From Alphaproteobacteria bacterium (GTDB lineage Bacteria > Pseudomonadota > Alphaproteobacteria > RF32 > CAG-239): a DNA stretch of 64,000 nt. The translations under genes were made by a program, and so were the position numbers. The stretch covers positions 10,530 to 74,529 of the forward strand of contig JAFUSA010000008.1 in the NCBI GenBank assembly GCA_017480745.1, written 5' to 3'. Shown here piece by piece: positions 1 through 64,000 of this stretch. Position 1 is the first letter of the stretch; each line of letters starts with the position of its first letter. The notes beneath the pieces were generated by a model that made no database searches, was not told the DNA's origin, and saw nothing but the letters and a program-made list of their open reading frames with translations.

Positions 1-16
1 CCTTAACTTCGGTTAT

Positions 17-817
17 TTGCTTTATGAATGCTATTCTGAACAAAGCAAGGAATTAGCACAAAAATTTGCTGAAAAATGGATGAAATATTTTCCTGATAAT
101 GTGATTGTGCAACACATGGGAAATGCTTTGACTAACGGCAAAGCCCTGCAAGGTTCGGATTCGTTATTTATTAAGGAAACTTTTAATGCTTTTGCACCGG
201 ATTTTGATAAAACGTTGGCGGATTTAGAATATAAAGCACCACAGTTGATACAAAATGCGCTAAAACAACATCTGAAAACTTCACTGTTTAATAAACATCA
301 TATTTTGGACTTGGGTTGCGGAACAGGTTTATGTGGTGAAAAAATTAAAAAATTTGCTGCTTTTAAAGGGCTGGTAGGAGTGGATTTATCCGACAAAATG
401 TTAGAAATTGCCGAAAAGAAAAAAATATACGCGCAGTTGGAATGCGACGACATTTGCCACTATATGGAAAACAGCACATATCTGTTTAATGTAGTTGTGG
501 CATCTGATGTTTTGACGTATTTTGGCGATTTAACCAAAGTATTTGTGAGAGTTTCACGTTCGTTATTGCCGAACGGCCTGTTTGTGTTTACTTTTTCAGA
601 AAATGAATTTAACAAGGAAGATTATTTTCTTTCTCCGAGTGGCCGTTTTGTGCATTCATTGATTTATGTTGAAAAAGTTTTGAAAAGCGCCGGTTTGCGC
701 TTGACGTCTACGGAACGGCAAATTTTGCGTAATGAAGCCGAACGACCGGTTTACGGATATGTTACGGTAGCGCGTAAGCCTGATTTGAGCCAAAAACCGC
801 TGACAAAACAAAATTAA
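17..817 (+). CDS. class I SAM-dependent methyltransferase
   Basis: ORF track 266 aa. Gly-rich motif I ILDLGCGTGLCG plus downstream acidic motif typical of the Rossmann MTase fold. Confidence 0.65.
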   Translation: MLYECYSEQSKELAQKFAEKWMKYFPDNVIVQHMGNALTNGKALQGSDSLFIKETFNAFAPDFDKTLADLEYKAPQLIQNALKQHLKTSLFNKHHILDLGCGTGLCGEKIKKFAAFKGLVGVDLSDKMLEIAEKKKIYAQLECDDICHYMENSTYLFNVVVASDVLTYFGDLTKVFVRVSRSLLPNGLFVFTFSENEFNKEDYFLSPSGRFVHSLIYVEKVLKSAGLRLTSTERQILRNEAERPVYGYVTVARKPDLSQKPLTKQN

Positions 818-826
818 AGGGTTAAA

Positions 827-1504
827 ATGTGCAGAATCTTTATAGTTATTTTATGCGTATTTTGGTGCAGTTTAACACAGGCAAATGACTACGGTATAGC
901 CCAACGAGCCATGAAAACACCGGATAATGTTTCTAACAGTGTTCATTCTCTTACGCGCTATTTGGTAGAACCTTATGATAATGATTATGACAAGCTAAAA
1001 GTTATTGCTTATTGGATTGCTTCGCATATTGCGTATGATTCTTATAAGTTTAATAACGGACAGGTAAATCGCAAAGAAGCGCAGTTGGAATATGATGTAT
1101 TAAAGGCAAGAACCGGAGTTTGCGGAGATTTTGCACAACTTTTTACCGATATGGCGCGTGTGGCAGGGATTAAGGCACAATATGTTTCCGGCTATGTTGT
1201 GGAAAATCAAGACCGTTTGAAAAGGTCGTATCGTATTAAAGATATGCCTGAGGTTGGTCATGTGTGGAATGAAGTGGAAATTGATAAACGTAAGTTTTTT
1301 GTAGATACAACGTTTATGAGCGGGGCAAGTATAGGAAATGACGGCAGACGTCCGACTACATTCCGGCATAAACGCGATTTGAGAAAACGCAAACGCCAAA
1401 ATGTAGTCAACGAAAATATCAATGATTTTTATTTTGATTTTACTCCAAAACAAGAATTGCAAAAATACCATCGTGTGCACATAATGGATAAATATGTGCG
1501 ATGA
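827..1504 (+). CDS. secreted transglutaminase-like cysteine peptidase domain protein
   Basis: N-terminal hydrophobic signal. Candidate Cys-His-Asp triad in GVCGDFAQLF, GHVWNEV and FVDTT, consistent with the transglutaminase-like superfamily. Confidence 0.55.
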   Translation: MCRIFIVILCVFWCSLTQANDYGIAQRAMKTPDNVSNSVHSLTRYLVEPYDNDYDKLKVIAYWIASHIAYDSYKFNNGQVNRKEAQLEYDVLKARTGVCGDFAQLFTDMARVAGIKAQYVSGYVVENQDRLKRSYRIKDMPEVGHVWNEVEIDKRKFFVDTTFMSGASIGNDGRRPTTFRHKRDLRKRKRQNVVNENINDFYFDFTPKQELQKYHRVHIMDKYVR

Positions 1505-1983
1505 TTTTTTATGGTCTGCAACAACCTGTTGCTCTATGAGGGTGAAACATCTCTGATTTTTACTGTATGGAATTAATATCAACAACTACGCTTTGCAATA
1601 TATTGCTGTTTAGTGAAATTTGTTCCAGTTTTTATGTCATAAGTTAATTAAATATCATCAAAATAAGAGCAAATTTTACACAAACTTCTCCATACTTACA
1701 ACAAAAGCACTTGTAAAATGAAAATTTCAAAAAAGCGAATTGCCGATTCGCCGGATTCGTGTATATTGTAAAAGATTTTGCAATCTATAATCAAGTTTTG
1801 CCATTAATTTTATAAAATATTCAAAAATTATGCACAAATAAATAATAAAGTAAAATCAATATGTTATGCGTTATATTAAATATTTTTTTACATTTATGAC
1901 AAAAAAATCCATTTTACCTCTTTACAAGGTATAATTTATGTGTTATATATCAATAGTAATATATATGAATGTTTTCATTATAT

Positions 1984-2062
1984 TAATTTTTCAGAAAAAC
2001 TCCTTTTTTTATAAGTTAAACAAAAGTGGTGAGTCCGAGAGAAATCTCGGACTTGCTGCTTT
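1984..2062. repeat. copy 1 of ~75-nt repeated element (AAACTCCTTTTTTTATAAGTTAA + hairpin GTCCGAGAGAAATCTCGGAC)
   Basis: Direct sequence comparison with 2183..2258; shared 5' block and the same loop CGAGAGAAATCTCG. Confidence 0.6.
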
Positions 2063-2182
2063 TAAACACAGGTTTATGGAATAAAATCCAAAAATTTGTG
2101 CATAAATAGAAAAATATTCTTTAATAAAATAATTTTCAAAGATATATTACTTTTGTAATAGATAGTTATTTTCATTCTATTC

Positions 2183-2258
2183 ATTTGAAACTCCTTTTTT
2201 ATAAGTTAATGGAATAACCCCGAGAGAAATCTCGGGGTTATTTTTGGTTTTTATGCAA
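2183..2258. repeat. copy 2 of the repeated element (hairpin CCCCGAGAGAAATCTCGGGG followed by TTATTTTTGGTTTTT)
   Basis: Same 5' block and hairpin as 1984..2062. On the + strand the hairpin plus T-run looks like an intrinsic terminator. On the - strand it sits just downstream of the Cys-rich gene stop and is followed by AAGGAG and a tiny ORF. Confidence 0.6.
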
Positions 2259-2267
2259 TAACAGTTA

Positions 2268-2768
2268 TTACTCTGCGGCAGAATCTGTTTGCGGAATGCT
2301 GTTTTCCGCTGTTTTATCCTTACCGTGAAACTTAAAATGTTTATCTTTTTTGCCACCGAATTTTTTAGCATGATGACCGGCAAACGCTGCACCATGACTG
2401 CCATCAGTGTTGATAATGATAATGGTATTACCGGATTCGTCCACAAAAGATGGAGCTTTACGCATCATTGAAGCTACACGCGGAGCCTTAACCGGACAAG
2501 GAGCACAGCAACAATGCAACATTTCATTAAAGCCCATACCGGCCAAAAAGACAATCAGCAAAGCCAATACTTTGAAAATACATTTTTTACCGCATCCGCA
2601 ACCGCAACTTTTGCCACAACCGCAATCCTTACCGCAACCGCAAGTGCACTCTTTGCCTTCCTGACACCCGCACTTGCAACCACTATCGCAAGCGGCTTCC
2701 GGATGATGTGGATGATGATGTTCGGCGTGTTCTTTTTCAATATGAGGATTTTTATCTTCTTTATGCAT
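2268..2768 (-). CDS. Cys/His-rich metallothionein-like single-pass membrane protein (putative metal-binding)
   Basis: Start refined to MHKEDKNPH, preceded by AAAGAAAGGTAAAAAGA. Contains HHHPHH, a CGCGKDCGCGKSCGCGCGKKC run, one TM segment, an HCCCAPCP motif and a His-rich C-terminus. A TTGACG promoter-like box lies upstream. Confidence 0.45.
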   Translation of the reverse strand: MHKEDKNPHIEKEHAEHHHPHHPEAACDSGCKCGCQEGKECTCGCGKDCGCGKSCGCGCGKKCIFKVLALLIVFLAGMGFNEMLHCCCAPCPVKAPRVASMMRKAPSFVDESGNTIIIINTDGSHGAAFAGHHAKKFGGKKDKHFKFHGKDKTAENSIPQTDSAAE

Positions 2769-2922
2769 TCTTTTTACCTTTCTTTTTTTACTACCACCCT
2801 TAAAATAATAGAATTTATCGGAAAAGTAAAGCATTTTTTGATAAAAAATATTTGTAATAAAAAATTGCGATATTTTGCAAAAACAGTCTTGAATTTATGG
2901 GAAATTTGCATATAATGAAAAG

Positions 2923-3225
2923 CGTCAAGTTTTGACTGTGACACCAGAGACCTTATGAAATAGGTACATTGGACCCGGGGGCAGTGCCCGGCATCTCCAC
3001 CATTCAAGGGGATGAATCAGGTTTGACAGTGTATAGTAAAGATATGTGTTGTGTCCGGTGAGATACCACCGTTATCGGTTCAAATTAAATGAATGCAAAT
3101 GATAATTTTGCACCTGTTGCCGTAGCTGCTTAGGCAAAAGCAACGAAATAAATTCTTTGTGCTTTGGTTAGTATAAAGTGGGGGAGGAGCCACCCAGCAA
3201 CAGAACGGCTCGAAACTTGAATTAT
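2923..3225 (+). ncRNA. ssrA: two-piece (circularly permuted) tmRNA gene ssrA: acceptor piece ending ..CUCCACCA at 3002, coding piece starting GGGGAUG at 3008, tag reading frame 3094..3132 (ANDNFAPVAVAA*)
   Basis: Promoter TTGAAT(2889)-16-TATAAT(2911). T-arm-like hairpin CCGGGGGCAGUGCCCGG, then UCUCCACCA. GGGGAUG pairs in trans with CAUCUCC. Resume codon GCA, then AAT GAT AAT TTT GCA CCT GTT GCC GTA GCT GCT TAG. The 3' boundary is approximate. Confidence 0.75.
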
Positions 3226-3237
3226 AAGGGTATAGAT

Positions 3238-3690
3238 ATGGCAGACTTTATCACTGAATTTGATTATGATGAATTAGTTGAAAAATCTTTACGCAATGTG
3301 GTTTATTATGCACTGAAAGTGGTTGAAGAACAGGGCTTACCGGGAGAAAACCATTTTTATATTACCTTTCGAACCAATTATCCGGGAACTATTATTTCTA
3401 AGAATCTTAAAATTCAATATCCGGAAAGTATGACCATTGTATTGCAAAATCAGTTTAATAATTTAGTCGTGCGCCACAATAGTTTTTCTGTTGATTTGAG
3501 TTTTGGTGGAACACCGCAAACAATTACTATTCCATACGATGCCATAACTTATTTTGCCGATCCGTATGCTAAATTTGGTCTTAGTTTTGAACATGATGAT
3601 GCTTTTTATGAAGGAACAGAAGCGCAACAAACATCTGTTGCGGCACAAGATGCCGAAATAATATCCATTGATAAATATCGCAGAAAATAA
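3238..3690 (+). CDS. sspB: ClpXP adaptor SspB-like protein (stringent starvation protein B family)
   Basis: Start moved to MADFITEF. The track ORF ran in-frame through ssrA. Resemblance to the SspB fold (NHFYITFRTNYPG..., ITIPYDAITYFADP) and an acidic C-terminal tail. Confidence 0.5.
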   Translation: MADFITEFDYDELVEKSLRNVVYYALKVVEEQGLPGENHFYITFRTNYPGTIISKNLKIQYPESMTIVLQNQFNNLVVRHNSFSVDLSFGGTPQTITIPYDAITYFADPYAKFGLSFEHDDAFYEGTEAQQTSVAAQDAEIISIDKYRRK

Positions 3691-3944
3691 TGACTAAATT
3701 ATCCGTAATAATTGCCGGTAAACATGCAACGAGTATAAGTTTGGAAAAAGAATTTTATGATGAGTTTTCGTATATTGCCAAACAGCTTAAACTCAGTCGC
3801 AATAAATTGATAACCGTAATTGACCGAGAACGTAACGGTAAAAATTTGTCAGCGGCAATTAGAATTTTTGTTATGCAATATTATAAAAATTTGGCGGTAA
3901 AGCAGTCAACTACGCCAAAAAGATCTGCTGAAAACAACAAATAA
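3690..3944 (+). CDS. ribbon-helix-helix DNA-binding protein (COG4321-like)
   Basis: SISLEKEFYDEFSYIAKQLKLSRNKLITVIDRER motif; ATGA overlap with the upstream gene. Confidence 0.45.
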   Translation: MTKLSVIIAGKHATSISLEKEFYDEFSYIAKQLKLSRNKLITVIDRERNGKNLSAAIRIFVMQYYKNLAVKQSTTPKRSAENNK

Positions 3945-5342
3945 GGTAATTACTTCTAACCGTCCTAACAGCATGGTGAAGCATAAAATATATTTTATGG
4001 AATCAGAGAAAAATGCGTAATTTCCTTTTGGTCCTATAACATCAACCGAGCCGACACCGACATTTGTTATACAAGCCATAACAGCTGCCATAGAGGTTTT
4101 AAAATCTATACCGCACAGGCTTACCATTAGAGTTAGTAACATTATGCTTATCACAAAAGATAATATATATACAAAAACAGAAACAGTGGCTCTTTCCGGC
4201 ATATTTACTGTTCCTATTTTTAGTGGTACCACGCGATTTGGCTCAATGGCAAGCATAAAATAACGTTGCAAAAAAGCCCATACGGCTTGCCACCTAAATA
4301 TTTTTATGGAACCGCTGGTAGAACCGGTGCATCCCCCCATTAACGACAGAAAAAGTACGGCCGCCGTTGCCCATGTTCCCCACGAAACATAATCTGACGT
4401 TGTTAAACCGGTTGTTGTTACAATGGATATGACAACAAAAAAGCTTTGCCTCAATGCTTCCCATAAAGTGTTATCGGAATCAGCGCACAGGTATATACCA
4501 AGCAGAACAGCATAAGTGACAATTAGCTTAAAAAATACTCTTACCTGTTTGTTTTTATCCGCTTGCATACGTCGCAACAACAAAATATAAAAAGTCATAG
4601 GTAATGCTCCGGCAAGCATAAAAAACATTACTGCCAACTCAATGATGAAGCTGTTATAAAAACCGATGGAATCATTTTTGGTTGAAAAACCACCGGTCCC
4701 GATGGCTGACATTGCATGATTAACGGCATCAAACCAATCCATTCCGCACAAAAATAAAACTCCGCCGGCAATCATGAACAGAAAGACATAAACTATTACA
4801 ATTCTTTTGGCTATATAACTGAATTTAGGCATAAACTTGTCGTTTGAATCAGAGTTTTCGTGCTGAAACATTTGCATTCCACCGATACCCAAAAATGGCA
4901 GCAACGCCACAGCAAAAATAACTATTCCCAATCCGCCAATATAATTTAACAATGATCGCCACAGCAATATTGAAATAGGTAAACTTTCCACATCATTCAT
5001 AATTGTGGCACCCGTGCCGGTAATACCGGATACGGCTTCAAACAGTGCATCGGTAAAATTGAAAACACTTTTATGTAATTCAAAAGGCATTGAGGCAAAC
5101 AAAGCCACCAAAATCCAGCTGACAACAGTTATTAAATATCCTTGTTTAAGGGTAATTCGTTCAATTTTGGTTTTATGCGCCAAAAACAGGGCAAACCCAA
5201 AAAATATGGTTAACAATGCGGAGTTTATGAAAGGTGACCACTCCATATTTTGCACAAACAAATCCAATGCCGCAGGTATCAGCATAACCAGCCCTAAAAC
5301 ACCAAGAATATATCCGCTAATCATTAAAACCGGTTGCCACAT
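3906..5342 (-). CDS. trkH: Trk-type potassium uptake protein TrkH
   Basis: 478 aa polytopic protein with repeated GxGxT-like pore loops (ITGTGAT, TTTGLT, IGTGGFS). Confidence 0.85.
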   Translation of the reverse strand: MWQPVLMISGYILGVLGLVMLIPAALDLFVQNMEWSPFINSALLTIFFGFALFLAHKTKIERITLKQGYLITVVSWILVALFASMPFELHKSVFNFTDALFEAVSGITGTGATIMNDVESLPISILLWRSLLNYIGGLGIVIFAVALLPFLGIGGMQMFQHENSDSNDKFMPKFSYIAKRIVIVYVFLFMIAGGVLFLCGMDWFDAVNHAMSAIGTGGFSTKNDSIGFYNSFIIELAVMFFMLAGALPMTFYILLLRRMQADKNKQVRVFFKLIVTYAVLLGIYLCADSDNTLWEALRQSFFVVISIVTTTGLTTSDYVSWGTWATAAVLFLSLMGGCTGSTSGSIKIFRWQAVWAFLQRYFMLAIEPNRVVPLKIGTVNMPERATVSVFVYILSFVISIMLLTLMVSLCGIDFKTSMAAVMACITNVGVGSVDVIGPKGNYAFFSDSIKYILCFTMLLGRLEVITLFVVFSRSFWRS

Positions 5343-5349
5343 TGCAATA

Positions 5350-6198
5350 CTATTTTAACCCCACATTATCAGCTAAATGATAATCAACCATTTTTTTATT
5401 CAGAAAAATGCCATCAACAAAGCAAAGTGCAGTTCCGGCTTGTGATTGAGAGGTATAGGCAACAACCTCGCAATACACCTGTCTGTCTTTGGTTGCCGTA
5501 ACCAAAAAATCCTGAGCCAATTTTAAATCATAATCGTTCGGATTGCTGTATATACCGTATAAATAAACATATTCGCCGGCAATATAAAAACTGTTCGGTC
5601 CTACCACATCAACAGTGCTGTATAATTTTTCCGGTGTTTCTAAATATTCTAAGTCATTGTTATCTAACACAATATAATATTGGCTTAAATCGCCGTCATA
5701 GTATTTTTCGGAGTTATTTTTGCCGTCATTTGGAGTATGGGCCATAATTTGCAATTTTCTCTTCGAGGCGCTTTTAGCTTTCAATTTAGCTTTTTCCGGG
5801 TTATATTTTGCCTTACGAAAACCGGCAACATTCCATGAAACAAATTTAACATCCTCTTTTTTATTTTCTCCCTCAGCTTTTTGAGGTTGTTTTTTATTGA
5901 TGGCAGGTTTTACGATACGTTCAATGCTCTCCGCCTTTTCCTTAACTTTGTATATAGCTTCCTCTTTGATTTCCACAAACTCGTGGGTTGGCATTTTTAC
6001 CATATACCATGCCCACACATCATGGAGCTTTATTCCCTTAAACATCGGAACTGCAATTAAAATAAGTATTAACACAAGCAATCCAACGGTTATTTGCCAA
6101 AACTTTCTAAATGGAAGAGTTATCAGCATAATAGCACGATGAATCCACAGCAATACACCACTTAAACGCATTTCAACCCATTCTTTTTTGTCAGCCAT
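5350..6198 (-). CDS. membrane-anchored protein with C-terminal staphylococcal-nuclease (SNase)-like domain
   Basis: Start moved to MADKKEW, directly after the metG stop. One TM segment. The C-terminal VYCEVVAY..GTALCFVDGIFLNKKMVDYHLA resembles the thermonuclease fold. Confidence 0.4.
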   Translation of the reverse strand: MADKKEWVEMRLSGVLLWIHRAIMLITLPFRKFWQITVGLLVLILILIAVPMFKGIKLHDVWAWYMVKMPTHEFVEIKEEAIYKVKEKAESIERIVKPAINKKQPQKAEGENKKEDVKFVSWNVAGFRKAKYNPEKAKLKAKSASKRKLQIMAHTPNDGKNNSEKYYDGDLSQYYIVLDNNDLEYLETPEKLYSTVDVVGPNSFYIAGEYVYLYGIYSNPNDYDLKLAQDFLVTATKDRQVYCEVVAYTSQSQAGTALCFVDGIFLNKKMVDYHLADNVGLK

Positions 6199-6199
6199 A

Positions 6200-7891
6200 T
6201 CAGCCTCCGTATGTTTGTTGCAATTCCTGCATTTTTTCCGGCGTAATTCTTTCAAATAACGCTTCACCAACCGTAAATTCTTGTCCGGTTCTTAAAGCAT
6301 TAATTTCAGTTGCTACATCAAACTCACGCAAAGTAGGCATATTTGCCAAAGTTAAGTTAAACTTTGCTAACATTTTTTCGGCAGTATTCGGAATCAGAGG
6401 TGCACTCAGTATGGCATAAATACGGATTAAATTTAGGCAAACACGCAAAATTGTTTCCGCTCGTTTTGGATTTTCTTTAATAACTGTCCACGGTTCAGTG
6501 GCAGAAATATAGTTATTGCCTTCAACCCAAATTGCCCGCAACTCATTAACAGCTTTTCTAAACTCCATTGCTTCCATATATTTGAAGTAATCATTAACGC
6601 GATTTTGCAAAATTTTGATCAGTTCTTTGTCTTCTGCTTGCAATTCTTCACCTTGCGGAACGGTATTGTTTATTTTTGAAGATGTCATTTTCAAAACACG
6701 TTGCACAAAATTGCCCAACACACCGTTAAGATCTTTGTTTATTGTATTTACAAAGCTCTCAAAGGTAAAAGATGAATCCGAAGCCTCCGGTGCATTTGCC
6801 ATCAACCAATAACGCCAATAATCACTCGGAAATTCTTTTACGGCATCTTCGGCAAACACTCCACGATGTTCTGATTTTGAAAATTTACCACCGGCGAAAG
6901 TAAGGTAACTCATTCCTTTCAAATAATCCACCTTTGTCCAGTTTTCACCGGTGCCGAGCAAAGTTGCCGGAAAAGTTATGGAATGGTAAGGCACATTATC
7001 TTTTCCCATAAACTCCACATAACGAACTCCTTCGGCGTCTAACCACCAATCTTTCCAATTTCGTTTGGTCGGATTTTCATCTGACCATTGTTTAGTAATA
7101 CCGATATAACCGATAGGAGCATCAAACCAAACATAAAAGACTTTATCCTCAAAACCGGCTTTATTTACCGAAAATCCCCATTTTAAATCGCGAGTAATAC
7201 AGCGCGGTTGCAAACCTTCCTTTACCCATTTTTTAGCAATGGAATATGCTACATCCGGCCAAAAAGCTTCCTTTGTTTTCAGCCATTCTACTAACTTTTC
7301 TTCAATTTTGGGCAGATTAAGAAAAAGGTGTTTTGTTTCACGAATCTCTAAATTACTGCTGCCGGAAATAGTGCTGTGCGGATTGATTAAATCAGTCGGC
7401 TCCAATACTTTTGTGCAGTTTTCACATTGATCACCGCGCGCCTTATCATATCCGCAATGCGGGCAAGTTCCTGTAATATAGCGATCAGCCAAAAACATTT
7501 TATCGTCAACGGAATAAACTTGTTTCATTGTTTTTTCGGCAACAAAACCGTTTTTATCAAGTTGTTCAAAAATATGATAAGTGATTTCTTTATTTTGTTC
7601 GCTTGAAGTGCGTCCGAAATAATCAAAAGAAAGGTTAAAATCGGCATAAACTTTTTTATGACGAGCATGGTATTTATCGCAATATTCCTGCACGGGCATA
7701 TTTTCTTTTAAGGCGCCAACTTCTGAGGCAGTTCCATGTTCATCATTACCGCAAATATATAAAACCTCATGACCGCACATCCGCATATAGCGCGCGTAAA
7801 CATCAGATGGCAATAAACAGCCAACCATGTGCCCCAAATGTGGAACGCCGTTGATATACGGTAAAGCGGAAGTGATTAAAATTTTAGACAT
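6200..7891 (-). CDS. metG: methionine--tRNA ligase (short form, no C-terminal tRNA-binding extension)
   Basis: HIGH motif (PYINGVPHLGH), KMSKS (KFSKSEH), and a CPHCGY..C.NC zinc knuckle. Confidence 0.9.
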   Translation of the reverse strand: MSKILITSALPYINGVPHLGHMVGCLLPSDVYARYMRMCGHEVLYICGNDEHGTASEVGALKENMPVQEYCDKYHARHKKVYADFNLSFDYFGRTSSEQNKEITYHIFEQLDKNGFVAEKTMKQVYSVDDKMFLADRYITGTCPHCGYDKARGDQCENCTKVLEPTDLINPHSTISGSSNLEIRETKHLFLNLPKIEEKLVEWLKTKEAFWPDVAYSIAKKWVKEGLQPRCITRDLKWGFSVNKAGFEDKVFYVWFDAPIGYIGITKQWSDENPTKRNWKDWWLDAEGVRYVEFMGKDNVPYHSITFPATLLGTGENWTKVDYLKGMSYLTFAGGKFSKSEHRGVFAEDAVKEFPSDYWRYWLMANAPEASDSSFTFESFVNTINKDLNGVLGNFVQRVLKMTSSKINNTVPQGEELQAEDKELIKILQNRVNDYFKYMEAMEFRKAVNELRAIWVEGNNYISATEPWTVIKENPKRAETILRVCLNLIRIYAILSAPLIPNTAEKMLAKFNLTLANMPTLREFDVATEINALRTGQEFTVGEALFERITPEKMQELQQTYGG

Positions 7892-8046
7892 ATTTGCAGA
7901 CTCCTATAAAAATTATATTTGTGGCAAGTTTACAGATATTTTGCATGTTTCGCAAGTATTATATCGCTTATCCCACTGATTTTTTCTTTGTTGGGTCTCT
8001 TGTCGGTAAAAAAATAAGGTATATTTTTGATGTGAGGAGATTTTCA

Positions 8047-8538
8047 ATGTTGGTAAATGATAAAATGCAACAAGGATATGAGTATTTTTATACTGTTCCG
8101 GAAGGAGAGATGTTCGCTGACGATTTTAAGCCGGAATTAACACCACGGCAAATGCTCGAATTAGGTGTTTTTGAAGGGCATTATTTGAATGACTGTCAAA
8201 GAGAATTTCCGGCAAATTGGTTTACGGAGGCTAAAATATCGCTTAATAAGCCGAATATAAAACTTAATTATTTTCAAATTAAATCGCGAATGTCTTTGCC
8301 GGAATGGCAAAAACGCGGATGGATATTGGCTCCGGATCCACGAGGTTGGTTTCAATGGTATTGCCGTTATTATATGGGGCGTCGCTTGGCAGATATTGAT
8401 GCTTGGCAAATAAAGCGTTGGCGTTCATTCAAACGACATTATGCGCAAGTAAAACAAAATTGTTTGCCTATGGACTTAGACTGTCGCCGCCGGCAACGTC
8501 AAGCTCTGTTGCAATGGGCTTATGATCCGTTTTTTTGA
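8047..8538 (+). CDS. conserved hypothetical protein
   Basis: Start chosen at MLVNDKMQQ after GAGGAG. Conserved-looking GWFQWYCRYYMGRR...QIKRW segment; no function assigned. Confidence 0.35.
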   Translation: MLVNDKMQQGYEYFYTVPEGEMFADDFKPELTPRQMLELGVFEGHYLNDCQREFPANWFTEAKISLNKPNIKLNYFQIKSRMSLPEWQKRGWILAPDPRGWFQWYCRYYMGRRLADIDAWQIKRWRSFKRHYAQVKQNCLPMDLDCRRRQRQALLQWAYDPFF

Positions 8539-8734
8539 TTTTTACATATTTTGATTGATTTTTAAATTTTTTGAGATATAATAGATTTAGAACTTCGGTT
8601 TGAGAGAGGATTCAAAACTCTTGTATATTTAGAAAGTGGCGCTGAAAATTTATACTTCTATTAAAAAGTTGCACAAGCATTAAAAAAGTTCTTGCTTTTT
8701 GTGTAAAAACGGTTTAACAAAAAAAATGTTCAAT

Positions 8735-8810
8735 GGTCCCATCGTCTAGTGGCTTAGGACGCGGCCCTCTCAAGGCTGCAACACGAGTTCGAATCTCGTT
8801 GGGATCACCA
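8735..8810 (+). tRNA. tRNA-Glu (anticodon CUC)
   Basis: Hand-folded cloverleaf: acceptor GGTCCCA/TGGGATC, anticodon loop CTCTCAA, T-arm GTTCGAATC, 3' CCA encoded. Terminator hairpin 8817..8850. Confidence 0.8.
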
Positions 8811-8816
8811 ATACAA

Positions 8817-8850
8817 ACGGCAGGCTCTAAATTGCCTGTTGTTTCTTTTT
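8817..8850 (+). terminator. intrinsic terminator after tRNA-Glu (ACGGCAGGC..GCCTGTTGT + TTCTTTTT)
   Basis: Hairpin plus T-run seen in sequence. Confidence 0.6.
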
Positions 8851-9105
8851 AAATCAGGTGTTTATATGAGTTCGTAAGTTCGTTTTTTGAAAATACGCAT
8901 TTTGGAAATTTTACGAACCGGTTATAGCAACAATGCAATAAAATCAAGGATTTAATTAGTTTGAGTCCCGCCAAAGTTGTTGGTGTGCATTTGACTTGGT
9001 TGATGCAATAATTTTTTACCGAAATGGGAAAGAAAATGAATGAATGTTTACTTTATTTAACAAGTTTTGTAGTATAAGCACAAAGAGTATAAGTGGAGGA
9101 AATAA

Positions 9106-10329
9106 ATGGCAACAATTCATTTAATGGTCGGTTTTATGGGATTTGGTAAAACCACGATTGCAAAACAGTTGGCTAAAACAATTCCGGCGATGCGATTTAC
9201 TCATGATGAATTAATGGTTAAACGTTATGGCCGAAATCCGGATGATTTTCAAACAAAATATAGTATTGTAGATGATGAAATTCGTAACAAAACAGCAAAG
9301 TATATAAAGGAGGGGAAAAGTGTTATTCTTGACTATGGTTTTTGGACACATAAACAACGCGAAGAATATTACAAATGGGCAAAAACTCTAACAGATGAAG
9401 TTATTTTTCATTATGTGTATTGTGATATGAATGTTGCAAAACATAGAATATTGAAGCGAACGGAAGATGATTTATCGGCACTGTATATTGATGAAAATAC
9501 ATTTGATTCTTTGGCACAAAAATATGAGCCATGGAATTATATGGATGGTTATCCGGTTATATTGCACAATTTGCCGACAACAAATTATATCGGTAATCGG
9601 GTTTTGGTGAAAATAGATCGCCCGTTAGGAAGCAAACATCCAAAATTTGGTTTTAAATATCCGGTAAATTATGGTTTTATTCCAAATACAAAATCTGGCG
9701 ATGGTGAAGAATTGGATGCCTATATTTTGATAGAGAACAAACCTTTGAAAAAATATGTGGGGCGGTGTGTTGGTGTTGTGCATCGCACAGATGATAATGA
9801 TGATAAGCTAATTGTTGTGCCAGAAGCGTATGATTTAAAAAATGATCGCATTGAAAAAGATATCGCTTTTCAAGAGAAGTGGTTTAATCATATCTTAATC
9901 AGAAATCCTAAAATTACTAAGACTCATTTTGGCGTTTATGGCAGTATAATCAAAGATGGAAAAATTTTGCTAATTAAAAAAGCGCGCGGTCCTTATACCG
10001 GATTATATGATTTGCCGGGTGGAAGTCAGGAAAAAGGTGAAAGCTATGCAGATACGCTTAAACGAGAAATTATGGAAGAAACAGGGTGTGAGGTTATTAA
10101 AGCTGAAAATGAGCGATTTAAATCTATCATTTTTTCAGATTTTACGATTGAAAGCGGTGAAAAAGGTGTGTTGCAACACGAAGCAATTTTGTATGATGTT
10201 GAAATTAAAGGTGTGCCCAAAACAAATGGTGATGGATTGGATTCTAATGGTGCGGTTTGGGTGCATATTAAAGATCTAACATCGGAAAATGCAACCCCGT
10301 ATGCACTTATAGCTGCCGGATTTCATTGA
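9106..10329 (+). CDS. three-domain fusion: P-loop kinase (AAA_33-like) / family I inorganic pyrophosphatase-like / NUDIX hydrolase
   Basis: Walker A GFMGFGKTT. PPase-like DGEELDAYIL (DxDxxD type) motif. Nudix box GGSQEKGESYADTLKREIMEETG. Confidence 0.55.
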   Translation: MATIHLMVGFMGFGKTTIAKQLAKTIPAMRFTHDELMVKRYGRNPDDFQTKYSIVDDEIRNKTAKYIKEGKSVILDYGFWTHKQREEYYKWAKTLTDEVIFHYVYCDMNVAKHRILKRTEDDLSALYIDENTFDSLAQKYEPWNYMDGYPVILHNLPTTNYIGNRVLVKIDRPLGSKHPKFGFKYPVNYGFIPNTKSGDGEELDAYILIENKPLKKYVGRCVGVVHRTDDNDDKLIVVPEAYDLKNDRIEKDIAFQEKWFNHILIRNPKITKTHFGVYGSIIKDGKILLIKKARGPYTGLYDLPGGSQEKGESYADTLKREIMEETGCEVIKAENERFKSIIFSDFTIESGEKGVLQHEAILYDVEIKGVPKTNGDGLDSNGAVWVHIKDLTSENATPYALIAAGFH

Positions 10330-10405
10330 TATATCTTTCACATATTAAAATCTTGTATTGATTTATGTTCAAAGATTTGTTATTGCCTTAATAAAAGGAA
10401 AATGT

Positions 10406-11467
10406 ATGACAATGGATTATAATTTTTTGAGCAAAGATGATAGCCTATATTTGAAAGGGTTGGCAATTTTATTGATTGTCTTACATAATTTTTTTATTAA
10501 AATACCTCCGGTTACTCTGGCTAACGAATTTTTCTTTCATATTTCTTTTTTGCAAGAAGCATGGAATAATTTTTCCGTTACCGAAAGTTTGAATATAGTG
10601 CTTTCTTTTATCGGCTATGGCGGGATTTATATTTTTTTCTTTTTGAGCGGTTACGGTTTAAGTAAAAAAATGCGCCTTAATGATGATCCGTTTTATGCGA
10701 TTAAAAGAATTTGGCAACTTGAAAAATTATTGCTAATAGGTTTGGTTGTCTATTTGATTTTCAATCCGTTGTCTTTTAATTTTTTACATATAATAAATGC
10801 GCTATCTTTGACAAACAATTTTTTTGTTAAAAATTTGCATCAAATTGAAGGTTCGTGGTGGTTTTTATTTTGTTTGGCGCAATTATATGTGATTTTTTAT
10901 CCGTTGTATCGTTTTATTGGCAAAAATAAAAATAATTTTCTGCTGATTATCTACTTATACGTTATGTTGGCATATATAGGGAGCCCGCTGAGTATATTAT
11001 TGGAAGATGATGAGTTTTTCTATCGCATTTTTATAGGGCATATTCCTGAATTTTGTCTGGGTATTTTTGTGGCAACTTATGAAAATAGTTTGCCGCTTTT
11101 GCAGAATAAAAAAACTTATTTTTATGCACTAACGGTTGGAATAATTATATTTATTCTGTGTCAACTAACTTTTTGGTTGTGGATATTTTCCGGTTTGGCT
11201 TTTGTAGCAATATTTATCAGTTCATATAAACTTTTGAAGGGGTATGTTGCGAATAAATATATCAAATATTTGGGAAAAATAAGCCCTTATGTTTATATAA
11301 TCCATTGCGTCTTGTTATTGCACTTTTTTACCGATATGGTAAAAAACTCGTCGGCGTATGAAAAAATAATGTCATGTGCACTGTGGTTTTGTGTAGTGCT
11401 GCTCGCCGGAGGATTGTTGAGCAAATTATTTGCGTTACCAATATTAAAACGTTGCGGCGATAAATAA
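10406..11467 (+). CDS. acyltransferase family 3 (OatA-like) integral membrane O-acyltransferase
   Basis: Start MTMDYNF after AAAGGAAA. LKGLAILLIVLHNFF motif and ~10 TM helices. Confidence 0.55.
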   Translation: MTMDYNFLSKDDSLYLKGLAILLIVLHNFFIKIPPVTLANEFFFHISFLQEAWNNFSVTESLNIVLSFIGYGGIYIFFFLSGYGLSKKMRLNDDPFYAIKRIWQLEKLLLIGLVVYLIFNPLSFNFLHIINALSLTNNFFVKNLHQIEGSWWFLFCLAQLYVIFYPLYRFIGKNKNNFLLIIYLYVMLAYIGSPLSILLEDDEFFYRIFIGHIPEFCLGIFVATYENSLPLLQNKKTYFYALTVGIIIFILCQLTFWLWIFSGLAFVAIFISSYKLLKGYVANKYIKYLGKISPYVYIIHCVLLLHFFTDMVKNSSAYEKIMSCALWFCVVLLAGGLLSKLFALPILKRCGDK

Positions 11468-11748
11468 CAAAAACACCAGCCGTGGCGGGTGTTTTTGTTG
11501 GATGAGAAAATAAAATTTAAGCAATAAACATTTTATTTATGCTTTATTTTTCTCCTCGTAGTCACTATCACTATCTTCATGCTTTGTCAAAAAATCGCCG
11601 AAAACAGTGAGCAATAAGCCAATAACAGCAAGCTGAATCCAACAATAGCAATTAAAAATCTTTCTCTGCAAATAGTTGTTCATATCCGCTATTTCTCGGG
11701 CTTTAACGAGCAAAGGTTCTCTTTGGCTGACATTAAATTAAACAATAT

Positions 11749-12537
11749 TCACAAGGTCTCAGATTTCTTGTCGGCTATTTTGCACCATTCCGCACTTATT
11801 TTGCGTGGAACTGAAATCGGCCGCCAAGCATAGCGTTCATTTTTTTTCCAAGGTTTTATCACACCATTGTTGATGTCAAACACAACTAATTCTTGTTTGT
11901 CTGTATCAAAGGCCCAATAATCCTCATGAAAATACCAATCGTGAATGCAACATCCTGATTTTCCAAGCGTTTTCAAAAAGAGAGAACTCTCTTCGATATG
12001 CGGCATCATTGCTTGATAATCGTCAACCGATGGAATCGAATAATTCAGCAAATCTGAACCGGCACATTGATAGAAATAATCTATGCGCAAGTGTTCGTAT
12101 TCTCTTAAACCGCCTACATGATGGGAAAGTTTCTTGAGGCTTCTGCCATCTGTCAGCCAGTCTTGCAACTCTGTAAAAGTCAAAGTGTCGGCATGCCAGC
12201 GGCACCAGAATGTCCCATCAATCCATAATCCCCACAAACAGCCTAAACGGTTAATATCAAGAGAAAGGGAAAAAGACAACTCGGTTCCATTACCACATAA
12301 ATAGGCAAACTGAACAGGATTGTGTTTTTCATCATCTTTTCGCAACCACTCAGCATATTCCAACGCATCGCAAACGCTTATGTCGTTTGATACCAATTTG
12401 GCATACATCAAGGCGCTTTCTTCACTGACACCAAGGTCATAAAGTTTTTGAAAAAATTGTTCTTTATCCATAAACACAACACGGCTTTTACGTGTTAGCT
12501 TTCTATTAAGTTTATAATCTATATCTGCATAATTCAA
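11749..12537 (-). CDS. hypothetical protein (start uncertain: TTG at 12537 or ATG at 12471)
   Basis: 262 aa ORF; no recognisable motifs. Confidence 0.35.
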   Translation of the reverse strand: MNYADIDYKLNRKLTRKSRVVFMDKEQFFQKLYDLGVSEESALMYAKLVSNDISVCDALEYAEWLRKDDEKHNPVQFAYLCGNGTELSFSLSLDINRLGCLWGLWIDGTFWCRWHADTLTFTELQDWLTDGRSLKKLSHHVGGLREYEHLRIDYFYQCAGSDLLNYSIPSVDDYQAMMPHIEESSLFLKTLGKSGCCIHDWYFHEDYWAFDTDKQELVVFDINNGVIKPWKKNERYAWRPISVPRKISAEWCKIADKKSETL

Positions 12538-12587
12538 TTATGCGTACATGATATATGAAAAATTTTTATTTAGCAAGCTTTTTTATT

Positions 12588-12850
12588 TGACTTTTAGATT
12601 TTTTATGGTAGTATAGAAACAGAACTTCGGTTCGGAGCCTTCATAAGCTCTTATTAATTCCGATGCCTTGCATCGTTAATAGACATGATAAATATCTCCG
12701 ACATGGTTGGGGAGCGTTTTGCGGATGTTCAGGGTGTTAGCCTAAAGGTAAGACGGATCATTTGAATTAATATGGTTTATGAACTCTCCCGACCGCCGTT
12801 TGGCGGTTAGATTTTTATTAATATATAACTTTAACTTAGGAGATAAAATT
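12588..12850 (+). promoter_or_regulatory. class-A pilin-cassette promoter (TTGACT..TGGTAGTAT) + ~230-nt conserved structured 5' leader ending in terminator-like hairpin GACCGCCGTTTGGCGGT + U-run
   Basis: Near-identical to leaders at 35296..35555(-), 40133..40519, 46082..46350 and 62657..62924(-). Internal hairpin CUCCGAC/GUUGGGG shows compensatory changes between copies. Confidence 0.7.
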
Positions 12851-13669
12851 ATGAGAAATTTAGAAATAAAAAATAATGATTGCCACGCTGCGCTCGCAAT
12901 GACGAAAAGCGTGCAGTCCGGACGCTCACTTCTTCCGGAGAGTGGTGCAGATGCGCCGACTGTTTTGAGCGCCGTGTACACAGATAGTACACCAGCGAAA
13001 AACAGGCAAGCAGATGTGCCGCAATACGGGAGAAGTATGATAGAAATGTTGGGTGTGTTGGCCATAATCGGTGTTTTATCGGTTGGCGGAATCGCCGGAT
13101 ATAGTAAGGCGATGACTAAATATCGCATCAATAAAACCATTGAGCAGGTAACCCTTATTGCCGGTAATGTGCGTGCCTTTTGGGGACCACAGAAGAATTA
13201 TGAAGGGGTGTGTTGTAATGGAGGTGATTGCAACGCCTCCGGTTGCTATGGGCATTCCGGCGTTGATGCAAACGGATATCTTACCGCTGATTACAATGGC
13301 TGTCCGATAGTTAAAAAAGCCAAAATATTCCCTGATGAAATGATTACTGTAACTGATGGCAAGATTATGTCTATTAGCAATCCTTTCGGTGGTGGGGTTA
13401 GTTTAAATCAAACGAGTAAAAGTTATAGTGATAATGATAACAAAGCCTTTATTATCGAACTTTATAATATCCCAGAAGAAGCGTGTATTGAATTAGCTAC
13501 TTATGATTGGACAGTTGCCGGAGCAGATATAATAGGTTGGGAATATGCGGATATAACATACACAAAAGTTCCGCTTGATTTGGAAACCGCGGTTAAACAA
13601 TGTGAAGAATCTCATGATTTTTTTACCTTTGTGTTTGATGCAGATACGGTTTCATGGATGAATAACTAA
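12851..13669 (+). CDS. type IV pilin-like protein (prepilin-type N-terminus; long 57-aa leader peptide with in-frame 37-codon insertion), paralog 1
   Basis: Start at ATG after AGGAGATAAAATT. Motifs ...YGRS|MIEMLGVLAIIGVLSVGGIAGY (G-1, E+5), KKAKIFPDEM, PEEACIELATYDW, and C-terminal Cys (AVKQCEES). Confidence 0.7.
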   Translation: MRNLEIKNNDCHAALAMTKSVQSGRSLLPESGADAPTVLSAVYTDSTPAKNRQADVPQYGRSMIEMLGVLAIIGVLSVGGIAGYSKAMTKYRINKTIEQVTLIAGNVRAFWGPQKNYEGVCCNGGDCNASGCYGHSGVDANGYLTADYNGCPIVKKAKIFPDEMITVTDGKIMSISNPFGGGVSLNQTSKSYSDNDNKAFIIELYNIPEEACIELATYDWTVAGADIIGWEYADITYTKVPLDLETAVKQCEESHDFFTFVFDADTVSWMNN

Positions 13670-13674
13670 ATATC

Positions 13675-13707
13675 CGCCGGCTCGAGTGAGTCGGCGGTTA
13701 CTTTTCA
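13675..13707 (+). terminator. conserved cassette terminator CCGCCGGCTCGAGTGAGTCGGCGG + T-run
   Basis: The same hairpin recurs after the pilin-like genes at 41247 and 47135. Confidence 0.65.
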
Positions 13708-13715
13708 ATAATCGA

Positions 13716-14411
13716 TTATTGATTTATGTTAAACCAATGTACAGCAGCGGCACATTGCTCTTCCGTTTTGCCTTTTACACGGCAACGATTAACTTCTATT
13801 ACCGGAGTTTTATCCATAGTATAGCAACCATTTCCCAAAAGCATGGTGTCTATGTATGTCCGCACACCAGGATTAACCTGCACCATTTGCACATTAGTGC
13901 TGATTTCCGGCCATTTTAGTTTCAGGCTTATATTGCTTAATTTTTCTGTCATATCATTCAAAACATACAATCTGAAAGAGCAGCGAACCATATTATCCAT
14001 TCCCTTTTCCAACTTGTAGTTATCATAATATACAAGAATTTTGCGGTTGTCATCATCGTTTTCAAATACAACTCCGTCATCATCAAAACGAATTTCAAAA
14101 ACGGTCCCTAAACTGTTATCATATTTTTTTTCGTCATCATCTTTGTTGCGACCGAAGCTACCCAAAGTATTTTTTGCTGGTGTCAAAACTTCGTAGTCCG
14201 TTTCTTCCTCCACCACATTTTCATCTTCTGCAGCTGAGTTTTGCAAACTTTCCATTGTTTGACGCAAAGGCTTATCTGTGCCAATACGGCGGTTAACAGC
14301 CGGCTCCGTCTTTTTTGCCGACGGAGCAGAGCCGGGAGCGAATGTTTGCGCCGTTGCCGCACCGCAAACAAAAGCACTCATCAAAAAATAAAGTAACGCC
14401 AGTTTTTTCAT
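13716..14411 (-). CDS. secreted hypothetical protein (paralog of 14420..15124; shared Cys-containing domain at the C-terminus)
   Basis: Signal peptide MKKLALLYFLMSAFVCGAATA. CSFRLYVLNDMTEKLSNISLKLKW and VNRCRVKG match CSFILTVYNRMAEEITEATMNLKW and VNNCIVAG in the neighbour. Confidence 0.5.
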   Translation of the reverse strand: MKKLALLYFLMSAFVCGAATAQTFAPGSAPSAKKTEPAVNRRIGTDKPLRQTMESLQNSAAEDENVVEEETDYEVLTPAKNTLGSFGRNKDDDEKKYDNSLGTVFEIRFDDDGVVFENDDDNRKILVYYDNYKLEKGMDNMVRCSFRLYVLNDMTEKLSNISLKLKWPEISTNVQMVQVNPGVRTYIDTMLLGNGCYTMDKTPVIEVNRCRVKGKTEEQCAAAVHWFNINQ

Positions 14412-14419
14412 AAAAAACC

Positions 14420-15124
14420 CTATTTAATTTTATTTAAAGTATCTTCAATTTTTTGCAACTGCATTACGGTTTCACCATAAACACCGTCAATGGCTTCAAC
14501 CTGTTTTTCTTCCGCAGTAGTAGCCTGTTTTTCCAAAACACTGTCCGGAGTATCTTTGAATTCGGAATAATATTCAGGATTTTGCGAATTTATGTAATCA
14601 AACTTGTTGTTACAGCTTCCGCCCTGCAAACTAACCTTACTGTCTTTACCCATAATCTTTTCACCGGCTACAATACAATTATTAACCGTGTATTCCAAAT
14701 TGTCAAACAACAAAAAACACTTATTGGTTTCTACAAAACCTTGAAAACTGCGTTGAACATGCGGCGGAACAGTATCGATTGACATTTCTTTTTCCACAAC
14801 CTGCAAAGACTCTTTGGCATCTTTGCTTTCCACATTATCGCCGACAATTTTATATCTGTCTTCAATAGTATCTTTCCATTTAAGATTCATCGTTGCTTCG
14901 GTAATTTCCTCAGCCATACGGTTATAAACGGTTAAAATGAAAGAACATTTTTCGGTTATACCGTCTTCATTGGCAACCGGCTTAATATTTTCAATTCTAA
15001 ACAAAATAGCGTCTTCTTGTGAAGTTTCCGCCGTATCTGCCGCCAAAGCCGCACTTGAAGTAACAGTCATAATTCCCAAAACCGCACTCAATGCCATCAA
15101 CTTATTTGCAAAACTCATATTCAT
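14420..15124 (-). CDS. secreted hypothetical protein (paralog of 13716..14411; shared domain N-terminal)
   Basis: Start MNMSFANK after GGAGTA. Signal peptide ..SSAALAADTA. Confidence 0.5.
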   Translation of the reverse strand: MNMSFANKLMALSAVLGIMTVTSSAALAADTAETSQEDAILFRIENIKPVANEDGITEKCSFILTVYNRMAEEITEATMNLKWKDTIEDRYKIVGDNVESKDAKESLQVVEKEMSIDTVPPHVQRSFQGFVETNKCFLLFDNLEYTVNNCIVAGEKIMGKDSKVSLQGGSCNNKFDYINSQNPEYYSEFKDTPDSVLEKQATTAEEKQVEAIDGVYGETVMQLQKIEDTLNKIK

Positions 15125-15198
15125 TACTCCATAAGTATTAAAATCTATTCGCATACTAACACAGTATTATTTAATTTTTGTTAAATTTTCACAAAAAA

Positions 15199-15981
15199 CT
15201 ATATCTCCGTCAATTTTCTTTGCAAACGCATAAAATCACTCCAAGATTTTGCTTTTTGGTTTGGTGTGCGCAACAAAAATGCCGGATGATAGGTTGATAA
15301 TGTAGGAATTACCTTGCCTTGCGAAGTGGTATAATCCGTAAAATGACCACGCAGAGACGATATAGAATCAACATTTTCTAAAACAGCGTTAGCAGCACTT
15401 CCTCCCAACAAAATAATAACCTTAGGATCAACCAACTCAATTTGCCGGCGCAAAAACGGTAAACACACCGCAACTTCGCCATCTGTTGGGGTTCTGTTTC
15501 CGGGAGGTCGCCATGGCAATATATTGGAAATAAAGCAATCTTCTCGTTTTAAGCCGATAGCAGCAATCATTTTATCCAAAAGGCCACCGCTTTTGCCGAC
15601 AAAAGGTTTACCTTCTCTATCTTCATCTGCTCCCGGAGCTTCACCAATAAACATAACAGCGGCGTTTGGATTACCATAGCCGAAAACCGTTGAATTAGCC
15701 GAAAATTTGAGTGAACAACCGTCAAAACTTTCCACAGCTTTTTTTAATTCCGACAAATTATTTGCTTTGGCGCAAAGCTCACGTGCATTCAAGCGTGCAC
15801 TATCATTTGCCTGTGCCAAATCGGTTATCGCCGGACGCATTGCCGCAACAACCGGTACCTTCCGCACAACCTTATTTTCTGGCAAAGGCGGTGTATCAAG
15901 CGCATTAAACGTTTCATCGGCGCAAATATCTTCTACTCCGGCTAAAACATACCATTTAATAACTTCGGCCAAATTTTCCAT
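15199..15981 (-). CDS. uracil-DNA glycosylase, family 4
   Basis: Motif FIGEAPGADEDREGKPFVGKSGGLL, a C-terminal HPS-type motif (YHPAFLLR), and an N-terminal extension. Confidence 0.75.
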   Translation of the reverse strand: MENLAEVIKWYVLAGVEDICADETFNALDTPPLPENKVVRKVPVVAAMRPAITDLAQANDSARLNARELCAKANNLSELKKAVESFDGCSLKFSANSTVFGYGNPNAAVMFIGEAPGADEDREGKPFVGKSGGLLDKMIAAIGLKREDCFISNILPWRPPGNRTPTDGEVAVCLPFLRRQIELVDPKVIILLGGSAANAVLENVDSISSLRGHFTDYTTSQGKVIPTLSTYHPAFLLRTPNQKAKSWSDFMRLQRKLTEI

Positions 15982-16103
15982 AAAAAAAACCTTCCAACGC
16001 TATTATATACAAAATACCCACCTTTGCAACAAAAAGAGTGTTTTTATTCATTGACAATATTTATATATGTATTATAAATAGTCATAATTGGGGATTCAAG
16101 GTT

Positions 16104-17954
16104 ATGAAAAATATTATGATAAAATCAATATTGTTAATTGCCACGGTATCAGCCATTGCGTTGGCTTGTTCGGAAAATATTTTTCACCGCGACGACGGCG
16201 AATATATAAAGCCGGAGTTTGATGAAAACGGCTATTGGAAAACAGATGGTTTTGTGGTTAAGAAAAACAGTGATGAAACATTTTCCTATTATGGCACAAA
16301 TTCGTTATATGGCGCTTATTTGGCGGCAAACATTGCTAACCATCGGCAAGATTTTGATAATGCTGCGGAATATTATAAAATAGTGGCGCAAAAAGACAGT
16401 GAAAACGCTAATGTAAATCGCGCTGTTTATTTACTTTTGTCCTCTATGGGACAATTAGATAAAGCTGCTCCTTTTGCTCGTAAGGAAATTGAAGCAGGAG
16501 CTAAAAACACCATTGCTCCGCTGATTGTTGCTGTTAATGACGCTGCCGAAGGCAACTATCCTAAAATGCGAGAGAATGTAGCATTGCTTGAAGGAGATAT
16601 TTATCGTATTTTAGTTATTCCTATGTTTAACGCATGGGCTTATGCCGGCGAAAAAAAAGAAAAAGAAGCTATTGCCGAAATTGAAAAAATAGCAGTTGAT
16701 CGCTCAATGGAACCGTTAACATTGTTCCACAAGGCCATGATTTATGACTATCTTGGCAACACGCAAAAAGCGGCGCAAGCCTATGAAACCATTGCACAAA
16801 AATACCCCAAAGACGTTACTTTTCGGATGTTGGAGATAATTTCTGATTTTTACGCTCGCAGTGGCGATAAAGAATCGGCGCACAAGATTTCGGCACGTTA
16901 TAACGACAACTCTATACTTTCCTTACTATTGGAAAATATTGATAAACAAATAGACAGCAAAACAAAAGATTCTCCAGCAATTATCAACACTCCGCAAAAA
17001 GGTTTGGCCGAAGCCTTGTTTAATATAGGCACATTGTTCAGAATATCGCCAAATATGGCGGAAATGGCACAACTGTATTTATCCGCCTCCTCTTTTTTGA
17101 ATCCGCAATATGATGTGGCGCAAATTGCCATGGCTAATGTTTTAGAAGAATTAGGACTATATAAAGAAGCGAATCGATACTACGAAAAAATAAACAAAGA
17201 TTCCGGTTCATATTTTATTGCAAAAATGAAATTGGTAGAAAATCTAAATACTTTGAAAGAATATAATAAAGCCGAAGAACAGTTGCGTTTGCTCTTAAAA
17301 GATTATCCGGAAAACACTCAACTTTTGTGTGACTTGGGTAATATTTATATGAACATGAACAACTACGATGAAGCCATTAAACTATACAAACAAGCTCTGC
17401 AATATAACAACAAAGAATGGCTGGTATATTATGCTTTGGGTGCCGCATACGAAAAAATAAACAAAGATGATTTGGCAATAGAAAACTTAAAAGAGGCTCT
17501 GCATTTGAGCCAACGTAATCCGAATGTTTTAAATTATTTGGGCTATAAATGGTTGGAATCCGGTCAAAACACTGACGAAGCCGTCCGAATGATTATTGAA
17601 GCATACCAAAAATCGCCGTTTGAGGGGCATATTATTGATAGTATCGGGTGGATGTATTATCGCTTGGGCAACTATAAAAAAGCAATAGAGTTTTTAGAAC
17701 AGGCAAGTGATATGAATCCGGGAAACGCTGTAATCAATGATCATTTAGGCGATGCTTATTGGTTTGGCGGACGCAAAAACGAGGCCGTTTTTCAATGGAA
17801 GCATGCGTTGGTACTTAAAGAAGACGCCGATCAAATAAATAAAGATGTTATTAACGCAAAAATAGAAGACGGAAAAATAGAAAATAAAGTATTGCAAACA
17901 ACCGATAAAACTTTATCCGGAATATTGCAAAAATTATCGGTCAACAACGATTAA
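16104..17954 (+). CDS. TPR-repeat lipoprotein
   Basis: Start MKNIMIK. Lipobox IALAC|S. Multiple TPR-like repeats (AYETIAQKYPKD, LGNIYMNMNNYDEAIKLYKQALQYN ...). Confidence 0.6.
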   Translation: MKNIMIKSILLIATVSAIALACSENIFHRDDGEYIKPEFDENGYWKTDGFVVKKNSDETFSYYGTNSLYGAYLAANIANHRQDFDNAAEYYKIVAQKDSENANVNRAVYLLLSSMGQLDKAAPFARKEIEAGAKNTIAPLIVAVNDAAEGNYPKMRENVALLEGDIYRILVIPMFNAWAYAGEKKEKEAIAEIEKIAVDRSMEPLTLFHKAMIYDYLGNTQKAAQAYETIAQKYPKDVTFRMLEIISDFYARSGDKESAHKISARYNDNSILSLLLENIDKQIDSKTKDSPAIINTPQKGLAEALFNIGTLFRISPNMAEMAQLYLSASSFLNPQYDVAQIAMANVLEELGLYKEANRYYEKINKDSGSYFIAKMKLVENLNTLKEYNKAEEQLRLLLKDYPENTQLLCDLGNIYMNMNNYDEAIKLYKQALQYNNKEWLVYYALGAAYEKINKDDLAIENLKEALHLSQRNPNVLNYLGYKWLESGQNTDEAVRMIIEAYQKSPFEGHIIDSIGWMYYRLGNYKKAIEFLEQASDMNPGNAVINDHLGDAYWFGGRKNEAVFQWKHALVLKEDADQINKDVINAKIEDGKIENKVLQTTDKTLSGILQKLSVNND

Positions 17955-18022
17955 TTTGCCGGAAAATATCTGCTTATTACTTCATTCATCATAAATGAAG
18001 TTGGTGTTTTTTGTTTTTTTGT

Positions 18023-18261
18023 TTGACTTTTTGATTTTTTATGATATAGTCGATACAAGATGAGGTAAAATTCATCTGGGGTGTCAAGACCTCTTAGAGT
18101 CGTCGTGAAGACGTTAAATGATTTCCGGCCTTGGTCGGAAGGTGGGTGAATAAGGTCAGTCGAATAATCCACACTGTTACTCTAATAGTCTTGAACTTCC
18201 GGCCGCCTCAACATGGCGGTTGTTTTGGTGTAATGTCAACAATTTAGAAAGGAAGTTTACT
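18023..18261 (+). promoter_or_regulatory. class-B pilin-cassette promoter (TTGACT-16-TGaTATAGT) + ~200-nt conserved leader ending in hairpin CCGGCCGCC..GGCGG + U-run
   Basis: Shares promoter and 3' hairpin with class A, but has a different middle (ACAAGATGAGGTAA..). Second copy at 53303..53546. Confidence 0.7.
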
Positions 18262-18909
18262 ATGAAAAACTTAGAGATAAAAAATAATGATTGCCACGCT
18301 GCGCTCGCAATGACGAAAAGCGTGCAGAGCGGTCGTTCAATGATAGAGATGCTTGGAGTGTTAGCTATCATCGGTGTTTTGTCTGTCGGTGGAATCGCCG
18401 GATATTCAAAGGCAATGATGAAGTATAGAATTAACAAAACTATTGAGCAAATAACACTCATTGCCGGCAATATTCGCACCTTTTTTGCAAACCAGAGAAA
18501 TTATAAAGGCGTATATTGTTTTTGTAATAACGGCAGTTGCACAGGTCAATCTTCCGGTGATGGCTGTCCTATACATAAAAAAGCCAAAATATTCCCTGAT
18601 GAAATGATTACCATAACTGATGGTAAGATTATGTCTATTACCAATCCTTTCGGTGGTATGGTTGATTTAACAGCAGAGGAAGATAATAAAGCATTCAGTA
18701 TACGATATATAATTCCGGAAGAAGCCTGTATTGAACTTACTTCTCGGGATTGGTCAAATTCTAATATTAATTATATTGGCTTTTATTATAACCATCATCA
18801 AGAGTATATTAAAGTACCATTAAATATTGACGATGCTATTCAACAATGTTCAGCCACGGCGGCTGATACAAATAGCGGAGATGCTATTATATACTTATAT
18901 AGTGAATAA
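18262..18909 (+). CDS. type IV pilin-like protein, paralog 2
   Basis: Start MKNLEIKNNDCHAALAMTKSVQSGRS|MIEML... Cys cluster CFCNNGSCTGQSSGDGCP, then KKAKIFPDEM, PEEACIEL and C-terminal QQCS. Confidence 0.7.
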   Translation: MKNLEIKNNDCHAALAMTKSVQSGRSMIEMLGVLAIIGVLSVGGIAGYSKAMMKYRINKTIEQITLIAGNIRTFFANQRNYKGVYCFCNNGSCTGQSSGDGCPIHKKAKIFPDEMITITDGKIMSITNPFGGMVDLTAEEDNKAFSIRYIIPEEACIELTSRDWSNSNINYIGFYYNHHQEYIKVPLNIDDAIQQCSATAADTNSGDAIIYLYSE

Positions 18910-18921
18910 ATAAGGATAGTT

Positions 18922-20223
18922 TTACATTCCGCTTAAAATGCTTTGAAGTTCTGCGGCACTTTTGCCGTAGAACTGTGGCATTCCGCCAAAACCATAGCTT
19001 GGATAATAGGAATCGGTTGCCGAACCTGTTGTTTCATAACCGGAACCATAGAACTTTTGCGGAGCTGAATCAACAACCTTTTCACCGGAAGATGTTACTT
19101 TCACAACATCTAAACTATGCTCATTACGCCCGTTTTCAAACAAGCGAAATGCCCCGCCAATACCATAATAACCATCGCCACGTGTAATTGCCTCATCAAT
19201 ATAATGACGGTCTTTGTTAGCCAGCGATGAAGCCAATGCCACAGCATCGTAGGCAAAAATACTCAAACCACTCGGACGCTCACCAAATAATTCGGAATAT
19301 TTATTTTCAAAATTGCTGATACGATTAAGTGGCAATACCGGATAAACTGCTCCGTAAAGTTCTGTTTCCTTGCTTAAATTACTGCTTGCCCAAACCGAAG
19401 TCCCCATAAACAAAACATCTGGCGCCGATACATCATAATAACTGAACATTGAGGAAATTGCTTTTAACCGATTACCGGATTCCGGAATCAATAAGGCATC
19501 AAATCCTCCCTTCATCGAAACAACCATATCCGTAAAATCCATACTATCAGGCTTGTAAAAACCAACTTTTACCACACTCATACCGCTGTTATTAGCCGCT
19601 TTCATTGCTGATTTAAGCATATTTATTCCGCTTTGATTATCAGGTAAAACCAAAGCTAAACGACTGCGTCCCTGACCTGCGGCATAGCGGATAATGCGAT
19701 TGATTTGTTCATCATTCAGTAATCCGATTGAATATATCCCCTCTTGCAATACACTTGGTGAAGTTGAAAAAGATATAACCGGAATATCACGCGACTTGGC
19801 TTCCGATGTTATAGCGGCAACTTCATCTCCGGTAAGCGGTCCCAAAACCAAATCACAGCCGGCGTTTATAGCATTTTCCAGCGCAACCCTTGCTCCACTC
19901 GGTGTGCCCTTCGTATCATAAAACTGCACTACCAAATTATTGTTGATAATATCGCCGATAGCCATAGTGGCGGCGTTTTTCATACTTTCGCCCATTGAGG
20001 AAAGTTTACCGCTTAAAGGTAATAACACGGCAACCCTATAGCTTTCGGTAGTCCCTAAATCTACCTGTGAATAATCGGTAGATGAAACCATATCAGTCGG
20101 ATACCCGTTATTAACATATTTATATTGCGGACGGCCGAAGTTATCAATACCAGATTTTTGCTGCAAAAAAGAACAGTTACAGAGCACTAATCCCAAAATG
20201 ATGATAGTAAATTTTTTTAACAC
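18922..20223 (-). CDS. LpoA-like lipoprotein with periplasmic-binding-protein (LivJ-type) fold; putative penicillin-binding protein activator
   Basis: Lipobox LVLC|N. Divergent from rsmI, with yraN nearby, as in the enterobacterial rsmI/lpoA-yraN locus. PBP type-I fold signatures. Confidence 0.5.
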   Translation of the reverse strand: MLKKFTIIILGLVLCNCSFLQQKSGIDNFGRPQYKYVNNGYPTDMVSSTDYSQVDLGTTESYRVAVLLPLSGKLSSMGESMKNAATMAIGDIINNNLVVQFYDTKGTPSGARVALENAINAGCDLVLGPLTGDEVAAITSEAKSRDIPVISFSTSPSVLQEGIYSIGLLNDEQINRIIRYAAGQGRSRLALVLPDNQSGINMLKSAMKAANNSGMSVVKVGFYKPDSMDFTDMVVSMKGGFDALLIPESGNRLKAISSMFSYYDVSAPDVLFMGTSVWASSNLSKETELYGAVYPVLPLNRISNFENKYSELFGERPSGLSIFAYDAVALASSLANKDRHYIDEAITRGDGYYGIGGAFRLFENGRNEHSLDVVKVTSSGEKVVDSAPQKFYGSGYETTGSATDSYYPSYGFGGMPQFYGKSAAELQSILSGM

Positions 20224-20300
20224 TTGCTTTTTTCCTCAAAATATCGAACAATACATATAATAATCAAAATATTTTTTTTGTAAAGTTAAAGTTTAAAATA

Positions 20301-21131
20301 ATGTTAAGAAACGGTTTATATATCATCTCAACACCCATCGGCAATTTAGGCGATATTTCAGCGCGTGCGTTGGATATATTGCGTGAAATCGAGGTGGTGG
20401 CATGCGAAGACACAAGAGTTAGCAAAAAGTTATTTTCCCTGTTAGGTTTGGATTTACATAAAAAATTTATCTCGTATGAAGACCACAGCGAAGAGCAAAA
20501 AGCACAATCTTTAATTGATATTATCGAATCCGGTCAGGCCGTAGCATTGATCAGTGATGCCGGTTCACCGTTGATTTCCGATCCTGGTTATAAATTAGTG
20601 CGCAAATGCCGTGAGCAAAATATTTATGTTACGGCAATTCCCGGAGCTTGTGCGGTTATTACTGCTTTGCAAATTTCCGGATTACCGACAAATCGCTTTA
20701 TGTTTGCCGGATTTATTCCTAACAAAGATAAGGCCAGACAAGATTTGTTCGGTGAACTAAAAAATGTTGACACCACTCTTGTTTTTTATGAAACAGCGCC
20801 GCGTTTGCTGAAAACTTTGGCAACTGCGGAAAAAATTTTTACCGGCCGCGAAGCAGTAGTTGCACGCGAATTGACCAAAATGTATGAAGAATCCGTTTGC
20901 GGTAGTTGGAAAGATTTGCAAAATCATTTTATGGAAACTGAACCCAAAGGTGAATTTGTTTTAATGGTTGCCCCACCGGTGCAAAAAGAGGTTGCACTTG
21001 ACGATGTGCGAAAAATATTAAGTCAGCGTTTGAATGAAACATCGCTAAAAACTGCGGTGAAAGAGATTTGCGCACAATACGGATTGAACAAAAACGAGGT
21101 TTATGCTTTGGCACTGGAACTCAAAAAATGA
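20301..21131 (+). CDS. rsmI: 16S rRNA (cytidine1402-2'-O)-methyltransferase RsmI
   Basis: Tetrapyrrole-methylase fold motifs LYIISTPIGNLGDIS, EDTR. Confidence 0.85.
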   Translation: MLRNGLYIISTPIGNLGDISARALDILREIEVVACEDTRVSKKLFSLLGLDLHKKFISYEDHSEEQKAQSLIDIIESGQAVALISDAGSPLISDPGYKLVRKCREQNIYVTAIPGACAVITALQISGLPTNRFMFAGFIPNKDKARQDLFGELKNVDTTLVFYETAPRLLKTLATAEKIFTGREAVVARELTKMYEESVCGSWKDLQNHFMETEPKGEFVLMVAPPVQKEVALDDVRKILSQRLNETSLKTAVKEICAQYGLNKNEVYALALELKK

Positions 21132-21490
21132 GTAATTATTCACGAGGAAAAACAGCGGAGTTTGTTGCTCGGATGTATATGCGTTTGCACGGATATGGAA
21201 TCGTGGCGCAAAATTTCACTACCGGACGAGGAACCACTGCCGGCGAAGTTGATTTTATTGCTTGTCGGGCACACACATTAGTTTTTGTGGAGGTTAAAAA
21301 GCGCAAAACTGTTGCCGAAGCAGCTTACGCCATTTCTAAGCAGCAACAACAACGAATCATTCGTGGTGCGCAAAGTTTTTTAAAACAAAATCCGCAATAT
21401 AACGATTATGATATGCGTTTTGATGCAATTTTGGTAGTTTTTCCGTGGTATATTGAGCATCTTAAAAATGCGTGGGGAATAAATTTTTAA
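21128..21490 (+). CDS. yraN: YraN-family (UPF0102) endonuclease-like protein
   Basis: ATGA overlap with rsmI. GKTAEFVARMYMRLHGYGIVAQNF and EVDFIA..VFVEVK (PD-(D/E)XK) motifs. Confidence 0.7.
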   Translation: MSNYSRGKTAEFVARMYMRLHGYGIVAQNFTTGRGTTAGEVDFIACRAHTLVFVEVKKRKTVAEAAYAISKQQQQRIIRGAQSFLKQNPQYNDYDMRFDAILVVFPWYIEHLKNAWGINF

Positions 21491-21604
21491 CTTCACTCAT
21501 CAAACATGTTTTTCGGCAATTTTTAAACCACAACAAATATCCGAATTAAAAAATTCAAAGGCCTCTCAAAAAGAGAGGCCTCATGTATATTTCCACTAAC
21601 CCGA

Positions 21605-22219
21605 TTAACGAGAGTAGTATTCGATAACAAGGTTCGGTTCCATCATTGCTGCATACGGAACATCAGAGAACTTAGGAACAAATGTATATTTAGCGGAGAA
21701 CTTCTTCGCATCAACTTCCAAATATTCCGGAAAATCTCTGCCCTGTGCTTCAATAGCAGCCATAACCATAGCCATACCCTTTGATTTTTCGCGCACTTCA
21801 ATAACATCACCAACCTTAACCATATAGGAAGGAATGTTTACTTTTTTACCGTTAACCGTAACATGACCATGGTTAACAAACTGACGAGCCGCAAACACGG
21901 TTGGAACAAATTTTGCTTTATAAACCAAATTATCCAAACGAGATTCTAACAAACCGATTAAGTTTTCAGCGGCATCACCCGAACGACGAATAGCTTCTGC
22001 ATAATATTTATGGAATTGCTTCTCCGAAATATTGCCGTAATAAACTTTAAGCTTTTGTTTAGCCATTAATTGTTCACCGTAGTCGGTAACTTTTTTCTTT
22101 CTTTGACCATGCTGTCCCGGAGCATAACCTCTTTTATTAAATGGGCTGTTAGCATCGCCCCACAAATTTTCGCCATAACGACGGCTGTTTTTCTTTTTAG
22201 CATTAACAATACTTTTCAT
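21605..22219 (-). CDS. rpsD: 30S ribosomal protein S4
   Basis: [10 protein letters not shown]4 domain [31 protein letters not shown]. Confidence 0.9.
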
Positions 22220-22395
22220 ATCATATCCTTTTTATTTATTATTAAATTATTGTCCCGATAGTCATAAACATAAATTTATAACGAGATTTTCGTAAAATCA
22301 GAGATTTACAAAAATCTACCTTCTCGGAAGTGGCTTCCATATACACCATATTTTTTCAAATTGCAACAAAAAAATAGCATTTTTTGCAAAAAATT

Positions 22396-23991
22396 TTACC
22401 CTTGCGATATTTTTCGCGTAATCAATTCAATCAAAAGTGCTAAGGCAATCAACGCTCCACACATGGAAAGCGGAATAATATTACCGTAGCGCCCGAATAA
22501 TGTATCGCGTGCCAAATCAGGCTTTACCAGAATATCAACCGAGCCTTTTTGTCCTAACGACAACTTAGCTTTTATTTGCCCATAAGGCGTAATTACCGCG
22601 CTAATTCCACTGTTTGCACTGCGCACTACTGATATTCCCTCTTCAATCGCGCGCATTTGTGCCGCCACCAAATGCTGATGCGGTCCGGCGCTCAATCCAT
22701 ACCAACCATCGTTTGTCAACACTACCATCCATTTAGGCTTATTGAATTTGCGCACAACTTCGTCAGAAAAGATAATTTCATAGCAAATCAGCGGCGCAAA
22801 CGCCGGATAACCTTCAACGCTTATGGTTTTGTATTTCTCTCCACGCCCTAATTCCGCTACATTATTAGCAACCGGCTTAATCCACTCCGGCAGATATTCT
22901 CGCAAAGGAATGTATTCACCGAACGGCACTAAATGGCTTTTGTCATAGGTGGCAACAACATTGCCTTTATCATCAAATACCCCCAGAGAATTATAAGGTT
23001 TATAACCGTGTTCACTCTCTCCATAGCGCAAAAATCCGCTGATTAAATATCCCTTACGTGGAATAGCTCGTTTAATTTTCAGGCGATGTTTATCGTCGTA
23101 TGTAAAATCATAAGGAGATGCTGTTTCTCCCCATATTACAAAATCAACATAACGATTATCGTCGGTTTTGCTCAATTTAATATATTCATCCAAATTTTTT
23201 TCCGCCGAATCCCGATCCCATTTTAAAGTTTGAGGAATACTCGGTTGAACTAAGCGCACCATTATAGACTTGCCGTTGCTTATTTGCGGACGATGGGCAA
23301 TTACAAAACCGCCGTAATTCCATATAACAAACAAAATAAACACCGAAAGAACAGGCAGACAAAATGTTTTGCGATTAGGCTTTATCAACCAAAACACCGG
23401 TAAAACTCCAAGCAAAACAACAATAAGAGATAGACCGTAAGTTCCCCACCATGCCAACGTTTGCAACAGCGCCGGACTAAACGCCAACACAGAGCTGAGC
23501 GGATTCCACGGAAATCCTGTTAAGAATACCCCTCTAAACCATTCACCGCTCAACACCCAAAAGGCGCAAAACAATAACACTTTCGCCCATACATTCTTGC
23601 AAAGTTTGGTTATCATAAACGGCAATATCGTAAATATGCCGAAAAACGAACCGTTAAAAAATAAAGCAATCGGATACATCCAACCGGTTTGTGCAACATC
23701 TATTAACAGGGCGTTACCTATCCAATAGAATCCGGCGGAAAAAAAGCCGAATCCGAACCAATATCCTAAGCCAATCAATTTTTTTAGGCTACTTGTTTGG
23801 CAACATAAATATAATGCTATTGCCAAGCTTGGAAAAATTGCCCAAATTTGATAAAACGGTGGCAAGGCAAAAGTTAATAACACCCCCAACCCCAAACAAG
23901 CCAACTTAGGATATAGCGCAAAAGCATATAAACATTTATTTTGCAACGCCACACATAAATCTATCAACTTTCGCAACATCTGCGGCCTCAA
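22396..23991 (-). CDS. lnt: apolipoprotein N-acyltransferase
   Basis: N-terminal polytopic domain plus a CN-hydrolase domain (VICYEIIFSDE catalytic Cys). Confidence 0.85.
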   Translation of the reverse strand: MRPQMLRKLIDLCVALQNKCLYAFALYPKLACLGLGVLLTFALPPFYQIWAIFPSLAIALYLCCQTSSLKKLIGLGYWFGFGFFSAGFYWIGNALLIDVAQTGWMYPIALFFNGSFFGIFTILPFMITKLCKNVWAKVLLFCAFWVLSGEWFRGVFLTGFPWNPLSSVLAFSPALLQTLAWWGTYGLSLIVVLLGVLPVFWLIKPNRKTFCLPVLSVFILFVIWNYGGFVIAHRPQISNGKSIMVRLVQPSIPQTLKWDRDSAEKNLDEYIKLSKTDDNRYVDFVIWGETASPYDFTYDDKHRLKIKRAIPRKGYLISGFLRYGESEHGYKPYNSLGVFDDKGNVVATYDKSHLVPFGEYIPLREYLPEWIKPVANNVAELGRGEKYKTISVEGYPAFAPLICYEIIFSDEVVRKFNKPKWMVVLTNDGWYGLSAGPHQHLVAAQMRAIEEGISVVRSANSGISAVITPYGQIKAKLSLGQKGSVDILVKPDLARDTLFGRYGNIIPLSMCGALIALALLIELITRKISQG

Positions 23992-23997
23992 CTTTTT

Positions 23998-24519
23998 CTA
24001 TTCTTGCGCGTAAGGATCTGCTATATTAAGTTTTTGCAAAATATTTTTTTCTAAATTTTCCATATATTCAGCATCTTTATCTTCAATATGGTCATAGCCT
24101 AAAATGTGCAAAAATCCATGCGTCAATAAATGGCAAAAATGAGCATAAAGCGTTATATTTTCAATTTCTGCCTCTTGTTCCATTGTTTCATAGGCAATTA
24201 TAATATCCCCCAATTCAATTTCCGGAAAAGGCGAATTTAGCTCCTCAAAATCTGTATAATCCAAATTGGCAAACGACAAAACATTAGTAGGTTTATCCAT
24301 ATTGCGAAAATCACGATTAAGTTCTTGCACTCGCGCATTATTACTCAGACACAAATTAACTTTCAGTGGTTTTTGCCCCTGCAAAACCGGCAATTTTTCT
24401 TTATCTTCCACATAGGCAAATACAGTTTCTTTAACTTTTTCCGCCACCTGTTTAATATCGGCAACACTCTCTGCCCAACGCGGTTCCTCATCAGTAATAC
24501 TAAGAATTATTTTGCTCAT
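23998..24519 (-). CDS. ybeY: endoribonuclease YbeY
   Basis: HGFLHILGYDH zinc motif. Confidence 0.85.
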   Translation of the reverse strand: MSKIILSITDEEPRWAESVADIKQVAEKVKETVFAYVEDKEKLPVLQGQKPLKVNLCLSNNARVQELNRDFRNMDKPTNVLSFANLDYTDFEELNSPFPEIELGDIIIAYETMEQEAEIENITLYAHFCHLLTHGFLHILGYDHIEDKDAEYMENLEKNILQKLNIADPYAQE

Positions 24520-25480
24520 ATTGATTTATCTCTTTTTTGCTTTTTTCCTCGTAGGCACGAACAATTTTGGCAACTAAACCATGACGCACAACATCGGCAG
24601 AACTGAAAGTTACCGCCGAGATGTTGTCAACATTTTTCAATGTTTCCAACGCATCACGTAAACCGGAAACAACACCACGTGGTAAGTCAACCTGACTTAA
24701 ATCGCCATTTACCACCATACGCGAATTTTCGCCCAAACGAGTTAAAAACATTTTCATCTGCATCGGAGTTGTATTTTGCGCCTCATCCAAAATAATAAAT
24801 GAATTAGAAAGAGTTCTTCCGCGCATAAAAGCCAATGGAGCAATTTCAATTTCGCCCAAAGCCAACTTTTTATCAACCTGTTCTGCCGGCAACATTTCAT
24901 ACAGAGCATCATAAAGCGGTCGCAAATACGGATCAACTTTTTCCTTTAAATCACCTGGCAAAAAGCCCAAATTTTCACCAGCTTCCACTGCCGGTCGCGA
25001 CAAAATTATTTTATCTATTGTGCCTTCCAACATCATAGAAACCGCCAAAGCTACCGCTAAATACGTTTTACCTGTTCCCGCCGGTCCCAAACCGAACACC
25101 AACTCATTTTTCATCATTTCTTGAATATATTGTGCTTGGGTTGCCGAACGCGGATAAATATAACGTTTTTTGGTTTTTAAAACAATGTCGGTCATATTTT
25201 CTTTGTTACCGTCAGTATGCACATCCCCACTCATACGCACGGCTGCTTTAACTTCCTGTTCGCCGATTTCAATATTTTTGCTGGCTTTATTATAAAGAAT
25301 CTCGATGGCGGTTTTGGCATTATCAACATCGCTATTGGAACCTTTTACGGTAATTTGATTACCAAAACTGAAAATTTCAACATTTAGCATTTTTTCAATA
25401 AGGCGCAAATTAGCATCGGCTTCGCCCACTAACTGTTGCACCAACTGATTGTTAAACAGTTCAAAACAAATTTCAGCCAT
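24500..25480 (-). CDS. PhoH-like ATPase (YbeZ)
   Basis: Walker A GPAGTGKTYLA, KH-like N-terminus. Conserved miaB-ybeZ-ybeY-lnt order (corC absent). Confidence 0.85.
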   Translation of the reverse strand: MAEICFELFNNQLVQQLVGEADANLRLIEKMLNVEIFSFGNQITVKGSNSDVDNAKTAIEILYNKASKNIEIGEQEVKAAVRMSGDVHTDGNKENMTDIVLKTKKRYIYPRSATQAQYIQEMMKNELVFGLGPAGTGKTYLAVALAVSMMLEGTIDKIILSRPAVEAGENLGFLPGDLKEKVDPYLRPLYDALYEMLPAEQVDKKLALGEIEIAPLAFMRGRTLSNSFIILDEAQNTTPMQMKMFLTRLGENSRMVVNGDLSQVDLPRGVVSGLRDALETLKNVDNISAVTFSSADVVRHGLVAKIVRAYEEKSKKEINQYEQNNS

Positions 25481-25481
25481 T

Positions 25482-26816
25482 TTAAATCTCCTTTCCGCTT
25501 AAAGAATTAGTAGTGGCTTCGCTGACAACCACATTAATAATTTTATTCATATTATCACTTTTTGTTTCAACATGCAAGTTTTGCATATATGGTGTTCGCC
25601 CGATAAGCTGTCCCTTATGACGACCTTTTTGCTCCAACAATACCGGCATGGTTTTGCCTATGCAAGATTTATTGAATTTATCCTGATAGTCAAACAATAA
25701 AGTTTGCAAAATATCCAACCGCTCTTTTTTAACCTTTTCTTCTACCTGATTATCCATAACCGCGGCAGGAGTTCCGGCGCGCCGACTGTATTTGAACGAA
25801 AATGCCTGAATATATTTTACCTTGTTAACAATATCCAAAGTTTTTTGAAAATCATCATCACTTTCACCCGGAAAGCCAACTATAAAATCGGAAGACATCT
25901 TCAACAGCGGATTAGCCGCATAAAGTTTTTCCACCACCCGCAAATAATCAGCCGAATTATGCCGCCTGTTCATTGCTTTAAGAATACGGTCAGAACCGGA
26001 TTGCACCGGCAAATGCAAATATGGCATTAAAATAGATATATCCTTATGGCAAGCAATCAAATCATCACTCATATCCGCCGGATATGATGTTGTATAACGA
26101 ATACGTTTTAAGCCGTCAATTTCAGCTATTTTATGCAACAAATAAGCCAGACCACGCTCCTTACCGTTTTCATCTTCACCGTGATATGAATTAACATTTT
26201 GTCCCAATAAATTAATTTCCAAAGTTCCTGTTTCAACCAGGCGTTTAGCTTCCTTAACAACTTCGGCAACCGGACGAGAATATTCCACACCGCGTGTATA
26301 TGGCACCACACAATAAGTGCAAAAATTGTTACACCCTTCTTGCACCGCCAAATATGAACAAGCTCCTTGTGCCCTATTTTCAGGTAAAAAGTCAAATTTA
26401 CTTTCAGCCGGAAAATCAGTTTCCACAAAGCCGTGTTCTTCGCGATTTTGCTGAATCTTTTGCAACAACTGCGGTATTTTATGATACATCAGCGGACCAA
26501 CCGCAAAATCAACATACGGAGCACGTTTTATAATTTGTTCATCTTCCGCCTGCACCACACAACCGACAACACCTATTATTGTATCTTTTCCGGCTTCTGA
26601 ACGTTCTAATTGAATTAAATGAGCTCGACCTAAGTCAGAAAACAGCTTTTCCGCCGCTTTTTCACGAATGTGGCAAGTATTAAACAGAACAATATCCGCC
26701 TCATTTTGATGCTTAGTTTCTTCATAACCCTCTTTTTTCAGCATATCGGCAATACGAGATGAATCATATACATTCATCTGACACCCGAAAGTTTTTATAT
26801 AATATTTCTCAGACAC
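25482..26816 (-). CDS. miaB: tRNA-i6A37 methylthiotransferase MiaB
   Basis: Radical-SAM CNNFCTYC, N-terminal FGCQMN cluster, TRAM C-terminus. Confidence 0.9.
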   Translation of the reverse strand: MSEKYYIKTFGCQMNVYDSSRIADMLKKEGYEETKHQNEADIVLFNTCHIREKAAEKLFSDLGRAHLIQLERSEAGKDTIIGVVGCVVQAEDEQIIKRAPYVDFAVGPLMYHKIPQLLQKIQQNREEHGFVETDFPAESKFDFLPENRAQGACSYLAVQEGCNNFCTYCVVPYTRGVEYSRPVAEVVKEAKRLVETGTLEINLLGQNVNSYHGEDENGKERGLAYLLHKIAEIDGLKRIRYTTSYPADMSDDLIACHKDISILMPYLHLPVQSGSDRILKAMNRRHNSADYLRVVEKLYAANPLLKMSSDFIVGFPGESDDDFQKTLDIVNKVKYIQAFSFKYSRRAGTPAAVMDNQVEEKVKKERLDILQTLLFDYQDKFNKSCIGKTMPVLLEQKGRHKGQLIGRTPYMQNLHVETKSDNMNKIINVVVSEATTNSLSGKEI

Positions 26817-26991
26817 TTTTATCTCGTTTTTTATTTACATCATCTCCTTTTTACACCAAAGATATTTTTTTTCAAGATATTTTTACAAAAACATGGCACA
26901 ACTTCTACCGGTGCTTTTTGCAGCGCCGGTAGAAGTTGCAAGTTTCTGTTCGGATAAATTTATATCAAATAAAAAATCAGTGGATAGCAGT

Positions 26992-27627
26992 TTACTTTAT
27001 TAGTTTATGCAATTTTTCCACCACCTCGTCAAACATTTGCTGTGTTAAAACGTTAGTATTGATGTTATAACGCGAAGTATGGTAAGAATCTACAAGAACA
27101 ATATTATGCTGCGGCAATATATGTTCCGCGCCGTGGGCAAATTTATATGCCGATTTCTTATAATTAAGCGCTTGTAAAACTGCACCGTGTGAAACCGCAC
27201 CAAGACACAAGATAACTTTCAAATTTGTCATAGCGGCAATTTCTTGTTGCAAATACGGACGGCAGGCGGTAATTTCGTCGGCTGTAACTTTATTTTGCGG
27301 CGGAACACAACGAACCGAGTTGGTAACTCTCACATTAAGCAATTCAAAACCGTCATCTTTTATTTTTCCATAGTTACCACGGGCAAATCCATATTTTTTT
27401 AGTGCGGGATATAAAACATCTCCGGCGTAATCGTTAGTAAACGGGCGATTGGTTTGATTAGCACCGTTCAATCCAGGAGCCAAACCGACAATCAATATTT
27501 GCGCTGTCAATTCACCAAAAGATTCCACCGGACCATTATGGTATTTAGGAAATTTTTGCTGATTTTGTGCACGAAACTTTAATAAACGAGGGCACCCCAT
27601 ACATGAAAAATCCGGACACTTAAACAT
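26992..27627 (-). CDS. uracil-DNA glycosylase superfamily protein (GLAPG motif, family 4/5-like)
   Basis: Start moved to MFKCPDF after AAAGGAGAATATA. FSCMGCPRL Fe-S-like Cys and VGLAPGLNGANQTNRPFT. Long palindrome terminator at 26900..26945. Confidence 0.6.
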   Translation of the reverse strand: MFKCPDFSCMGCPRLLKFRAQNQQKFPKYHNGPVESFGELTAQILIVGLAPGLNGANQTNRPFTNDYAGDVLYPALKKYGFARGNYGKIKDDGFELLNVRVTNSVRCVPPQNKVTADEITACRPYLQQEIAAMTNLKVILCLGAVSHGAVLQALNYKKSAYKFAHGAEHILPQHNIVLVDSYHTSRYNINTNVLTQQMFDEVVEKLHKLIK

Positions 27628-27751
27628 TATATTCTCCTTTTTTTGCAGCATAATATGTATTTTTTTTGTTGTCTACCATTTAAAACATTTTTTCTGCGGT
27701 TATATACAACCTGTAAAAAAATTTTAACATTTATAAATGGAGAGAATAAAT

Positions 27752-28300
27752 ATGAAAAAAATTTTGTTACTGACTGGTGTGGCTTTGCTTGCGGTAAACA
27801 ACGCAAATGCATCTGATTTTGCCATGGTTAAACCATATATCGGTGCCGATTATGTATATTCAAGGGCACACCAAGGCGGACCGGCTAAGGGATTCAAGAA
27901 AAATTTCCATTCCGGAAAAGTTGATTTGGGTATGCAAATATATAATAACATCTATACCGAATTTTCGTCTCAGATGTCAGGTGAATTGAAAAATCATCAA
28001 GATGGTAAAAGAATTAAAAACAGTTTTCAGGCATACGCTATGGATTTATACGGCAAATATCCGATAATGTGCAGCAATTTAAGTGCCTTGCTCAGTGGCG
28101 GTGCGGCAATTTATCACGTAAACTACAAAGGTATGGAAAACAAAAGTTTCAACAAAGTAGGTTATCGTGCCGGTATCGGTATGCAATATGACTTTAACCA
28201 AAACTGGGCTGCGCGCGTTTTAGGTCGCTATTCCTATGTTGGTGCCGATAGATTAAATAATCTTAAAGAAGTAACCGTAGGTATGTTATACAGATTTTAA
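27752..28300 (+). CDS. outer-membrane beta-barrel protein (OmpA-N/OmpW/Opacity-like 8-strand barrel)
   Basis: Start MKKILLL after GGAGAGAATAAAT. Signal peptide ..NANA|SDF, alternating amphipathic strands, C-terminal ..MLYRF. Confidence 0.6.
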   Translation: MKKILLLTGVALLAVNNANASDFAMVKPYIGADYVYSRAHQGGPAKGFKKNFHSGKVDLGMQIYNNIYTEFSSQMSGELKNHQDGKRIKNSFQAYAMDLYGKYPIMCSNLSALLSGGAAIYHVNYKGMENKSFNKVGYRAGIGMQYDFNQNWAARVLGRYSYVGADRLNNLKEVTVGMLYRF

Positions 28301-28367
28301 CTCCTAAGTAAAGCAAAAGCACCTCAGACATATTTGAACTGAGGTGCTTTATTTTTTTGCAAATCAA

Positions 28368-29027
28368 TTAATAAAACTTCCACGCAATAGCATTGCTTGA
28401 AGGATGCATGCAAGCTTCCGCGGCTTCAACCAAAGTAAGCGGATCCGAAGTTGTGTTGGTTGTTCCCGCTGCTGCCCCACAAGCAATGGCTTTTCCATAT
28501 CCGGCAATTTTTGTGCAACCTTGATAAACTTGCTGCATACTTTCAATATCTTCGTTTATACCAATAGCAACAAAACCTGAACTGCTGGCAGAACCCCAAT
28601 CACGAGAAGCAATAGAAATGCAGGCTTCCCGCGGAATATAGTAATAATAAATCATAAAAGCGGCGTTATCCCCCTCTTCAAGCAAATCGCCGCGCATAAC
28701 AGCAACGGCTTTACCGAAAGGACTTTTCAAAGATTTTGTGCCATCAGCGGCAATATTTACCATTTCATCAGGTAACACTTTTGATTTTTCCAACAAGGTA
28801 ATATTTGTATCTGTTCCCAAAGGAGCATAATCATCTTTTGTGCCAAACAAAGTTCTTAATGTTGACGCAATATACGAAACCTGACTCATTGTTCTATTAA
28901 TTCTGAATTGCATCATTGCCTTTGAATATCCTGCAATTCCGCCAACACTTAATACACCTATAATAGCCAACACGCCCAGCATTTCTGCCATACTGCGACC
29001 ACTGCTGATTTTACACTCATTTTTCAT
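28368..29027 (-). CDS. type IV pilin-like protein, paralog 3 (short leader MKNECKISSGRS|MAEML; lacks the long conserved 5' leader RNA)
   Basis: Start after GGAG, with its own TTGCAA..TATATTATA promoter. PREACISIASRDWG and C-terminal AAEACMHPS. Confidence 0.65.
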   Translation of the reverse strand: MKNECKISSGRSMAEMLGVLAIIGVLSVGGIAGYSKAMMQFRINRTMSQVSYIASTLRTLFGTKDDYAPLGTDTNITLLEKSKVLPDEMVNIAADGTKSLKSPFGKAVAVMRGDLLEEGDNAAFMIYYYYIPREACISIASRDWGSASSSGFVAIGINEDIESMQQVYQGCTKIAGYGKAIACGAAAGTTNTTSDPLTLVEAAEACMHPSSNAIAWKFY

Positions 29028-29125
29028 TTTAATTTCTCCAAAATCCTTTCGTCTATAATATAAAATATTTATCAATAATAAAAGACTTTTTTGCAAACAT
29101 AGTAATTTATTCACAAAAGTTTAAC

Positions 29126-29566
29126 TTAACAACGAACCTCGTCAATTTCCAATACTTGTCGCGCTCGCTCAAAAAACATTAATTCATCTTGCACGAAATG
29201 ACTTATTTCTAATGTTTTATTATCATCCAACCCGAGTATTTCGGCTATTTTACGAATCAGTTCTATTTCCTCATCCGTAACAACTCCGTCCATTGAAGAA
29301 GCAAACCATAAACAATGCACTAAATCAACAGCTATTTCACGGCTGCGAATCGGGCGCAACACTTCATATACTTCATCTTTGTTATTCGGAATTTGCAAAT
29401 TTTGCAAATTTTCAGCCGGTATTTGCAAGCTAATAATCAATTTGTGCATAAAATCTTTTTCTATTAACTCCGGATTGCTATCAATTTTAGCAAGATATGA
29501 CAGTAGCTGAATATAGGCTAATTTTTGATTTATGGTTAAATACGTAGGATGGTAAATATCATACAT
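29126..29566 (-). CDS. TerB-like (tellurite-resistance TerB / DjlA N-domain fold) protein
   Basis: Paired amphipathic helices with WFASSMDGVVTDEEIELIRKIAEILGL signature. Confidence 0.45.
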   Translation of the reverse strand: MYDIYHPTYLTINQKLAYIQLLSYLAKIDSNPELIEKDFMHKLIISLQIPAENLQNLQIPNNKDEVYEVLRPIRSREIAVDLVHCLWFASSMDGVVTDEEIELIRKIAEILGLDDNKTLEISHFVQDELMFFERARQVLEIDEVRC

Positions 29567-29724
29567 GGAAGACCTCCTTTAATATGTGTCAGACTACAAA
29601 AGGTGATAAGATATGTCAATATAAAATTTATTTTTCATATTCGTTCTGACTATTTTTTTATAAAATTGGCCTCTCATAAAAAAATACGCCGAAATTTTAA
29701 CAATATCGGCGAATAACAATCCAT

Positions 29725-29801
29725 TGGCGCGCTCTGGGCGATTCGAACGCCCGACCCACAGCTTAGAAGGCTGTTGCTCTATCCTGCTGAGCTAAGAGCG
29801 C
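29725..29801 (-). tRNA. tRNA-Arg (anticodon UCU)
   Basis: Reverse complement GCGCTCTTAGCTCAGCAGGATAGAGCAACAGCCTTCTAAGCTGTGGGTCGGGCGTTCGAATCGCCCAGAGCGCGCCA folds as a cloverleaf; anticodon loop CTTCTAA. Confidence 0.85.
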
Positions 29802-29964
29802 AACTTGACTACTTCCGCTATTTTGCATAAAAAAAAATAATTGTCAACGACAAAATTCATTTTTTTTAATTTTTTTTATTTTTCCTCTTGCCAAAAGATT
29901 TTTTTAGAGCTATATTGACAAAAGTTAATCTATAATTGTTTGTATAATTAAATTAAATTCTTTT

Positions 29965-30231
29965 ATGGAAAATCAAAATCAAGTTGTTTTGTCCCACGAT
30001 TTTTGTAGTTCATTTCGTTGCGACATCAAGCGCTACGGCCTCGAATTTGTGATTAGAAGCCAGATTTTGGAGTGCTCCGGCGAAAAGGTTGAAAAGCGTA
30101 AAGCTTACCTTGCCCGCGAAAGCAAGAAGAAAAACTCGTTCCGCACAGCCCTTCTCATGGCGATTGACCGTGTTGCCGAAGATGTCAAGTATCGCATCCT
30201 TGCACGAAACCTGAAAAAGGAGATCGTCTGA
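29965..30231 (+). CDS. small hypothetical protein
   Basis: 88-aa ORF followed by terminator CCCCAAAAAATCACGAATGATTTTTTGGGG at ~30253..30290. Confidence 0.35.
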   Translation: MENQNQVVLSHDFCSSFRCDIKRYGLEFVIRSQILECSGEKVEKRKAYLARESKKKNSFRTALLMAIDRVAEDVKYRILARNLKKEIV

Positions 30232-30360
30232 ATCTGAAACAACGTATCTATTGCCCCAAAAAATCACGAATGATTTTTTGGGGTGTTTTTATACAAAAAA
30301 ATCCACAACAAAAAAACTCTGCACATCCGGCAGAGCATTTTGCGTAAAACAAAAACCGAA

Positions 30361-30486
30361 TTAACCCTGACGAGCTTTCAATTTCGGGTTCTTTTTGTTA
30401 ATAACATATACACGACCTTTACGACGAACAATTTTACAATTCAAATCGCGTACTTTCTTAGATTTTAACGAACTATAGCACTTCAT
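30361..30486 (-). CDS. rpmJ: 50S ribosomal protein L36 (41 aa, zinc-less alphaproteobacterial/YkgO type)
   Basis: Hand translation of the minus strand gives [41 protein letters not shown]. Too short for the ORF track. Confidence 0.8.
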
Positions 30487-30546
30487 TTTTTTATTCCTTC
30501 AAAAACACATTGAGCGCTGTATAAACTACTTCTGAATGAATGTCAA

Positions 30547-31533
30547 CTACTTTTTTGTTTTTTTCATAATTTTTTGCGTTTTTCTCAAATTTTTCTTTTC
30601 CGCTAAATTAAATTCAAATGAAAACAACACAATTCCCGATATAACCAGTGGCAACAAATAATATATTATGCGATATAAAATTAAAATAGCAAAAAGTGTT
30701 GCCTGATTCTCATCTTCCGGCATCAAATTAGTGAAAACAACTTCAAAAACACCTAAACCACCGGGAACTTGACTATAAACGCCCAATACCTGCGCAATAA
30801 TAAATGCACCTATAAACGAGGCAAACGGAATATCTATGTAGCTTTCCATAACAAAATACAACACCAGTGAAGCCATTAAAATATCTGCACTTCCTATGAT
30901 TACCTGAGCCAAAGCCATTTTAGGAGTCGGAGCATTAAACTCTATATCTTTTATAACAATCGGCTTTTTATAAAACATACTGCCCCAGAAATAGAAAGCT
31001 AAGCCCACAACCGAAAATATTAATATTCCCCAATTTAACAGAGGTGAGGCAACTGATGAAACAACATGATTTGGGGAACATATATAACCGATAATAACCA
31101 ATGCGAAGCAGGCAACTAAATATGTGAATCCGGAAAATGTTACCATTTTAACAATATCTACCGCACCTACACGCCATCGTGTATATAATCTATAACGAAT
31201 TGCCCCGCCTGAAACAACTGCATGACCGGCATTGTTGCTGACGGCGAATCCGATAAAACCGGCAAACATCCACTTCCATGCGGCAATTTTATGATTTATG
31301 TATTTTAATGCCAAAAAATCGTATGAAGATAAAGCCAAATACCCGCAAAAAGAAGCCATGCAGGCATAAAGTATATTTTTGTTCGGAACAGCGATAACCG
31401 CATCTTGAATTTCTTCCAAAGTATATTTTGAAAGTTGACGATATATCATAAACGTCGCCAAACCGAAAAAGAAAAGTCCGGACCATGAAATTATTTTTTT
31501 GAACAATTTTTTCTTATTTTTTATCTTAATCAT
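30547..31533 (-). CDS. UPF0104 / lysylphosphatidylglycerol-synthase-TM-domain-like membrane protein
   Basis: Polytopic; GSADILMASLVLYFV and QVPGGLGVFEVVF C-terminal motif. Confidence 0.5.
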   Translation of the reverse strand: MIKIKNKKKLFKKIISWSGLFFFGLATFMIYRQLSKYTLEEIQDAVIAVPNKNILYACMASFCGYLALSSYDFLALKYINHKIAAWKWMFAGFIGFAVSNNAGHAVVSGGAIRYRLYTRWRVGAVDIVKMVTFSGFTYLVACFALVIIGYICSPNHVVSSVASPLLNWGILIFSVVGLAFYFWGSMFYKKPIVIKDIEFNAPTPKMALAQVIIGSADILMASLVLYFVMESYIDIPFASFIGAFIIAQVLGVYSQVPGGLGVFEVVFTNLMPEDENQATLFAILILYRIIYYLLPLVISGIVLFSFEFNLAEKKNLRKTQKIMKKTKK

Positions 31534-32719
31534 CTTTCTTCCGTTTAATATTCACATCTATGTAGTTACGTAAATTCGTGCCGTATGTTTGCCGTATGTA
31601 TGACGTCAACTCGGACGGTTCCTCTTTGAACATTTGAGCCAAGTCTTGCACTTCGTTTATAGATTGCAACGGAATAGAATCCGCCAAAATATTACGTTTT
31701 TCCAAAGCATCTTTCCGTCCGCGCGCTGCCGCTATATTATATAACATATAAGCTTTTGCCGGATTTTTTTGAACATATTTACCTTCAATCAATAAATCCG
31801 CCAAATATATATTGGCATCTAAATTACCCTGAGCCACTGCTTTTTCATAAGCCTCTATACCTTTGGCATAATTTTGCACTGTTCCCAAACCTTTAAGGTA
31901 TAATTCTGCCAACATTAACTGCGCTTCATCAATTTGTGCCTCACCGGTAGCCGCAGAATTCATAAGTTTATAGCATTGAGCATAATTGCGCGCTACCACA
32001 AAACCTTTACAATAAGCATACCCGCTCATAAATTGGGCAATTTTATTCCCATCTTTCGCCGATTTTTCAAATAATTCAACGGCTTTTTGATTGCGCACAT
32101 CATCTTTTTTGCCGCCGGCTAAATACAAAAAAGCCAAGTTCAAAGATGCGTTGTCATTGCCCAAATCAGATGCTTTTTTGAATAGTTCAAATGCTTTTTT
32201 AACATCTTTTTCCGTTCCGATACCGCTAAAATACAGACTTGCCAAATTATTGATTGCCGTCGGATCATTTTGTTCGGCGGCCATAGTGTAATATTTTACT
32301 GCTTCCGCCGAGTTTTGCTCAATATTATTGATTCCGTATAAATACATATATGCCAAGTCAAGCTGTGCGCTCAAATTACCTTCTTCGGCAAGGCGAATAC
32401 TTTTTTCCAAAAAAGTTTCTTTTTTACCATCTGGACCTAATTCATTTTCGTTACTAAATAATGATGTTAGCGGCCGCATAAAACCGAAAATTCCACCGCT
32501 GTTTCCTTGTTGATTCTCTTCATCATCATCTTTTTTTGCCTCAATATTTTTTTCTATTTCTTTTTTAATTTCCGAATCCTTTGTTTTTGCCGGCTTTTTG
32601 TCGGAATCATCATCAGTAGCAGTTGCCACAAAATCACCGGTTAACAAGTCTATTTCCACTGCATAAGCAAAGCCGGAAAACAAAACACTCAAACATAAAA
32701 CAAATAAAATCCTGCGCAT
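31526..32719 (-). CDS. secreted Sel1-repeat (SLR/TPR-like) protein
   Basis: Signal peptide. Repeated ~36-aa units with the A..YY..AA.QG...A...LG.LY..G.GV pattern. Confidence 0.7.
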   Translation of the reverse strand: MRRILFVLCLSVLFSGFAYAVEIDLLTGDFVATATDDDSDKKPAKTKDSEIKKEIEKNIEAKKDDDEENQQGNSGGIFGFMRPLTSLFSNENELGPDGKKETFLEKSIRLAEEGNLSAQLDLAYMYLYGINNIEQNSAEAVKYYTMAAEQNDPTAINNLASLYFSGIGTEKDVKKAFELFKKASDLGNDNASLNLAFLYLAGGKKDDVRNQKAVELFEKSAKDGNKIAQFMSGYAYCKGFVVARNYAQCYKLMNSAATGEAQIDEAQLMLAELYLKGLGTVQNYAKGIEAYEKAVAQGNLDANIYLADLLIEGKYVQKNPAKAYMLYNIAAARGRKDALEKRNILADSIPLQSINEVQDLAQMFKEEPSELTSYIRQTYGTNLRNYIDVNIKRKKDD

Positions 32720-32845
32720 TTAATCACCATAGTCAACTTACTTTGCATAGCATAATATTAAAAAAAAGTATATTCAAGGTTAAAAAATAAAAAAACTTGT
32801 AATATTTTTATTTTTGTTTTAGAAGATGTGCGAAAGGAATTTGAA

Positions 32846-34651
32846 ATGGCCGTAGAAGCTCCGATTTATACAATACGCGGTGCCAGACTCAGTTTTGGCT
32901 TGAACCCCTTATTTACCGATGTTGATCTATATATCAATCGCGGGGATAAAATTTGTTTGGTTGGGCGTAACGGCTGCGGAAAATCCACACTGTTAAAAGT
33001 CATAGCGCATGAAATAGAGCCGGATGAAGCGGAATTTTTCGTTCAACCGGGGTTACGTGTCGGCTATATGCCGCAAGAGCCTGATTTTTCCGGATTTAAA
33101 ACTTTACGTGAGGTTGTAGAAGCCGGTTTGCCGGAAGCGGAGAAAAATCAAACCTACAAAGCCGATAAATTAATTGAATATTTTGCTATAAATGAAGCGC
33201 AAAATCCACAGGAATCATCAGGAGGAGAACGCAGAAAAGCTGCTTTGGCACGTGCTTTGGTCAACGAACCTGATATTTTGCTTTTAGATGAGCCAACCAA
33301 TCACTTAGATATTGCCGCCATTGAAAAATTAGAAGATATAATTCAAAAATTTACCGGTGCCGTTATTGTTATAAGTCATGACCGCTCATTTTTAAGCAAT
33401 ATTTCCCATACTACTTTTTGGCTCGACAGAGGTGTTTTACGGCGAAACAATAAGGGATTTGCCTATTTTGAAGAATGGCAGGATCAGGTTATTGAACAAG
33501 AAATAATTGAACAGAAAGCCTTAAATAAAAAAATTGCCGAAGAAACAGAGTGGCTACACAAGGGAGTAACCGCACGACGCAAACGTAATATGGGACGTTT
33601 GCGCCGTTTGCAACAGCTGCGAGCCGAACGCCGTGAACAAATAAAAATGATTGGCTCGGTAAATATGGAAGCTGAAACAGCGGAAATGCGTTCCAAAATG
33701 GTAATTGAGGCAAAGCACATTAATAAAAGCTTCGGCGAACGAGTAATTGTTAAAGATTTTTCTCTCAGAGTTATTAAGGGCAATAAATTAGGTATAGTAG
33801 GGCCAAACGGTTCCGGCAAAACAACATTAATTAAATTGTTAACCAAGCGTTTGGCTCCGGATTCCGGATTTATCCGAATCGGCAAAAACTTGCAAGAAGC
33901 ATATTTTGATCAAAATCGTATGACATTAGACCCCAAAAAAACTTTGTGGAAAACTCTGTGCAATGAGGGTGATCACTTAATGGTGCGCGGACATTTTCGC
34001 CACGTGGTAGCCTATTTGAAAGATTTTTTATTTAAACCGGATCAGGCTCAATGTCCGGTTTCAGCACTTTCCGGAGGTGAAAAAAATCGCCTTATGTTAG
34101 CGGTAGCGTTGGCTCAACCATCTAATTTTTTAGTGTTGGACGAGCCGACCAACGATTTAGATATGGATACACTTGACCTGCTGCAAGAGGTGCTTGACGA
34201 ATATGATGGCACAATTTTGATTGTCAGTCACGATCGTGATTTTATGGATAAGGTGGCAACTTCTGTTTTGTATATGAAAGGAGACGGCACAATCTATGAG
34301 CATATCGGAACATACAGTGATTTGCTGCAAAAATTAAAAAATCAGCCGCAAAAAAAGGAAGTTAAAAAGCCGACATCGAAAGAAGAACCCAAATTACGCG
34401 AACGCAATAAAACCGTGAAATTGAGTTTCAAGGAGCAATATTTGCTCAATAACCTGCCACAGGAAGTGGAAAAATTAGAAGCAGAAAATAAAGCGATTGA
34501 GATTGCTTTGGGCAATCCCAATCTTTATACCGAAGACCCCAAAAAATTTGATGAACTTACCTCTAAACTTTCAGCCAACAAAGACAAAATAGCCGAACTG
34601 GAAAATCAGTGGTTAGAAATTGAAATGAAAGCGGAAGAAATAGAGGGATAG
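32846..34651 (+). CDS. ABC-F family ATPase (tandem ABC domains, no TM; Uup/EttA-like)
   Basis: Start at the second ATG after AAAGGAA. Two Walker A sites (GRNGCGKST, GPNGSGKTT), two LSGGE signatures, coiled-coil C-terminus. Confidence 0.85.
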   Translation: MAVEAPIYTIRGARLSFGLNPLFTDVDLYINRGDKICLVGRNGCGKSTLLKVIAHEIEPDEAEFFVQPGLRVGYMPQEPDFSGFKTLREVVEAGLPEAEKNQTYKADKLIEYFAINEAQNPQESSGGERRKAALARALVNEPDILLLDEPTNHLDIAAIEKLEDIIQKFTGAVIVISHDRSFLSNISHTTFWLDRGVLRRNNKGFAYFEEWQDQVIEQEIIEQKALNKKIAEETEWLHKGVTARRKRNMGRLRRLQQLRAERREQIKMIGSVNMEAETAEMRSKMVIEAKHINKSFGERVIVKDFSLRVIKGNKLGIVGPNGSGKTTLIKLLTKRLAPDSGFIRIGKNLQEAYFDQNRMTLDPKKTLWKTLCNEGDHLMVRGHFRHVVAYLKDFLFKPDQAQCPVSALSGGEKNRLMLAVALAQPSNFLVLDEPTNDLDMDTLDLLQEVLDEYDGTILIVSHDRDFMDKVATSVLYMKGDGTIYEHIGTYSDLLQKLKNQPQKKEVKKPTSKEEPKLRERNKTVKLSFKEQYLLNNLPQEVEKLEAENKAIEIALGNPNLYTEDPKKFDELTSKLSANKDKIAELENQWLEIEMKAEEIEG

Positions 34652-34671
34652 GCAAAAATCTTGCCACTTTA

Positions 34672-35295
34672 CTATTTAAAAACAAATGTAATCGCACATA
34701 AACTGTTTGTGCAAGTGCATCCTTCAACCGCATCATCAACAGATACCGGCAAATCATCTCTACACACAGAATAAAGGCCCTTTTCACGATAATTGCATAT
34801 ACCGTATGGCTGCATGTTAGAGCTACCTAACGAATCTAAGTTTCCAAATAATATTCCTTGTGTTTCATTCGGCCAATCATGTGAAACAAGGCTAACACAA
34901 GCCTCTTCCGGAATATCACTGAAGCTCAAGTAGAAAGCCTTTGGGTTTGAATGATCCGAAAATATATATACCCCACTTCCATAAACACTGTTTATCTCAT
35001 CTTCATTCCACATTTCATCGGGAACCAATTTTGCCTTTTTCAAAATAGTTTTAACATCATTTTTGTCACCACTTGCTCCATAATCTTTTATATCTTCATA
35101 ATTTTTTTGCGAAGCAAAAAAGGCTCGCACATTACCGGCAATGAGAGTTATTTGTTCAATGGTTTTGTTAACCCGATATTTCATCATTGCTTTTGAATAT
35201 CCGGCAATACCACCAACGGAAAGAACACCAATAATGGCTAATACGCCCAGCATCTCAATCATTGAGCGTCCGGATTCTGCATTATATGTTTTCAT
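34672..35295 (-). CDS. type IV pilin-like protein, paralog 4
   Basis: MKTYNAESGRS|MIEMLGVLAIIGVLSVGGIAGY..; KKAKLVPDEMW; PEEACVSLVSHDW; C-terminal CTCTNSLC. Confidence 0.7.
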   Translation of the reverse strand: MKTYNAESGRSMIEMLGVLAIIGVLSVGGIAGYSKAMMKYRVNKTIEQITLIAGNVRAFFASQKNYEDIKDYGASGDKNDVKTILKKAKLVPDEMWNEDEINSVYGSGVYIFSDHSNPKAFYLSFSDIPEEACVSLVSHDWPNETQGILFGNLDSLGSSNMQPYGICNYREKGLYSVCRDDLPVSVDDAVEGCTCTNSLCAITFVFK

Positions 35296-35555
35296 TTTTA
35301 AATCTCCTTCTTGAAAAAATTTGACATTAATAACTAATCAACCGCCAAACGGCGGTCGGGAAGTAAGAAAATCATAGAATTGCAAATGATCCTCGTAATC
35401 TTTAAGCTAATGCTCTGAACATCCACCACGAGCTCCCCAACCCAAGTCGGAGATACATCAATATAACGGCGTCAAGCGCCGACAATTCTAAGAGCTTTCT
35501 TAGGGCCCGAACCGAAGTTCAACTCCTATATTATCACAAAAAACGCAAAAGTCAA
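35296..35555 (-). promoter_or_regulatory. class-A pilin-cassette promoter + structured leader (minus strand)
   Basis: Reverse complement matches the 12588..12850 element end to end. Confidence 0.7.
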
Positions 35556-35655
35556 ACAAAAAAATAACAACAACGTAAAATTTAGCAAAAATATCTTGAA
35601 ATCAAGCAGCATTTTGCTAATATAGGCGTATGAATAACAACTGACGGCAAAAATT

Positions 35656-36498
35656 ATGGAAACACAACAAAAAAAATTGGGAATTATCGCCGGTGGCGGA
35701 ACTTTACCGCAAACATTGATTGAACACTGCAAAAAAAGCAAACGAGATTATTTTGTTTTAGCAATAGAAAATAATGCCGACAGAGCGTTTTTTTCGCCGG
35801 ACATTCCACATTGTTGGATACGTATCGGGCAGGCAGGTACAGGCTTTAAGCTTTTTGCCGATCAACATGTGCAAGAAGTGGTGATGATCGGCACTATCCA
35901 TCGCCCGAGTTTTGCTGATTTAGTGCCGGATTTACGCACCACGGCATTTTTTACAAAAATAGGTTTAAAAGCCTTGGGTGATGATGGTATTTTGCGTGCT
36001 TTGGTTAAAGAAATAGAATCCGAAAATATGCGAGTTGTAGGTATTCACGAGGTTTTACCTGATTTGCTAATTAAAGAGGGAATCTTAACAAAAAACAAGC
36101 CGGATAAACAGGCAATCGCCGATATTGAACGTGGAACAGAAGTTGCGTTGCAATTAGGGTTGCTTGATGTCGGACAATCGGTGATAGTTCAACAGGGATT
36201 AGTGCTCGGCGTGGAAGGTATTGAGGGAACCGATAAGCTGATAGAACGTTGTGGAGAATATCAACGCAAAGGAGCCGGAGCAGTTTTGGTTAAACTACGC
36301 AAACCGCAACAAGATATGCGAATTGACTTGCCGACCATAGGTTGCAGAACAATAGAAAAATTACATAACGCCGGTATGCGCGGAGTGGCAATTCATGCCG
36401 GTAATGCACTGATTGTTGATGAAACAAAGGTTATAGCTCTGGCCGATAAATATAAAATGTTTATTATCGGTATTATACCGACGGAGAAAAAGTCATGA
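35656..36498 (+). CDS. lpxI: UDP-2,3-diacylglucosamine pyrophosphatase LpxI (DUF1009)
   Basis: LGIIAGGGTLP N-terminus. Immediately upstream of and overlapping lpxB. Confidence 0.7.
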   Translation: METQQKKLGIIAGGGTLPQTLIEHCKKSKRDYFVLAIENNADRAFFSPDIPHCWIRIGQAGTGFKLFADQHVQEVVMIGTIHRPSFADLVPDLRTTAFFTKIGLKALGDDGILRALVKEIESENMRVVGIHEVLPDLLIKEGILTKNKPDKQAIADIERGTEVALQLGLLDVGQSVIVQQGLVLGVEGIEGTDKLIERCGEYQRKGAGAVLVKLRKPQQDMRIDLPTIGCRTIEKLHNAGMRGVAIHAGNALIVDETKVIALADKYKMFIIGIIPTEKKS

Positions 36499-37649
36499 AA
36501 TATTATTTGATTGCCGGCGAGCCGTCGGGAGATTCTTTGGGCGGACGTTTAATGCAAGCTTTGAAACAAAAAGATCCCAACGCCGAGTTTATCGGAATCG
36601 GCGGAGATAATATGCAGGAACAAGGATTAAAATCCTTATTTGATATAAGCGAGTTGGCAGTTATGGGTATTGCCGAAGTAATACCAAGCATTCCGCGAAT
36701 CTTAAAACGCATAAAGCAAACAGTAGCTGAAATTGAAAGGACAAAGCCAGATGCTGTTATAACTATTGACAGTTGGAGTTTTTGCGCGCGTATCCACAAA
36801 AAAATACGCGCTCTGAAATTAGGAATTCCACAAATTCACTATGTTGCTCCGCAGGTGTGGGCTTGGAAAAAAAGGCGCGCACGAACTATGTATAAATACA
36901 TAGATTTATTACTAACTCTTTTTCCGAATGAACCGAAGTATTTTACTCCATATCATTTAGATACAGTATTTGTCGGACATCCGGTAATTGAAAGCGCCAT
37001 CGTTAATAATAGCTCTAACGGCTTATTTAAAAAAGAGCACAACATTGAAGAAAATAAACGTATTATGCTTATTTTACCGGGGTCACGACACAATGAAGTT
37101 CAACGCTTGTTGCCTGATTTTATGGAAGCAGCTAAAATTGTGCAAAGAAAATTTACAGATATTGTATTCGTGATTCCGACAGTCAGCACTGTTGCCAAAC
37201 GCGTTAAGCAAATGGTGCGTAACTATGCTTTGCCGGTGATTATTGTTGAGGGGCAAGACGAACGAAGCAAAGCTTTTTGCGACTCCTCAGTGGCTGTTGC
37301 CGCCTCAGGTACTGTGGCTTTAGAGTTAGCTATTATTAACGTTCCACATATAATTGCTTATAAAGTGCCCAAACTAACCGAGATTTTAGCACGTTGCTTT
37401 TTACACATAAAATTTGTGAATTTAACCAATCTTTTGCTCAACCGCTTAGTTGTTCCCGAACTTTTGCAACAAGAATGCAATCCAAAAAATATTGCTTCTT
37501 ATGTAATAAAATTTTTGACCGATGCGGGAGAATATCAGCACCAAAAACAAGGATTTGAAGAAGCTCGGATAATGCTTGGATTTGGTCGGCAAACACCAAG
37601 TGAAAACGCCGCACAAGCCATAATTAATAAAATAAACGCTCTGAAATGA
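36495..37649 (+). CDS. lpxB: lipid-A-disaccharide synthase
   Basis: MKYYLIAGEPSGDSLGGRLMQALK N-terminus, GT-B fold. Confidence 0.85.
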   Translation: MKYYLIAGEPSGDSLGGRLMQALKQKDPNAEFIGIGGDNMQEQGLKSLFDISELAVMGIAEVIPSIPRILKRIKQTVAEIERTKPDAVITIDSWSFCARIHKKIRALKLGIPQIHYVAPQVWAWKKRRARTMYKYIDLLLTLFPNEPKYFTPYHLDTVFVGHPVIESAIVNNSSNGLFKKEHNIEENKRIMLILPGSRHNEVQRLLPDFMEAAKIVQRKFTDIVFVIPTVSTVAKRVKQMVRNYALPVIIVEGQDERSKAFCDSSVAVAASGTVALELAIINVPHIIAYKVPKLTEILARCFLHIKFVNLTNLLLNRLVVPELLQQECNPKNIASYVIKFLTDAGEYQHQKQGFEEARIMLGFGRQTPSENAAQAIINKINALK

Positions 37650-39670
37650 AAAAAATTTGGCGACATATTAAAAATTACGTAAGTGGTAATTTTTTAGCCG
37701 AACAATCACAATGGATTTCTATTTTTCCGTTTTTGTTTGCTTTGGGAATCTCTCTATATTTTGCTTTACCTTTTGAGCCTAATATATGGCTTAGCGTGGC
37801 AATTTTTGAAGGTTGCCTATTTTTAATTTATCATTATCGTATGCGTGGAGAATACATTTTGTTTATGGCTGTTTTGATAATAGTATGCGGCTTTATCAAC
37901 ATACAAGCGCATTCGCTTTATCAGTCCAAACACATTGAAAATATTAATGACAGAACCGTTACTTATCTTAAAGGACAAATCGCCGACATTAATCGCAGTG
38001 AAAAAGGCAAAGTACGCATATTACTTGCACATGCGGAAAATTATGACACTACCCTAAAAGGTAATTATCGCATAACATTAAGCAGTAAGACATCTGATTT
38101 GAAAATCGGGCAATGTGTGGAAACAGTGGCAACTTTATTTGCCCGTTCACCCATGCCTATATTGAACGGCTATCAAATAGACCGCAAAAATTTTTATGAA
38201 AATTTGAGTGCAATCGGTTATACTGACAGTGAGATCTTTGTTGTTGATTGCCCGCGTGAATATAGCGGTTATAATTTTAAGCAACGTTTGAATAGTTTGC
38301 GTAAAAATATTACGGATTATATAGCCAAAGTTCTACCGGCAAAAGAAGCCGGTATTGCTGATGCTTTGTTAGTTGGTGAAAAATCATTTATAGCACAAAA
38401 CACGATAGATAATTATCGCAATTCCGGTTTGGCGCATTTTCTTTCTGTTTCCGGCTTACATTTAGGAACTATTGCCGGATTGGTATTTTTTCTGATGCGA
38501 TTGATAATCGCCGGCATACCGTGGCTCTCTTTACGAATCGATGCCAAGAAAACGGCAGCTTTTTGCGCAATTATTTTCAGCTTTTTATACCTACTTATTT
38601 CAGGTATGGCCATACCTGCACAACGTGCTTTTATTATGACTTCGGTAGTTTTATTAGGAGTTATCTGCAACCGACAAGCCATATCGCTGAGAATGGTATG
38701 TTTTGCTGCAATGGTAATATTGATTATCTCGCCGCAAGCACTAATATCTATAAGCTTCCAAATGTCTTTTGCTGCCGTATTCGCTTTGGTGGCATTTTAT
38801 GAGCGATATTCCGCAAAATTAGCGCGTCTATCAGCGACGAATAACTTTTTTGCCAAAATTCTTTGGTATTTATGTGGAATTATTATTTGTGATTTTATCG
38901 CCAGTTTAGCAACAACCCCGTTTGCCTTGTATCATTTTCATCGGGTAGCTGTCTATACAAGCTTAGGTAATTTATTAGCCGGTCCGCTGATAGGACTTTG
39001 GTTGATGCCGGCAGTATTATTATGTTTGGCCGCATTACCGTTAGGGTTGGCAGAATATCCGCTTAAACTGTTGGGTTTAGGTATTGGTATCTTAAATAAC
39101 ATAACCGCTTTTGTGGCAAATTTACCACATAGCGTGTGGCAAAGCTCGGCTTTATCTTTTGGTGGATTTATTTTGATAATCATCGGCGGATATTGGCTGT
39201 GTATTTGGCAAAGAAAATGGCGTAAATTGGGATTGATAGCAATTTTTGCCGGTATTATTTCTATGTTTGGTAACCATACAAAACCTGATGTTGTTATAGC
39301 TCCTAAGGCGCAGAATATTGCCGTAAGAGATAATGAAGGTAATTTACTTATGATCGCCGGCGCATCCGATAGTTGGCTTAAAAGTGTTTGGCAAGAAAAT
39401 TTGGATTTGATAGAACAAAACAGGCAACAAAAAAATAAAATATTGCGAGCTTTGCGAAATCAAACTCCCATGCCTGAAAATTTGCCGATAAAATGCACAA
39501 ACAATATGTGCACATATAAAGAATATCTGCGCTTTGATAATTTGGGAAATGTTTGGTTAAATGGTGAGAAAATAAACACGATATCCGGTGGATATGTTTA
39601 TTTACAAAACGGGGGTTATTGGTATCCGCTTTGGCAAAATAATTGTCGTATTTGGCGTGGTTGTGAATAA
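37646..39670 (+). CDS. comEC: ComEC/Rec2-family DNA internalisation channel protein (no metallo-beta-lactamase domain)
   Basis: DUF4131-like N-terminal TM block and competence domain GLAHFLSVSGLHLG. ATGA overlap with lpxB. Confidence 0.7.
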   Translation: MKKIWRHIKNYVSGNFLAEQSQWISIFPFLFALGISLYFALPFEPNIWLSVAIFEGCLFLIYHYRMRGEYILFMAVLIIVCGFINIQAHSLYQSKHIENINDRTVTYLKGQIADINRSEKGKVRILLAHAENYDTTLKGNYRITLSSKTSDLKIGQCVETVATLFARSPMPILNGYQIDRKNFYENLSAIGYTDSEIFVVDCPREYSGYNFKQRLNSLRKNITDYIAKVLPAKEAGIADALLVGEKSFIAQNTIDNYRNSGLAHFLSVSGLHLGTIAGLVFFLMRLIIAGIPWLSLRIDAKKTAAFCAIIFSFLYLLISGMAIPAQRAFIMTSVVLLGVICNRQAISLRMVCFAAMVILIISPQALISISFQMSFAAVFALVAFYERYSAKLARLSATNNFFAKILWYLCGIIICDFIASLATTPFALYHFHRVAVYTSLGNLLAGPLIGLWLMPAVLLCLAALPLGLAEYPLKLLGLGIGILNNITAFVANLPHSVWQSSALSFGGFILIIIGGYWLCIWQRKWRKLGLIAIFAGIISMFGNHTKPDVVIAPKAQNIAVRDNEGNLLMIAGASDSWLKSVWQENLDLIEQNRQQKNKILRALRNQTPMPENLPIKCTNNMCTYKEYLRFDNLGNVWLNGEKINTISGGYVYLQNGGYWYPLWQNNCRIWRGCE

Positions 39671-39725
39671 AAAACAGCAGATACTTGCTAAATTATATGT
39701 GTTTTTATATAAGTATCTTGTTCTG

Positions 39726-39798
39726 CGGATGTAATTCAATGGTAGAATAGAAGCTTCCCAAGCTTATAACGGGGGTTCGATTCCCCTCATCCGCTCCA
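39726..39798 (+). tRNA. tRNA-Gly (anticodon CCC)
   Basis: GCGGATG acceptor, anticodon loop TTCCCAA, GGGGGTTCGATTCCCCT T-arm, CCA encoded. Terminator 39806..39833. Confidence 0.85.
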
Positions 39799-39872
39799 AT
39801 AACACAAAAAGCACCGTTTTCGGTGTTTTTTTGCGTTATTTAGGACTAAGTATTGAATCGAAACCCCGTTTA
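39781..39872 (+). repeat. direct repeat copy 1: tRNA-Gly 3' end (18 nt) + terminator + 60 nt downstream
   Basis: 92 bp; 2 mismatches versus 40013..40104. Confidence 0.8.
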
Positions 39873-40012
39873 ACGGGGGCCGGAGAAAAAAAATTGCTTC
39901 GGTGAAGCAATTTTTAACGACGGGCGAAGTGAACGAGCTGAGTAAGCAAGCGAAAGCGCCGCGCAACGAAACCGAGAACGAGTGACCGAAGCAAGCGTAG
40001 CGATGTAAGAAA

Positions 40013-40104
40013 ATTCCCCTCATCCGCTCCAATAACACAAAAAGCACCGTTCACGGTGTTTTTTTGCGTTATTTAGGACTAAGTATTGAATCGAAACCCC
40101 GTTT
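40013..40104 (+). repeat. direct repeat copy 2 (att-like duplicate of tRNA-Gly 3' end)
   Basis: Seen by eye; separated from copy 1 by a 140-bp GC-richer segment. Confidence 0.8.
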
Positions 40105-40132
40105 TTTATAACAGATTTTTTTACAATTTTAT

Positions 40133-40519
40133 TTGACTTTTAGATTTTTTATGGTAGTATAGAAACAGAACTTCGGTTCGGGGCTTTAGCAAGCTCTTAT
40201 TAACCTCGGTGTTTTTTAACATCGTCAAAAAATATGATGAATATCTCCCAACATGGTTGGGAAGCCTGTGATGGATGTACAAGGAATAATCCCAAAGGTT
40301 GCAGGAATCATTTAGGTTAATATGATTTGCTAACTTCCCGGCCGCCGTTTGGCGGTTTTTTCGTTATAAAATAACCATTACTCCGGTTATTTTTAAGGAA
40401 AGAACCACAGAGCAAGTGACCGAAGCGTAATTAGCGATTGCCAAGCGTTAGAGTAGGCAGAGCTTATGAAGCAAGAAGTTTTTTACTAATAGATATTTCT
40501 CAAGAAAGGAGATAAAATA
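40133..40519 (+). promoter_or_regulatory. class-A pilin-cassette promoter + leader, with ~150-nt extra segment between the terminator hairpin (40337..40361) and the SD
   Basis: Matches the other class-A leaders. The extra segment contains AGTGACCGAAGCGTAATTAGCGATTG, related to GAGTGACCGAAGCAAGCGTAGCGATG at 39986. Confidence 0.7.
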
Positions 40520-41230
40520 ATGAAAAAAATAAATAATCAAAATGGTCGTTCGATGATAGAAATGTTGGGTGTGTTGGCTATAATCGGTGTTTTGTCGGTT
40601 GGTGGAATCGCCGGATATTCCAAAGCCATGATGAAGTATCGTATTAACAAAACTATTGAGCAAATAACACTTATTGCCGGTAATGTGCGTGCATTTTTTG
40701 CTTCGCAAAAAAATTATGATGGTTTAGATTCTGCCAACGTAGGTAGTGATAATGGTTTAGCGCTAATTAAAAAAGCTAAATTGGTAAATGAAGAAATGAT
40801 TGATGAAAATAATGAAATTGTTGATGAAGATTTATCTCACACTCATCATATCTTTAATTCATTCGGAGGTGGTGTTGCATTGTGGGACGATTATCAAGGA
40901 ACTGCCAATGTCCCAGGAACCCCTCATACTAAATATTTTCAGATTATATATTTTCGTTTACCACAAGAGGTATGTATAGAATTGGTAACTCAAAATTGGA
41001 GTAATTCGGCCATGGGTTTGAAAGTATTGATTATAAATTCTAAGGAAGAGCTTGATGAATTTGGCAATGTAAAGGATTCGTGTTCAGATAACAATGGTTT
41101 AATAAACGGTACTAAGACAATTGCCTGCCCGAATGGAAAAACTGTACCGATTCCGGTACCGTTGGATATAGCAGTTGATGCTTGCAATTGTCCAAATAAT
41201 GACTGCACCATTATATGGGGATTTAAATAA
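40520..41230 (+). CDS. type IV pilin-like protein, paralog 5
   Basis: MKKINNQNGRS|MIEML...; KKAKLVNEEM; PQEVCIELVTQNW; C-terminal DACNCPNNDC. Confidence 0.7.
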   Translation: MKKINNQNGRSMIEMLGVLAIIGVLSVGGIAGYSKAMMKYRINKTIEQITLIAGNVRAFFASQKNYDGLDSANVGSDNGLALIKKAKLVNEEMIDENNEIVDEDLSHTHHIFNSFGGGVALWDDYQGTANVPGTPHTKYFQIIYFRLPQEVCIELVTQNWSNSAMGLKVLIINSKEELDEFGNVKDSCSDNNGLINGTKTIACPNGKTVPIPVPLDIAVDACNCPNNDCTIIWGFK

Positions 41231-41246
41231 AAAAAATAAAAGAAAA

Positions 41247-41276
41247 CCGCCGGCTCAGATGAGTCGGCGGTTTTAT
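41247..41276 (+). terminator. conserved cassette terminator CCGCCGGCTCAGATGAGTCGGCGG + TTTTAT
   Basis: Same hairpin as at 13675 and 47135. Confidence 0.65.
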
Positions 41277-41292
41277 AACTAATCAGAAAATC

Positions 41293-43896
41293 TTACAACT
41301 TAAAATCAGTTACACCTTCATAGGCATAGCGATACATTTGTTCAATTTCCTTAAACAACGGATAGCGTGGGTTGGCTCCGGTACATTGGTCATCAAAGGC
41401 CAATTCCGGCAAAGTCTTCATTGCTTCTTCCCAAGCTTTTTCATCAATACCCCAATCTTTAATAGACATCGGAATATTGAGTGCCTTTTTCATTTCTTGC
41501 AAAGCATTGATTAAATTATCAACGGCTTCATCATCTGTCGCACCACTCAAACCGATACCGCGAGCAAACGCTGCATAAGCGGCTTTGGTGTCAGGATAGC
41601 GATATTGCGGGAATGTTGCTTGCTTAGCCGGACAGTCGTTAGAGTTATAACGAATTACCTGACAAATTAACAAAGCGTTGGCAATACCATGCGGAACATG
41701 GAATGCGGCTCCCAACTTGTGCGCCATCGAGTGACATACACCCAAGAAAGCATTGGCAAAAGCCATACCGGCAATAGTTGCAGCGTGGTGAACTTTTTCA
41801 CGCGCGCTAAATTCGGCTGTTTCATATGATTTTACTAAATTTTCGTAAATCAAACGACCGGCTTCAACCGATAAACCACGTGTGTAATCATTAGCCATGC
41901 AGGAAACATACGATTCCAAAGCATGTGTCATAACGTCAATACCTGATGCGGCACATAAACCCTTAGGCATAGTCAATACTAAATCAGTATCAACAATAGC
42001 CATGGTAGGAGTTAAGGCATAATCAGCGATAGCATATTTTACACCGGTTGAATCATCGGTAATAATGGCAAACGGAGTAACTTCCGAACCGGTACCCGAA
42101 GTAGTCGGAATAGCAACCATTTCAGATTTCAATCCCATCGGCGGAAATTCGAAAATACGTTTACGAATATCCATAAAGCGACGCGCTAAATCTTCAAACT
42201 TCAATTCCGGATGTTCATACATCAACCACAAAATTTTAGCAGCATCCATCGGCGAACCGCCACCCAACGCAATAAATACATCTGGTTCAAACGAAAGCAC
42301 CATATCGCGAGCTTTATTGATGGTTGTTAAGTCCGGATCCGGTTTAACGTCGCTGAAAATACGGTATTGAATGCCGATTCCGTCAAGAATATCGGTAATT
42401 TTTTTGGTGTATCCCAAATCAAACAACGGTTTATCGGTAATAATGAAAGCTTTTTTGCGTCCGCTCAATTCTTTCAAAGCAAAAGATAAACACCCCGGCT
42501 TGAAATAAATTTTCGGCGGAACTTTGAACCACAACATATTTTCTTCACGTTTAGCCACAGATTTAATATTCATAAGATGTTTTACTCCTACATTTTCACT
42601 AACGGAATTACCGCCCCAAGAACCGCAACCCAAAGTTAATGACGGCTCCAATCTAAAATTATAAATATCACCGATTGCACCTTGCGCAGAAGGGCAATTA
42701 ATCATAACACGACCGGTTGGCATGGTATCGCCATATAATTTAATACGGTCATCGTTGCGCGGGTTGGTATATAAAACAGAAGTGTGTCCGGCACCGGCAA
42801 ACAAAACAAGCTCTTTGGCTTTGCCCATAGCATCTTCAAAATCTTTGGCTCGATACATTGCCAAACAAGGCGAAAGTTTTTCAAACGAGAAAGGTTCTTC
42901 CTTGCCGATTTTTTCCACTTCTGCAATTAAAACTTTGGCATTTTCATTGATTTTCAAGCCGGCCATTTCCGCAATTTTAGCGGCTTTTTGACCAACAATG
43001 GCTGAGTTTAATTTACCGTCTTGCACAATGGTTGCAGAAACTTTGGCGCGTTCTTTTTCGTTCAAAATATATGCACCGCGTTTCAAGAATTCCGCTTTAA
43101 CGGCATCATAAATGCTATCAACTATAATAACCGATTGCTCCGAAGCGCAAATCATACCATTATCAAATGTTTTAGACATTAGAATAGAGCTTACCGCCAT
43201 TTGAATATCGGCAGTTTCATCTATTACCGCCGGAGTGTTACCCGGTCCCACACCGATAGATGGAGTTCCGGAAGAATAAGCAGATTTAACCATTCCCGGC
43301 CCACCGGTTGCCAAAATCAAATCAGATTGTTGCATTAAATATTGAGTGCGCAACAAGCTTGGCTCATCAATCCAGCCGATAATATCTTCCGGCGCACCGG
43401 CTTTAACCGCTTCTTGCAATAAAATACGAGCGGTTTCAATAGTGCATTTTTTGGCACGCGGGTGTGGTGAAAAGATAATTCCGTTACGTGTTTTCAAAGC
43501 AATCAATGTTTTGAAAATAACGGTTGATGTTGGGTTTGTTGTCGGAATAACGCCGGCGATAACCCCTATCGGCTCGGCAAATTTGAGCATTCCGTTTTCT
43601 TTATCATCTTCAATAACACCGCAAGTTTTGGTATTTTTAAATTTGTTATAAATATATTCGGAAGCAAAGTGATTTTTTATAACCTTATCTTCGGCAACGC
43701 CCATGCCGGTTTCTTCAACTGCCATCTTGGCCAAAGGTATTCTGAGCGAGCTGGCTTTAAGAGCCACACGACGAAAAATTTCATCAACCTGTTCCTGAGT
43801 ATATGTTGCAAATTTTTTCTGCGCATCACCGGTCTTTTTAATCAATCCGGCAATGTATTCGTATTCCTGTTTTTCATCAACTGGTGTATTTTCCAT
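41293..43896 (-). CDS. adhE: bifunctional acetaldehyde-CoA/alcohol dehydrogenase AdhE
   Basis: 867 aa. N-terminal ALDH domain (catalytic Cys in GMICASEQS) and C-terminal Fe-ADH domain (GGGSPMDAAK, His cluster). Confidence 0.9.
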   Translation of the reverse strand: MENTPVDEKQEYEYIAGLIKKTGDAQKKFATYTQEQVDEIFRRVALKASSLRIPLAKMAVEETGMGVAEDKVIKNHFASEYIYNKFKNTKTCGVIEDDKENGMLKFAEPIGVIAGVIPTTNPTSTVIFKTLIALKTRNGIIFSPHPRAKKCTIETARILLQEAVKAGAPEDIIGWIDEPSLLRTQYLMQQSDLILATGGPGMVKSAYSSGTPSIGVGPGNTPAVIDETADIQMAVSSILMSKTFDNGMICASEQSVIIVDSIYDAVKAEFLKRGAYILNEKERAKVSATIVQDGKLNSAIVGQKAAKIAEMAGLKINENAKVLIAEVEKIGKEEPFSFEKLSPCLAMYRAKDFEDAMGKAKELVLFAGAGHTSVLYTNPRNDDRIKLYGDTMPTGRVMINCPSAQGAIGDIYNFRLEPSLTLGCGSWGGNSVSENVGVKHLMNIKSVAKREENMLWFKVPPKIYFKPGCLSFALKELSGRKKAFIITDKPLFDLGYTKKITDILDGIGIQYRIFSDVKPDPDLTTINKARDMVLSFEPDVFIALGGGSPMDAAKILWLMYEHPELKFEDLARRFMDIRKRIFEFPPMGLKSEMVAIPTTSGTGSEVTPFAIITDDSTGVKYAIADYALTPTMAIVDTDLVLTMPKGLCAASGIDVMTHALESYVSCMANDYTRGLSVEAGRLIYENLVKSYETAEFSAREKVHHAATIAGMAFANAFLGVCHSMAHKLGAAFHVPHGIANALLICQVIRYNSNDCPAKQATFPQYRYPDTKAAYAAFARGIGLSGATDDEAVDNLINALQEMKKALNIPMSIKDWGIDEKAWEEAMKTLPELAFDDQCTGANPRYPLFKEIEQMYRYAYEGVTDFKL

Positions 43897-44065
43897 TATT
43901 TCCTCCTAACACAAACTGCAATGTAATATAAAGTATTATTTTGCAATTAAAACTGTTTTTTTGCGCTTATTCATCACATTTTATTTCTATTTATAACATA
44001 CCCTATTGAAAAATTTAAATCTATGTGTATATTGGTTGAGGTAATCAACATTAAGGAGAACATAT

Positions 44066-44452
44066 ATGAAATTTAAGCTTTTATCTTGCTTGGCAGCCAC
44101 CGGAATTTTATTCAGTGCATTTGGAGCAGTTGCCGGCAACAGCCAAAATATGAACAGCGGTAATAAACCGATAAGTCATGTCAGTGATATTAAAAATATG
44201 CCTGATGATACAATGGTATATATTCAAGGTTATTTAACACAAAATAACGGCGGTGAAATGTATACTTTTCAGGATGATTCCGGAACATTGATGGTAGAAA
44301 TTGACGACGATTTAATGCAGCCTAATATGAATTTGCCGACAACAATGGTATGGATTGCCGCAGAAGTTGATCGCGACGGTGATGTAGTTTCTTTGGATGC
44401 CGAGGAAATTCAGATTTTGCCGGAACAAAGCACACAAGCAAGTGCAAAATAA
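44066..44452 (+). CDS. YgiW/BOF-family periplasmic OB-fold protein
   Basis: Signal peptide; VYIQGYLTQNNGGEMYTFQDDSGTLMVEIDDD pattern. Confidence 0.55.
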   Translation: MKFKLLSCLAATGILFSAFGAVAGNSQNMNSGNKPISHVSDIKNMPDDTMVYIQGYLTQNNGGEMYTFQDDSGTLMVEIDDDLMQPNMNLPTTMVWIAAEVDRDGDVVSLDAEEIQILPEQSTQASAK

Positions 44453-44489
44453 TTCTTTGTGAATATTCTAAGAAAAGCTAAAAGCCTAT

Positions 44490-44855
44490 TTATGAAAAAT
44501 AGGCTTTTAATTTAGAAAAGATTTTTGGAGCATGAATGCAGATTAATTTGAGTATTCCGGCAGAAACATACAAAACATCAACATACATCAAAAACACGAA
44601 CCAACAAACAAATATTATCCTGAGTTGATTTTCCTCACTGTGCCAACATATAAATATGCTGCACAAAACGGTTATTACCAACAAAACACGGCAAAAAAAC
44701 TGTATTTTACGGTGTTTTGGGTAGTTCAGAACTTTGTATTGAGCCATAGGAAGTGTCAAGTTCTGAAAAACAACTTCTGTGAGTGTTATAATCGTTAATA
44801 ACACAACACATATCCAAAACGGATAGTCAACCAATAATTCTTTATACATACGCAA
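44490..44855 (-). CDS. hypothetical membrane protein
   Basis: 121-aa ORF with 3 predicted TM helices; weak. Confidence 0.3.
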   Translation of the reverse strand: MRMYKELLVDYPFWICVVLLTIITLTEVVFQNLTLPMAQYKVLNYPKHRKIQFFCRVLLVITVLCSIFICWHSEENQLRIIFVCWFVFLMYVDVLYVSAGILKLICIHAPKIFSKLKAYFS

Positions 44856-45009
44856 TTATTTTTAAATGATAAAACTTTATGTGGGCGTATCTAACCTAAA
44901 AAATGTCGTAAAACAACATTTTTTTGCACTTTATGAAGAAAAATATATTGACATAATTGCCAAAACAGAGTAAAAAGGAGATATGTAAAACCTAATTTAT
45001 ATACATATT

Positions 45010-45537
45010 ATGAATAAATTTAGTAAGTTGTTGAGAAAGGACGTTCAGATGCGGACTTCTCATTTATGGATGGTCGGTTTGGGAATAGTGATAGCCCTCG
45101 GTTTTCTGGTAAATTGCGGAATTGCCCCTTTTATGCCGGAATGTAACCCGATTGACCAGTGGGAGCTCATTCTTGCTGCTGGCATTATTTCCGGATTAGG
45201 CGCTTTTCGTCAATGGGCGCTCATGCGCTTCAAGTATTTCGACGATTTCAGTATAGAAACAAAATCTGGAGAACCAAAGGATTTTGAAAACACGAAAGAC
45301 GGCGAAAAAGTTCTGCGAGATCGACTATGGGTGCCGTGTATCGGCTGGTTTTTAGTCATAGGATATGCTGTAAATATGCTGATTATTCCATTCTTTCACG
45401 ATGTTCGTCCTGTAAGTTGGAGTTTTCTGCAAGCATCAATTAGCCTATTCCTGCTCATTTCCGGCGGACGCGAATATTTGATATATTCACATCATTCCGG
45501 AAGTAAGGAGGTTGAAACAGGAAGCAATCCCGATTAA
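45010..45537 (+). CDS. hypothetical membrane protein (GC-richer than surroundings)
   Basis: 175-aa ORF, 4 hydrophobic helices; composition shift visible. Confidence 0.35.
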   Translation: MNKFSKLLRKDVQMRTSHLWMVGLGIVIALGFLVNCGIAPFMPECNPIDQWELILAAGIISGLGAFRQWALMRFKYFDDFSIETKSGEPKDFENTKDGEKVLRDRLWVPCIGWFLVIGYAVNMLIIPFFHDVRPVSWSFLQASISLFLLISGGREYLIYSHHSGSKEVETGSNPD

Positions 45538-45616
45538 ATCTCTTTCGGCGGCAGGTAATCCAATAGGGAGAGCTTGCTGCCGTTACTACGTTAAACCTTT
45601 TTAATACTCAAAACTT

Positions 45617-46009
45617 ATGGATTTTATTATTTTACTTTGGACTGATTGGGTTGTTCGCCTGATTACTTTGCTTGGCAGTGCCATCGGTATGGTTTTTGCA
45701 TCTGTCTTATACAAAAGACGTGCAAATGACAAGCAACAGATTTACCTGCAACACGTTCCCAATGAGATGGTTATGCAAAATGTTTGCCGAATAATGTATG
45801 CGATAGCGCTTTTTCTGTGTATGTATATAAGTGTTGATTGGAGCGAAAGCGCAATTTCCGGATACAATACGGTCGCTCAAACCCTGATCGGAATCGGTGG
45901 CGGCTTTGTATTGATGCACATTGTGTTGGCGATTTTTTTGGTGGGTTTCTATGTTTTTTTGAAGTTAGTTCACACGATTATAGAGCTTTCTGAAGACCCC
46001 GAAACTTGA
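45617..46009 (+). CDS. hypothetical membrane protein (GC-richer)
   Basis: 130-aa ORF, 3 TM helices. Followed by bidirectional terminator 46022..46064. Confidence 0.35.
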   Translation: MDFIILLWTDWVVRLITLLGSAIGMVFASVLYKRRANDKQQIYLQHVPNEMVMQNVCRIMYAIALFLCMYISVDWSESAISGYNTVAQTLIGIGGGFVLMHIVLAIFLVGFYVFLKLVHTIIELSEDPET

Positions 46010-46081
46010 CCACCTTAATTTGAAAAAAAAAGACTGTTTCCATGCTGAAACAGTCTTTTTTTATAGCAAAAAATTTTTTAT

Positions 46082-46350
46082 TTGACTTTTAGATTCTTTA
46101 TGATATAGTAGAAACAGAACTTCGGTTCGGAGCTCTGAAAAGCTCTTAAATACTTCGGTGTTTTAGATAATACCGTGAAAGTGATATAAAAATATCTCCC
46201 GAAAAGGTCGGGAAGCTCGTAACGGATGTTCAGAGCTTTTAGCTCAAAGGTTGCGAGAGTCATTCAAGTATTTATGATTTTTCAGCTCTCCCGACCGCTA
46301 TTTGGCGGTCATGTTTTTAATGTATAACTATTAGCAAAGGAGATAAATTT
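46082..46350 (+). promoter_or_regulatory. class-A pilin-cassette promoter + structured leader
   Basis: Same architecture, with hairpin GACCGCTATTTGGCGGTC + ATGTTTTT before the SD AAAGGAGATAAA. Confidence 0.7.
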
Positions 46351-47118
46351 ATGATAAACTTAGAAATAAAAAATATAAAGAGTCATCCCTCGCTGAGCCT
46401 TGCCAAGGCGAAAGCGTCAAGGGATCTTCAAATTAATTTTAATCAAGCGGAAGATGCCTTGACGATTCCTGCGGAATCAAAGCATGACTATAAGTGTGGC
46501 TCCGCCACACAGAGCGGAAGAAGCATGATAGAGATGTTGGGCGTTCTTGCAATAATCGGTGTTTTATCGGTTGGTGGAATCGCCGGATATTCCAAAGCGA
46601 TGATGAAGTATCGTATTAACAAAACTATTGAACAAATCACTTTAATTGCCGGTAATGTGCGTGCTTTTTGGGGACCACAGGGAAATTATAATGGTTTCTA
46701 TTGTGATTGTTCAAGTGAAAGTTATGATTTTTGCTCAGGTCAAGCAAATAATGATGGTTGTCCTATAATTAAAAAAGCCAAATTATTGCCGGATGAAATG
46801 CTGACTATTGATAGCACAACAGGCAAAATTACCAATATTACCAACGCGTTTGGCGGATTATTGTGGACAAAAGATCTCAATTATGGAGGATTTATATTGG
46901 AATTTCGAGATATTCCAACAGAAGCCTGCATTGATATCATTACACAAAATTGGAAAGATGTAAAAGTAGAAAATATAGGGGTAGCAAATGGAGCCGGACG
47001 GCCTGATGTAAGCGCAACGCCGATTGACATAGACACAGCCATTAATTTATGTCAACATGGTGATCATAATAATTTACATTTTCAAGTAGAAAGTAAGGAT
47101 ACGAGTTGGTTGGATTAA
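46351..47118 (+). CDS. type IV pilin-like protein, paralog 6 (62-aa leader peptide)
   Basis: MINLEIKNIK...ATQSGRS|MIEML..; CDCSSESYDFCSGQANNDGCPIIKKAKLLPDEM; PTEACIDIITQNW; C-terminal NLCQHG. Confidence 0.7.
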   Translation: MINLEIKNIKSHPSLSLAKAKASRDLQINFNQAEDALTIPAESKHDYKCGSATQSGRSMIEMLGVLAIIGVLSVGGIAGYSKAMMKYRINKTIEQITLIAGNVRAFWGPQGNYNGFYCDCSSESYDFCSGQANNDGCPIIKKAKLLPDEMLTIDSTTGKITNITNAFGGLLWTKDLNYGGFILEFRDIPTEACIDIITQNWKDVKVENIGVANGAGRPDVSATPIDIDTAINLCQHGDHNNLHFQVESKDTSWLD

Positions 47119-47134
47119 ATAATCTATTAAATAT

Positions 47135-47166
47135 CCGCCGGCTCTAATGAGTCGGCGGTTTTTAAT
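47135..47166 (+). terminator. conserved cassette terminator CCGCCGGCTCTAATGAGTCGGCGG + TTTTTAAT
   Basis: Third copy of the same hairpin. Confidence 0.65.
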
Positions 47167-47181
47167 AAATCGCAAAAATTT

Positions 47182-47979
47182 TTAATCAGCAGTGGTAATA
47201 TTGCGTTTGCCGTTGAGGGATTCTTTGATAAACTCAAGTTGCTCCATCACCATCGGATTATCTTTGTATTTTTCAAATGCAGCCTCTACACGCTCATTAA
47301 AGTTACCCTCTTTACCTTTGAAAATAAACATAAAGGCGCGAGTGCAAGCCTTAATAGTTTTTTCATCAATACCGCTACGGCTCATACCGATAACATTCAA
47401 ACCACGCAAACGCGCCGGCATACCGTTGGCAATACCAAACGGAATAATATCGCGAGCCACACCGGAAACACCGCCAACCATTGCTTTGCGGCCAATATGA
47501 ACAAATTGATGCACTGCGCAGTTGCCACCTAAAATAACACCATCACCTAAGTGAACATGTCCGCCGATAACAGCATTATTGGTCATAATCACATTGTTAC
47601 CAACCACGCAATCGTGTGCCACGTGTGAGTTAATCATAAACATACCGCCATCACCAACAACAGTAGTAAAATGTTCTTTCGGAGTTCCGGAATGCATGGT
47701 AACATTTTCGCGAATAATGTTATTTTTGCCGATAATAAGCTTGGCTTCCGGTTGAAATTCGTTGCCGTGATCTTGCGGTCCGCACCCCAATTTGGCTCCC
47801 GGAAAAACGATTGTTCCCTCACCTATGGAGGTATTACCGAAAACAGTAACCTGCCCTAACAATTTAACATTTTCACCGATTTTTGCTTGCGAACTTATCC
47901 AGCACAAAGGCCCGATTTCAGCACTGTCAGCAATTTGTGCACCGTCTTCGATAACTGCGGTAGGATGAATTTTAGCCAT
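47182..47979 (-). CDS. lpxA: acyl-ACP--UDP-N-acetylglucosamine O-acyltransferase
   Basis: Start MAKIHPTAVI after AAGAGGAAAAAGTT. Left-handed beta-helix hexapeptide repeats and a C-terminal helical domain. Confidence 0.85.
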   Translation of the reverse strand: MAKIHPTAVIEDGAQIADSAEIGPLCWISSQAKIGENVKLLGQVTVFGNTSIGEGTIVFPGAKLGCGPQDHGNEFQPEAKLIIGKNNIIRENVTMHSGTPKEHFTTVVGDGGMFMINSHVAHDCVVGNNVIMTNNAVIGGHVHLGDGVILGGNCAVHQFVHIGRKAMVGGVSGVARDIIPFGIANGMPARLRGLNVIGMSRSGIDEKTIKACTRAFMFIFKGKEGNFNERVEAAFEKYKDNPMVMEQLEFIKESLNGKRNITTAD

Positions 47980-48062
47980 AACTTTTTCCTCTTTTTGTTG
48001 TTTCATACTAAAACGAGAATATAAAAATATTCCGATTTGTGCAACACACAAAAAATTACAAT

Positions 48063-49274
48063 TTATTTCCTTTGCATAACACAAACAAAAAAACCGTCCG
48101 TATTTGTTGTAAGCGGAGAACATTTTAAATATCTGTTTTCAATCAAAGGATACGGAATTTCCAATTTACGTTCCCATAACTTTTGCATATCTACTGTAAC
48201 AAATTCGGGATTTTCATGTAAAAATTTTTCTATCTGCCGTTCATTTTCCTCCGGCAACACGGAACAAGTCATATATATGATGCGACCATTGTCCGTTAAG
48301 TGTTCAGCGGCAATTTGCAAAATTTCACTTTGAGCCTTTTTGATTGCTTCAAGTTGTTTCGGGGTTAAACGATATTTGGCATCCGGTGAGCGTCGCCATG
48401 TTCCGCTACCTGAACATGGAGCATCAATAATAAAACGATCAAATTTATCAGTTGGCATTATCTTATCTACAATCTTAATATTTTTCACGCCAAGTCTGCC
48501 GGCACGCTCGCTTAATCCATCCATCCGTTTTGGATTTTTATCATGTGCTAAAATCATACCTTTGTTTTTAAGAATTGCCCCTAATAACAAACTTTTTCCG
48601 CCGCCTCCGCAACAATAGTCAATAATTTTATGTTCAGGTCTTACATCGCATAAAATAGCGCCCAACTGCGAGGCTTCATCTTGAACTTCTATTTCTCCGT
48701 TTTGATAAGCTATGCAGTTTTGCAAATTAATTCTTTCTTCCGAGCGCAATGCAAATGGCGAATACGGAGTATAGCTAAAAAACAATCCCTCTTTTTGCAA
48801 TTTTTCTTTGGCATCTTCACGCGATATAAAGTTGGCGCGAATATCTGCCGTAGCAACCGTATTGAGCGAGCTAACCAAAGCAGCATCATTTATTTTTTCA
48901 TACAACCATTTAGGACATTCTTTTTCAATATATTCCGGATATACCTCATTATTAAGATTTTGCAATTTTTGCTTTTCTTCTTTACTTACTTCCGGCAACC
49001 CATATTGCGAACCATCGGCAACAATATCAAAATCATAATCTTTCAAATACGTCAACAACAGCATACGCGGTTCACAACATCCGCAATCAAATTCCAAGCG
49101 GCTACGATGACGAATAATATCCCACACGGTGTTAGTAATAAATTTTCTGTCTTTTGAGCCGATGTATTTGCGATTGCGCATATATTCGCGAATAATATTA
49201 TCGGCGGGATATTGATCTTGCCAAACTTTTTGCATAATTTCCAAAACGGCCTGATATTTAGCACTGATTTGCAT
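48063..49274 (-). CDS. RsmB/Sun-family rRNA cytosine-C5 methyltransferase
   Basis: NusB-like N-terminus; DYCCGGGGKS (SAM) and DAPCSGSG, TCS.. catalytic motifs. Confidence 0.75.
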   Translation of the reverse strand: MQISAKYQAVLEIMQKVWQDQYPADNIIREYMRNRKYIGSKDRKFITNTVWDIIRHRSRLEFDCGCCEPRMLLLTYLKDYDFDIVADGSQYGLPEVSKEEKQKLQNLNNEVYPEYIEKECPKWLYEKINDAALVSSLNTVATADIRANFISREDAKEKLQKEGLFFSYTPYSPFALRSEERINLQNCIAYQNGEIEVQDEASQLGAILCDVRPEHKIIDYCCGGGGKSLLLGAILKNKGMILAHDKNPKRMDGLSERAGRLGVKNIKIVDKIMPTDKFDRFIIDAPCSGSGTWRRSPDAKYRLTPKQLEAIKKAQSEILQIAAEHLTDNGRIIYMTCSVLPEENERQIEKFLHENPEFVTVDMQKLWERKLEIPYPLIENRYLKCSPLTTNTDGFFVCVMQRK

Positions 49275-49362
49275 TTTGATCTCCTTTACATATTGAGTAT
49301 AAACAAAAAGTCCTCCAAAAACAACAAGTTTTTGAAGGACTTTAAGAAAAAATTACATCACA

Positions 49363-50277
49363 TCATGCCTTTTCGGCAATAAAGCGGCACCAATAAGCAA
49401 AATTCTTTTTAGCCGCGTAATGATCGGGAGTTTCAAAACAGTCGCGGCGCAGCTCGTTGGAGGTGAGATAGGTAGTGCAGTTAAACACCGGATCAACAAA
49501 GTCGGTTTCAATACCATAAGCACCCAGAATAGCCAAGGTGTCATTGATATCGTCGGCTTCCTTTTTGATAAACTCAAAGAAAGCGCACGGCGGCAATTTT
49601 ACCTTGATTTTTTTGGTGCAAGATGCCATTGCTATGCTATCGGCTTCATACCATGTCAGTTGCTTCGCCTCATTGGTCAAACGCATAAAATATTTGTTGA
49701 CCTGAATACCCCACAGAGTATCACGACGTTCGGGATAAAATCCCAAAGTCGGCTCCAACTCACCGTCTACGATATATACCAACGGATAATGCAAATTCAC
49801 AAAATCATTCTTTTTGATTTTGTGGCCCACCAAACGCAGATAACCGTTAGGCATATCCTTGTTTGCAAGACTCGGTTTGCCATCCGCCATATTGATCACA
49901 ACCGCTTTGTCGCCATCATCTTCGCTGCTCCAATACCATCCGCCCCGCCAATCTTCTGCCGGAATTTTCAAAGATTTGAGCAATTCCACCGTTTCGCTGA
50001 AAGCTTTTTTGTGATAGAAAGCAACATCTAACTCGGTGGTTGTCGGCATTTTGGAATTGCTGCGGGCATCACCTTTAAGAATCGCTCTGGTCCAGCAATC
50101 ATCAAGATCGTGCGTTTTTTTGAAGAAGATTCCATCCATGGCAATTCCCCAGATACTGTTCTTCTTTGAAAGGTCAACATACGGACGAAATGACAGCGCA
50201 CCGGTCAGAATATCACGATAAACAATCATGCACGGATTATTTACCGGCCAGATTCTTTTTGAATGTTTTGTAACCAT
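49363..50277 (-). CDS. hypothetical protein
   Basis: 304-aa ORF; no motif recognised. Confidence 0.35.
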   Translation of the reverse strand: MVTKHSKRIWPVNNPCMIVYRDILTGALSFRPYVDLSKKNSIWGIAMDGIFFKKTHDLDDCWTRAILKGDARSNSKMPTTTELDVAFYHKKAFSETVELLKSLKIPAEDWRGGWYWSSEDDGDKAVVINMADGKPSLANKDMPNGYLRLVGHKIKKNDFVNLHYPLVYIVDGELEPTLGFYPERRDTLWGIQVNKYFMRLTNEAKQLTWYEADSIAMASCTKKIKVKLPPCAFFEFIKKEADDINDTLAILGAYGIETDFVDPVFNCTTYLTSNELRRDCFETPDHYAAKKNFAYWCRFIAEKA

Positions 50278-50460
50278 AAAATGTAAGTTTTAAGTTTGAC
50301 AATAAATACATAAATATTATAAATTGTCACTAACACTATATTATTTTCGCAAATTTGTCAATAATTTATTTGTGTATTTATAAAATTTTTGCCGACGCCT
50401 TTAAAAGCAATTATTCGGCATTATTTTTTTGTTAAACAACAATCAACAGAAAGGAATAAT

Positions 50461-51246
50461 ATGCGTCGTATATGTTTATTTGCCGGTTATGATAAGGAAC
50501 ATAAAATCCATGATTATGTTGTTTATATGATAAAAAAACTTTCCAAAATCAGTGATGTTTATTATATGGCTGATTGTGCGCTTCCACCTGATGAATTGTT
50601 CAAAATAGCGCCATATACGCAAATGTTTTATACTCGCGAGCATACCCTCAAAGATTTTGGCTCTTGGCATTATTTAATAAACCGTTTGGGCTGGGATAAA
50701 ATAAGGCAATATGACGAGCTTATTTTGTGTAATGACAGCGTATATGGTCCGTTGTTTGATTTGCCGGCAATATTCAAGCAAATGGAAACTCGCGGCTTTG
50801 ACTTTTGGTCCATGACGGCAGACTATACTCATAATTATCATCTGCATCGTTATTTTATGGTATTTAATCAATCAATTATCAATCATCGGACTTTTCAAGA
50901 TTTTTGGAAATATGTTCCGATGTCATATAGCGTAAAAAACTGCGAATTGGAATTGACACCGCTATTAATAAATCAGGGATTTGTATGTAACAGCTATATT
51001 CGCAATTATAAACAAAAAAATATTTTACAATCACCGCAAAAGATATTACGCGAGGTTTACCCTCCATTTATCAAAACAAAAAGTTTTACTGCGGAAAATG
51101 CTTACACTGCCGGTTCCGGTTTGGAATTACGTTATAAAATACGCACAAAAACCGATTATGATACTGCATTGATAAATCGCCATTTGCTTCAAAGCCATTC
51201 ACCGCAAACATTAAGCCAGCGTTTAGTATGTTTCAGTGGAATTTAA
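50461..51246 (+). CDS. putative polysaccharide biosynthesis protein (rhamnan-synthesis RgpF-like family)
   Basis: Start MRRICLFAGYDKEHKIHDYVVYMIKKL after AAAGGAATAAT. N-terminal pattern recalled as typical of RgpF-like proteins. Confidence 0.45.
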   Translation: MRRICLFAGYDKEHKIHDYVVYMIKKLSKISDVYYMADCALPPDELFKIAPYTQMFYTREHTLKDFGSWHYLINRLGWDKIRQYDELILCNDSVYGPLFDLPAIFKQMETRGFDFWSMTADYTHNYHLHRYFMVFNQSIINHRTFQDFWKYVPMSYSVKNCELELTPLLINQGFVCNSYIRNYKQKNILQSPQKILREVYPPFIKTKSFTAENAYTAGSGLELRYKIRTKTDYDTALINRHLLQSHSPQTLSQRLVCFSGI

Positions 51247-51255
51247 GCAATATTC

Positions 51256-51687
51256 CTAGAAATCGTGCCAATCCTTGCCGTTTATCAGCAACTGTTTGGC
51301 AATTGCTTTGTGCCCTTTGCTATAAGAATATATCACCTCAAACACCATATCTTCGTTATTGCGATTTCTAAATAGTGTGTCTAAACTACGGGCATATTGT
51401 TCCGGAACATAAAAACGACATTGCCTGTTGATTCCCCAAAAGGTTCTTTCTTTGCAAAACTCATCAGCTCGACAAACTCCGTCAGGAAATTGAGCGCAGT
51501 CCGTTTTATCCCAATCTATGGTGTAGCTTATATAGTGTCCGGAAAGCAAATCACGCGGGTCATAGCCTGTAACAGCCACTTTTATATCCACTCCTTTGCT
51601 ACGTTGCATATACAATGATCCGGTCCACGCCATCAAGCATAAAAGCGGTGCAACAAACAAAAAAAGCAAATAAATTTTATTATTCAT
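51256..51687 (-). CDS. GDYXXLXY-domain protein
   Basis: Signal/anchor. VTGYDPRDLLSGHYISYTI matches the GDYxxLxY signature region. Confidence 0.55.
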   Translation of the reverse strand: MNNKIYLLFLFVAPLLCLMAWTGSLYMQRSKGVDIKVAVTGYDPRDLLSGHYISYTIDWDKTDCAQFPDGVCRADEFCKERTFWGINRQCRFYVPEQYARSLDTLFRNRNNEDMVFEVIYSYSKGHKAIAKQLLINGKDWHDF

Positions 51688-52654
51688 TAAAAATCTCCAT
51701 TTTTTTAATGTAGGCAGAAGTTTTTCTCAAAACATAAATCATAAACAAAATCAAAACTCCGCCCAATATGAAACCGATGCCGGTAGCAAACAAATCTCCG
51801 AAAGCAGAAGCAAACAGCGCAAAAATATATAACTCTACCAACAAAGCGTTGCGCTTGAAAGAAATTAAGTTTTGTCCTTTAACCGCCAATAACATCCTGC
51901 ATCCGAAATAAGTAAACACAAAAATGTTAGCGGCAAGGGTTATATACGGCGGAACGCCTCTGCTGAACATTCCCCACTCAAATCCACCTCCGATAACCGA
52001 GATATAAGCAAAGAACATACTTAACTTTCCGGCCGCCAACGCAATAACCGTATAACGATTAATAAATTTATCCGCTTTATATGCTCCGTATGCCAAGGTG
52101 TTGAAAAAAAGTGCCGCTGCAAAAAGGCCTAAAAACTGATGAGATATCCATTCAAACACCATATCCAGCAATTCAAAATGAGCTGAAGAACATAAAATCC
52201 ACAGCCAAACAATATTAAACCAAACCGCGCGACTGAAAAACACATAAGGAATCCCCAACAGGCACCATGCAAAAGCAAATGAGCTCCATCCGCCATCTAA
52301 ATTAAATATTTGCCCGATTAAGCCAATGGAAGCGCCTATCATTAAAAAACACAAAAGCAAAAATAATTCTTTCAAACGGTCCTTGCTGTGTTCAAAACTC
52401 CAATAAACACCATATATTAAAGCGGCAAAAATGGCAAAATCGACTGCCAATTTAAGCCATTCCGGCAACAAATCCCAATTAGAAGCCACAATCAAGCAAA
52501 TTCCCAAGCCGATGAATAACGCGGCAATGGAAAAAGCTGCCTTCCAAAAGAAGCTTTTATTGTTTTTCATTTCAAAGGCAAGGATTTCTTTGCTCTGAGC
52601 CGGAGTTATGAGTTGATTTTCCACCCAAACCTGTAATTTTGCAGATAAAGACAA
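51680..52654 (-). CDS. DUF2157/DUF4401-like polytopic membrane protein (usual partner of GDYXXLXY proteins)
   Basis: 324 aa, ~9 TM helices; overlaps the downstream GDYXXLXY gene. Confidence 0.45.
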   Translation of the reverse strand: MSLSAKLQVWVENQLITPAQSKEILAFEMKNNKSFFWKAAFSIAALFIGLGICLIVASNWDLLPEWLKLAVDFAIFAALIYGVYWSFEHSKDRLKELFLLLCFLMIGASIGLIGQIFNLDGGWSSFAFAWCLLGIPYVFFSRAVWFNIVWLWILCSSAHFELLDMVFEWISHQFLGLFAAALFFNTLAYGAYKADKFINRYTVIALAAGKLSMFFAYISVIGGGFEWGMFSRGVPPYITLAANIFVFTYFGCRMLLAVKGQNLISFKRNALLVELYIFALFASAFGDLFATGIGFILGGVLILFMIYVLRKTSAYIKKMEIFNE

Positions 52655-52744
52655 GAGTTTTCTCCTTAATTTGCGTCATAATTATATCCCTTTTACCAGA
52701 TTTTTTAGGCGCTGACAATAACTATTTAAAACAAGGGGATAACA

Positions 52745-53262
52745 TGAAAAATATTTTAGCGATTTTATTGATATTAGTGGGGTGTAGTATGAAGAATAAC
52801 AGTGCAGTAACAGATGTTTATTTAACCACAGAAAGCGGAGTTGGCAGAAAAATCGGTGAGGTTAAATTCGCCGACACGGCTAAGGGTTTGCGGGTAAGAG
52901 TTGATTTGCAAAATTTGCCGGCAGGTGAACACGGATTCCATATTCATGAAAATCCGGATTGTAGCGCCAAAGCTGATGATAAAGGCAATATGCAGCCGGC
53001 GCTCTCTGCCGGCGGACATTTTGATCCGGCTCACACCGGTAAACATTTAGGGCCGCATGGCCATGGGCATAAAGGCGATATGCCGGCACTTAATGTGAAA
53101 GATGACGGAACGGTTAAAACCGATTTTTACTTGCGTGATTTGACAGTTGAAGAAATTAAAAATCGTTCAATTATTATTCACGCCGGCGGAGATAATTATA
53201 AGGACGAGCCTTTACCGCTTGGCGGAGGAGGTGCCCGCATAGCTTGCGGCATTATACGTTAA
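52745..53262 (+). CDS. sodC: Cu/Zn superoxide dismutase (lipoprotein-type signal LVGC|S)
   Basis: GFHIHENPDC, HFDP, GHGHKGDMP, IIIHAGGDNY, GGGGARIACGII. Confidence 0.85.
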
Positions 53263-53302
53263 ATATATGAAATTGAAAAAATTTTAAACTCTCAAAAAAT
53301 AT

Positions 53303-53546
53303 TTGACTTTTGATTTTTTTGTGTTATAGTAAACACAAGATGAGGTAACTTATCTGAGGTATCCTAACCTCTTAGCATTCGTCTTTATAGACGTAAATTA
53401 TTCCGACAGTGGTCGGAAGGTCGCGGAATAGAATGGATATTTAATATGCGACACTATTTAATGCTAATAGTTAGGAACTTCCGGCCGCCTCATTAGAGGT
53501 GGTTATTTTAATGTAATTCAACAACAAAAATGAAAGGAAGTTTACT
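53303..53546 (+). promoter_or_regulatory. class-B pilin-cassette promoter (TTGACT-16-TGtTATAGT) + leader
   Basis: Matches 18023..18261 in the ACAAGATGAGGTAA.. block, ..CCTCTTAG.., GGTCGGAAGG, and the final CCGGCCGCC..GGTGG hairpin + TTATTTTA. Confidence 0.7.
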
Positions 53547-54182
53547 ATGAATAACTTTGAAATAAAAAATCAAAACGGACGCTCTATGATAGAAATGTTA
53601 GGCGTGTTGGCAATCATTGGCGTATTATCTGTTGGCGGAATCGCCGGATATTCTAAGGCGATGACTAAATATCGCATCAATAAAACGATTGAGCAAATAA
53701 CGTTAATTGCCGGCAATGTGAGAGCATTCTTTGCTCCGCAAGGAAATTATGACGGATTAAATCCACTTGTTGACACAGGAAAAGCAATTATCAAAAAAGC
53801 TAAACTTGTGCCCGATGAAATGTGGGACGGTAATAATATTAAAAATGTTTGGGGAAATTCTGTTTCCCTCGATTCGGCGTCTAAATCTTCTTTCGGGGAT
53901 AAGAAGGCATTTAAGATACAGTATTTAATGCCAACGGAATATGATATATGTATTGAAATTCTTAGTTACGATTGGACAAATGCCGGAGTAAAGTTTATAA
54001 TTCTTTCAGGTCCGTCATCCGTCAAAAATGCTAAAGCGCCGTTTAGCTTGGAACAGGCTATTGATTTTTGCACTAAATGGCTGAGTAGTCCTGCAAATAA
54101 GACTATGGAAGCAATACCCTCACAATTTTATTTTGATGTTAATGATAACTGCATCCACGGCGAGGGAACTGGTTGTAATTAA
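53547..54182 (+). CDS. type IV pilin-like protein, paralog 7
   Basis: MNNFEIKNQNGRS|MIEML..; KKAKLVPDEMW; YDICIEILSYDW; C-terminal DFCTKW. Followed by terminator AAGGCGGAG..CTCCGCCTTTTCT. Confidence 0.7.
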   Translation: MNNFEIKNQNGRSMIEMLGVLAIIGVLSVGGIAGYSKAMTKYRINKTIEQITLIAGNVRAFFAPQGNYDGLNPLVDTGKAIIKKAKLVPDEMWDGNNIKNVWGNSVSLDSASKSSFGDKKAFKIQYLMPTEYDICIEILSYDWTNAGVKFIILSGPSSVKNAKAPFSLEQAIDFCTKWLSSPANKTMEAIPSQFYFDVNDNCIHGEGTGCN

Positions 54183-54228
54183 AAAATATAATTAGACTTC
54201 AAAAAGGCGGAGAATTACTCCGCCTTTT

Positions 54229-54501
54229 CTACTCCGCCACTGTTTCTCCGTTCATAATTTTTCGGCTGAGTTCTTTTTTGTAGGCCTTTTTTTGCTTTTT
54301 CATCATTTTTTTGGCGTGTTTAATACATTTTTTAGTGCTTATATTTTCGTCTTGTAAACACTCTTGCAATGATTTACGAACTTCGTTATCCATTTTTTGG
54401 CATTCGGCGTTCATTTTGTGCATTTCGTTATGCTCCGCCATTGCCGGCAAAACAGTTGCAAAAGTTATTGCCGCGCACAAACAGGCAAGTGTTTTCCTCA
54501 T
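54229..54501 (-). CDS. small secreted Lys-rich hypothetical protein
   Basis: Signal peptide ..VLPAMA|EH; 90 aa. Confidence 0.35.
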   Translation of the reverse strand: MRKTLACLCAAITFATVLPAMAEHNEMHKMNAECQKMDNEVRKSLQECLQDENISTKKCIKHAKKMMKKQKKAYKKELSRKIMNGETVAE

Positions 54502-54592
54502 CTTGTTATCTCCTTATTGAATTTTTAACCAAAATTGATATAATATGCCATAAAGAATCGTCAATATGCCGTAAAGCATATAGTTTGGGAGT

Positions 54593-55000
54593 TTGAATAT
54601 GACGGAAAAATCTAAACGTGATGTGGCCGCCGGCTTGATTATGTGTAACGGGTTGTTGCTCATCGCTCAACGTAAACATGGTAAAAGTTTGGAATATAAA
54701 TGGGAATTTCCCGGAGGTAAATTGGAAGAAGGAGAAACTCTCGAAGAATGTCTAACTCGTGAAATGATGGAAGAAATGCAACTAAAAATAACCGTTGGCA
54801 AACATTTTATGGACAGCTCCTATGATTATGACTTTGGCACCATTATTCTGCATGCTTATTGGGCAACCTGCGAAAACCAAAATGTGCCTGTTGTTTTGGA
54901 ACATGAACAATATAAATGGGTTAAACCAGAAGATTTATCAAACTATGACTTTGCTCCGGCCGATAAACCGATTATCGCCGCACTTACAAAATCATTATAA
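54593..55000 (+). CDS. NUDIX hydrolase (MutT-like)
   Basis: Nudix box GGKLEEGETLEECLTREMMEEMQL. Confidence 0.7.
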   Translation: MNMTEKSKRDVAAGLIMCNGLLLIAQRKHGKSLEYKWEFPGGKLEEGETLEECLTREMMEEMQLKITVGKHFMDSSYDYDFGTIILHAYWATCENQNVPVVLEHEQYKWVKPEDLSNYDFAPADKPIIAALTKSL

Positions 55001-55048
55001 AAAATAATCTTGCAATGCAAAAAATAAGGTATAAATTGAAGTCGGTAA

Positions 55049-56881
<1,833 letters not shown>

Positions 56882-56889
<8 letters not shown>

Positions 56890-57217
56890 TTTTGATGATT
56901 TACACAGCCGTGATGTGCAAAAAAAACTGCTACATAAAACGGAATTATTGAAAAATCGTCCGGAAAACCGTTTTAATACAGACTTCGGAATGATAGCTTC
57001 TTTGGGTGGAGTTATTATTGTTCCCATTCTTATCGGAGTGTTTTCAGGCAGTTATTTAGAAGAAAAATTTCCTCAACATTTTTCTTGGCGTCTGTCTTTA
57101 ATATTTTTGGGTTTTGTTTGGGGAATAATAAACGCTTATTTGTGGATTAAGAATGAAAACAGAAAAATAATACAAAACAATTCGGAAGATACACAAAAGA
57201 GGGATAAACATGAATAA
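56882..57217 (+). CDS. N-ATPase accessory membrane protein AtpQ (Atp1/gene 1 family)
   Basis: 111 aa with 2 TM helices; sits at the position of 'gene 1' in N-ATPase operons. Confidence 0.55.
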
Positions 57218-57551
57218 CGATCTGCTTAATACTTTGTGGCAACAGACGGAAATATGGCGTTTATTTGCTACATTTTTTGCCGGAATAATCGTAGGATATG
57301 TGTATTTTGCCAGTTTGCATTGGAGCATAGAACATTTGGGCGAATTTAAGCATAAATATCGTATGTTTGCTACGGTTGCCTTGTTGCGGATGTCAATGTT
57401 TTTTGCCGTATTGGTTTTAGCGTGTCAACGCAATGTCATTTTGATTTTGCTATATATTTTGACTTTCTTTTTCACACGCATTTTTATGATTTGGCACTTT
57501 AAAAATTCAGACGATAAAAAAGAGGAAAAACGCGATGGAATGGAAAGTTGA
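57210..57551 (+). CDS. N-ATPase accessory membrane protein AtpR
   Basis: 113 aa with 3 TM helices and an intramembrane Arg (VALLRMSMFFAVL), as in AtpR. Confidence 0.6.
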   Translation: MNNDLLNTLWQQTEIWRLFATFFAGIIVGYVYFASLHWSIEHLGEFKHKYRMFATVALLRMSMFFAVLVLACQRNVILILLYILTFFFTRIFMIWHFKNSDDKKEEKRDGMES

Positions 57552-58287
57552 TTTTTCTAATCTCCTTGATTTTCCTCTGATTGATGAAGAAATCAGAATG
57601 ACCAACTTTGATGATATTGATATCATCAGTATTGGGGGTATAGGAATAAACGTTACCATCTTCAACAGTTGGATAGTTATTGCTCTAATCACCCTTTCTG
57701 CGTGGCTAATTACCCGCAATTTAAAATACGATAGAGAAGTTTCAAAAATTCAAATATTTTTAGAAAGTCTGGTTATGTGGCTGAAAAATGAAGCAAAAGA
57801 AACCAGTGGCTCAAATAATTTGCAATATTTAGGTATGGCAATGGGGCTGTTTTGCTTTATTGTTGTTGCCAATCTGCTGACTTTTATTCCATGGTTTAGG
57901 CCACCTACGGCTTCACTCAGCACAACAATGGCTTTGGCATTTATCGTTTTTTTGGCAATTCCTTATTTTGCCATTAAAAATGCCGGAATAAAAGCTTATT
58001 TTCGCAAATTCATAGAACCTATACCGCTTATGTTGCCAATGAACATATTCAGCGAATTTTTTTCAGTGTTGGCTATGGGTTTACGTTTGTTTGGCAATAT
58101 GCTAAGCGGAGTTATGTTTGCCGGTATTTTAAGTGCATTTATTCCTTTTTTTGCACCTCTTACCATGCAAACTTTGGGGTTACTTACAGGATCAATTCAA
58201 GCTTATATTTTTGCTTTGCTGGCGATAGTTTATTCGTCCGGCGTAAAAGAAAATAAAATCACTGAAATTAATTTAGAGGAGAAATAG
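57535..58287 (+). CDS. atpB: N-ATPase a subunit
   Basis: Stator Arg in GLRLFGNM, 5-6 TM helices. Confidence 0.8.
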   Translation: MEWKVDFSNLLDFPLIDEEIRMTNFDDIDIISIGGIGINVTIFNSWIVIALITLSAWLITRNLKYDREVSKIQIFLESLVMWLKNEAKETSGSNNLQYLGMAMGLFCFIVVANLLTFIPWFRPPTASLSTTMALAFIVFLAIPYFAIKNAGIKAYFRKFIEPIPLMLPMNIFSEFFSVLAMGLRLFGNMLSGVMFAGILSAFIPFFAPLTMQTLGLLTGSIQAYIFALLAIVYSSGVKENKITEINLEEK

Positions 58288-58288
58288 T

Positions 58289-58558
58289 ATGGATTCTTAT
58301 GCAATTATCGGGGCAGTTTCTATTTTTGGAGCATGTATCTGTATGGGAATAGGTAGTTTAGGGTCAGCTTTAGGAGAAGGCAATGCTGCCGCTGCCGCAA
58401 TTTCGGCAATGGCGCAACAGCCGGATGAAGCAAGTCGTTTGCGTTCTACAATGTTTGTATCTTTGGCAATGATTGAAACTTCATCTTTATATGCCTTGTT
58501 AATAGCTTTTTTGACTTTGTATGCCAATCCGTTTTGGAATTATGCCATCAATCAATAA
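58289..58558 (+). CDS. atpE: N-ATPase c subunit (hairpin; helix-2 ETSSLY motif plus helix-1 Glu)
   Basis: 89 aa, GxGxGxG helix 1 containing ALGEG, and helix 2 AMIETSSLYALL. Confidence 0.85.
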   Translation: MDSYAIIGAVSIFGACICMGIGSLGSALGEGNAAAAAISAMAQQPDEASRLRSTMFVSLAMIETSSLYALLIAFLTLYANPFWNYAINQ

Positions 58559-58574
58559 ATATTGAGGAGCGACT

Positions 58575-59351
58575 ATGGGTATCGACTTATTTACCTTTAC
58601 GGCGCAGGTTATTAACTTAATAATTTTGCTATTTTTACTGCGTAAGTTTTTATATATTCCGGTATTGAAAGCCGTTGATGAACGGCAAAAGCTTATCTCG
58701 GCCGAATTAAACAGCGCAAAAAACGCTCGTCGCAGAGCCGAGCTTTCCGCGCATGAATATGAAAACAAAATGCAAGAGTTAGAAACACAAAAACAAACAA
58801 TTTTGCTACAAGCAAAAGAACAGGCCGAAAAGCTTTCTAAACAGTTGCAATCAGACGCCAAAAAACAATACCAAAAGTCGCAAAAACAATGGAAAGAGCG
58901 TTTGCTCTCCGAGCAAGATAATTTTGAAACCGCTTTGCAAAAAACAGTGGCAGAACATTTTAACCGCTTTGCGCAAAAAGCATTACAGGAAATGGCCGGA
59001 ACAGACGTTAACAACTTAATGCTACGGCAATTAAAGGAAAAAATAAAACGCACAACATTGCGAGAAAGAGCCGATTTTGCTAATGCGTTCAGCGGCAAAA
59101 AAATTGTTATTGAAAGTGCAAAAACGTTGTCAACCGAAAGCAAAAAAGACTTAGAAACATTTTTGCATCAACAATGGAATTTGCCGGAAAATCTTAAATT
59201 TTCCTATGTAACAAATCCAGAGCTTATCAGCGGCTTGGCTTTGCAAGCACAAGAGCAACGCATTGAATGGAGTTTAAGCGGTTATTTGCAAGACTTTCGC
59301 AAAAATATGAATGACGAAATTCTGCAACTGTTAACGAAAGGCGAAAGATAA
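58575..59351 (+). CDS. atpF: N-ATPase b subunit with delta(OSCP)-like C-terminal extension
   Basis: N-terminal TM helix, long coiled coil, and a C-terminal ISGLALQAQEQRIEWSLSGYL delta-like segment. No separate delta gene. Confidence 0.7.
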   Translation: MGIDLFTFTAQVINLIILLFLLRKFLYIPVLKAVDERQKLISAELNSAKNARRRAELSAHEYENKMQELETQKQTILLQAKEQAEKLSKQLQSDAKKQYQKSQKQWKERLLSEQDNFETALQKTVAEHFNRFAQKALQEMAGTDVNNLMLRQLKEKIKRTTLRERADFANAFSGKKIVIESAKTLSTESKKDLETFLHQQWNLPENLKFSYVTNPELISGLALQAQEQRIEWSLSGYLQDFRKNMNDEILQLLTKGER

Positions 59352-60868
59352 TGGATACGGAAAAAACATTTGCTGCCATAGATAGAAGCATAAAAAAAAC
59401 AAATGCTAAATTAAAAAAAGAAGAAGTTAGTGTTGTGCGCTCAATTTCCGCCGGCGCTGCTATTGTCAGCGGTTTGGAAAAGGTAGAAATGGAGGAACTG
59501 TTAGAATTTCCGAACGGTGTTTTCGGAATGGTGCAAACACTTAACAGAGATTCTGTCGGTGTAGTTTTTTTGGATAGTTCCCGTTCCATAAAGGCAGGTG
59601 ATAGAGTGCAACGAACCGGCCGCGTTTTAGATGTTCCGGTATCGGAAAATCTGCTCGGGCGCGTTATCAATCCACTTGGAACTGCGTTAGACGGTAAAGC
59701 TCCAATTGCTTTCAGCGAGCGACGCAAAGTAGAGGTAGAAGCCGTGCCGATTATGGACAGAGCACCGGTAGATACACCGTTGCAAACCGGCATTAAGGCC
59801 GTTGATTCGTTTACGCCTATCGGACGCGGGCAACGTGAGCTTATTTTAGGAGATCGTCAAACCGGTAAAACGGCTATTGCACTCGATACTATGATTAACC
59901 AAAAAAACAGCGGCGTTATAAATATTTATTGTGCCATCGGGCAGCGCAATTCCGCTGTTTCCGGAGTTATTGCCGATTTGGAAAAATATGATGTTTTGCA
60001 AAATACAATAGTTGTTGTCGCTTCGGCTAATGACGAGGCCGGAATGCAATATGTTGCCCCATATGCGGCCACCTCAATCGGCGAATATTTTATGGAAAAA
60101 GGACGTGATGTGCTGATAGTTTATGATGATTTAACCAATCATGCCAGAGCCTACCGACAAATGTCGTTGTTGTTGCGTCGACCACCGGGACGCGAGGCTT
60201 TTCCGGGAGATATTTTTTACATTCACTCACGTCTGTTGGAGCGTTCAACACATTTGCGAGAGGAACTTGGCGGCGGTTCACTTACTTCTTTGCCGATTGT
60301 AGCAACCGAAGCCGGTAACATTTCCGCCTATATTCCTACTAACATTATTTCCATTACCGACGGGCAAATTTATTTATCGGCTCCAATGTTTCAAAAAGGT
60401 ATTATGCCGGCGATAGACACGGGAAAATCCGTTTCACGCGTAGGTGGAGATGCTCAATTACCGGCTTATAAATCGCTAATCGGACCGCTTAAATTGTTTT
60501 ATGCTCAATTTGAAGAGTTAGAATCATTTACAAAGTTCGGCACTCAACTGGATAAGGAAACACAAAAACGCATTGCCCGAGGACAAGCCATTCGCTTTGT
60601 TTTGGAACAAAGGCAATACCATCCTTTGCCGGCGGCAGATCAAATTGCCGTATTTATGAGCGCCAACGCCGGTTTATTTGACGGTTTGAACAATGAGAAG
60701 AACAATAAAGCGCAACAAATCGTTTTGGATGTTTTTCATACTCAGTTTGCCGATTTGCAGGCAGAAATAAATGCCCGAAAAAAACTGACCGAAGAGGAAA
60801 TAGCAGAATTAATTAACGCCATCAAACAAGGTTTAATACGAGAGGAATTATATTCTGATGCCGATTGA
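59351..60868 (+). CDS. atpA: N-ATPase alpha subunit
   Basis: Walker A GDRQTGKT. Confidence 0.9.
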   Translation: MDTEKTFAAIDRSIKKTNAKLKKEEVSVVRSISAGAAIVSGLEKVEMEELLEFPNGVFGMVQTLNRDSVGVVFLDSSRSIKAGDRVQRTGRVLDVPVSENLLGRVINPLGTALDGKAPIAFSERRKVEVEAVPIMDRAPVDTPLQTGIKAVDSFTPIGRGQRELILGDRQTGKTAIALDTMINQKNSGVINIYCAIGQRNSAVSGVIADLEKYDVLQNTIVVVASANDEAGMQYVAPYAATSIGEYFMEKGRDVLIVYDDLTNHARAYRQMSLLLRRPPGREAFPGDIFYIHSRLLERSTHLREELGGGSLTSLPIVATEAGNISAYIPTNIISITDGQIYLSAPMFQKGIMPAIDTGKSVSRVGGDAQLPAYKSLIGPLKLFYAQFEELESFTKFGTQLDKETQKRIARGQAIRFVLEQRQYHPLPAADQIAVFMSANAGLFDGLNNEKNNKAQQIVLDVFHTQFADLQAEINARKKLTEEEIAELINAIKQGLIREELYSDAD

Positions 60869-61736
60869 AGCCTTAAAAAGACGAATTAAAACAACCGAAG
60901 ATTTGCGCGAAATTGTCAATAATATGAAAATGCTTTCGTCGGTGAGTATTGGTCAATATGAACAAGCAAACGCCGTTTTAGATAAATATCGCCGCAACAT
61001 TCGCGATGCCTTTCATGCATTGATAATTAATCACGGAATTCCAAACATTAATAAACAGGCAATTATCAAAAATAAATATCTGTATGTTTTAATCGGCTCG
61101 GATAACGGAATGATCGGACGCTTTAATAAGGAAATTATTGAGGCCGTAAACAAGGATATGAAGCAACGTCATATTGCCAAACAAGATATTATTTTTATGA
61201 TTTTAGGCAAGCGTTTGGCAATGATGTCTGAGCAAACCGGTTGGAATTTATGGACATGTTACGGTATGGTTAACTCAGTAAAAGCCGTTGCCGGTTTGGC
61301 TGGAAGCGTAATTTTAAAAATAGATGAAGCAACCCGCAAAGAGCATGTTACAAATGTTTCCGTTTGGTTTCATCAGCGCAAAAACAACTCAACCGTTAAT
61401 TTGGAAAAACGCGATATTATTCCGTTTGCCGTAGAGCGTTTGCATAAGCTCAAAGCGCAAAAATGGGAAACGAATAATATTCCGATGTTACCGGTGGAAC
61501 CGCAAAAAATGTTTGCTGCTTTGGTCAAAGAAATGTTGATGAGTGCACTTTCAAAATTGATTAATTCTTCTTTGGCGGCGGAGCATTATACGCGTATGAC
61601 CAATATGCAAAATGCGGAAAAAAATATTGATGAAAACTTGGCTATTATGAATTTGGAATATCAACAACAGCGCCAAGAGGAGATAACCGACGAATTAATC
61701 GACGTTATCTCCGGCGCCGAAGCTATGAAAAAATAA
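60858..61736 (+). CDS. atpG: N-ATPase gamma subunit
   Basis: 292 aa; N- and C-terminal coiled-coil helices; overlaps atpA. Confidence 0.75.
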
Positions 61737-61755
61737 GGTTATTTTTTCGCTCAAC

Positions 61756-61917
61756 GGCTTAGGATTGCTCGGCTACGAGGCAATTATGACGCGCGATTAT
61801 CCGGTAGTTTTCGGCACACTATACATCTTCGGCCTCTTGGGCTTAGTGATGAAACTAATCAGCGATATTACCTATTCACTGGTTGACCCGCGAATTAATT
61901 TTGAAAGCAACCGATGA
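61756..61917 (+). pseudogene. remnant of the C-terminal ~50 codons of an OppB/DppB-type ABC peptide permease
   Basis: Hand translation gives ..[55 protein letters not shown]. That matches the universal permease C-terminus (..RDYPVV..LL.DL.Y..VDPRIR), and no upstream body is present. Confidence 0.55.
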
Positions 61918-61981
61918 TAGGAAACATCGCCAATAGTTATTATGATGAGGCGCATTATAAGCAACTTTTCCGGTAAAATTG

Positions 61982-62656
61982 TTATTTATCAAATAGCAAA
62001 CGTAATGACGGACAAAGTGAAGTAAAATTATAAGATTTACATCCTTGCAATGCTGTAGAACAAAGAGAAACAGCATCTTCAAGACTAACAGTAGTGGTAT
62101 TAAAGTCATAAATATCTCGTGGATAATCTAAGCCAACAGATGATGCACCGGTATTACTCCAATCTTGACTGATCAACTCAATACACACTTCTTCGCTATA
62201 TGCTATTTGGTAATCAATATAAAATCCTCTTGTACCATACGTATCTAAATTAGTATTACCACCAAAAGCATTGCTAATCTCCGTAATTAATCCTGCGTTG
62301 TCTGTTACAACCATCTCATCGGGCAATATTTTAGCTTTTTTAATTACCGGACAACCATCACCGGATGATTGCCCCCCGCAAGGACTATTATTACACTCAC
62401 AATGCACTCCGTCATAATTGCCTTGCGGGGCAAAAAATGTTCTCACATTACCGGCAATAAGTGTTATTTGTTCAATCGTCTTATTGATGCGATATTTTTG
62501 CATTGCTTTTGAATATCCGGCTATTCCGCCAACCGATAAAACGCCGATTATGGCCAACACACCAAGCATTTCTATCATCGAACGACCACTCTGAGTGTTC
62601 TCTGTCATTGTGAGCGCAGCGTGGCAATTTATATTTTTAATTTCAAAGCTTTTCAT
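61982..62656 (-). CDS. type IV pilin-like protein, paralog 8
   Basis: Start MKSFEIKNINCHAALTMTENTQSGRS|MIEML..; CECNNSPCGGQSSGDGCPVIKKAKILPDEM; SEEVCIELISQDWS; C-terminal LCSTALQGC. Confidence 0.7.
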   Translation of the reverse strand: MKSFEIKNINCHAALTMTENTQSGRSMIEMLGVLAIIGVLSVGGIAGYSKAMQKYRINKTIEQITLIAGNVRTFFAPQGNYDGVHCECNNSPCGGQSSGDGCPVIKKAKILPDEMVVTDNAGLITEISNAFGGNTNLDTYGTRGFYIDYQIAYSEEVCIELISQDWSNTGASSVGLDYPRDIYDFNTTTVSLEDAVSLCSTALQGCKSYNFTSLCPSLRLLFDK

Positions 62657-62924
62657 AATTACATCTCCTTTTACAGAAAAACTGTTGATAAAAGACAATG
62701 CCGCCCAAAACGGCGGCAGGGGAGTTCGTAAATCATGTTATGGTAAATGACCCTTGCAATCTTTAAGCTAACGCTCTGAACATCCACTGCAAGCTCCCCG
62801 ACCAAATCGGAGACATTTATCACATATCCAATAACGGTGTAAGAAACACCTACCATAACAAGAGCCTACGACAGCCCCGAACCGAAGTTCTGTTTTACTA
62901 TACCACAAAAGTGGCAAAAGTCAA
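62657..62924 (-). promoter_or_regulatory. class-A pilin-cassette promoter + structured leader (minus strand)
   Basis: Reverse complement matches the class-A consensus, including GAACTTCGGTTCGGGGC, CTCCGATTTGGTCGGGGAG and the CTGCCGCCGTTTTGGGCGGC + T-run hairpin. Confidence 0.7.
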
Positions 62925-62970
62925 ATACTTTTTGCAAAAACGACCATAAAATTTTTATATATCTTTTAAT

Positions 62971-63996
62971 TTAGCTAAATTTTTTTACGGCGCCGGACAA
63001 ACGCAAAACCGTGTGATTTGCCACCTGTTCTGCCGGATATCCGGTGGTTTTGCAATCGCGTTCACACTCATAAAGAACTTTTAAGGCGCTTAATATTCTC
63101 TCTTTATTCCAAACCCTTAATTGTTTCATAAAATCGTTTTTGCGATAAAACATCAGTGGCGGACGAATAGATTTTAACGCCTCATCAACTGAAGTTCCTA
63201 TCTCTAATTTTGCAACACATTCAAGCAGCTTGCTGAAATGATATTCTATTTGCCGTATCAAAATTGCCGGTTCTTCTCCTTCTTTAATCAAGCGATTGAA
63301 CATATTGCAAGCCTTTAATACATTGCCGCCGGCAACATAATAACATAAATCTTCAAAATTTGCACCGGCAACATCGCTCACTGCCACATCCACGTCTTCA
63401 ATCGTTGCTAACTTGCGTTCACCCAAATAAAGAGCTAATTTATCAATTTCGCTTTGATTAACTTTTCTATCCGGCGAAAGGCGGGCTGTCAGAGCCTGTA
63501 TAGTTGCAGCGTCTGCTGATATGCCATATTCTTGCAACATTTTAACTGTATCCTCGGCGATATCCGTTTCACGCTCTTCATAACAGCCGACAGTTATAAC
63601 ATCCGCCCTATCCTTTGCCCATGCAATTAAACCTGATTTTGTATTTAAACTTGTAGAAGAAATAACCAACAAATTTTCGCCATCATAGTCCGGCAACATT
63701 GATTTAAGTAACGGCGCCAAATTATTATCGGCATTTTTAACAACAGTAACACGTCTGCCGCCCATCAACGATTGTGCATGATAGTCAGCATAAATCTCAG
63801 CACCATCTTTTGATATATTTTCCATTTGCAAAACAGTGCAACCAAAGGCGTCATTTGCCGTGCCACAAACAGCTTCAACACACTTCTTTTGCAACATGGC
63901 GATTTCCCCTTCGTTTGTTCCAAAGAGAATCACGCACTTAACTTCCGGATTTGGAGCTTTATAAAAACGCTCTAATTGCTCGGGCTTAAAATTCAT
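62971..63996 (-). CDS. holA: DNA polymerase III delta subunit
   Basis: 341 aa; N-terminal clamp-loader fold pattern (VILFGTNEGEI..). Start near the window end. Confidence 0.6.
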   Translation of the reverse strand: MNFKPEQLERFYKAPNPEVKCVILFGTNEGEIAMLQKKCVEAVCGTANDAFGCTVLQMENISKDGAEIYADYHAQSLMGGRRVTVVKNADNNLAPLLKSMLPDYDGENLLVISSTSLNTKSGLIAWAKDRADVITVGCYEERETDIAEDTVKMLQEYGISADAATIQALTARLSPDRKVNQSEIDKLALYLGERKLATIEDVDVAVSDVAGANFEDLCYYVAGGNVLKACNMFNRLIKEGEEPAILIRQIEYHFSKLLECVAKLEIGTSVDEALKSIRPPLMFYRKNDFMKQLRVWNKERILSALKVLYECERDCKTTGYPAEQVANHTVLRLSGAVKKFS

Positions 63997-64000
63997 CCGG

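Follow-up and report, generated by a model that had tools for sequence, protein, structure and literature searches.

Complete type IVb pilin genes dispersed among housekeeping genes of a gut alphaproteobacterium, and a structured leader RNA upstream of seven of eight copies

Eight complete paralogous ORFs, spread over both strands of a 64-kb stretch of alphaproteobacterial DNA (the window, that is, the whole of the DNA analysed), are all type IVb major pilins, the class of PilS, bundlin and TcpA. In seven of the eight cassettes, a structured leader RNA of ~200 nt lies between the promoter and the start codon; this element, overlooked in a preliminary description of the same DNA, is previously undescribed and is a new finding here. 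It is likely that these genes are independently transcribed pilins serving one shared machine, with the leader RNA acting as a transcription attenuator.

Eight type IVb major pilins

The start positions first proposed for the eight paralogues are all exact (Table 1), and a six-frame motif scan with an HMM search found no ninth copy in the window, where pilin genes make up 8 of about 67 genes. Each ORF is full-length, begins with a start codon preceded by an SD, and encodes both a leader peptide and the N-terminal helix. The N-terminal segment GRSMIEMLGVLAIIGVLSVGGIAGYSKAM is invariant across all eight copies, as had been claimed, and the motif G|RSM(I/A)EMLGVLAIIGVLSVGGIAGYSKAM is common to 8/8. 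A distal cysteine had been reported; two cysteines are invariant in all copies, C135 and C175 in the numbering of pilin G. Other features hold in part. The KKAK[LI]xP[DE]EM motif is present in seven copies but reads EKSKVLPDEM in C; the leader peptides are long and variable, but counted through Gly(-1) they measure 9, 9, 10, 11, 24, 24, 56 and 60 aa rather than 8 to 62 aa; and of the four members credited with the cluster CxCxxxxCxGxxxxDGCP, B and H match exactly, whereas that of F is three residues longer and that of A differently arranged.

The initial label "type IV pilin-like" can be narrowed to type IVb major pilins on the basis of Pfam, AF2/Foldseek and a profile match to BfpA. In the Pfam search, all eight score above the gathering threshold for PF08805 (PilS_N) and/or PF05307 (Bundlin). 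The AF2 model of pilin G (pLDDT 85.8, pTM 0.79) has a 51-residue N-terminal helix, and its top five PDB matches in Foldseek are type IVb pilins (TcpA, CofA, S. Typhi PilS). Between the family profile and BfpA there is a match at E = 2e-6 in which the two cysteines align, and annotated plasmid type 4 major pilins show 29% identity over 81% of the length. The N-terminal methylation model, whose failure had been put forward earlier as refuting evidence, gives sub-threshold or borderline values: with PF07963 the paralogues reach 14-18 bits against a threshold of 21.2, and with TIGR02532 three copies reach 16.3-16.5 bits against 16.3. This result is uninformative, since an accepted enterobacterial type IVb pilin is also below the PF07963 threshold (19.8 bits) and still lower values (12.8-14.5 bits) are obtained for the pilins of the machinery operon in this lineage.

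Like TcpA, CofA, BfpA and the R64/S. Typhi PilS proteins, the paralogues belong to PF08805/PF05307 and combine a long alpha-1 helix with an alpha/beta domain. They share with type IVb major pilins Gly(-1), Glu(+5), a non-Phe residue at +1, a long leader, a mature size of about 200 aa and two conserved cysteines that bracket the D-region. As the mature size, long leader and non-Phe +1 are traits of this class, the long variable leaders and the non-Phe +1 that had been considered atypical are normal. Arg at +1 is still unusual, and to our knowledge is not found among characterised pilins. It distinguishes the paralogues from known type IVb pilins, as do leaders of up to 60 aa, some with a duplicated cleavage motif, and the structured RNA leader, with a predicted gating function, upstream of most of the window's copies.

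Over the 29-codon N-terminal block, the paralogues differ at 13.9 codons synonymously and at 0.25 non-synonymously. This codon comparison shows very strong purifying selection on the 29 N-terminal residues, as expected for helix-helix packing in the core of a filament. The same block bears on the notion that the dispersed genes are a store of silent or donor sequence, from which gene conversion into a single expressed pilin locus would generate antigenic variation. Neisseria pilS copies, which act in this way, are promoterless and 5'-truncated, and lack a start codon, SD, leader peptide and N-terminal helix. The pilE/pilS system is similar in its many dispersed pilin-related sequences with variable C-terminal parts; a conserved N-terminus is present here as well, and the machinery operon of relatives holds one to three pilins that could serve as an expression site. 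However, every copy described here is complete and predicted to be independently expressed, seven have a strong promoter, no recombination-guiding repeats were found flanking the cassettes, and the conserved block is synonymously saturated (about 14 of 29 codons), which rules out recent homogenising conversion. A donor role for these genes is hardly credible.

Table 1. Features of the eight cassettes (positions in the window; pilin ATG starts are the first coordinate on the plus strand and the last on the minus strand)
Feature	Position	Strand	Description
Promoter A	12587..12615	+	TTGACT -35, TAGTAT/TATAG -10
Leader A	12617..12812	+	type 1; P0 hairpin, four-way junction, terminator GACCGCC-GTTT-GGCGGTT; MFE z = -3.9; RNAalifold 25/57 compensatory pairs
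Pilin A	12851..13669	+	272 aa; 60-aa leader peptide, duplicated GRS site; variant Cys cluster
3' terminator A	13674..13697	+	hairpin of A/E/F type
Promoter B	18023..18050	+	
Leader B	18052..18236	+	type 2, core 18078-18199; MFE z = -3.4; CM R1 132.8 bits; covariation
Pilin B	18262..18909	+	215 aa; 24-aa leader peptide; CxCx4CxGx4DGCP cluster
Terminator C	28316-28350	-	hairpin and T-run
Pilin C	28368..29027	-	219 aa; divergent, about 40% identity to other copies
Pilin D	34672..35295	-	207 aa; 9-aa leader peptide
Leader D	35344..35526	-	type 1
Promoter D	35528..35555	-	
Promoter E	40133..40161	+	
Leader E	40163..40358	+	type 1; CM R1 match E = 0.006
Pilin E	40520..41230	+	236 aa
3' terminator E	41243-41274	+	hairpin of A/E/F type
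Promoter F	46082..46109	+	
Leader F	46111..46316	+	type 1
Pilin F	46351..47118	+	255 aa; 56-aa leader peptide
3' terminator F	47135-47158	+	hairpin of A/E/F type
Promoter G	53303..53327	+	
Leader G	53329..53520	+	type 2, core 53356-53481
Pilin G	53547..54182	+	211 aa; copy chosen for modelling
Terminator G	54202-54228	+	hairpin and T-run
Pilin H	61982..62656	-	224 aa; 24-aa leader peptide; Cys cluster
Leader H	62706..62896	-	type 1
Promoter H	62897..62924	-	

Machinery and the wider family

The window indeed contains no PilB/C/D/Q or Tad genes, as first described, but the suggestion that comEC (37646-39670) is the only candidate partner is not supported. Relatives encode a complete type IVb machine, with an operon that holds, as in type IVb systems, TcpQ, a secretin, PilO, a T2SSE ATPase and a T2SSF platform, together with pilins and a PilT-like ATPase, and comEC is irrelevant to the pilins. 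The operon pilins, located between the platform protein and the PilT-like ATPase, have N-terminal 29 residues identical to those of the dispersed copies, which are thus probably alternative subunits for one machine encoded elsewhere. A prepilin peptidase (Pfam A24) was not found in any retrieved locus.

It could be argued that the pilin-like N-terminus serves only as a membrane anchor or export signal, and that the proteins are not filament-forming major subunits but individual surface or periplasmic proteins, components of a pseudopilus or T2SS-like endopilus, or secreted adhesins. No machinery gene adjoins any of the eight, the number of paralogues is extreme, Arg occupies +1, some leader peptides extend to 56-60 aa with a second GRS site, and the leader RNA groups the pilin genes with lipoproteins and OMP-like proteins rather than with pilus genes. 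This account is nevertheless unlikely, as the proteins match type IVb major pilins in size and fold, not ~140-aa pseudopilins, and the strongly selected N-terminus is that of the relatives' operon pilins.

The view that this is not a standard pilin locus is correct as to gene arrangement. Whereas known type IVb systems have one or a few major pilins inside the machinery operon, this lineage has dozens of full-length paralogues that are monocistronic and scattered among housekeeping genes. The family comprises at least 7,970 matches and at least 558 genomic copies, both lower bounds, with 5,080 representative clusters at E <= 1e-3, 1,539 at E <= 1e-10 and 115 at E <= 1e-30. Its more than 5,000 clusters at 50% identity are annotated only as hypothetical, and its range is restricted to uncultured Alphaproteobacteria of the gut and rumen. 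In the closest relative, 20 kb hold 5 pilin copies (5 of 21 genes). Among multi-pilin organisms, Haloferax volcanii PilA1-6 likewise have a near-identical hydrophobic N-terminal domain, different C-terminal domains and dispersed genes, and use one machinery. That set is archaeal and has six copies, whereas the present family consists of bacterial type IVb pilins and exceeds it in size by one to two orders of magnitude, and we know of no RNA leader for the Haloferax pilins.

Promoters and the leader RNA

The claim that each cassette has its own promoter holds for seven; pilin C has a different, simpler upstream region and is without a structured leader. The seven promoters are near-identical and of the sigma-70 type, and TTTGACTTTT followed by a TATAGT-like element has 11 matches at <=2 mismatches vs 1.4 expected. 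A conserved terminator, also claimed earlier, is confined to A, E and F, which share the hairpin CCGCCGGCTC-N4-GAGTCGGCGG; C and G end in unrelated hairpins with T-runs, and B, D and H have no canonical terminator.

The leader comes in two flavours, type 1 (A, D, E, F, H) and type 2 (B, G). In cassette E, about 120 nt of extra sequence separates the leader from the SD. A four-way junction is supported by pairing in 94.2% of cells, vs 40-53% in slid controls, by compensatory change in 28/35 pairs, and by a covariation score of 0.625 vs 0.05-0.10. A terminator lies directly 3' of the leader core in 60/62 unique leaders. An alternative Y:Z helix keeps its pairing at all four variable positions in 51/51 leaders (at most 45-48 after shuffling), and overlaps the 5' arm of the terminator in 40/43 scorable cases. 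The covariation on which this two-state model rests supports two mutually exclusive predicted folds, a four-way junction with the terminator and an antiterminator helix. Downstream of type-2 leaders, the SD reads GGAAG in 56% of cases, vs 8% of background genes; its complementarity to the invariant ACUUCC strand of the leader suggests an added translational layer.

In an Rfam search, the leader matches no family at threshold, and no GEMM-I/II or other Rfam riboswitch even at E <= 10. The nearest model is sRNA-Xcc1 (RF02221), which represents an RNA of ~88 nt from integron cassettes in Xanthomonas and has been described as an sRNA acting in trans (PMC2996969; bioRxiv 10.1101/2025.06.18.660453). 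The leader scores 24.7-38.9 bits with this model, whose gathering score is 53, and so falls outside the family as Rfam defines it. Its antiterminator conformation nevertheless aligns over the full length of the model (positions 1-87). The two RNAs share a GC-rich closing helix (GgCcGGggG/CccCCgGcC in sRNA-Xcc1, GRYYGGAAG/CUUCCRRYC in the leader), two hairpins, of which the first has AAUA/GAAUA residues in its internal loop, and a U-rich tail. Like the leader, sRNA-Xcc1 is located upstream of a gene, in its case symE, and has the same orientation as that gene. Only the leader has an extra 5' half (P0, P1, P2 and the P3 5' arm), which forms the competing four-way junction.

This resemblance to an integron-borne RNA raises the question of whether a mobile element, be it a phage, plasmid, integron or MITE-like promoter element, has carried the cassettes around the chromosome, in which case the "leader" would be a terminal inverted repeat and no functional RNA. 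Cassette G is 85% identical, from promoter through terminator, to a relative's cassette that lies between different genes, and similarity between cassettes starts abruptly 0-25 nt upstream of the -35 box. Such an origin is very unlikely, however, as five separate stems covary by compensatory change while orientation and distance to the start codon are fixed, indicating selection on an RNA and not on DNA repeats. Furthermore, the GC content of the cassettes is that of their flanks, no relative occurs among 2.9 million viral contigs, and no integrase, transposase, attC-like site or target-site duplication was found in the window.

A recognisable leader is present in only 22/104 pilin copies of the wider group and is thus no inherent part of the family. 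In other places it stands upstream of genes for lipoproteins, outer-membrane-protein-like proteins and glycosyltransferases, suggesting that it marks a cell-envelope regulon. Envelope, polysaccharide and pilus genes are the classic regulon of RfaH, LoaP and UpxY, and the RfaH-ops/JUMPstart, LoaP/EAR and Bacteroides UpxY leaders carry short DNA or RNA elements recognised by NusG paralogues. They resemble the present leader in their length, terminators and dispersed envelope regulon (pilus, LPS, capsule and surface-protein genes). A site for a NusG paralogue or other protein antiterminator, for an sRNA or RNA chaperone, or an RNA thermometer, in place of a metabolite riboswitch, is a substantial possibility, if somewhat short of an even chance. 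The complementarity of the GGAAG SD fits it, as does a match to the ops core, GGCGGTAG, in some type-2 leaders. This string lies in a covarying stem, however, and is not conserved as sequence. No NusG paralogue was identified, and within the window the leader has no linked candidate regulator gene. The anatomy of the leader, with invariant junction nucleotides, a multi-helix junction and a terminator/antiterminator next to it, is typical of riboswitches. Riboswitches for c-di-GMP precede pilin and adhesin genes, such as C. difficile pilA1. They similarly place a structured 5' leader and terminator platform before type IV pilin and other surface genes, but the leader here has no GEMM match and alternates between a four-way and a three-way junction.

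In the preferred reading of an attenuator, seven of the genes would be expressed from their sigma-70-type promoters through the leader. In the first fold, a long closing helix and three hairpins would form the four-way junction, and the intrinsic terminator would halt transcription before the ORF. In the second, the P3 3' arm (GRYYGGAAGG) would pair with CUUCC and the first 3-4 nt of the terminator stem, so that an sRNA-Xcc1-like three-way junction forms and blocks the terminator. The choice between the folds is presumably set by a ligand or protein, and the switch could also depend on temperature; the two flavours may answer to different signals, and the same leader would gate other cell-envelope genes in the lineage.

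A prepilin peptidase would cleave each prepilin after the conserved Gly, at G|R, and the invariant hydrophobic alpha-1 helix would dock the subunit into a single type IVb machine encoded outside the window. Once co-assembled, the variable globular domains, some with extra disulfide clusters, may give the filament alternative surfaces, which could differ, for example, in adhesion specificity or antigenic type, or could confer resistance to pilus-specific phage. The variable surface repertoire considered earlier is a plausible reading, and the one preferred here, for an uncultured alphaproteobacterium of gut or rumen in which numerous complete type IVb pilus-subunit genes, each transcribed on its own, are interspersed with housekeeping genes.

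Eight pilin paralogues among housekeeping genes

The motif GRSM(I/A)EML occurs exactly eight times in a six-frame scan of the window, and a family HMM search of the same DNA returned no ninth ORF beyond these eight, which are referred to here as paralogues A to H in positional order. The start codons proposed in the preliminary description were confirmed for all of them (table), each with a Shine-Dalgarno (SD) sequence in front. G/RSMIE(+5)MLGVLAIIGVLSVGGIAG is invariant across all eight, with Gly at -1, Glu at +5 and then a hydrophobic helix of ~20 residues; in the alignment of the eight proteins the invariant block reads G-R-S-M-x-E-M-L-G-V-L-A-I-I-G-V-L-S-V-G-G-I-A-G-Y-S-K-A-M. The alignment also bore out the KKAKLxPDEM and (E)ACIEL..DW motifs and the presence of two invariant cysteines. 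The leader peptide, the prepilin segment through Gly(-1), is indeed variable in length, with a measured range of 9-60 aa in place of the 8-62 aa first given. An extra Cys cluster had been ascribed to four members; it is exact in B and H, and F and A carry a variant. A promoter of its own was found for seven cassettes and not for every one as proposed, and these seven have in common the pattern TTTGACTTTT(-35)/TATAGT(-10), which gave 11 matches versus 1.4 expected. The conserved terminator holds for A, E and F but not for the other cassettes.

The long leader peptide of pilin A (60 aa) holds a second 'SGRS' site, followed by the module LSAVY..T..K.RQAD..Q.GRSM. This module recurs in the pilin of another genome, indicating that it is conserved and not a scar. 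The motif M+N(L/F)EIKNxDCHAALAMTKxxQSG is common to B, H, A and several homologues.

By Pfam annotation of each, the remaining sizeable ORFs of the window are housekeeping genes, including metG, trkH, sspB, rpsD, a miaB-phoH-ybeY-lnt run, lpxI-lpxB-comEC, adhE, lpxA, rsmB, sodC, mutT, the ATP synthase operon and holA. Over the 64 kb, about one gene in eight encodes a full-length type IVb major pilin. The two-piece alpha tmRNA and LpxI together identify the organism as an alphaproteobacterium, with a GC content of ~38%. The annotation also upheld the reported absence of pilus assembly genes from the 64 kb, and the suggestion of comEC as a partner found no support, as comEC is part of the lpxI-lpxB-comEC run and is without the leader RNA described below.

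Some features of these surroundings can be recorded in their own right. The ATP synthase operon runs beta, epsilon, two small ORFs, a, c, b, alpha, gamma, the order described for N-type (Na+) ATPases; the operon of a relative (locus L084) is by contrast a conventional F-type one. The two-piece (permuted) alphaproteobacterial tmRNA is followed directly, with a slight overlap, by sspB, the gene for the SsrA-tag adaptor. Two separate genes of the uracil-DNA glycosylase superfamily lie within 12 kb of each other.

Coordinates of features in the window and in fetched loci (L-numbers)
Feature	Locus	Coordinates	Remark
Pilin A start codon	window	12851	
Pilin B start codon	window	18262	
Pilin C start codon	window	29027	minus strand
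Pilin D start codon	window	35295	minus strand
Pilin E start codon	window	40520	
Pilin F start codon	window	46351	
Pilin G start codon	window	53547	
Pilin H start codon	window	62656	minus strand
Pilin A leader peptide	window	12851-13030	
Pilin A module, recurrence	L069	about 5883-6020	
sRNA-Xcc1 match (sub-threshold, full-length)	window	18133-18212	leader 3' domain
sRNA-Xcc1 match (sub-threshold, full-length)	L121	106-188	leader 3' domain
sRNA-Xcc1 match (sub-threshold, full-length)	L097	1459-1545	leader 3' domain
sRNA-Xcc1 match (sub-threshold, full-length)	L138	92-174	leader 3' domain
sRNA-Xcc1 match (sub-threshold, full-length)	L087	1039-1127	leader 3' domain
sRNA-Xcc1 match (sub-threshold, full-length)	L110	246-334	leader 3' domain
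GGAAG SD, type-2 example	window	18240-18262	
GGAAG SD, type-2 example	window	53525-53547	
GGAAG SD, type-2 examples	L085-L164		metagenome
Cassette E extra segment	window	40359-40480	
G cassette	window	53300-54300	
G cassette counterpart	L084	9749-10739	
First 'pilin' of machinery operon	L206	12817-13386	
First 'pilin' of machinery operon	L070	5266-5934	
Tandem 'major pilin' genes	L082	8431-9543	NZ_CP021954.1
ATP synthase operon	window	55052-61736	
Small ORF of ATP synthase operon	window	56882-57217	
Small ORF of ATP synthase operon	window	57210-57551	
ATP synthase subunit c	window	58289-58558	
Two-piece tmRNA	window	2885-3215	
sspB	window	3178-3690	
Uracil-DNA glycosylase superfamily gene	window	15199-15981	
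Uracil-DNA glycosylase superfamily gene	window	26992-27651	

Type IVb class, pilus machinery and selection

All eight proteins reach PF08805 (PilS_N) and/or PF05307 (Bundlin), and seven pass both models (22.5-43.2 bits; gathering cut-offs 22 and 22.3). The N-terminal cleavage/methylation domain was scored with PF07963 and TIGR02532. PF07963 gave 14.0-17.8 bits against a threshold of 21.2, a threshold that an accepted plasmid type IVb pilin also misses (19.8) and from which the lineage's own machinery-operon pilins, taken as a control, lie further still (12.8-14.5). With TIGR02532 (cut-off 16.3), E, G and H score 16.3-16.5, B and F 15.8-16.2, and A and D about 12, and C has no match. An AlphaFold2 model of paralogue G built on a 94-sequence alignment (pLDDT 85.8, pTM 0.79) predicts a 51-residue N-terminal helix (15-65) followed by an alpha/beta domain, the lollipop fold. 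Its five best PDB matches by Foldseek are TcpA from the TCP filament structure (8uhf, two chains), CofA (3s0t), and PilS of S. Typhi (3fhu and 1q5f), with probabilities of 0.91-1.00. An HMM match of the family profile to BfpA (1zwt; E = 1.9e-6) aligns both cysteines. Residues C135 and C175 (G numbering) occur in all eight window pilins and in at least 90% of the 94 homologues, match the cysteines of BfpA and are a candidate D-region disulfide pair. Annotated 'type 4 pilus major pilin' genes on enterobacterial plasmids share 29% identity with paralogue G over 81% of its length. Based on these Pfam, fold, BfpA and plasmid-pilin matches, the long leader peptides, the non-Phe +1 residue and the ~200-aa mature size are traits of the type IVb class and not anomalies. 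The earlier view of the proteins as atypical prepilins therefore falls away for the leader peptides and for the lack of Phe, although Arg at +1 is still unusual. The class assignment is secure, and the proteins are very probably genuine type IVb pilin subunits. A literature search found no description of such a pilin expansion, and they are a new, unannotated, unusually expanded and unusually organised branch of a known class.

No secretin, PilO/TcpQ-type protein, T2SSE ATPase or T2SSF platform is encoded within the 64-kb window, and an A24 prepilin peptidase was found neither there nor in ~1.5 Mb of fetched loci with E. coli GspO as the query (tblastn and phmmer). In relatives, the machinery stands beside pilins of this family. 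A screen of fetched loci with E. coli HofB, HofC and GspE revealed about ten where a PilB-type ATPase and a PilC-type platform stand on one side of the family pilins and a PilT-like ATPase on the other. In L070 and the longer L206, Pfam annotation gives the order TcpQ, Secretin, PAP_PilO, an unknown protein, T2SSE, T2SSF, three pilins and T2SSE, an operon in the style of R64 and TCP type IVb systems. The N-terminal helix of the operon pilins, which start with TGRSMVEMLGVLAIIGVLSVGGIAGYSKAM, is that of the window pilins. Cleavage would be expected at G/R, and the dispersed paralogues would probably be assembled by one machine. Paralogue C was marginally the best match to the operon pilins (125-132 bits versus 102-124), too weak a result to make it their orthologue. 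The first 'pilin' of the operon has a weak Bundlin score and a different N-terminus (…KKKIYAAAGGGFLLLILTAGYFIGRS…) without the Gly/Glu+5 motif, and could therefore be an accessory protein resembling a pilin instead of a subunit. A pilin locus of an enterobacterial plasmid, taken for comparison of the machinery, had none. On a Klebsiella plasmid, two tandem type IVb 'major pilin' genes adjoin a gene for H-NS and a type III R-M system, and no pilus machinery lies within 9 kb.

The family is large and confined to one kind of host. A word-indexed search returned at least 7,970 matches, all named ones being a 'hypothetical protein' of uncultured Alphaproteobacteria MAGs, and a single MAG holds at least 10 copies among the top 120 matches. 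An exhaustive search of representative clusters gave 5,080, 1,539 and 115 at E <= 1e-3, 1e-10 and 1e-30, respectively, and the count in species-representative genomes is at least 558, every copy belonging to a gut or rumen alphaproteobacterial bin such as CAG:495. G has its closest relative (86% identical) in a 20-kb stretch with five family members, with lptCAB, hpf, ptsN, an F-ATPase operon and a tRNA synthetase as neighbours, indicating that dense dispersal is a property of the lineage.

Near-identical N-termini could be the work of gene conversion, which would homogenise the paralogues. In the 29-codon invariant block, however, window paralogues differ from each other at 13.9 codons synonymously and 0.25 non-synonymously, and this synonymous saturation rejects the idea. 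The paralogues are old genes under extreme purifying selection, a pattern that would be expected from shared processing and helix packing in one filament. Nor do they resemble the silent cassettes of the Neisseria pilS type, which have no promoter, start codon or conserved N-terminus; unlike these, the window copies are full ORFs with an SD, and seven share the promoter. Carriage as phage cargo was likewise rejected, viral contigs being without relatives, and no repeats, integrases or target duplications were found flanking the cassettes. The G cassette and its counterpart in L084 are 85% identical in nucleotide sequence from promoter through terminator, and their flanks differ (SodC/MutT in the window, DHO-dehydrogenase/F-ATPase in L084); no recombination sites or mobility genes were found.

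A structured leader with two alternative conformations

Missing from the preliminary description is an RNA leader of ~200 nt that spans promoter to SD in seven cassettes, all but the divergent C. Two kinds occur: A, D, E, F and H have type 1, and B and G have type 2. Single-sequence folding gives both types the same architecture (z-scores -3.9 and -3.4). It opens with a 5' hairpin, P0; next comes a long closing helix in three parts (P1a-c), which encloses a four-way junction formed with P2, P3 and P4, and at the 3' end stands a GC hairpin followed by a U-run. In the five type-1 copies alone, 25/57 pairs are compensatory. Type-2 leaders stand immediately before pilin homologues in at least 15 further genomes. 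A covariance model of the junction core, for which B and G served as the basis, recovers them, and it also recovers type-1 E and H, weakly but end-to-end. In the core alignment, 94.2% of cells are paired versus 40-53% with slid partners, 28 of the 35 pairs have changed on both sides, and the covariation score is 0.625 versus 0.05-0.10. Because compensatory changes occur in five stems and the orientation is fixed, a reading of the leader as a MITE or terminal inverted repeat was rejected. The RfaH ops element was rejected too: GGCGGTAG appears in some type-2 leaders, but there it is within a covarying stem and is not conserved.

A second helix, mutually exclusive with the first fold, pairs Y, the 3' arm of P3 (GRYYGGAAGG), with Z (CUUCC and the next four nucleotides). 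All four variable positions are paired in 51/51 of the unique leaders, where TA/CG/AT and GC/AT exchanges occur; the maximum among shuffles is 45-48. This helix is as well supported as the first fold. In 40 of 43 scorable cases these four nucleotides of Z coincide with the initial four of the terminator 5' arm, and a terminator lies 3' of the core in 60/62 unique leaders. Two covarying, exclusive helices and this overlap point to a two-state attenuator. State I would combine the four-way junction with the terminator, and in state II a three-way junction closed by Y:Z would remove part of the terminator stem. The same logic can be read by inspection in type 1, with X = UCUCCGAC, Y = GUUGGGGA and Z = CUCUCCCGAC, overlapping GACCGCC...GGCGGUU. 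We are confident, if slightly less so than for the pilins, that the leader is a transcription attenuator. A ligand or protein presumably selects its state; that it is a small-molecule riboswitch is possible but on the doubtful side.

The SD following type-2 leaders is GGAAG(U) in 34/61 cases (56%), whereas among background genes the figure is 8%. This SD is complementary to the invariant leader strand ACUUCC. Similarly, type-1 cassettes have the SD GGAGAU, complementary to AUCUCC. An additional layer of translational control is thus possible from these complementarities. In cassette E, ~120 nt of extra sequence separate the leader terminator from the usual SD-proximal segment. They have no significant similarity to either the remaining cassettes or the sequence coding for the leader peptide, and an origin by decay of a long leader-peptide region was rejected, the similarity being no better than that of shuffles.

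Relation of the leader to known RNAs, its regulon and significance

No Rfam family reached its gathering threshold anywhere in the window. At E <= 10, two leaders and 15 metagenome loci likewise gave no family at threshold, and only sRNA-Xcc1 (RF02221) recurred, below it. It aligns end-to-end with leader state II over model positions 1-87, at 24.7 bits for the window B leader and 29.0-38.9 bits for five of the 15 independent metagenome leaders, against a gathering value of 53. The two RNAs agree in the closing helix, the AAUA/GAAUA internal-loop residues, the second hairpin and the U-rich tail. As these scores lie below the family's threshold, the resemblance is a lead for homology and not an assignment to RF02221. 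sRNA-Xcc1 was discovered as a Xanthomonas transcript of ~88 nt (PMC2996969), and in integron cassettes it lies upstream of symE in the same orientation (bioRxiv 10.1101/2025.06.18.660453). The recurrent full-length matches, which fall on the 3' domain of the leader, suggest that this integron 'sRNA' may be a cis-acting leader of a related kind. A literature search found no description of the leader RNA, which is an undescribed RNA of a known mechanistic kind.

An exact three-block pattern drawn from junction nucleotides only has at least 120 matches in gut and rumen metagenomes. Of the 81 leaders read, at least 26 are upstream of family pilins. Most other genes behind leaders encode lipoproteins, signal-peptide or OMP-like proteins, or Cys-rich secreted proteins, together with polysaccharide or LPS glycosyltransferases, an epimerase and a few XRE regulators; in genome loci the leader is also present in front of genes for BspA-like LRR proteins, a lipoprotein and a MORN-repeat protein. 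This mixture indicates that the leader marks a cell-envelope regulon. In the window, an exhaustive CM scan places it at the seven pilins only. In the wider group, 22 of 104 pilin copies carry it, and machinery-linked pilins are without it. Type-1 leaders have few copies outside the window by nhmmer and seem restricted to close relatives.

Few bacterial surface machines have been studied as well as type IV pili, which are generally accepted to have one or few major subunits encoded with the machinery. The account that we consider probable here is of type IVb pilin paralogues serving one machine behind an attenuator leader, with the filament surface presumably diversified in function. A more far-reaching reading, rather unlikely as a whole, is that the leader is a new riboswitch class with two sub-classes, possibly related to the poorly understood sRNA-Xcc1 family, and a signal-sensing gate on the dispersed envelope regulon of gut Alphaproteobacteria, through which the cell would select the type IVb major pilin of its single pilus machine from dozens of alternatives, possibly more than a hundred. 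We know of no type IV pilus for which programming of filament surface identity by such gating has been described. The leader, a structured RNA so far unannotated, has strong support from covariation and a clear terminator/antiterminator mechanism; it joins pilins, lipoproteins, outer-membrane proteins and glycosyltransferases in one regulon and is an orphan riboswitch candidate. The host is a widespread uncultured member of human and ruminant gut communities in which these proteins are currently labelled 'hypothetical', and N-termini held invariant by strong selection beneath differing outer surfaces imply a very large subunit repertoire for one filament.

Follow-up and report, generated by a model that had tools for sequence, protein, structure and literature searches.

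The stretch of alphaproteobacterial DNA analysed here, 64 kb in length and referred to below as the window, contains eight type IVb prepilin genes, seven of which are preceded by a leader RNA of one of two classes. The genes behind the leaders are paralogs of one protein family with the invariant N-terminus G|RSMIEMLGVLAIIGVLSVGGIAGYSKAM; that they are type IVb prepilins is read from their sequences, which match the Pfam families PilS_N and Bundlin and, more weakly, the N-terminal methylation motif. The remaining pilin gene, at 28368-29027 on the reverse strand, has no leader. The operon at 55052-61736 was considered as pilus machinery and rejected, as it encodes an N-type ATPase, and a literature search turned up no relevant work on a leader RNA of pilin genes or on the pilins of this bacterial group. 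In the focal copy (A1, forward strand), a promoter at 12587-12614 (-35 TTGACT, 16-nt spacer, TG-extended -10 TAGTAT) is followed by the leader RNA at 12620-12818 and then, at 12838-13669, by a Shine-Dalgarno sequence (AGGAGA, 12838-12843) and a type IVb prepilin gene whose ATG lies at 12851.

Five copies, beginning at 12587(+), 35555(-), 40133(+), 46082(+), and 62924(-), constitute class A. Their positions had been given in the original prediction and are borne out by the motif GAACTTCGGTTCGGRGC, with 5 matches in the window versus 0.09 expected, and by covariance-model matches. A terminator motif gives 4 matches at no more than 3 mismatches, with 0 expected, the fifth copy carrying an insertion of 1-2 nt. 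The A1 RNA matches the class-A covariance model over 12620-12813 with 199.6 bits and folds with a minimum free energy of -64.5 kcal/mol (z = -3.78). Copy A2 (35331-35555, reverse strand, 188.7 bits) has its promoter at 35555-35528, its RNA at about 35522-35331, its terminator at 35358-35339, and its pilin gene at 35295-34672; the corresponding features of copy A3 (40133-40364, forward strand, 213.7 bits) lie at 40133-40160, about 40166-40364, 40340-40357, and 40520-41230, and those of copy A4 (46082-46320, forward strand, 198.2 bits) at 46082-46109, about 46115-46320, 46293-46310, and 46351-47118. Copy A5 (62690-62924, reverse strand, 195.7 bits) has a promoter starting at 62924, an RNA at about 62892-62690, a terminator at 62718-62699, and a pilin gene at 62656-61982.

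The count of five originally proposed has to be raised to seven, the class-B leaders at 18023 and 53303 being members of the same family. These leaders, located before the pilin genes at 18262 and 53547, differ in sequence from class A and are recovered end to end by a covariance model built from class A alone (E = 7e-7 and 5e-9, respectively). Copy B1 (18023-18230, forward strand, 28.2 bits) consists of a promoter at 18023-18050, an RNA at about 18056-18230, and a terminator at 18200-18222, with its pilin gene at 18262-18909; in copy B2 (53303-53512, forward strand, 35.7 bits, z = -5.74) the promoter is at 53303-53330, the RNA at about 53336-53512, the terminator at 53483-53504, and the pilin gene at 53547-54182. 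Beyond the seven leaders the class-A model finds only an echo of 10 bits on the reverse strand and, at 57416-57435, a partial match of 20 nt with 5.1 bits (E = 3.9), and on one copy it scores 198 bits in the sense versus 10 bits in the reverse orientation. Because the class-A model retrieves class B and little else, the seven leaders of the window form a single, strand-specific RNA family. Counted from its predicted start as far as the U-run, the RNA is about 175-205 nt long, and the figure of about 230 nt given before includes the promoter. The leader family is a real, previously undescribed structured RNA of about 190 bases.

The pilin family has at least 555 matches in GTDB species genomes, and all pilin relatives are found in metagenome-assembled genomes of uncultured gut or rumen Alphaproteobacteria. 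The class-A covariance model places leaders beside some of these pilin relatives, so that the model search suggested as a check succeeds both for class B within the window and for other genomes. The family was extended by iterative nhmmer, which yielded 27 leader instances (20 from other genomes in addition to the 7 of the window; 26 were analysed), and by a DNA pattern scan of metagenomes, which added 65 further leaders. More than 85 relatives of the leader are thereby known from gut and rumen Alphaproteobacteria. A set of 58 complete instances was drawn from the metagenomic leaders and the pattern-matching copies from genome loci and the window.

All scanned copies (four of class A and one of class B) contain a sigma-70-like -35/-10 pair with an extended TG as well as a terminator-like site, and a -35/-10 pair lies just upstream of the first hairpin in all 26 analysed instances. 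The shared promoter claimed in the original prediction is thus present as a site, although the 35-nt string on which the claim was based is exact in only 2 copies and varies in the others. In A1 the intrinsic terminator (12791-12818) is formed by the stem GACCGCC/GGCGGUU at 12791-12808 followed by AGAUUUUUAUU, and 56 of the 58 complete relatives retain a terminator followed by a U-run. The U-run of copy A3 is clean; several window copies, such as A2 with GGUUGAUUAGUUAUU, have an interrupted one, and termination may therefore be leaky. A distance of 20-40 nt between terminator and start codon, as previously stated, holds for most copies: in the window the pilin ATG lies 32-36 nt past the scanned terminator stem except in A3, where the spacer is 156 nt from the aligned leader end and 162 nt from the scanned stem, and with the relatives included the ATG is found 24-38 nt past the terminator in 22 of 23 pilin cases, A3 again being the exception. 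Promoter scans of stretches of the window revealed no promoter-like site between terminator and start codon. One mark of an attenuator, an intrinsic terminator with GC hairpin and U-run placed between promoter and start codon, is thus met. GGAAG-type ribosome-binding sites co-occur with CUUCC tails; a possible anti-Shine-Dalgarno pairing by the segment termed segment 4 below is short and inconsistently extended.

The most stable fold, designated T, consists of a 5′ hairpin (P1), a closing helix of about 23 bp (P2), a four-way junction formed with the hairpins P3, P4, and P5, and the terminator hairpin. In A1, P1 (GAAC-UUCG-GUUC) occupies 12622-12633; it is invariant in class A and replaced by other hairpins in the relatives. 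The 5′ strand of P2 (12634-12660) is divided into P2a (12634-12637, 4 bp), P2b (12640-12649, 10 bp), and P2c (12652-12660, 9 bp), and its 3′ strand lies at 12764-12789. P3 is found at 12661-12675 and P4, pairing CUCCGAC with GUUGGGGAG, at 12695-12713; the assignments of P2 (3′ strand), P3, and P4 are supported by RNAalifold, by minimum free energy folding, and by pair counts within class A. P5 (12715-12755) contains an internal loop and the apical stem P5b (12732-12743) and is common to both folds considered here. The sequence of its internal loop in class A is unlike that of the other classes, which indicates that few unpaired bases are universally conserved. P4 is the internal hairpin for which compensatory changes had been noted before, and its pair 89-97 indeed reads AU in two copies, GC in two, and GU in one. 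The junction closed by a helix of about 23 bp was not part of the original prediction, nor were the membership of class B, the non-pilin genes, and the likeness of the alternative fold to sRNA-Xcc1 described below.

Covariation supports this architecture in class A and beyond. RNAalifold applied to the five class-A copies returns 59 pairs, 27 of them compensatory. Counted on the same copies, 95.2% of the cells of the T fold are paired and 26 of 59 pairs show double changes, among them 13 of 19 pairs in P2b/c and 6 of 8 in P5a; none of 500 shuffles reaches the observed values, and sliding the partners by 1-3 columns reduces pairing to 33-50%. In 19 relatives outside class A, 96.4% of cells are paired with double changes at 24 of 32 pairs (0 of 500 shuffles; slid controls 28-53%), and the covariation demanded of the leader by the original prediction is thereby found in both sets. 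The latter count covers only the helices that MAFFT aligned reliably, namely P2a/b, part of P4, P5a/b, and the terminator. When 26 copies are aligned globally with MAFFT, P2c and P3 are misplaced and RNAalifold recovers only H1, the antiterminator (AT), P5, and the terminator from the alignment; for this reason P2c and P3 were counted within class A only. Single-sequence folds of class A and class B share the same architecture (z = -3.8, -3.2, and -5.7), unconstrained minimum free energy folding returns it in all 26 analysed instances despite very different sequences, and the long P2 and P4 appear in free folds of 53 of the 58 complete instances. It should be noted that pairs were counted on the very sequences that had served to derive the structures. 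Shuffle controls, moreover, take no account of relatedness, and many double changes in the counts extend over whole clades; fairer comparisons are provided by the slid controls and by the permutation test reported below.

A second fold, AT, is built around the pairing of two distant segments. Segment 3, the 3′ arm of P4, reads GGUYGGGRAG in class A and GRCYGGAAG elsewhere and is complementary to segment 4. In A1, segment 3 (GGUUGGGGAG, 12705-12714) would serve as the 5′ strand of the antiterminator, with 98% of class-A cells paired with 12784-12794; segment 4 (CUCUCCCGACC, 12784-12794) would provide the 3′ strand and comprises the 3′ strand of P2a plus the first 4 nt of the 5′ arm of the terminator. 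Two local hairpins belong to this fold only. H1 (GGAGC/GCUCU, 12634-12651) is formed by the 5′ strand of P2a and a run of pyrimidines further along the 5′ strand of P2. H5 (GAUCAU/AUGGUU, 12756-12777), in which the sequence joining P5 to P2 pairs with part of the 3′ strand of P2, is 100% paired in class A, a pairing that accounts for the invariant motifs UCAUU and AUGAUUU. The local GGRGC..GCTCT hairpin described in the original prediction corresponds to H1 and is therefore present in the alternative fold, but in the most stable fold the same sequence is the 5′ strand of the long closing helix.

When all column-pair stacks of the 19-sequence alignment were scanned without bias, the helix between segments 3 and 4 came second, behind P2b and ahead of P5a, the terminator, and P4, and RNAalifold also selects this helix on the 26-sequence alignment. 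Together with H1 and H5 the AT fold is 96.4% paired in the 19 relatives, and 0 of 500 shuffles reach its values. The antiterminator helix alone is 97.4% paired in these relatives, with double changes at 4 of its 10 pairs (GC:10/AU:8; UA:10/CG:7/AU:1; AU:17/UA:2 among them), while H1 shows GC to AU exchanges, in either direction, at 4 of 4 pairs. At positions of segment 3 that are shared by both helices, G.U pairs occur in P4 where the antiterminator has Watson-Crick pairs. In 63 unique sequences including metagenomic ones, the 4 outer antiterminator pairs that the search pattern leaves free are canonical in 98-100% of cases and covary (U-A 47, C-G 13; A-U 29, G-C 21, G-U 12), and pairing of the helix amounts to 94.6% versus 86.6 +/- 0.9% after permutation (1000 permutations, maximum 90.2%). 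A further mark of an attenuator, a covarying alternative helix that overlaps the first 4 nt of the terminator stem, is consequently met.

The two folds exclude each other, since AT occupies a strand each of P4 and P2a as well as part of the terminator, and since H1 and H5 use both strands of P2. Coexistence of the antiterminator with P2 as a pseudoknot was considered and rejected on geometry, because the pairing strands would lie at opposite ends of a helix of about 20 bp without a linker; this was inferred rather than computed. Forcing the antiterminator costs 8-25 kcal/mol on full-length leaders, and even in transcripts cut before the 3′ arm of the terminator the median advantage of T over AT is still about 9 kcal/mol. 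No AT pairs appear in free minimum free energy folds, including those of the cut transcripts. From this cost it follows that T is the ground state and that read-through needs an effector or a kinetic trap; as P2, with about 23 bp, greatly exceeds in length the P1 helices through which ligands gate known riboswitches, the effector would have to be strong or the mechanism kinetic. The helices of the AT fold other than the antiterminator are local hairpins, able to form first during transcription.

Sampling by the RNA itself gives a picture of the downstream genes that is broader than the pilins of the window. A pilin follows in 22 of the 62 metagenomic instances with a readable gene, in addition to a few frameshifted or truncated pilins, and overall pilins stand behind only about 40% of leaders sampled in this way; among the genome instances, 2 of 26 precede a secreted protein and a lipoprotein operon. 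The other downstream genes encode lipoproteins, an outer-membrane beta-barrel, Opa-like protein, proteins with BspA-type LRR, ankyrin, or TPR repeats, an Mrr-type endonuclease, an XRE regulator, glycosyltransferases of the families GT2, GT92, and Gly_transf_sug, a hexapeptide acetyltransferase, a pseudouridine synthase, and a family of unknown proteins of about 85 residues. Conversely, 74 of 97 pilin starts in related loci lack this leader. Together these observations define a portable module of promoter and leader that serves mostly surface and accessory genes and is not specific to pilins. One coherent downstream pathway or transport function, as would be expected of a metabolite riboswitch, is not present, and the heterogeneity of the genes gives no clue to a ligand.

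At gathering thresholds Rfam 15 finds only a two-piece tmRNA and 3 tRNAs in the whole window, the former showing that the DNA is alphaproteobacterial. Permissive scans of four leaders detected no riboswitch family, and those of a class-A copy gave nothing except a terminator-only match to Hrs13. In relatives from three subgroups, permissive scans matched sRNA-Xcc1 (RF02221) end to end over the domain that extends from segment 3 to segment 4: L037 with 32.7 bits (E = 2e-4), L070 with 25.3 bits (E = 0.018), L077 with 32.5 bits (E = 0.085), and L071 with 29.5 bits (E = 0.46). All four remain below the gathering score of 53 bits, and the class-A copy has no match at E <= 10, so the relationship is sub-threshold and class A is linked to it by transitivity only. 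Model positions 1-87 align such that the outer helix corresponds to the antiterminator, the first hairpin to P5 (with AAUA-type loops), and the second to H5. The AT fold of the leader and sRNA-Xcc1 both have a three-way junction, a G/C-rich outer helix of 9 bp, a second short hairpin, and a pyrimidine-rich tail; the three-way junction expected of an sRNA-Xcc1-like domain is present, and the equivalent helices are kept in class A and in the 19 relatives. An example of the sRNA-Xcc1 outer helix, GUCGGGAG/CUCCCGAC, is almost identical to that of class A, GUYGGGRAG/CUCCCGAC. The independently curated consensus structure of sRNA-Xcc1 thus agrees with the predicted AT fold.

What is known of sRNA-Xcc1 comes from several systems. 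In Xanthomonas (Xcc 8004), northern blotting and the mapping of both ends revealed an RNA of 88 nt (PMC2996969). Integron cassettes carry it upstream of symE (10.1101/2025.06.18.660453) and APSE phages upstream of an ORF6N gene (10.1101/2020.03.17.996009), and seven copies are present in Xylella (PMC12189769). A BLAST search of plasmids with its consensus gave a single usable example, a true member (72.6 bits) from a plasmid of P. aeruginosa; this is the source of the outer helix GUCGGGAG/CUCCCGAC, and a BRO-family gene follows it at a distance of 38 nt. Like the leader, sRNA-Xcc1 is thus located directly upstream of a gene on the same strand. In contrast to sRNA-Xcc1, the domain in the leader is embedded in an RNA of about 190 nt, its 3′ strand overlaps an intrinsic terminator, and the 5′ half of the leader (P1, the 5′ strand of P2, P3, and the 5′ arm of P4) can refold it into the four-way junction, whereas sRNA-Xcc1 starts at the outer helix and the plasmid example has neither an upstream partner nor an overlapping terminator. 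The only promoter-like site in the leaders lies about 85-100 nt upstream of the sRNA-Xcc1-like domain. Hosts and loci differ too, the leader being chromosomal in gut Alphaproteobacteria and sRNA-Xcc1 being found in Xanthomonas integron cassettes, Xylella islands, plasmids, and phages.

Two further groups of regulatory RNAs invite comparison. The c-di-GMP riboswitches, including the c-di-GMP-II riboswitch before the type IV pilin operon of Clostridioides difficile, control pili, adhesins, and signalling proteins, as tabulated for C. difficile (PMC11477304). Both GEMM-I and c-di-GMP-II resemble the leader as terminator-bearing leaders before type IV pilin or surface genes with a heterogeneous regulon; however, neither class is matched in Rfam scans even at E <= 10, and the architecture of the leader differs. 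Three-element attenuators, exemplified by PyrR-binding and T-box leaders, share with it an upstream hairpin (here P4) that sequesters the 5′ strand of the antiterminator and an antiterminator 3′ strand that overlaps the terminator. With the PyrR model, however, only noise is obtained (17 bits, E = 3.5), and the genes are unrelated to pyrimidine metabolism; for the T-box there is no significant model match, no specifier or T-box sequence, and no gene related to aminoacyl-tRNA metabolism. Unlike in either, an additional long-range helix of about 23 bp takes part in the choice. A leader-peptide attenuator was rejected: in A3 an indel of 1 nt shifts the ATG-initiated frame seen in A1, A2 lacks this frame altogether, and variation in the leaders is compensatory at the level of the RNA rather than such as to keep a reading frame.

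The computations reported here establish the promoter and terminator signals, the covariation of both folds and the fact that they exclude each other, the fixed short spacing before the start codon, and the kinds of genes that follow. They are best explained, with a probability of roughly 60%, by a cis-acting, riboswitch-like attenuator that is off by default and chooses between terminator and antiterminator; termination and read-through are predictions for which there are no transcript or biochemical data. Transcription would start at the strong sigma-70-type promoter, a few bases before P1. In the T fold, P2 would close the four-way junction of P3, P4, and P5, the GC-rich hairpin and the U-run would form next, and RNA polymerase would terminate 20-40 nt before the ribosome-binding site, leaving the gene off. 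In the AT fold the 5′ strand of P2 would instead fold on itself as H1, its 3′ strand would fold with the P5/P2 joining region as H5, and the 3′ arm of P4 would pair with segment 4 over 9-10 bp, so that the terminator is blocked and polymerase reads into the gene. P4 may accordingly be regarded as a putative anti-antiterminator. That termination is the default is inferred from the modelled advantage of T, about 9 kcal/mol at the decision point, and a shift to AT by an unidentified factor is likewise inferred, as are regulation as such and the signal. Candidates for this factor are a small ligand (a second messenger, for instance), an antiterminator protein that binds RNA, and altered kinetics of the polymerase; since the genes are heterogeneous and biased towards the surface, a global signal or a dedicated antiterminator protein is favoured over a pathway metabolite. 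The earlier view that the element is a functional cis-regulatory RNA rather than a product of duplication is in line with the covariation, the kept terminator, the start-codon spacing, and the overlap of AT with the terminator, with the reservation that regulation remains an inference.

It cannot be ruled out, though it is unlikely, that the leader is merely a constitutive structured 5′ untranslated region, a module for expression or stability without a switch. P1 and the compact junction might then shield the mRNA from decay that depends on the 5′ end, P2 might be an RNase III site, and the terminator-like hairpin might give a fixed dampening or act as a protective 5′ hairpin after processing. 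Such a role would fit the position of P1, which in all copies lies only a few nt from the predicted start, the long and nearly perfect duplex of P2, the status of T as thermodynamic ground state by about 9 kcal/mol, and the diversity of the downstream genes, many of which are expected to encode highly expressed surface proteins. It leaves unexplained the compensatory upkeep of H1, AT, and H5, helices that exclude T, the overlap of AT with the terminator, the conserved U-run, and the match of AT to an independent Rfam family. That match, together with the possession of a promoter and a terminator of its own, might instead point to a stand-alone sRNA gene, whose transcript of about 190 nt, or a processed sRNA-Xcc1-like core of about 90 nt, acts in trans while read-through is secondary; the related sRNA-Xcc1 was after all seen as an 88-nt RNA in Xanthomonas (PMC2996969) and is annotated as a trans-acting sRNA. 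This seems improbable, given the same-strand start codon 24-38 nt further on in nearly all instances and before many unrelated families, and given seven divergent copies within 64 kb, each tied to one gene. Because no promoter separates leader and start codon, the downstream genes depend on the leader promoter, and sRNA-Xcc1 itself lies directly upstream of genes (symE, ORF6N, and BRO-family genes).

The least convincing explanations, to which we attach very little weight, are a protein-dependent processive antitermination site (NusG-like, ANTAR-like, or other) and a purely DNA-level role as a duplicated promoter cassette or a recombination substrate for pilin variation. RfaH-, UpxY-, and LoaP-type regulons and phase-variable genes provide the basis of comparison: the pilins, Opa-like proteins, glycosyltransferases, acetyltransferases, and restriction enzyme behind the leaders resemble such gene sets, and many copies occur per genome. 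The protein-dependent version is, however, a sub-case of the attenuator with a protein as effector and cannot be separated from it here; the PyrR match is at noise level (17 bits, E = 3.5), and no ANTAR-like dual hexaloop hairpins were seen. A role at the level of DNA alone is contradicted by strand-specific G.U pairing and compensatory changes, and no near-identical copies or terminal repeats were found.

Within the preferred reading of the leader as a default-off attenuator, a more specific proposal can be made, which is speculative and, on present evidence, doubtful: the leader might represent a new riboswitch class, an ON switch with an sRNA-Xcc1-like aptamer that responds to a global signal (e.g., a cyclic dinucleotide) and controls a regulon for surface and host interaction. 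The regulon would then consist of type IVb pilin paralogs, Opa-like porins, lipoproteins, glycosyltransferases, and repeat proteins. Classes A and B, which coexist in one genome and differ in the internal loops of P5, might respond to different inputs. The orphan sRNA-Xcc1 itself would then have to be seen as a sensor domain acting in cis and not as a trans-acting sRNA, which would provide the first mechanistic hypothesis for an RNA annotated in many genomes, integrons, plasmids, and phages. If the switch is real, it would be an attenuator whose antiterminator has to compete with a long-range helix of about 23 bp instead of a short P1. Pilin paralogs in large sets would fall under a portable RNA switch, and poorly known gut and rumen Alphaproteobacteria would control many of their genes for surface structures and host interaction by one such RNA.

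A conserved 10-bp terminator (CCGCCGGCTC..GAGTCGGCGG) is common to the 3′ ends of the pilin genes in the window, lying at 13674–13697, at 47135–47158, and at about 41247–41270; each pilin therefore constitutes a self-contained cassette of promoter, leader, gene, and terminator. Two such cassettes flank an operon at 55052–61736 that was considered as pilus machinery, a candidate ruled out by its identification as an N-type (AtpR / gene-1 containing) F-ATPase operon. No pilus assembly genes were identified within the annotated parts of the window. The window also encodes an alphaproteobacterial two-piece (permuted) tmRNA at 2885–3215 (200.5 bits).

The prepilin leader-peptide region carries an in-frame insertion of about 108 nt (12925–13035), which is also present within the pilin at 46351–47118. 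The insertion is bounded by terminal inverted repeats (ACTTCTTCCG / CGGGAGAAGT), contains an internal hairpin, and duplicates the ‘GRS’ cleavage motif; it is found again, in an identical position, in pilins of other genomes (loci L016, L072, L008, L022, and L077). It has the appearance of a small mobile element of palindromic type, resembling the palindromic elements of Rickettsia, that apparently survives within a prepilin because cleavage removes the leader peptide.

Upstream of the tRNA at 8735–8807, a partial leader module (8539–8640) retains a promoter-like site, the 5′-terminal hairpin P1 (GAACUUCGGUU), and a hairpin resembling H1, the local hairpin of the alternative fold; the remainder of the leader is absent, and about 95 nt of unrelated sequence separate the module from the tRNA gene. 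At the tRNA gene at 39725–39795, a 92-nt direct repeat with 98% identity (39780–39871 and 40013–40104) represents a duplication of the tRNA 3′ end plus terminator. Between the 92-nt repeats lies one copy of another repeat family (39965–40004); a further copy (40399–40438) is located within the spacer that separates leader copy A3 from its pilin and that, at about 160 nt, is unusually long. These repeats suggest a small insertion or integration scar.

At pilin promoters of related metagenome-assembled genomes, a conserved DNA motif, roughly ATAACTAAAGNTATATA, lies 15–25 nt 5′ of the −35 element. It is found at L037, L065, L079, L048, L035, and L041 as well as at many leaderless pilin loci, both in the presence and in the absence of the leader; weaker versions (AAAGATATATAA) precede leader copies A5 and A1 in the window. 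The motif may be a transcription-factor site. Other pilin paralogs in related genomes are preceded by different conserved hairpin-rich elements (L017, L018, L028, and L067 in JAZNJJ01; L004, L019, and L069 in JAFVEP01; L032, L047, and L051), exemplified by TCCGAAAAAAAGGATCCCTTTTTTCGGACA in two repeats and by GGGGGGTAA..TCACCCC. Pilin genes may be served by several leader families.

A bona fide member of sRNA-Xcc1, the orphan RNA family that the alternative fold of the leader resembles, was detected with 72.6 bits on the P. aeruginosa plasmid NZ_CP093017 (L081, 1198–1280), where it occupies an unannotated gap with a BRO-family gene 38 nt downstream. Together with the symE and ORF6N genes reported downstream of other members, this arrangement suggests that the sRNA-Xcc1 family is generally a leader element.

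Follow-up and report, generated by a model that had tools for sequence, protein, structure and literature searches.

The two class-B leaders described here lie on the plus strand of the window, which denotes the whole 64-kb stretch of DNA that was analysed. Copy B1 occupies positions 18023-18261 and copy B2 positions 53303-53546, and alignment of both copies gives 84% column identity. In each copy a strong promoter and a leader of ~170 nt are followed by an intrinsic terminator, after which comes a type IVb-like pilin gene. All the sequence blocks that an earlier note had quoted for the pair are found, namely ACAAGATGAGGTAA...TCATCTG, CCTCTTAG, CGTC..GACG, GGTCGGAAGG, and GAACTTCCGGCCGCC..GGYGG followed by a U-run, and the promoter and terminal hairpin that it had pointed out are likewise called at both copies.

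The B1 promoter (TTGACT-16-(TG)TATAGT, 18023-18050) is of the sigma-70 type, with a match at 10 of 12 positions and an extended -10 element. The same arrangement, again with an extended -10, is called at 53303-53330 for B2, and the pattern TTGACT-16-TGnTATAGT occurs four times in the window against an expectation of 0. The B1 terminator, CGGCCGCC-loop-GGCGGUUG followed by UUUU (18200-18226), has eight pairs, six of them GC, and a T-rich tail, its hairpin spanning 18200-18222. That of B2, GGCCGCCUC-loop-GAGGUGGUU followed by AUUUU, spans 53483-53509, with the hairpin called at 53483-53504. Among homologues the terminator stem has undergone compensatory change, as in the leader L107b, where GCC/GGC has become ACC/GGU. 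At UUUU the U-tracts are short, and some class-A copies have them set apart from the stem, so these terminators may be weak. Both class-B leaders have folding energies far better than those of shuffled sequences (z of -3.25 for B1 and -6.61 for B2).

The start codon of the pilin gene lies only ~40 nt beyond the terminator. The pre-pilin gene after B1 (18262-18909, plus strand) matches Bundlin (8.9e-9), PilS (3.6e-7) and N_methyl and is preceded by the ribosome binding site AAGGAAG at ~18250, and the corresponding type IV pilin-like gene after B2 (53547-54182, plus strand) has matches to the same three families. The window holds seven leaders of two subtypes, one for each pilin paralogue, and the cassettes form monocistronic islands scattered among housekeeping genes. 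The pilin genes that carry leaders are chromosomal and belong to a massively expanded family, with more than 7,900 homologues scored.

Related leaders were recovered on contigs from several ENA, JGI and NCBI assemblies, and orthologous leader positions are kept between assemblies and species. All full-length leaders precede a pilin-family gene or a fragment of one, with a single exception in which a 67-aa open reading frame follows. A search of a genome collection with the B2 pilin protein led to one other species only, whose pilin genes have a different upstream cassette and so could not be used for covariation. The pilin paralogues are mosaic, and a 23-nt module coding for part of the signal peptide is common to class-A and class-B cassettes; as a candidate regulatory hairpin this module was rejected, since it is no more stable than shuffled sequences (z -0.57). 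A metagenome scan with the pattern TGGTYGGRAGG-N(42-72)-CTYCCGRCCGCC returned no further pilin leaders. What it did yield were elements like sRNA-Xcc1 and chance matches rich in GC, and these provide the comparison and decoy sets used below. The literature search gave nothing relevant on a pilin-associated RNA motif or on the pilin family of this lineage.

Covarying helices in the class-B leader

Structural analysis drew on leader sets from related metagenome contigs, comprising 21 distinct class-B and 11 class-A sequences. Covariation supports a class-B fold with a three-way junction (P1, P2 and P3), three small hairpins and two long-range helices, of which L1 connects the 5' domain with the junction strand and L2 connects it with the P3 loop. 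For the 21 class-B leaders, RNAalifold predicts H0, Ha, Hc, P1, P2, P2a, P3 and the terminator, with compensatory change at 16 of 41 pairs. When L1 is added to this consensus, 97.7% of cells pair, although such cell counts are inflated because the 21 sequences contain close orthologue pairs. Changes on both sides are then seen at 22 pairs, the observed values are reached by none of 500 shuffles, and controls with slid partners pair at only 32-46%.

In B1, the 5' domain begins with hairpin H0 (18058-18077; AGAUGAG/UUCAUCU around a conserved GGUAA loop), which appears in the minimum free energy (MFE) fold, is 93% paired and has one pair that varies among GC, AU and GU. A possible leader peptide, AUG-AGG-UAA, within H0 was ruled out for want of conservation: its sequence, AUGAGGUAA, is absent from copies that carry AUA, and no conserved leader open reading frame is seen among the leaders. 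Hairpin Ha (18078-18093; GGGGU/ACCUC) comes next. Its loop and the first two bases of its 3' arm form the 5' strand of L1 (18084-18090), and its GRGGY arm has an alternative partner in ACUUC at 18195-18199. The 5' strand of L2 (UUAGAGU, 18094-18100) follows, with its partner in the P3 loop plus 2 nt (18179-18185), and then hairpin Hc (CGUC GUGAA GACG, 18101-18113), in which three of four pairs show changes on both sides.

Farther downstream, the P2 stem of B1 (UGGGU/AUCCA, 18143-18171), with changes on both sides at five of six pairs, encloses a conserved internal loop, GAAUA...AAUA, and the small inner hairpin P2a. P3 (ACUGUU/AAUAGU, 18173-18189) is 97.6% paired, with two pairs changed on both sides, and its loop supplies the 3' strand of L2. 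The junction strand J3/1 plus 2 nt (GUCUUGA, 18188-18194) is the 3' strand of L1, paired at 7 of 7 positions in 21 of 21 leaders. The same elements can be placed in B2, which scores 88.3 bits with R1, a covariance model made from class-B 3' domains only. Its 5' domain (53338-53393) comprises H0 (53338-53355), Ha (53356-53371) with the 5' strand of L1 inside it (53362-53368), the 5' strand of L2 (53372-53379) and Hc (53380-53393). Its junction interior (53421-53486) comprises P2 (53421-53451), P3 (53453-53471) with the 3' strand of L2 (53460-53467), J3/1 with the 3' strand of L1 (53470-53476) and seg3 (53477-53486).

The long-range helices carry much of the covariation. Across the 21 class-B leaders L1 is 100% paired over seven positions, six of which show two to four pair types, and in the consensus test all five scored pairs have changes on both sides. 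L2 is 95% paired over nine positions compared with 53% for shuffled partners, a level reached by 0 of 2000 shuffles; the first eight of its nine scored positions are paired in 20 or 21 of 21 leaders, with up to five pair types. P3 and Ha have just one to three compensatory events each. Even between the two copies in the window compensation is evident, with UCAAGAC/GUCUUGA in B1 replaced by UCCUAAC/GUUAGGA in B2 for L1, UUAGAGU/ACUCUAA by UUAGCAU/AUGCUAA for L2, and UGGGU/AUCCA by UCGCG/UGCGA for P2. The covariance analysis that had been proposed for class B on the model of class A thus finds abundant structure-preserving substitutions, both between B1 and B2 and across 21 homologues, so neutral drift alone does not describe how the copies differ. 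G-U pairs in one direction are frequent, with 10 at position 5 of L1 as an example, so that the constraint falls on the sense-strand RNA and not on the DNA. Inverted repeats at the DNA level were ruled out as the cause of L1 and L2 for this reason, as many pairs are of the G-U type in the sense strand alone.

Two subtypes and a proposed three-segment switch

The earlier note held that the class-B and class-A leaders are unrelated apart from the promoter and terminator. The window has five class-A copies, not four, located at 12587-12817 (plus strand, before the pilin gene at 12851-13669), 40135-40366 (plus, before 40520-41230), 46082-46319 (plus, before 46351-47118), 62691-62924 (minus, before 61982-62656) and, as the additional copy that had not been listed earlier, 35331-35528 (minus, before 34672-35295). 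In primary sequence the two classes are indeed roughly as distinct as described, and an nhmmer profile of either class fails to find the other. However, the best non-self matches of R1 are precisely these five class-A leaders, with 26.2, 21.2, 19.1, 18.5 and 11.4 bits (E-values of 1.6e-4, 3.4e-3, 0.012, 0.018 and 1.4) and full-length alignments in register. The highest score belongs to the leader at 40135-40366 and the weakest to that at 12587-12817.

Both classes have the triad seg1 UCCRRC, seg2 GGUYGG(G)RAG and seg3 CUYCC(C)GRCC, the same three-way junction and the same two long-range helices. Within class A, L1 is 98.7%, L2 100% (9 bp) and P2 100% (7 bp) paired, each reached by 0 of 2000 shuffles. 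Class A has an extra hairpin, and the unpaired bases conserved in the internal loop of P2 are not the same, being GAAUAR...AAUA in class B and GGAUGUWCAG...YAAAG in class A. With this difference, the two classes may sense different inputs, as the earlier note had suggested. Judged from these sequence patterns, classes A and B are two subtypes of one RNA architecture. The view of their cores as unrelated is therefore wrong, because class A has the same architecture and is matched by a model of class-B 3' domains. The related proposal of modular, aptamer-like domains on a common platform holds insofar as these are structured cis leaders with a shared, terminator-based platform, but it does not hold for the cores. 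In our model, the expression platform extends beyond the final hairpin, as a switch of three segments (seg1, seg2 and seg3) that lies within the core.

In B1, seg1 (UUCCGGC, 18123-18129) is the local partner of seg2 in a putative anti-antiterminator hairpin. The toggling strand seg2 (GGUCGGAAGG, 18133-18142) can pair either with seg1 or with seg3 (A plus CUUCCGGCC, 18195-18204), the 3' strand of P1, which overlaps the terminator 5' arm by 5 nt. The counterparts in B2 are seg1 UUCCGAC (53401-53407) and seg2 GGUCGGAAGG (53411-53420), and there seg3 overlaps the called terminator by 4 nt. This placement of seg3 over the terminator arm is invariable.

For the seg2 consensus, GGYYGGAAGG, there are two partners that exclude each other, and covariation is seen with either one. 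Pairing of seg1 with seg2 holds in 98.6% of cases, includes a compensatory GA/UC to AG/CU change, and is equalled by 0 of 2000 shuffles. The alternative helix, P1, is 100% paired and beats all partner shuffles, with pair 98:175 being CG in 10 leaders, UA in 9 and UG in 2. At two further sites, too, a base covaries with two alternative partners. One is the final base of GRGGY, which covaries with the R of RCCUC or with the R preceding CUUCC; the other is the base that opens the P3 3' arm, whose partner lies either in the P3 5' arm or in the strand that follows Ha. All of this is observed in silico: the helices, the way they covary, and the fact that the pairings, those of terminator and antiterminator included, exclude one another. 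The observations place a covarying, structured 5'-UTR domain before functionally coherent genes, as is characteristic of terminating riboswitches and attenuators.

Given these features, the leader appears to set transcription termination before the pilin gene by swapping pairing partners, a reading to which we assign a probability of roughly 0.7. Each class-B stretch would act as a self-contained cassette, in which a constitutive-looking promoter, a leader and a terminator are followed ~40 nt on by the pilin gene. The two predicted folds share some helices and exchange others in a terminator, antiterminator and anti-antiterminator logic. Energy models make the OFF fold the default. In it, seg1 (UUCCRRC) would pair with seg2 (GGYYGGAAGG) in a local hairpin, and the 5' domain would zip onto the 3' domain through extended L1, L2 and GRGGY:RCUUC, leaving seg3 free to complete the terminator hairpin so that transcription stops before the pilin gene. 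In the ON fold, seg2 would instead pair with seg3 to form P1 of an sRNA-Xcc1-like three-way junction. Hairpins Ha and P3 would close while the cores of L1 and L2 could persist as pseudoknots, and P1 would take 4-5 nt of the terminator 5' arm, allowing RNA polymerase to read through. Reaching the ON fold would need an input that stabilizes the junction or sequesters seg1, with small molecules, proteins and RNAs all as candidates. Class A is a second subtype wired in the same way, with one additional hairpin and another conserved internal loop in P2.

The energy calculations favour OFF by a wide margin. The OFF minus ON difference is -11.5 +/- 3.4 kcal/mol, the MFE structures of nascent transcripts have seg2 bound to seg1 in 17 of 21 cases, and the probability of P1 in a nested thermodynamic model is essentially zero. 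Direct covariation of P1 is confined to two columns. Because of this, and of the near-zero probability in the nested model, the ON fold relies partly on its likeness to the sRNA-Xcc1 junction.

Known relatives and competing explanations

The class-B leader is a previously uncatalogued structured RNA of uncultured gut Alphaproteobacteria. At the Rfam 15 gathering thresholds the whole window matched only tmRNA and tRNAs, and under permissive settings B1, B2 and one class-A leader had sub-threshold matches or none, which rules out a known Rfam family. No riboswitch model in Rfam 15 is matched by the leaders. Specifically, the GEMM-I and GEMM-II models for c-di-GMP riboswitches have no match in the window at the gathering threshold or in the leaders at E<=10, and RF01695, for the c4 antisense RNA listed in PMC2864571, has none in the window or in the B1 and B2 scans. 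Assignment to an attenuator or riboswitch-like kind is nonetheless well supported structurally in our model. The element resides in a 5' UTR, and its fold is conserved, covarying and pseudoknotted. An intrinsic terminator would be in competition with P1, the closing helix, and a third segment would serve as anti-antiterminator. Unlike terminator riboswitches, the input may not be a metabolite. In Clostridioides difficile, the type IV pilin gene pilA1 is under the control of a c-di-GMP riboswitch (PMC6200980, PMC6366702). There the regulated output is also a pilin gene, whereas the leaders described here are multi-copy (seven in the 64-kb window), with one per paralogue and two subtypes.

The closest structural likeness is to sRNA-Xcc1 (RF02221) and to compact relatives that are unannotated. 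The RF02221 model gives 24.7 bits for B1 and 30.6 bits for an orthologue of another class-B leader, both below the gathering score of 53 bits, and matches neither B2 at E<=10 nor class A. The junction itself is of the Xcc1 type in both classes, with P1 GGYCGGRRGG/CCYYCCGRCC and a 3' RCC tail. It is a three-way junction with a near-identical P1 (GGUCGGRAGG/CYUCCGRCC), a P2 of the form GAAUA...AAUA(A) around an inner hairpin, although class A lacks this loop, and a P3 region and J3/1 strand that are the two sites for sequence-specific pairing. Conversely, R1 scores 24-50 bits on Xcc1-like elements (37-50 on the compact and marine variants) versus 14-29 bits on decoys carrying the same P1 words. 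True members of the family occur in prophages or integron cassettes, where symE-like or antirepressor-like genes lie downstream of them (bioRxiv 10.1101/2025.06.18.660453; PMC7313666). Their P3 and J3/1 pair in antisense fashion with two boxes at the downstream ribosome binding site. The pilin leaders have neither these boxes nor the mobile-element context. Instead, both boxes lie upstream within the same leader, which has a 5' domain of ~80 nt and the seg1 decoy as additions. P1 is linked to an intrinsic terminator, and the genes that follow are pilin paralogues on the chromosome. Complementarity to the upstream boxes is strong (-15.8 kcal/mol for cognate and -5.3 for non-cognate pairs). Downstream there is no cognate signal (-6.8 vs -7.1 kcal/mol for class B; -11.5 vs -10.8 for class A), and boxes of the a2/b2 type at the pilin ribosome binding sites were thus ruled out.

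An analogous arrangement is offered by c4, an antisense RNA of phages P1/P7 that, after processing, blocks translation at a downstream ribosome binding site and that was reportedly described by Citron and Schuster in 1990 as acting through a1b1 and a2b2 boxes. In both cases a structured RNA sits inside the leader of the operon it controls, and two short recognition elements, varying between otherwise similar RNAs, pair with two boxes in the same transcript. The pilin leaders differ from c4 in that their boxes are upstream only and the predicted output is transcription termination, so just the upstream two-box arrangement is analogous.

These relatives raise the prospect that each unit is mainly the gene for a trans-acting antisense RNA of ~170 nt and of the sRNA-Xcc1/c4 type, released by termination or processing and aimed at targets such as pilin mRNAs or nascent leaders, with read-through being secondary. 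We consider this unlikely, despite the fact that every unit has its own consensus promoter and terminator, that the 3' domain is Xcc1-like by both models, and that true Xcc1 elements likewise use P3 and J3/1 for antisense pairing. Furthermore, the default fold terminates, so a short RNA should be the main product. However, the P3 loop and J3/1 complement boxes in the same molecule rather than downstream ribosome binding sites or other paralogues, and the pilin gene must be expressed by read-through because there is no room for a promoter of its own. Production of such an RNA is in any case compatible with the attenuator model.

Somewhat less probable still is a constitutive structural 5' UTR that affects mRNA stability, processing or the tuning of translation and undergoes no signal-dependent switching. 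The hairpin would then be a leaky terminator or a stabilizer, and the alternative pairings folding intermediates. The large stability advantage of OFF over ON, the few compensatory events in P3 and Ha and the short U-tracts all fit such an element. Yet seg2 and two more sites covary with two exclusive partners each, which makes selection on both folds hard to avoid, and seg3 invariably overlaps the terminator arm. The earlier suggestion of two lineages of a mobile promoter cassette, alike through recent duplication or transposition and not through RNA function, is very improbable: scattered monocistronic islands and mosaic paralogues sharing a 23-nt module would suit it, but the leaders travel with pilin-family genes (the 67-aa frame excepted), their orthologous positions are kept between assemblies, and helix sequences that differ in nearly every copy yet stay complementary are the signature of selection on RNA structure.

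Implications for pilin choice and RNA evolution

A more speculative reading, to which we give only slim odds, is that the leaders are phage- or integron-derived antisense RNAs of the sRNA-Xcc1/c4 type that have been domesticated, with the P3 loop and J3/1 re-aimed at upstream boxes in the same transcript and a private two-box code for each of dozens of paralogues. If true, default termination would cause each locus to accumulate a leader RNA whose only possible pairing partners are the nascent transcripts made from that locus. The result would be locus-specific feedback, possibly with one or a few pilins expressed at a time, and thus an RNA-based choice among surface-protein variants without DNA rearrangement.

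More broadly, these leaders constitute an uncatalogued RNA family with strong covariation and two subtypes, and an uncultured alphaproteobacterial lineage of gut and rumen carries many copies of it in each genome. The leaders connect sRNA-Xcc1, hitherto regarded as a virulence-associated sRNA that acts in trans, with a wider leader-embedded group, and they suggest a route by which an Xcc1-type element might be rewired from masking a ribosome binding site to attenuating transcription. Should there be a ligand, classes A and B would form a natural pair in which to follow a change of specificity on a single scaffold. For the choice that such a bacterium makes among its many surface-filament subunits, the leader is the obvious control point.

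Class-B leaders and their pilin genes

The class-B leader is a well-supported structured RNA that is absent from Rfam 15 and has attenuator- or riboswitch-like wiring. Its two copies in the window, B1 (18023-18261) and B2 (53303-53546), align over their full length with 84% column identity. Both begin with the promoter TTGACT-16-TGnTATAGT, which occurs four times in the window versus zero expected, and a promoter scan places an extended -10 at both copies. Each leader ends in a G+C-rich terminator-like hairpin and a short U-run (18200-18222 (+) in B1; 53483-53504 (+) in B2). The copies described in the earlier note are real. A ribosome binding site (RBS) and a pilin gene lie about 40 nt beyond each hairpin (18262-18909 (+) after B1; 53547-54182 (+) after B2), and the products carry an N-terminal methylation motif together with Bundlin/PilS domains, as in type IVb-like pilins.

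The nearest homologues of these pilins are proteins from metagenome-assembled genomes named "Alphaproteobacteria bacterium", and the family is very large, with 7,970 of 8,000 scored candidates passing E <= 1e-3. By scanning contigs that code for close pilin homologues with nhmmer profiles, we collected 21 distinct class-B and 11 distinct class-A leaders, a set that contains orthologue pairs. Every full-length leader is followed by a pilin-family gene or gene fragment, the sole exception being one that precedes a 67-aa ORF.

The seven cassettes in the window (two class B, five class A) are monocistronic islands among housekeeping genes. The fifth class-A leader, which the earlier note did not list, lies at 35331-35528 (-) with its pilin gene at 34672-35295 (-). 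In one class-A cassette an insertion of about 150 nt (40366-40519) separates the leader terminator from the pilin start codon, versus about 30-40 nt elsewhere. The window, from an uncultured alphaproteobacterium, also holds a permuted (two-piece) alpha-type tmRNA gene at 2885-3215 (+) (200.5 bits), which supports its alphaproteobacterial origin.

A covarying fold with mutually exclusive pairings

Folding of the single sequences exceeds that of shuffles (z = -3.25 for B1 and -6.61 for B2). RNAalifold, applied to a MAFFT alignment of the class-B leaders (A3), gives three small 5' hairpins, H0, Ha (GRGGY/RCCUC) and Hc, then a three-way junction of P1, P2 (with inner hairpin P2a) and P3, and finally the terminator. 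By inspection we found two long-range helices: L1 joins the Ha loop to the junction strand J3/1, and L2 joins the strand right after Ha to the P3 loop. When L1 is counted as a pseudoknot, 97.7% of cells in A3 are paired and 22 pairs have changed on both sides, independent compensatory events being few for P1, P3 and Ha; the covariance check proposed earlier for class B returned structure-preserving changes. None of 500 shuffles reached the observed values, and sliding partners by 1-3 columns lowered pairing to 32-46%.

In anchor-based counts, all seven L1 positions are paired in 21/21 sequences, six of them with 2-4 pair types. The first eight positions of L2 are paired in 20/21 to 21/21 sequences with up to five pair types, and over nine scored positions 95% are paired versus 53% with shuffled partners. 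P2 contributes five pairs with up to six pair types. B1 and B2 themselves carry compensated differences in L1, L2, P2 and Hc. Many pairs in L1, L2 and P2 are G-U in one orientation only, which places the constraint on the sense-strand RNA rather than on DNA.

P1 is formed by seg2 (GGYYGGAAGG) and seg3 (CUUCCRRCC) and is 100% paired, with column 98:175 read as CG in 10, UA in nine and UG in two leaders. A further segment, seg1 (UUCCRRC), lies a few nucleotides 5' of seg2 and can form a 7-bp hairpin with it (98.6% paired), in which two positions vary in concert (GA/UC, AG/CU and wobble intermediates) to a degree reached by 0/2000 partner shuffles. These two pairings of seg2 exclude each other. 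Two other sites also have two partners: the last base of GRGGY covaries both with the R of RCCUC in Ha and with the R that precedes CUUCC, and the base that opens the P3 3' arm does so both with the P3 5' arm and, as an extension of L2, with the post-Ha strand.

Seg3 overlaps the terminator 5' arm by 5 nt in B1 and 4 nt in B2, which would make P1 an antiterminator and seg1 an anti-antiterminator. The OFF fold would combine seg1:seg2, extended L1 and L2, GRGGY:RCUUC and the terminator; the ON fold would combine Ha, P3 and P1 in the three-way junction, and the cores of L1 and L2 may persist as pseudoknots. In a nested energy model, which ignores pseudoknots, OFF is favoured over ON by 11.5 +/- 3.4 kcal/mol, and 17 of 21 nascent transcripts ending right after seg3 have seg2 paired with seg1. 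We infer from these two results that termination is the default and that read-through needs some input; like all our functional statements on these leaders, this is drawn from sequence.

A terminated leader acting as a trans sRNA is compatible with the data and does not exclude attenuation, but its recognition sites are taken up by pairing in cis, and expression of the pilin gene requires read-through. If the leader were only a structural untranslated region, the covariation of three sites with two exclusive partners each would be unexplained. The mobile promoter cassette, offered as an alternative in the earlier note, is contradicted by the strict tie of leaders to pilin genes, by positions conserved between assemblies and by compensated divergence.

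Probable kinship with sRNA-Xcc1

No Rfam family matched the leaders at its threshold. The best match below threshold, sRNA-Xcc1 (RF02221), spans exactly seg2 to seg3, scoring 24.7 bits on B1 and 30.6 bits on an orthologue of another class-B leader; its model gave nothing on B2 or class A. Membership of the pilin leaders in RF02221 was rejected on score, target and context.

A metagenome pattern scan built on seg2 and seg3 found no further pilin leaders; it recovered bona fide sRNA-Xcc1 (58-72 bits), compact and marine variants uncalled by Rfam, and GC-rich chance matches. A covariance model made from class-B 3' domains only (R1) scored these Xcc1-like elements, which had been picked through P1, at 24-50 bits (compact and marine variants 37-50) versus 14-29 bits for decoys with the same P1 words, so the best-scoring variants resemble class B in P2, the GAAUA/AAUA loop, P3 and J3/1 too.

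The compact variant has GAAUA-N4-6-AAUA without the inner hairpin, and seven loci score 39-50 bits with R1 (L069 786-855, L035 730-799, L101 1807-1877, L067 2884-2952, L014 1698-1767, L046 414-484 and L082 5605-5676). An Rfam gathering-score scan of those in L014, L035, L046, L069 and L101 called none, and the variant appears to form a sister group that lacks annotation.

Downstream of the Xcc1-like elements are antirepressor-like (Bro/pRha/Ant-type) and SymE-like genes. In seven diverse examples just upstream of such genes (L017, L019, L025, L031, L039, L058 and L082), two boxes at the RBS of the following gene are complementary to the P3 arm and J3/1, which resembles the logic of c4 RNA of phages P1 and P7, where a'/b' pair with a2/b2. 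This suggests that sRNA-Xcc1 and its relatives may be c4-like, leader-embedded antisense repressors rather than free-standing trans sRNAs. The gene context agrees with reports that place sRNA-Xcc1 before symE in integron cassettes and before an ORF6N gene in APSE phages (bioRxiv 10.1101/2025.06.18.660453; PMC7313666), and beside C4 and IsrK RNAs in Xylella prophages (PMC12189769). Unlike sRNA-Xcc1, the pilin leaders aim the same two sites at upstream boxes and couple P1 to a terminator. They are probably related to sRNA-Xcc1 and work partly like it, a link that lies below database thresholds.

Two forms of one leader and their private pairings

The class-A leader is a second form of the class-B RNA. 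The 11 class-A leaders parsed have the class-B element order: H0 (a UUCG hairpin), Ha, the L2 strand, Hc, an extra hairpin, seg1, seg2, P2/P2a, P3, J3/1, seg3 and terminator. Pairing reaches 98.7% in L1, 100% in L2 (9 bp) and 100% in P2 (7 bp), each with many pair types and with observed values reached by 0/2000 shuffles. The best non-self matches of R1 are the window's five class-A leaders (26.2, 21.2, 19.1, 18.5 and 11.4 bits; E 1.6e-4 to 1.4), all in register end to end. The classes differ in the sequences of H0 and Hc, in the extra hairpin of class A, and in the conserved unpaired nucleotides of the P2 internal loop (GAAUAR...AAUA in class B, GGAUGUWCAG...YAAAG in class A); it is possible that they recognise different things. 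The earlier picture, in which unrelated cores share one platform, is therefore incorrect as stated, and of its modular-aptamer reading the structured, attenuator- or riboswitch-like leader survives while the unrelatedness of the cores does not.

Three pre-pilin genes carry, within the part that codes for the signal peptide, an inserted 23-nt module, TGCCACGCTGCGCTCGCAATGAC (coding for ..CHAALAMT..), at 12881-12903 (+), 18292-18314 (+) and 62604-62626 (-). These genes span both leader classes, so the paralogues are mosaic; the module is no more structured than shuffles (z = -0.57). In the class-B leader L107:16680-16865 (-), a class-A-type RBS, AAGGAGAUGUAAA, replaces the usual conserved class-B AAAGGAAGUUUACUAUG, a swap that reads as a further sign of recombination between cassette parts. 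In a related species (genome JAZNJJ01, loci L002-L011), the same pilin family has another conserved upstream cassette (about 9830-9975 in each locus), in which two copies of the hairpin GTCCGAAAAAAGGGATCCCTTTTTTCGGAC flank an AT-rich spacer; leader type is thus lineage-specific.

L1 and L2 vary in almost every paralogue between nearly invariant flanks. By duplex energy, pairing of a leader's P3 loop and J3/1 is far stronger with its own 5' domain than with those of other leaders, both in class B (cognate -15.8 kcal/mol; non-cognate -5.3 kcal/mol, sd 2.4) and in class A (cognate -18.7 kcal/mol; non-cognate -7.0 kcal/mol, sd 3.0). Cognate-specific complementarity to the same elements was looked for between terminator and start codon, and none was found. 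The divergence of L1 and L2 among paralogues may be ordinary helix drift, or it may reflect selection against cross-pairing among many paralogous leaders in one cell.

Follow-up and report, generated by a model that had tools for sequence, protein, structure and literature searches.

The tRNA-Gly(CCC) locus and its flanking repeats

Within the window, i.e., the whole 64-kb stretch of DNA analysed here, an intact tRNA-Gly(CCC) gene lies at 39725–39798 (this and the following features are on the plus strand unless otherwise indicated), just downstream of a ComEC gene (37646–39670) that served as our anchor for finding the locus in relatives. Both ARAGORN and Rfam (tRNA model, 66 bits) call the tRNA as intact, and its 3' part is directly repeated around an insert. 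Repeat searches place the first copy of this 92-nt direct repeat (A) at 39780–39871 and the second (A') at 40013–40104; the copies are 98% identical, their sole differences being two neighbouring bases in the loop of a terminator hairpin (TTTT in A, TTCA in A'), and the self-BLAST E-value of the pair (1e-40) shows that it is not a product of chance. The duplication of the tRNA 3' end with two mismatches, from which the original prediction started, is real, with the amendment that its positions had been given one base off and that its tRNA part is 19 nt rather than 18: the repeat begins at A58, in the T-loop, and includes the final 19 nucleotides of the tRNA before running on through the trailer, a terminator-like hairpin and ca. 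40 further bases.

Copy A is composed of the tRNA 3' end, trailer, terminator and an inverted tRNA-derived segment, and copy A' of a displaced tRNA 3' fragment, terminator and inverted segment. The intrinsic-terminator-like hairpin of the tRNA (39806–39831; its counterpart in A' was located at 40039–40064 by a hairpin and terminator scan) sits at the centre of an imperfect palindrome of ca. 105 nt and is followed by an inverted, decayed copy of tRNA positions ca. 42–76 and the trailer (39832–39873), in which local alignment and identity counts give 18 of 20 matching positions for the T-arm part and 4 of 15 for the acceptor part. The right edge of the 92-nt repeat coincides with the centre of a small palindrome, CCCCGTTTAACGGGG (39864–39878, assigned to neither strand; sequence inspection and palindrome scan). 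A 9-nt direct copy, TAACGGGGG, of the variable loop and the 5' strand of the T-stem occupies 39871–39879; by sequence comparison its source is 39767–39775 in the tRNA, and it abuts the conserved core described below. The spacer between the repeats (39872–40012) is 141 nt long and, as had been noticed, richer in GC than the window (51% versus 38%) and furnished with a hairpin, AAAAATTGCTTCGGTGAAGCAATTTTT, at 39889–39915.

Beyond A' lies a pilin cassette. Its ca. 230-nt leader of the type that we call class A (40127–40357; self-BLAST and promoter scan) consists of a promoter-like TTGACT-16-TAGTAT (-35-like hexamer at 40133), a structured leader and a terminator, and is common to five pilin-like genes in the window; judged by similarity to the four other copies it starts at ca. 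40127, 22 nt past the second repeat. The gene that it precedes (40520–41230, 236 aa, from the ORF list) is type IV pilin-like, with weak Pfam matches to Bundlin and PilS. The cassette had been proposed as the surviving cargo of an integrated element, yet the same leader is found free of tRNA repeats at 12581, 35327 (minus strand), 46076 and 62701 (minus strand), a strain that has no spacer carries a (different) cassette at the same place, and the neighbours of comparable units elsewhere are unrelated, e.g., an SNase-like nuclease (L009) and an ankyrin-repeat lipoprotein (L013), neither of them a recombinase. The cassette is thus a neighbour and not cargo.

A family of units behind tRNA genes

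An exact-pattern scan of 185,579 species genomes (GTDB, one genome per species) with the spacer hairpin region yielded five loci, all in metagenome-assembled genomes (MAGs) of uncultured Alphaproteobacteria, mostly from the rumen, and all positioned 95–125 nt downstream of a tRNA on the same strand (tRNA-Thr(TGT) three times, tRNA-Asp(GTC) and tRNA-Glu(CTC)). A metagenome scan added two units, at tRNA-Val(TAC) and beside a tRNA-Glu 3' fragment, while diverged versions of the core (B2 and B3) occupy the same tRNA-Gly locus in relatives identified by ComEC, one of which (L028) has a second, convergent unit beside a Leu-like tRNA fragment. Together, 14 units with one layout are found behind tRNA-Gly, -Thr, -Glu, -Asp and -Val and beside the Leu-like fragment, in about 11 related species of uncultured rumen and gut Alphaproteobacteria. 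The profile and the covariance model derived from the cores match only these units, plus, weakly, a degenerate copy in the window (ca. 40351–40478). As far as our searches tell, this family of ca. 230-bp, gene-less, structured T-loop elements was previously undescribed; the family and its constraint are solid.

In the window the unit measures 233 bp, counted from the T-loop of the tRNA. It opens with a replacement tRNA 3' end (positions 58–76) together with trailer and terminator, continues with this tRNA segment in inverted and partly decayed form (hence the palindrome centred on the terminator) and a direct copy of ca. 9 nt from the 5' strand of the T-stem, whose pairing with the end of the inverted copy makes a small hairpin, and closes with a conserved core of ca. 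120–170 nt containing three helices; the displaced original tRNA 3' end comes after it. Across units the inverted copies keep 16–19 of 20–22 positions in the T-arm part and 4–7 of 14–15 in the acceptor part. Short direct copies of the variable loop and T-stem 5' strand analogous to the one in the window are present at the Thr (GGGTCGGG), Asp (AGAGGTCGCG), Glu and Val units.

The core begins with GCCGGAG and has an end of the type ...GAAGCAAGA(A/C)(A/G), after which tRNA sequence resumes from T-loop position 56–59 through CCA and the terminator, so that the repeat starts at tRNA positions 56–59 in every unit. From this arrangement it looks as if the core substitutes for 3–5 nt of the T-loop within a partial second copy of the tRNA, and in 14 of 14 units it lies within the direct partial copy, never the inverted one. 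The flanking repeat is about 21 nt long in L005 and reaches 92 nt and more in other units, and its right edge falls either at the centre of the small hairpin (between CCCCGTTT and AACGGGG in the window, between CCCTG and AGAGGG in L015) or at the end of the terminator T-run (L008, L012, L014 and L028). At the right junction of the window unit (...GTAAGAAA followed by ATTCCCC) the T-stem 5' strand is missing, that strand standing at the left end of the core; two inverted half-sites around a crossover are therefore not complete at both junctions, the right one being incomplete. At most loci trailer and terminator have the same sequence on the element side as on the native side, which suggests that the tRNA-specific module may be a copy of the target rather than an import, and this identity fits local target copying as well as it fits an imported attP.

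The phylogeny of the cores is out of step with tRNA type, e.g., L012 (Thr) resembles L013 (Glu). At tRNA-Gly the unit seems to have been inherited vertically over species with 56–79% ComEC identity, and the element may be mostly immobile now, or beneficial to its host.

The core is folded and conserved

The core (39874–40012) is recognised in the window by nhmmer (E=3.6e-33) and by the covariance model (110 bits for 39874–39992), and comprises an outer stem, a 12-bp hairpin P1, a stem P2 (disrupted here), a conserved box and a variable right end ...GTAAGAAA. P1 (39889–39915), with the arms AAAAATTGCTTC and GAAGCAATTTTT around a GGT loop, was identified from sequence, folding and structure comparison; it is terminator-like on both strands, with the longer T run on the minus strand. 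The nearly invariant box CGAGTGACCGAAGC lies 3' of P2 at 39979–39992 (alignments A1 and A2). The two ends of the core (GCCGGAG... and ...GAAGCAAGAAA) are not inverted repeats of one another.

Between the window and L005, third codon positions of ComEC are 53.5% identical, i.e., near saturation, whereas the core is 76% identical (87% over its first 60 nt) and flank A 80%. The core is under purifying selection and changes far more slowly than synonymous sites (76–87% against 53%). The outer stem, P1 and P2 were recovered by RNAalifold and by manual extraction. P1 has 9–12 bp, and in B2 and B3 its sequence is altered while its pairing is retained. P2 is a 6–7-bp stem around a constant 36–40 nt, and its seven versions are all complementary (GGTTGC/GCAACC, GTTCCC/GGGAAC, GTTTGC/GCGAAC, GTTTGC/GCAAAC, GTTTTGT/ACAAAAC, GTTTTCT/AGAAAAC and CCACT/AGTGG). 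In a model-based alignment of the 14 units, 89.6% of cells pair, against 73% in shuffles and 39–46% with slid partners, and 17 of 24 pairs have changes on both sides; these figures are somewhat inflated, the alignment having been fitted to the structure model. The structure is visible by comparison only, single-sequence folding being weak (z-scores of only -0.8 and -1.7).

We infer that the core works as a folded single strand, of RNA or of ssDNA, and as candidate roles we see a small RNA or a site for recombination or replication. The evidence for one strand from G-U versus A-C pairs is split. The window copy is the only unit with a broken P2, and its core may be in decay.

Strain polymorphism and unoccupied sites

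The number of units at tRNA-Gly differs between strains and assemblies of the species: none in L007, one in the window and two in L001. The last, from another sample, shows 100% identity with the window along 14 kb apart from an additional 233-bp unit, so that its array has three repeats and two spacers; since this one-versus-two difference is between otherwise identical assemblies, it is to be read with the proviso that short reads may collapse a 233-bp tandem repeat. L007, 98.7% identical to the window as far as 39871, possesses one repeat only, which is of the TTCA type and identical in sequence to A', and lacks spacer and core; the pilin-cassette promoter follows directly and the body of the cassette differs from that in the window. 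Contigs from other samples (L002, L003 and L030) end inside the array, and the break-points of two of them (L002 and L030, sample ERZ27256836) fit a repeat or a mixture of strains and yield no unique unit number.

More distant relatives carry the unit at the same place. In L005 and L006 (79% protein identity in ComEC) the tRNA-Gly is followed by homologues of the flank and the spacer and then by a second tRNA 3' end; their spacer hairpin shows a compensatory change (TTGCTCC...GGAGCAA), and their repeat extends over only ca. 21 nt before a different terminator. The same architecture at the same locus, with the diverged cores B2/B3, is seen in L015/L017, L024/L026 and L028 (ComEC 56–59%). In L026 two units stand in tandem, the middle flank having the terminator variant of another lineage, and this heterogeneity favours accretion over simple duplication. 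L025, with a hybrid tRNA (C6-A67 mismatch), was left out as a probable chimeric assembly.

The comparison with an empty site suggested by the original prediction could be made: L018 and L019 (ComEC 55%, human gut) have a plain tRNA-Gly with its terminator and neither inverted copy nor core, and this is a truly unoccupied site. The tRNA-Glu of the window is likewise unoccupied, the orthologous flank in L013 bearing a unit. Neither the tRNA-Gly of L018/L019 nor the tRNA-Glu and tRNA-Arg of the window has an inverted copy, from which it follows that the inverted copy arrives with the element and that the 'empty' site of L007 is a solo flank. Strain polymorphism and unoccupied relatives together argue for insertion at the tRNA 3' end and not merely for local slippage; an absence of variation among strains, which would have spoken for slippage, is not what the zero, one and two spacers show.

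Searches for a recombinase and a parent element

The search for an integrase that had been proposed turned up none: neither the unit nor the 64-kb window as a whole encodes a recombinase, and the several kb around every unit are free of one too. One genome with a unit (L005) does have a tRNA-Gln followed by a 602-aa DUF6538/Phage_integrase protein, and tblastn with this protein against the window and all loci gave no homologue. An exact-pattern scan of IMG/VR for the core returned 0 matches, and a well-preserved unit had no blastn match in collections of phages and plasmids. Within the reach of such pattern- and similarity-limited searches, and with MAGs that are fragmentary, no related autonomous or parent element was found in GTDB species genomes, IMG/VR, phages or plasmids. 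No circular or excised form of the unit was observed.

Other identities for the core were tried. The ORF list and the alignments hold no conserved ORF in the unit, and a mini-ORF after GGAGG-A7-TTG at the core start was discarded, as three units have an in-frame TGA after three codons. Rfam (gathering threshold and E<=10; window region and L008) reports the tRNA and nothing credible for the core, and neither the promoter scan nor inspection gave a convincing sigma-70-like promoter for it on either strand. No match to a hammerhead-like motif was obtained, and the idea that the core end pairs with the tRNA fragment as a minihelix or in tRNA-like fashion was dropped because the candidate pairing sequence belongs to the tRNA-independent core. 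IS91-type targeting of GTTC was rejected since the left junction has no TTC, and IS200/IS605-type insertion for a reason of the same kind. Insertion of the core alone into a pseudo T-loop by a serine or tyrosine recombinase was rejected as well, there being no duplicated overlap and 3–5 nt of the T-loop missing.

Comparison with known elements

Transfer RNA genes are classic landing sites for genomic islands and prophages. To our knowledge, the elements known at them encode their own integrase and are kilobases long, in contrast to this ca. 230-bp gene-less family with its selected folded core, restored tRNA, many tRNA types and tandem arrays. Integrative elements that target tRNA and tmRNA genes include a class with T-loop target sites (Islander database, PMC4383910; mycobacteriophage Ms6 attP, PMC1762012), and an element-supplied tRNA 3' end is their hallmark (PMC4383910; T-loop example in PMC1762012). 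Our units resemble them in that the inserted DNA starts within the T-loop, a newly supplied tRNA 3' end keeps the gene intact, the displaced 3' fragment marks the far end, and core-less sites exist in close strains and fully unoccupied ones in distant relatives. They differ in the 233-bp size without integrase or any other gene, in a right junction lacking the 5' half of the T-arm site, in the extra inverted tRNA copy, and in the use of one conserved core for at least six tRNA types.

Elements flanked by att sites and devoid of recombination and conjugation genes are known as CIMEs (cis-mobilizable elements); for these, as for integrative elements that accrete in tandem, the action of a recombinase in trans has been proposed (ICEberg 2.0, PMC6323972; PMC5704250). 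The att-like flanking repeats, the lack of recombination and transfer genes and the array of non-identical units in L026 are points of likeness; however, the CIMEs of the literature span kilobases, have arisen by deletion from recognisable ICEs or IMEs and possess a complete attL and attR (PMC6323972, PMC5704250), whereas the present unit has ca. 230 bp, a conserved folded core and no known parent.

The tRNA-T-loop units also share features with very small repeats. MITEs, REP/BIME and Rickettsia palindromic elements are, like them, short, gene-less, structured, multi-copy and confined to a lineage. Unlike all of these, the units stand strictly behind tRNA genes, in one orientation and with tRNA-specific flanks, and unlike MITEs they have neither terminal inverted repeats nor a short target duplication of fixed length. 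Integron attC sites and the attP hairpin of CTX phage (the latter with tandem arrays) are recombination sites formed from a folded single strand, and here the likeness consists in an inverted target copy beside the junction, helices with covariation and tandem arrays; by analogy, a T-arm-like duplex could be restored if one strand of the unit folded back on itself and left the core as a loop. In contrast to those systems, no partner of the XerCD, IntI or Rep type came to light, and a CTX-like exchange on a continuous strand was rejected because it predicts the core in the inverted copy, the opposite of what all 14 units have.

Tandem inversion duplications and inverted triplications, for which a model of template switching at short palindromes has been tested (PMC4689423), offer a parallel to the direct-inverted-direct order of the tRNA segments and to junctions at palindrome centres (the terminator loop and CCCCGTT-T-AACGGGG). 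They are sporadic and local, unlike an arrangement that always comes with the same foreign core and at many tRNAs.

Origin of the units

The architecture, its recurrence at six tRNA types, the presence and absence of units at orthologous sites, the variable unit number and the selection on a folded core are plain in the data. We postulate, with moderate confidence, that the 92-bp repeats flank one copy of a small, gene-less, tRNA-associated element that is non-autonomous, T-loop-specific and integrative. Such a unit would enter by site-specific recombination in the T-loop, bringing its own tRNA 3' end, through a recombinase encoded elsewhere and acting in trans, and its closest analogue would be a minimal att-flanked element without integrase (CIME-like or 'attP-only'). 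The start of the repeat at tRNA positions 56–59 places it in the T-loop class of integrase target sites (PMC4383910, PMC1762012). Within the species, unit number would now shift by homologous or unequal recombination between the 92-bp repeats, which could give the strain with a solo repeat, the single unit of the window and the assembly with two units. Several observations speak against the integrative-element reading: the lack of a nearby recombinase, a right junction without the half-site of a canonical tyrosine-recombinase attR, terminators compatible with target copying, the vertical look at tRNA-Gly, possible assembly collapse, the lack of circles, and a single core accompanied by tRNA-specific modules for six tRNAs.

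That integration took place at the tRNA 3' end is borne out by the T-loop start, the intact tRNA and the polymorphic site; the proposed loss of most of the element is not. If a large island or prophage had been reduced to attL, attR and a 141-bp remnant, with the pilin cassette as its cargo or on a landing pad, one could understand the T-loop start of the repeat and the downstream cassette that varies between strains, and islands with integrases at tRNA genes are indeed present in these genomes (the tRNA-Gln of L005). We nevertheless hold this to be very improbable, as 14 units at six tRNA types share identical core boundaries and architecture, the core is conserved well above neutral expectation, no parent element is seen in species genomes, viral contigs, phages or plasmids, and the cassette leaders elsewhere do without tRNA repeats. 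A purely local event without any mobile element, i.e., tandem duplication, replication slippage or a tandem inversion duplication by template switches at the terminator and at a second small palindrome, affecting native sequence behind tRNA-Gly, is quite improbable too. It would account for the head-to-tail 233-bp period and variable copy number, and the direct-inverted-direct segments with junctions at palindrome centres are like those of inverted triplications (PMC4689423); against it stand the same core at non-homologous loci behind other tRNAs and in other species (so that this is no simple tandem duplication of purely native sequence), unoccupied sites having neither core nor inverted copy, and the constant placement of the core in the direct copy. 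As a full explanation it is refuted by the cross-tRNA family, whereas changes in copy number within the species are probably due to an event of the duplication or slippage type. That metagenome assembly produced the duplication by a mis-join or by over-extension is barely credible: contigs of other samples end inside the region, one and two units are found in otherwise identical assemblies, and the related contig L025 looks chimeric at its tRNA, but independent assemblies and samples (L001, L002 with L030, and the window) agree on the A-B-A' order, which recurs in other species with diverged sequence.

An unlikely explanation, though one with several points in its favour, is that the core is a host-functional non-coding RNA or terminator module (a small RNA or a cis-regulatory element) in tRNA 3' flanks, carried from one tRNA locus to another by template switching or ectopic recombination within the conserved T-arm, with the tRNA-derived repeats as by-products. 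Three helices with covariation, purifying selection, apparent vertical persistence at tRNA-Gly in five species and a strand that is always that of a highly transcribed tRNA would all suit such a role. The conserved fold with compensatory changes is indeed that of a structured RNA gene, but an own promoter and a known family are lacking (no sigma-70-like promoter on either strand, no Rfam match), P1 would form a terminator-like hairpin at the 5' side of the plus-strand RNA, the strand evidence from G-U and A-C pairs is divided and the fold z-scores are low. The unit is moreover dispensable, being missing from L007, the window tRNA-Glu and L018/L019, and the constant interruption of a partial tRNA copy at the T-loop would be left unexplained. 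We consider it distinctly unlikely, and still worth stating, that the 233-bp unit represents a novel type of miniature mobile element, directed at the T-loop, a universally conserved part of tRNA genes, and copying its tRNA-specific module from the target. Snap-back or template-switch synthesis from the terminator hairpin might then use the tRNA precursor transcript or a single-stranded intermediate as template, and the folded core might serve an enzyme acting in trans as origin, recognition site or guide scaffold, candidates for the enzyme being a recombinase, an HUH Rep/relaxase or a reverse transcriptase. Copying of this sort would explain the direct-inverted-direct segments, repeat ends at the T-run or the palindrome centre and one core for six tRNAs; we retain a single-strand mechanism for it because the arrangement is template-switch-like and yet always holds the same core, in the direct copy of every unit.

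If the units are mobile, as in our preferred reading of a T-loop-specific integrative element, they would be the smallest class of tRNA-targeting element and would pose the question of how target specificity is re-programmed. The tRNA 3' fragments and palindromes to which they give rise interrupt metagenome assemblies and can lead island finders and tRNA annotation astray, and the units also mark recombination-prone sites beside the variable pilin cassettes of these rumen bacteria.

A second, degenerate core beside the pilin gene

The recurrence of a spacer motif near 40410, pointed out in the original prediction, is real and corresponds to the 3' part of a second, degenerate core (40399–40478, ending ...GAAGCAAGAAG; comparison with the L008 core, covariance model and repeat search). 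The motif GTGACCGAAGC occurs in the window at 39982 and 40416 only, with 0.37 chance matches expected at <=1 mismatch. The degenerate copy is about 80% identical to positions 95–173 of the L008 core, and the covariance model matches weakly at 40351–40426. It lies between the terminator of the pilin-cassette leader and the ribosome-binding site, where the other cassettes, which have no such copy, hold only 35–45 nt.

Leader-bearing pilin cassettes

Five type IV pilin-like genes of the window, which have the N-terminus GRSMIEMLGVLAIIGVLSVGGIAGYSKAMMKYR... in common, are each preceded by a conserved leader of ~230 nt (12581-12808, plus strand; 35327-35561, minus strand; 40127-40357, plus strand; 46076-46309, plus strand; 62701-62927, minus strand). 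The copies are 70-79% identical to one another and combine promoter-like elements (TTGACT-16-TAGTAT) with a long structured segment plus a hairpin that resembles a terminator; a search of Rfam gave no match to this leader. At the tRNA-Gly locus, a strain 98.7% identical to the window (L007) harbors a different pilin-cassette body. This pattern suggests either cassette exchange or a leader of the attenuator or riboswitch type.

Host of the window

An alphaproteobacterial tmRNA gene of the two-piece (circularly permuted) kind lies at 2885-3215 and encodes the tag peptide ANDNFAPVAVAA. Taken with a GC content of ~38% and the presence of AdhE at 41293-43896 (minus strand), this gene assigns the window to a low-GC, uncultured and probably anaerobic alphaproteobacterium of the ruminant gut.

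Variation at related tRNA loci

In the relatives L005/L006 (ComEC 79% identical), the pilin gene 3' of the tRNA-Gly array is cut to 75 aa (region 8574-10962). This remnant is followed by tRNA-Gln(TTG), then by a 602-aa protein with DUF6538 and Phage_integrase domains and an island whose genes include one for a UvrD-like helicase. The insert is a conventional integrase island that uses another tRNA and directly adjoins the small structured element.

The diverged relative L028 carries, convergent to its tRNA-Gly unit, a second unit of this small element (4560-4885, minus strand) that adjoins the 3' fragment of a Leu-like tRNA left uncalled by ARAGORN; AT-rich DNA comes next, and the core of this second unit has no tRNA fragment on its right side. 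The unit of L013 (700-1020), 30 nt downstream of the end of an ankyrin-repeat lipoprotein gene, has a degenerate tRNA-side copy and no tRNA body, and its right flank consists of a tRNA-Glu 3' fragment and a downstream stretch orthologous to window 8791-9029. It seems that the tRNA-Glu(CTC) gene was lost or displaced at this unit.

In L025, whose ComEC is the same as in the diverged relatives L024/L026, the tRNA-Gly (3570-3643) has a 3' half, from the T-loop onward, of different sequence origin, hence the acceptor-stem mismatch C6-A67 and the unrelated DNA downstream. This hybrid reflects either a chimeric metagenome assembly at a conserved tRNA or a genuine recombination event in the T-loop.

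L018 and L019, two contigs from the human gut (Hadza) whose ComEC is identical, carry a ~125-bp segment in opposite orientations (~5550-5700 and ~5530-5680, respectively) between tRNA-Gly and the next gene. Bounded by inverted repeats of ~33 bp (GTGTGTAAAAATAACGGTCGTTTTTTTTACACAC), this segment looks like a putative phase-variable promoter switch.
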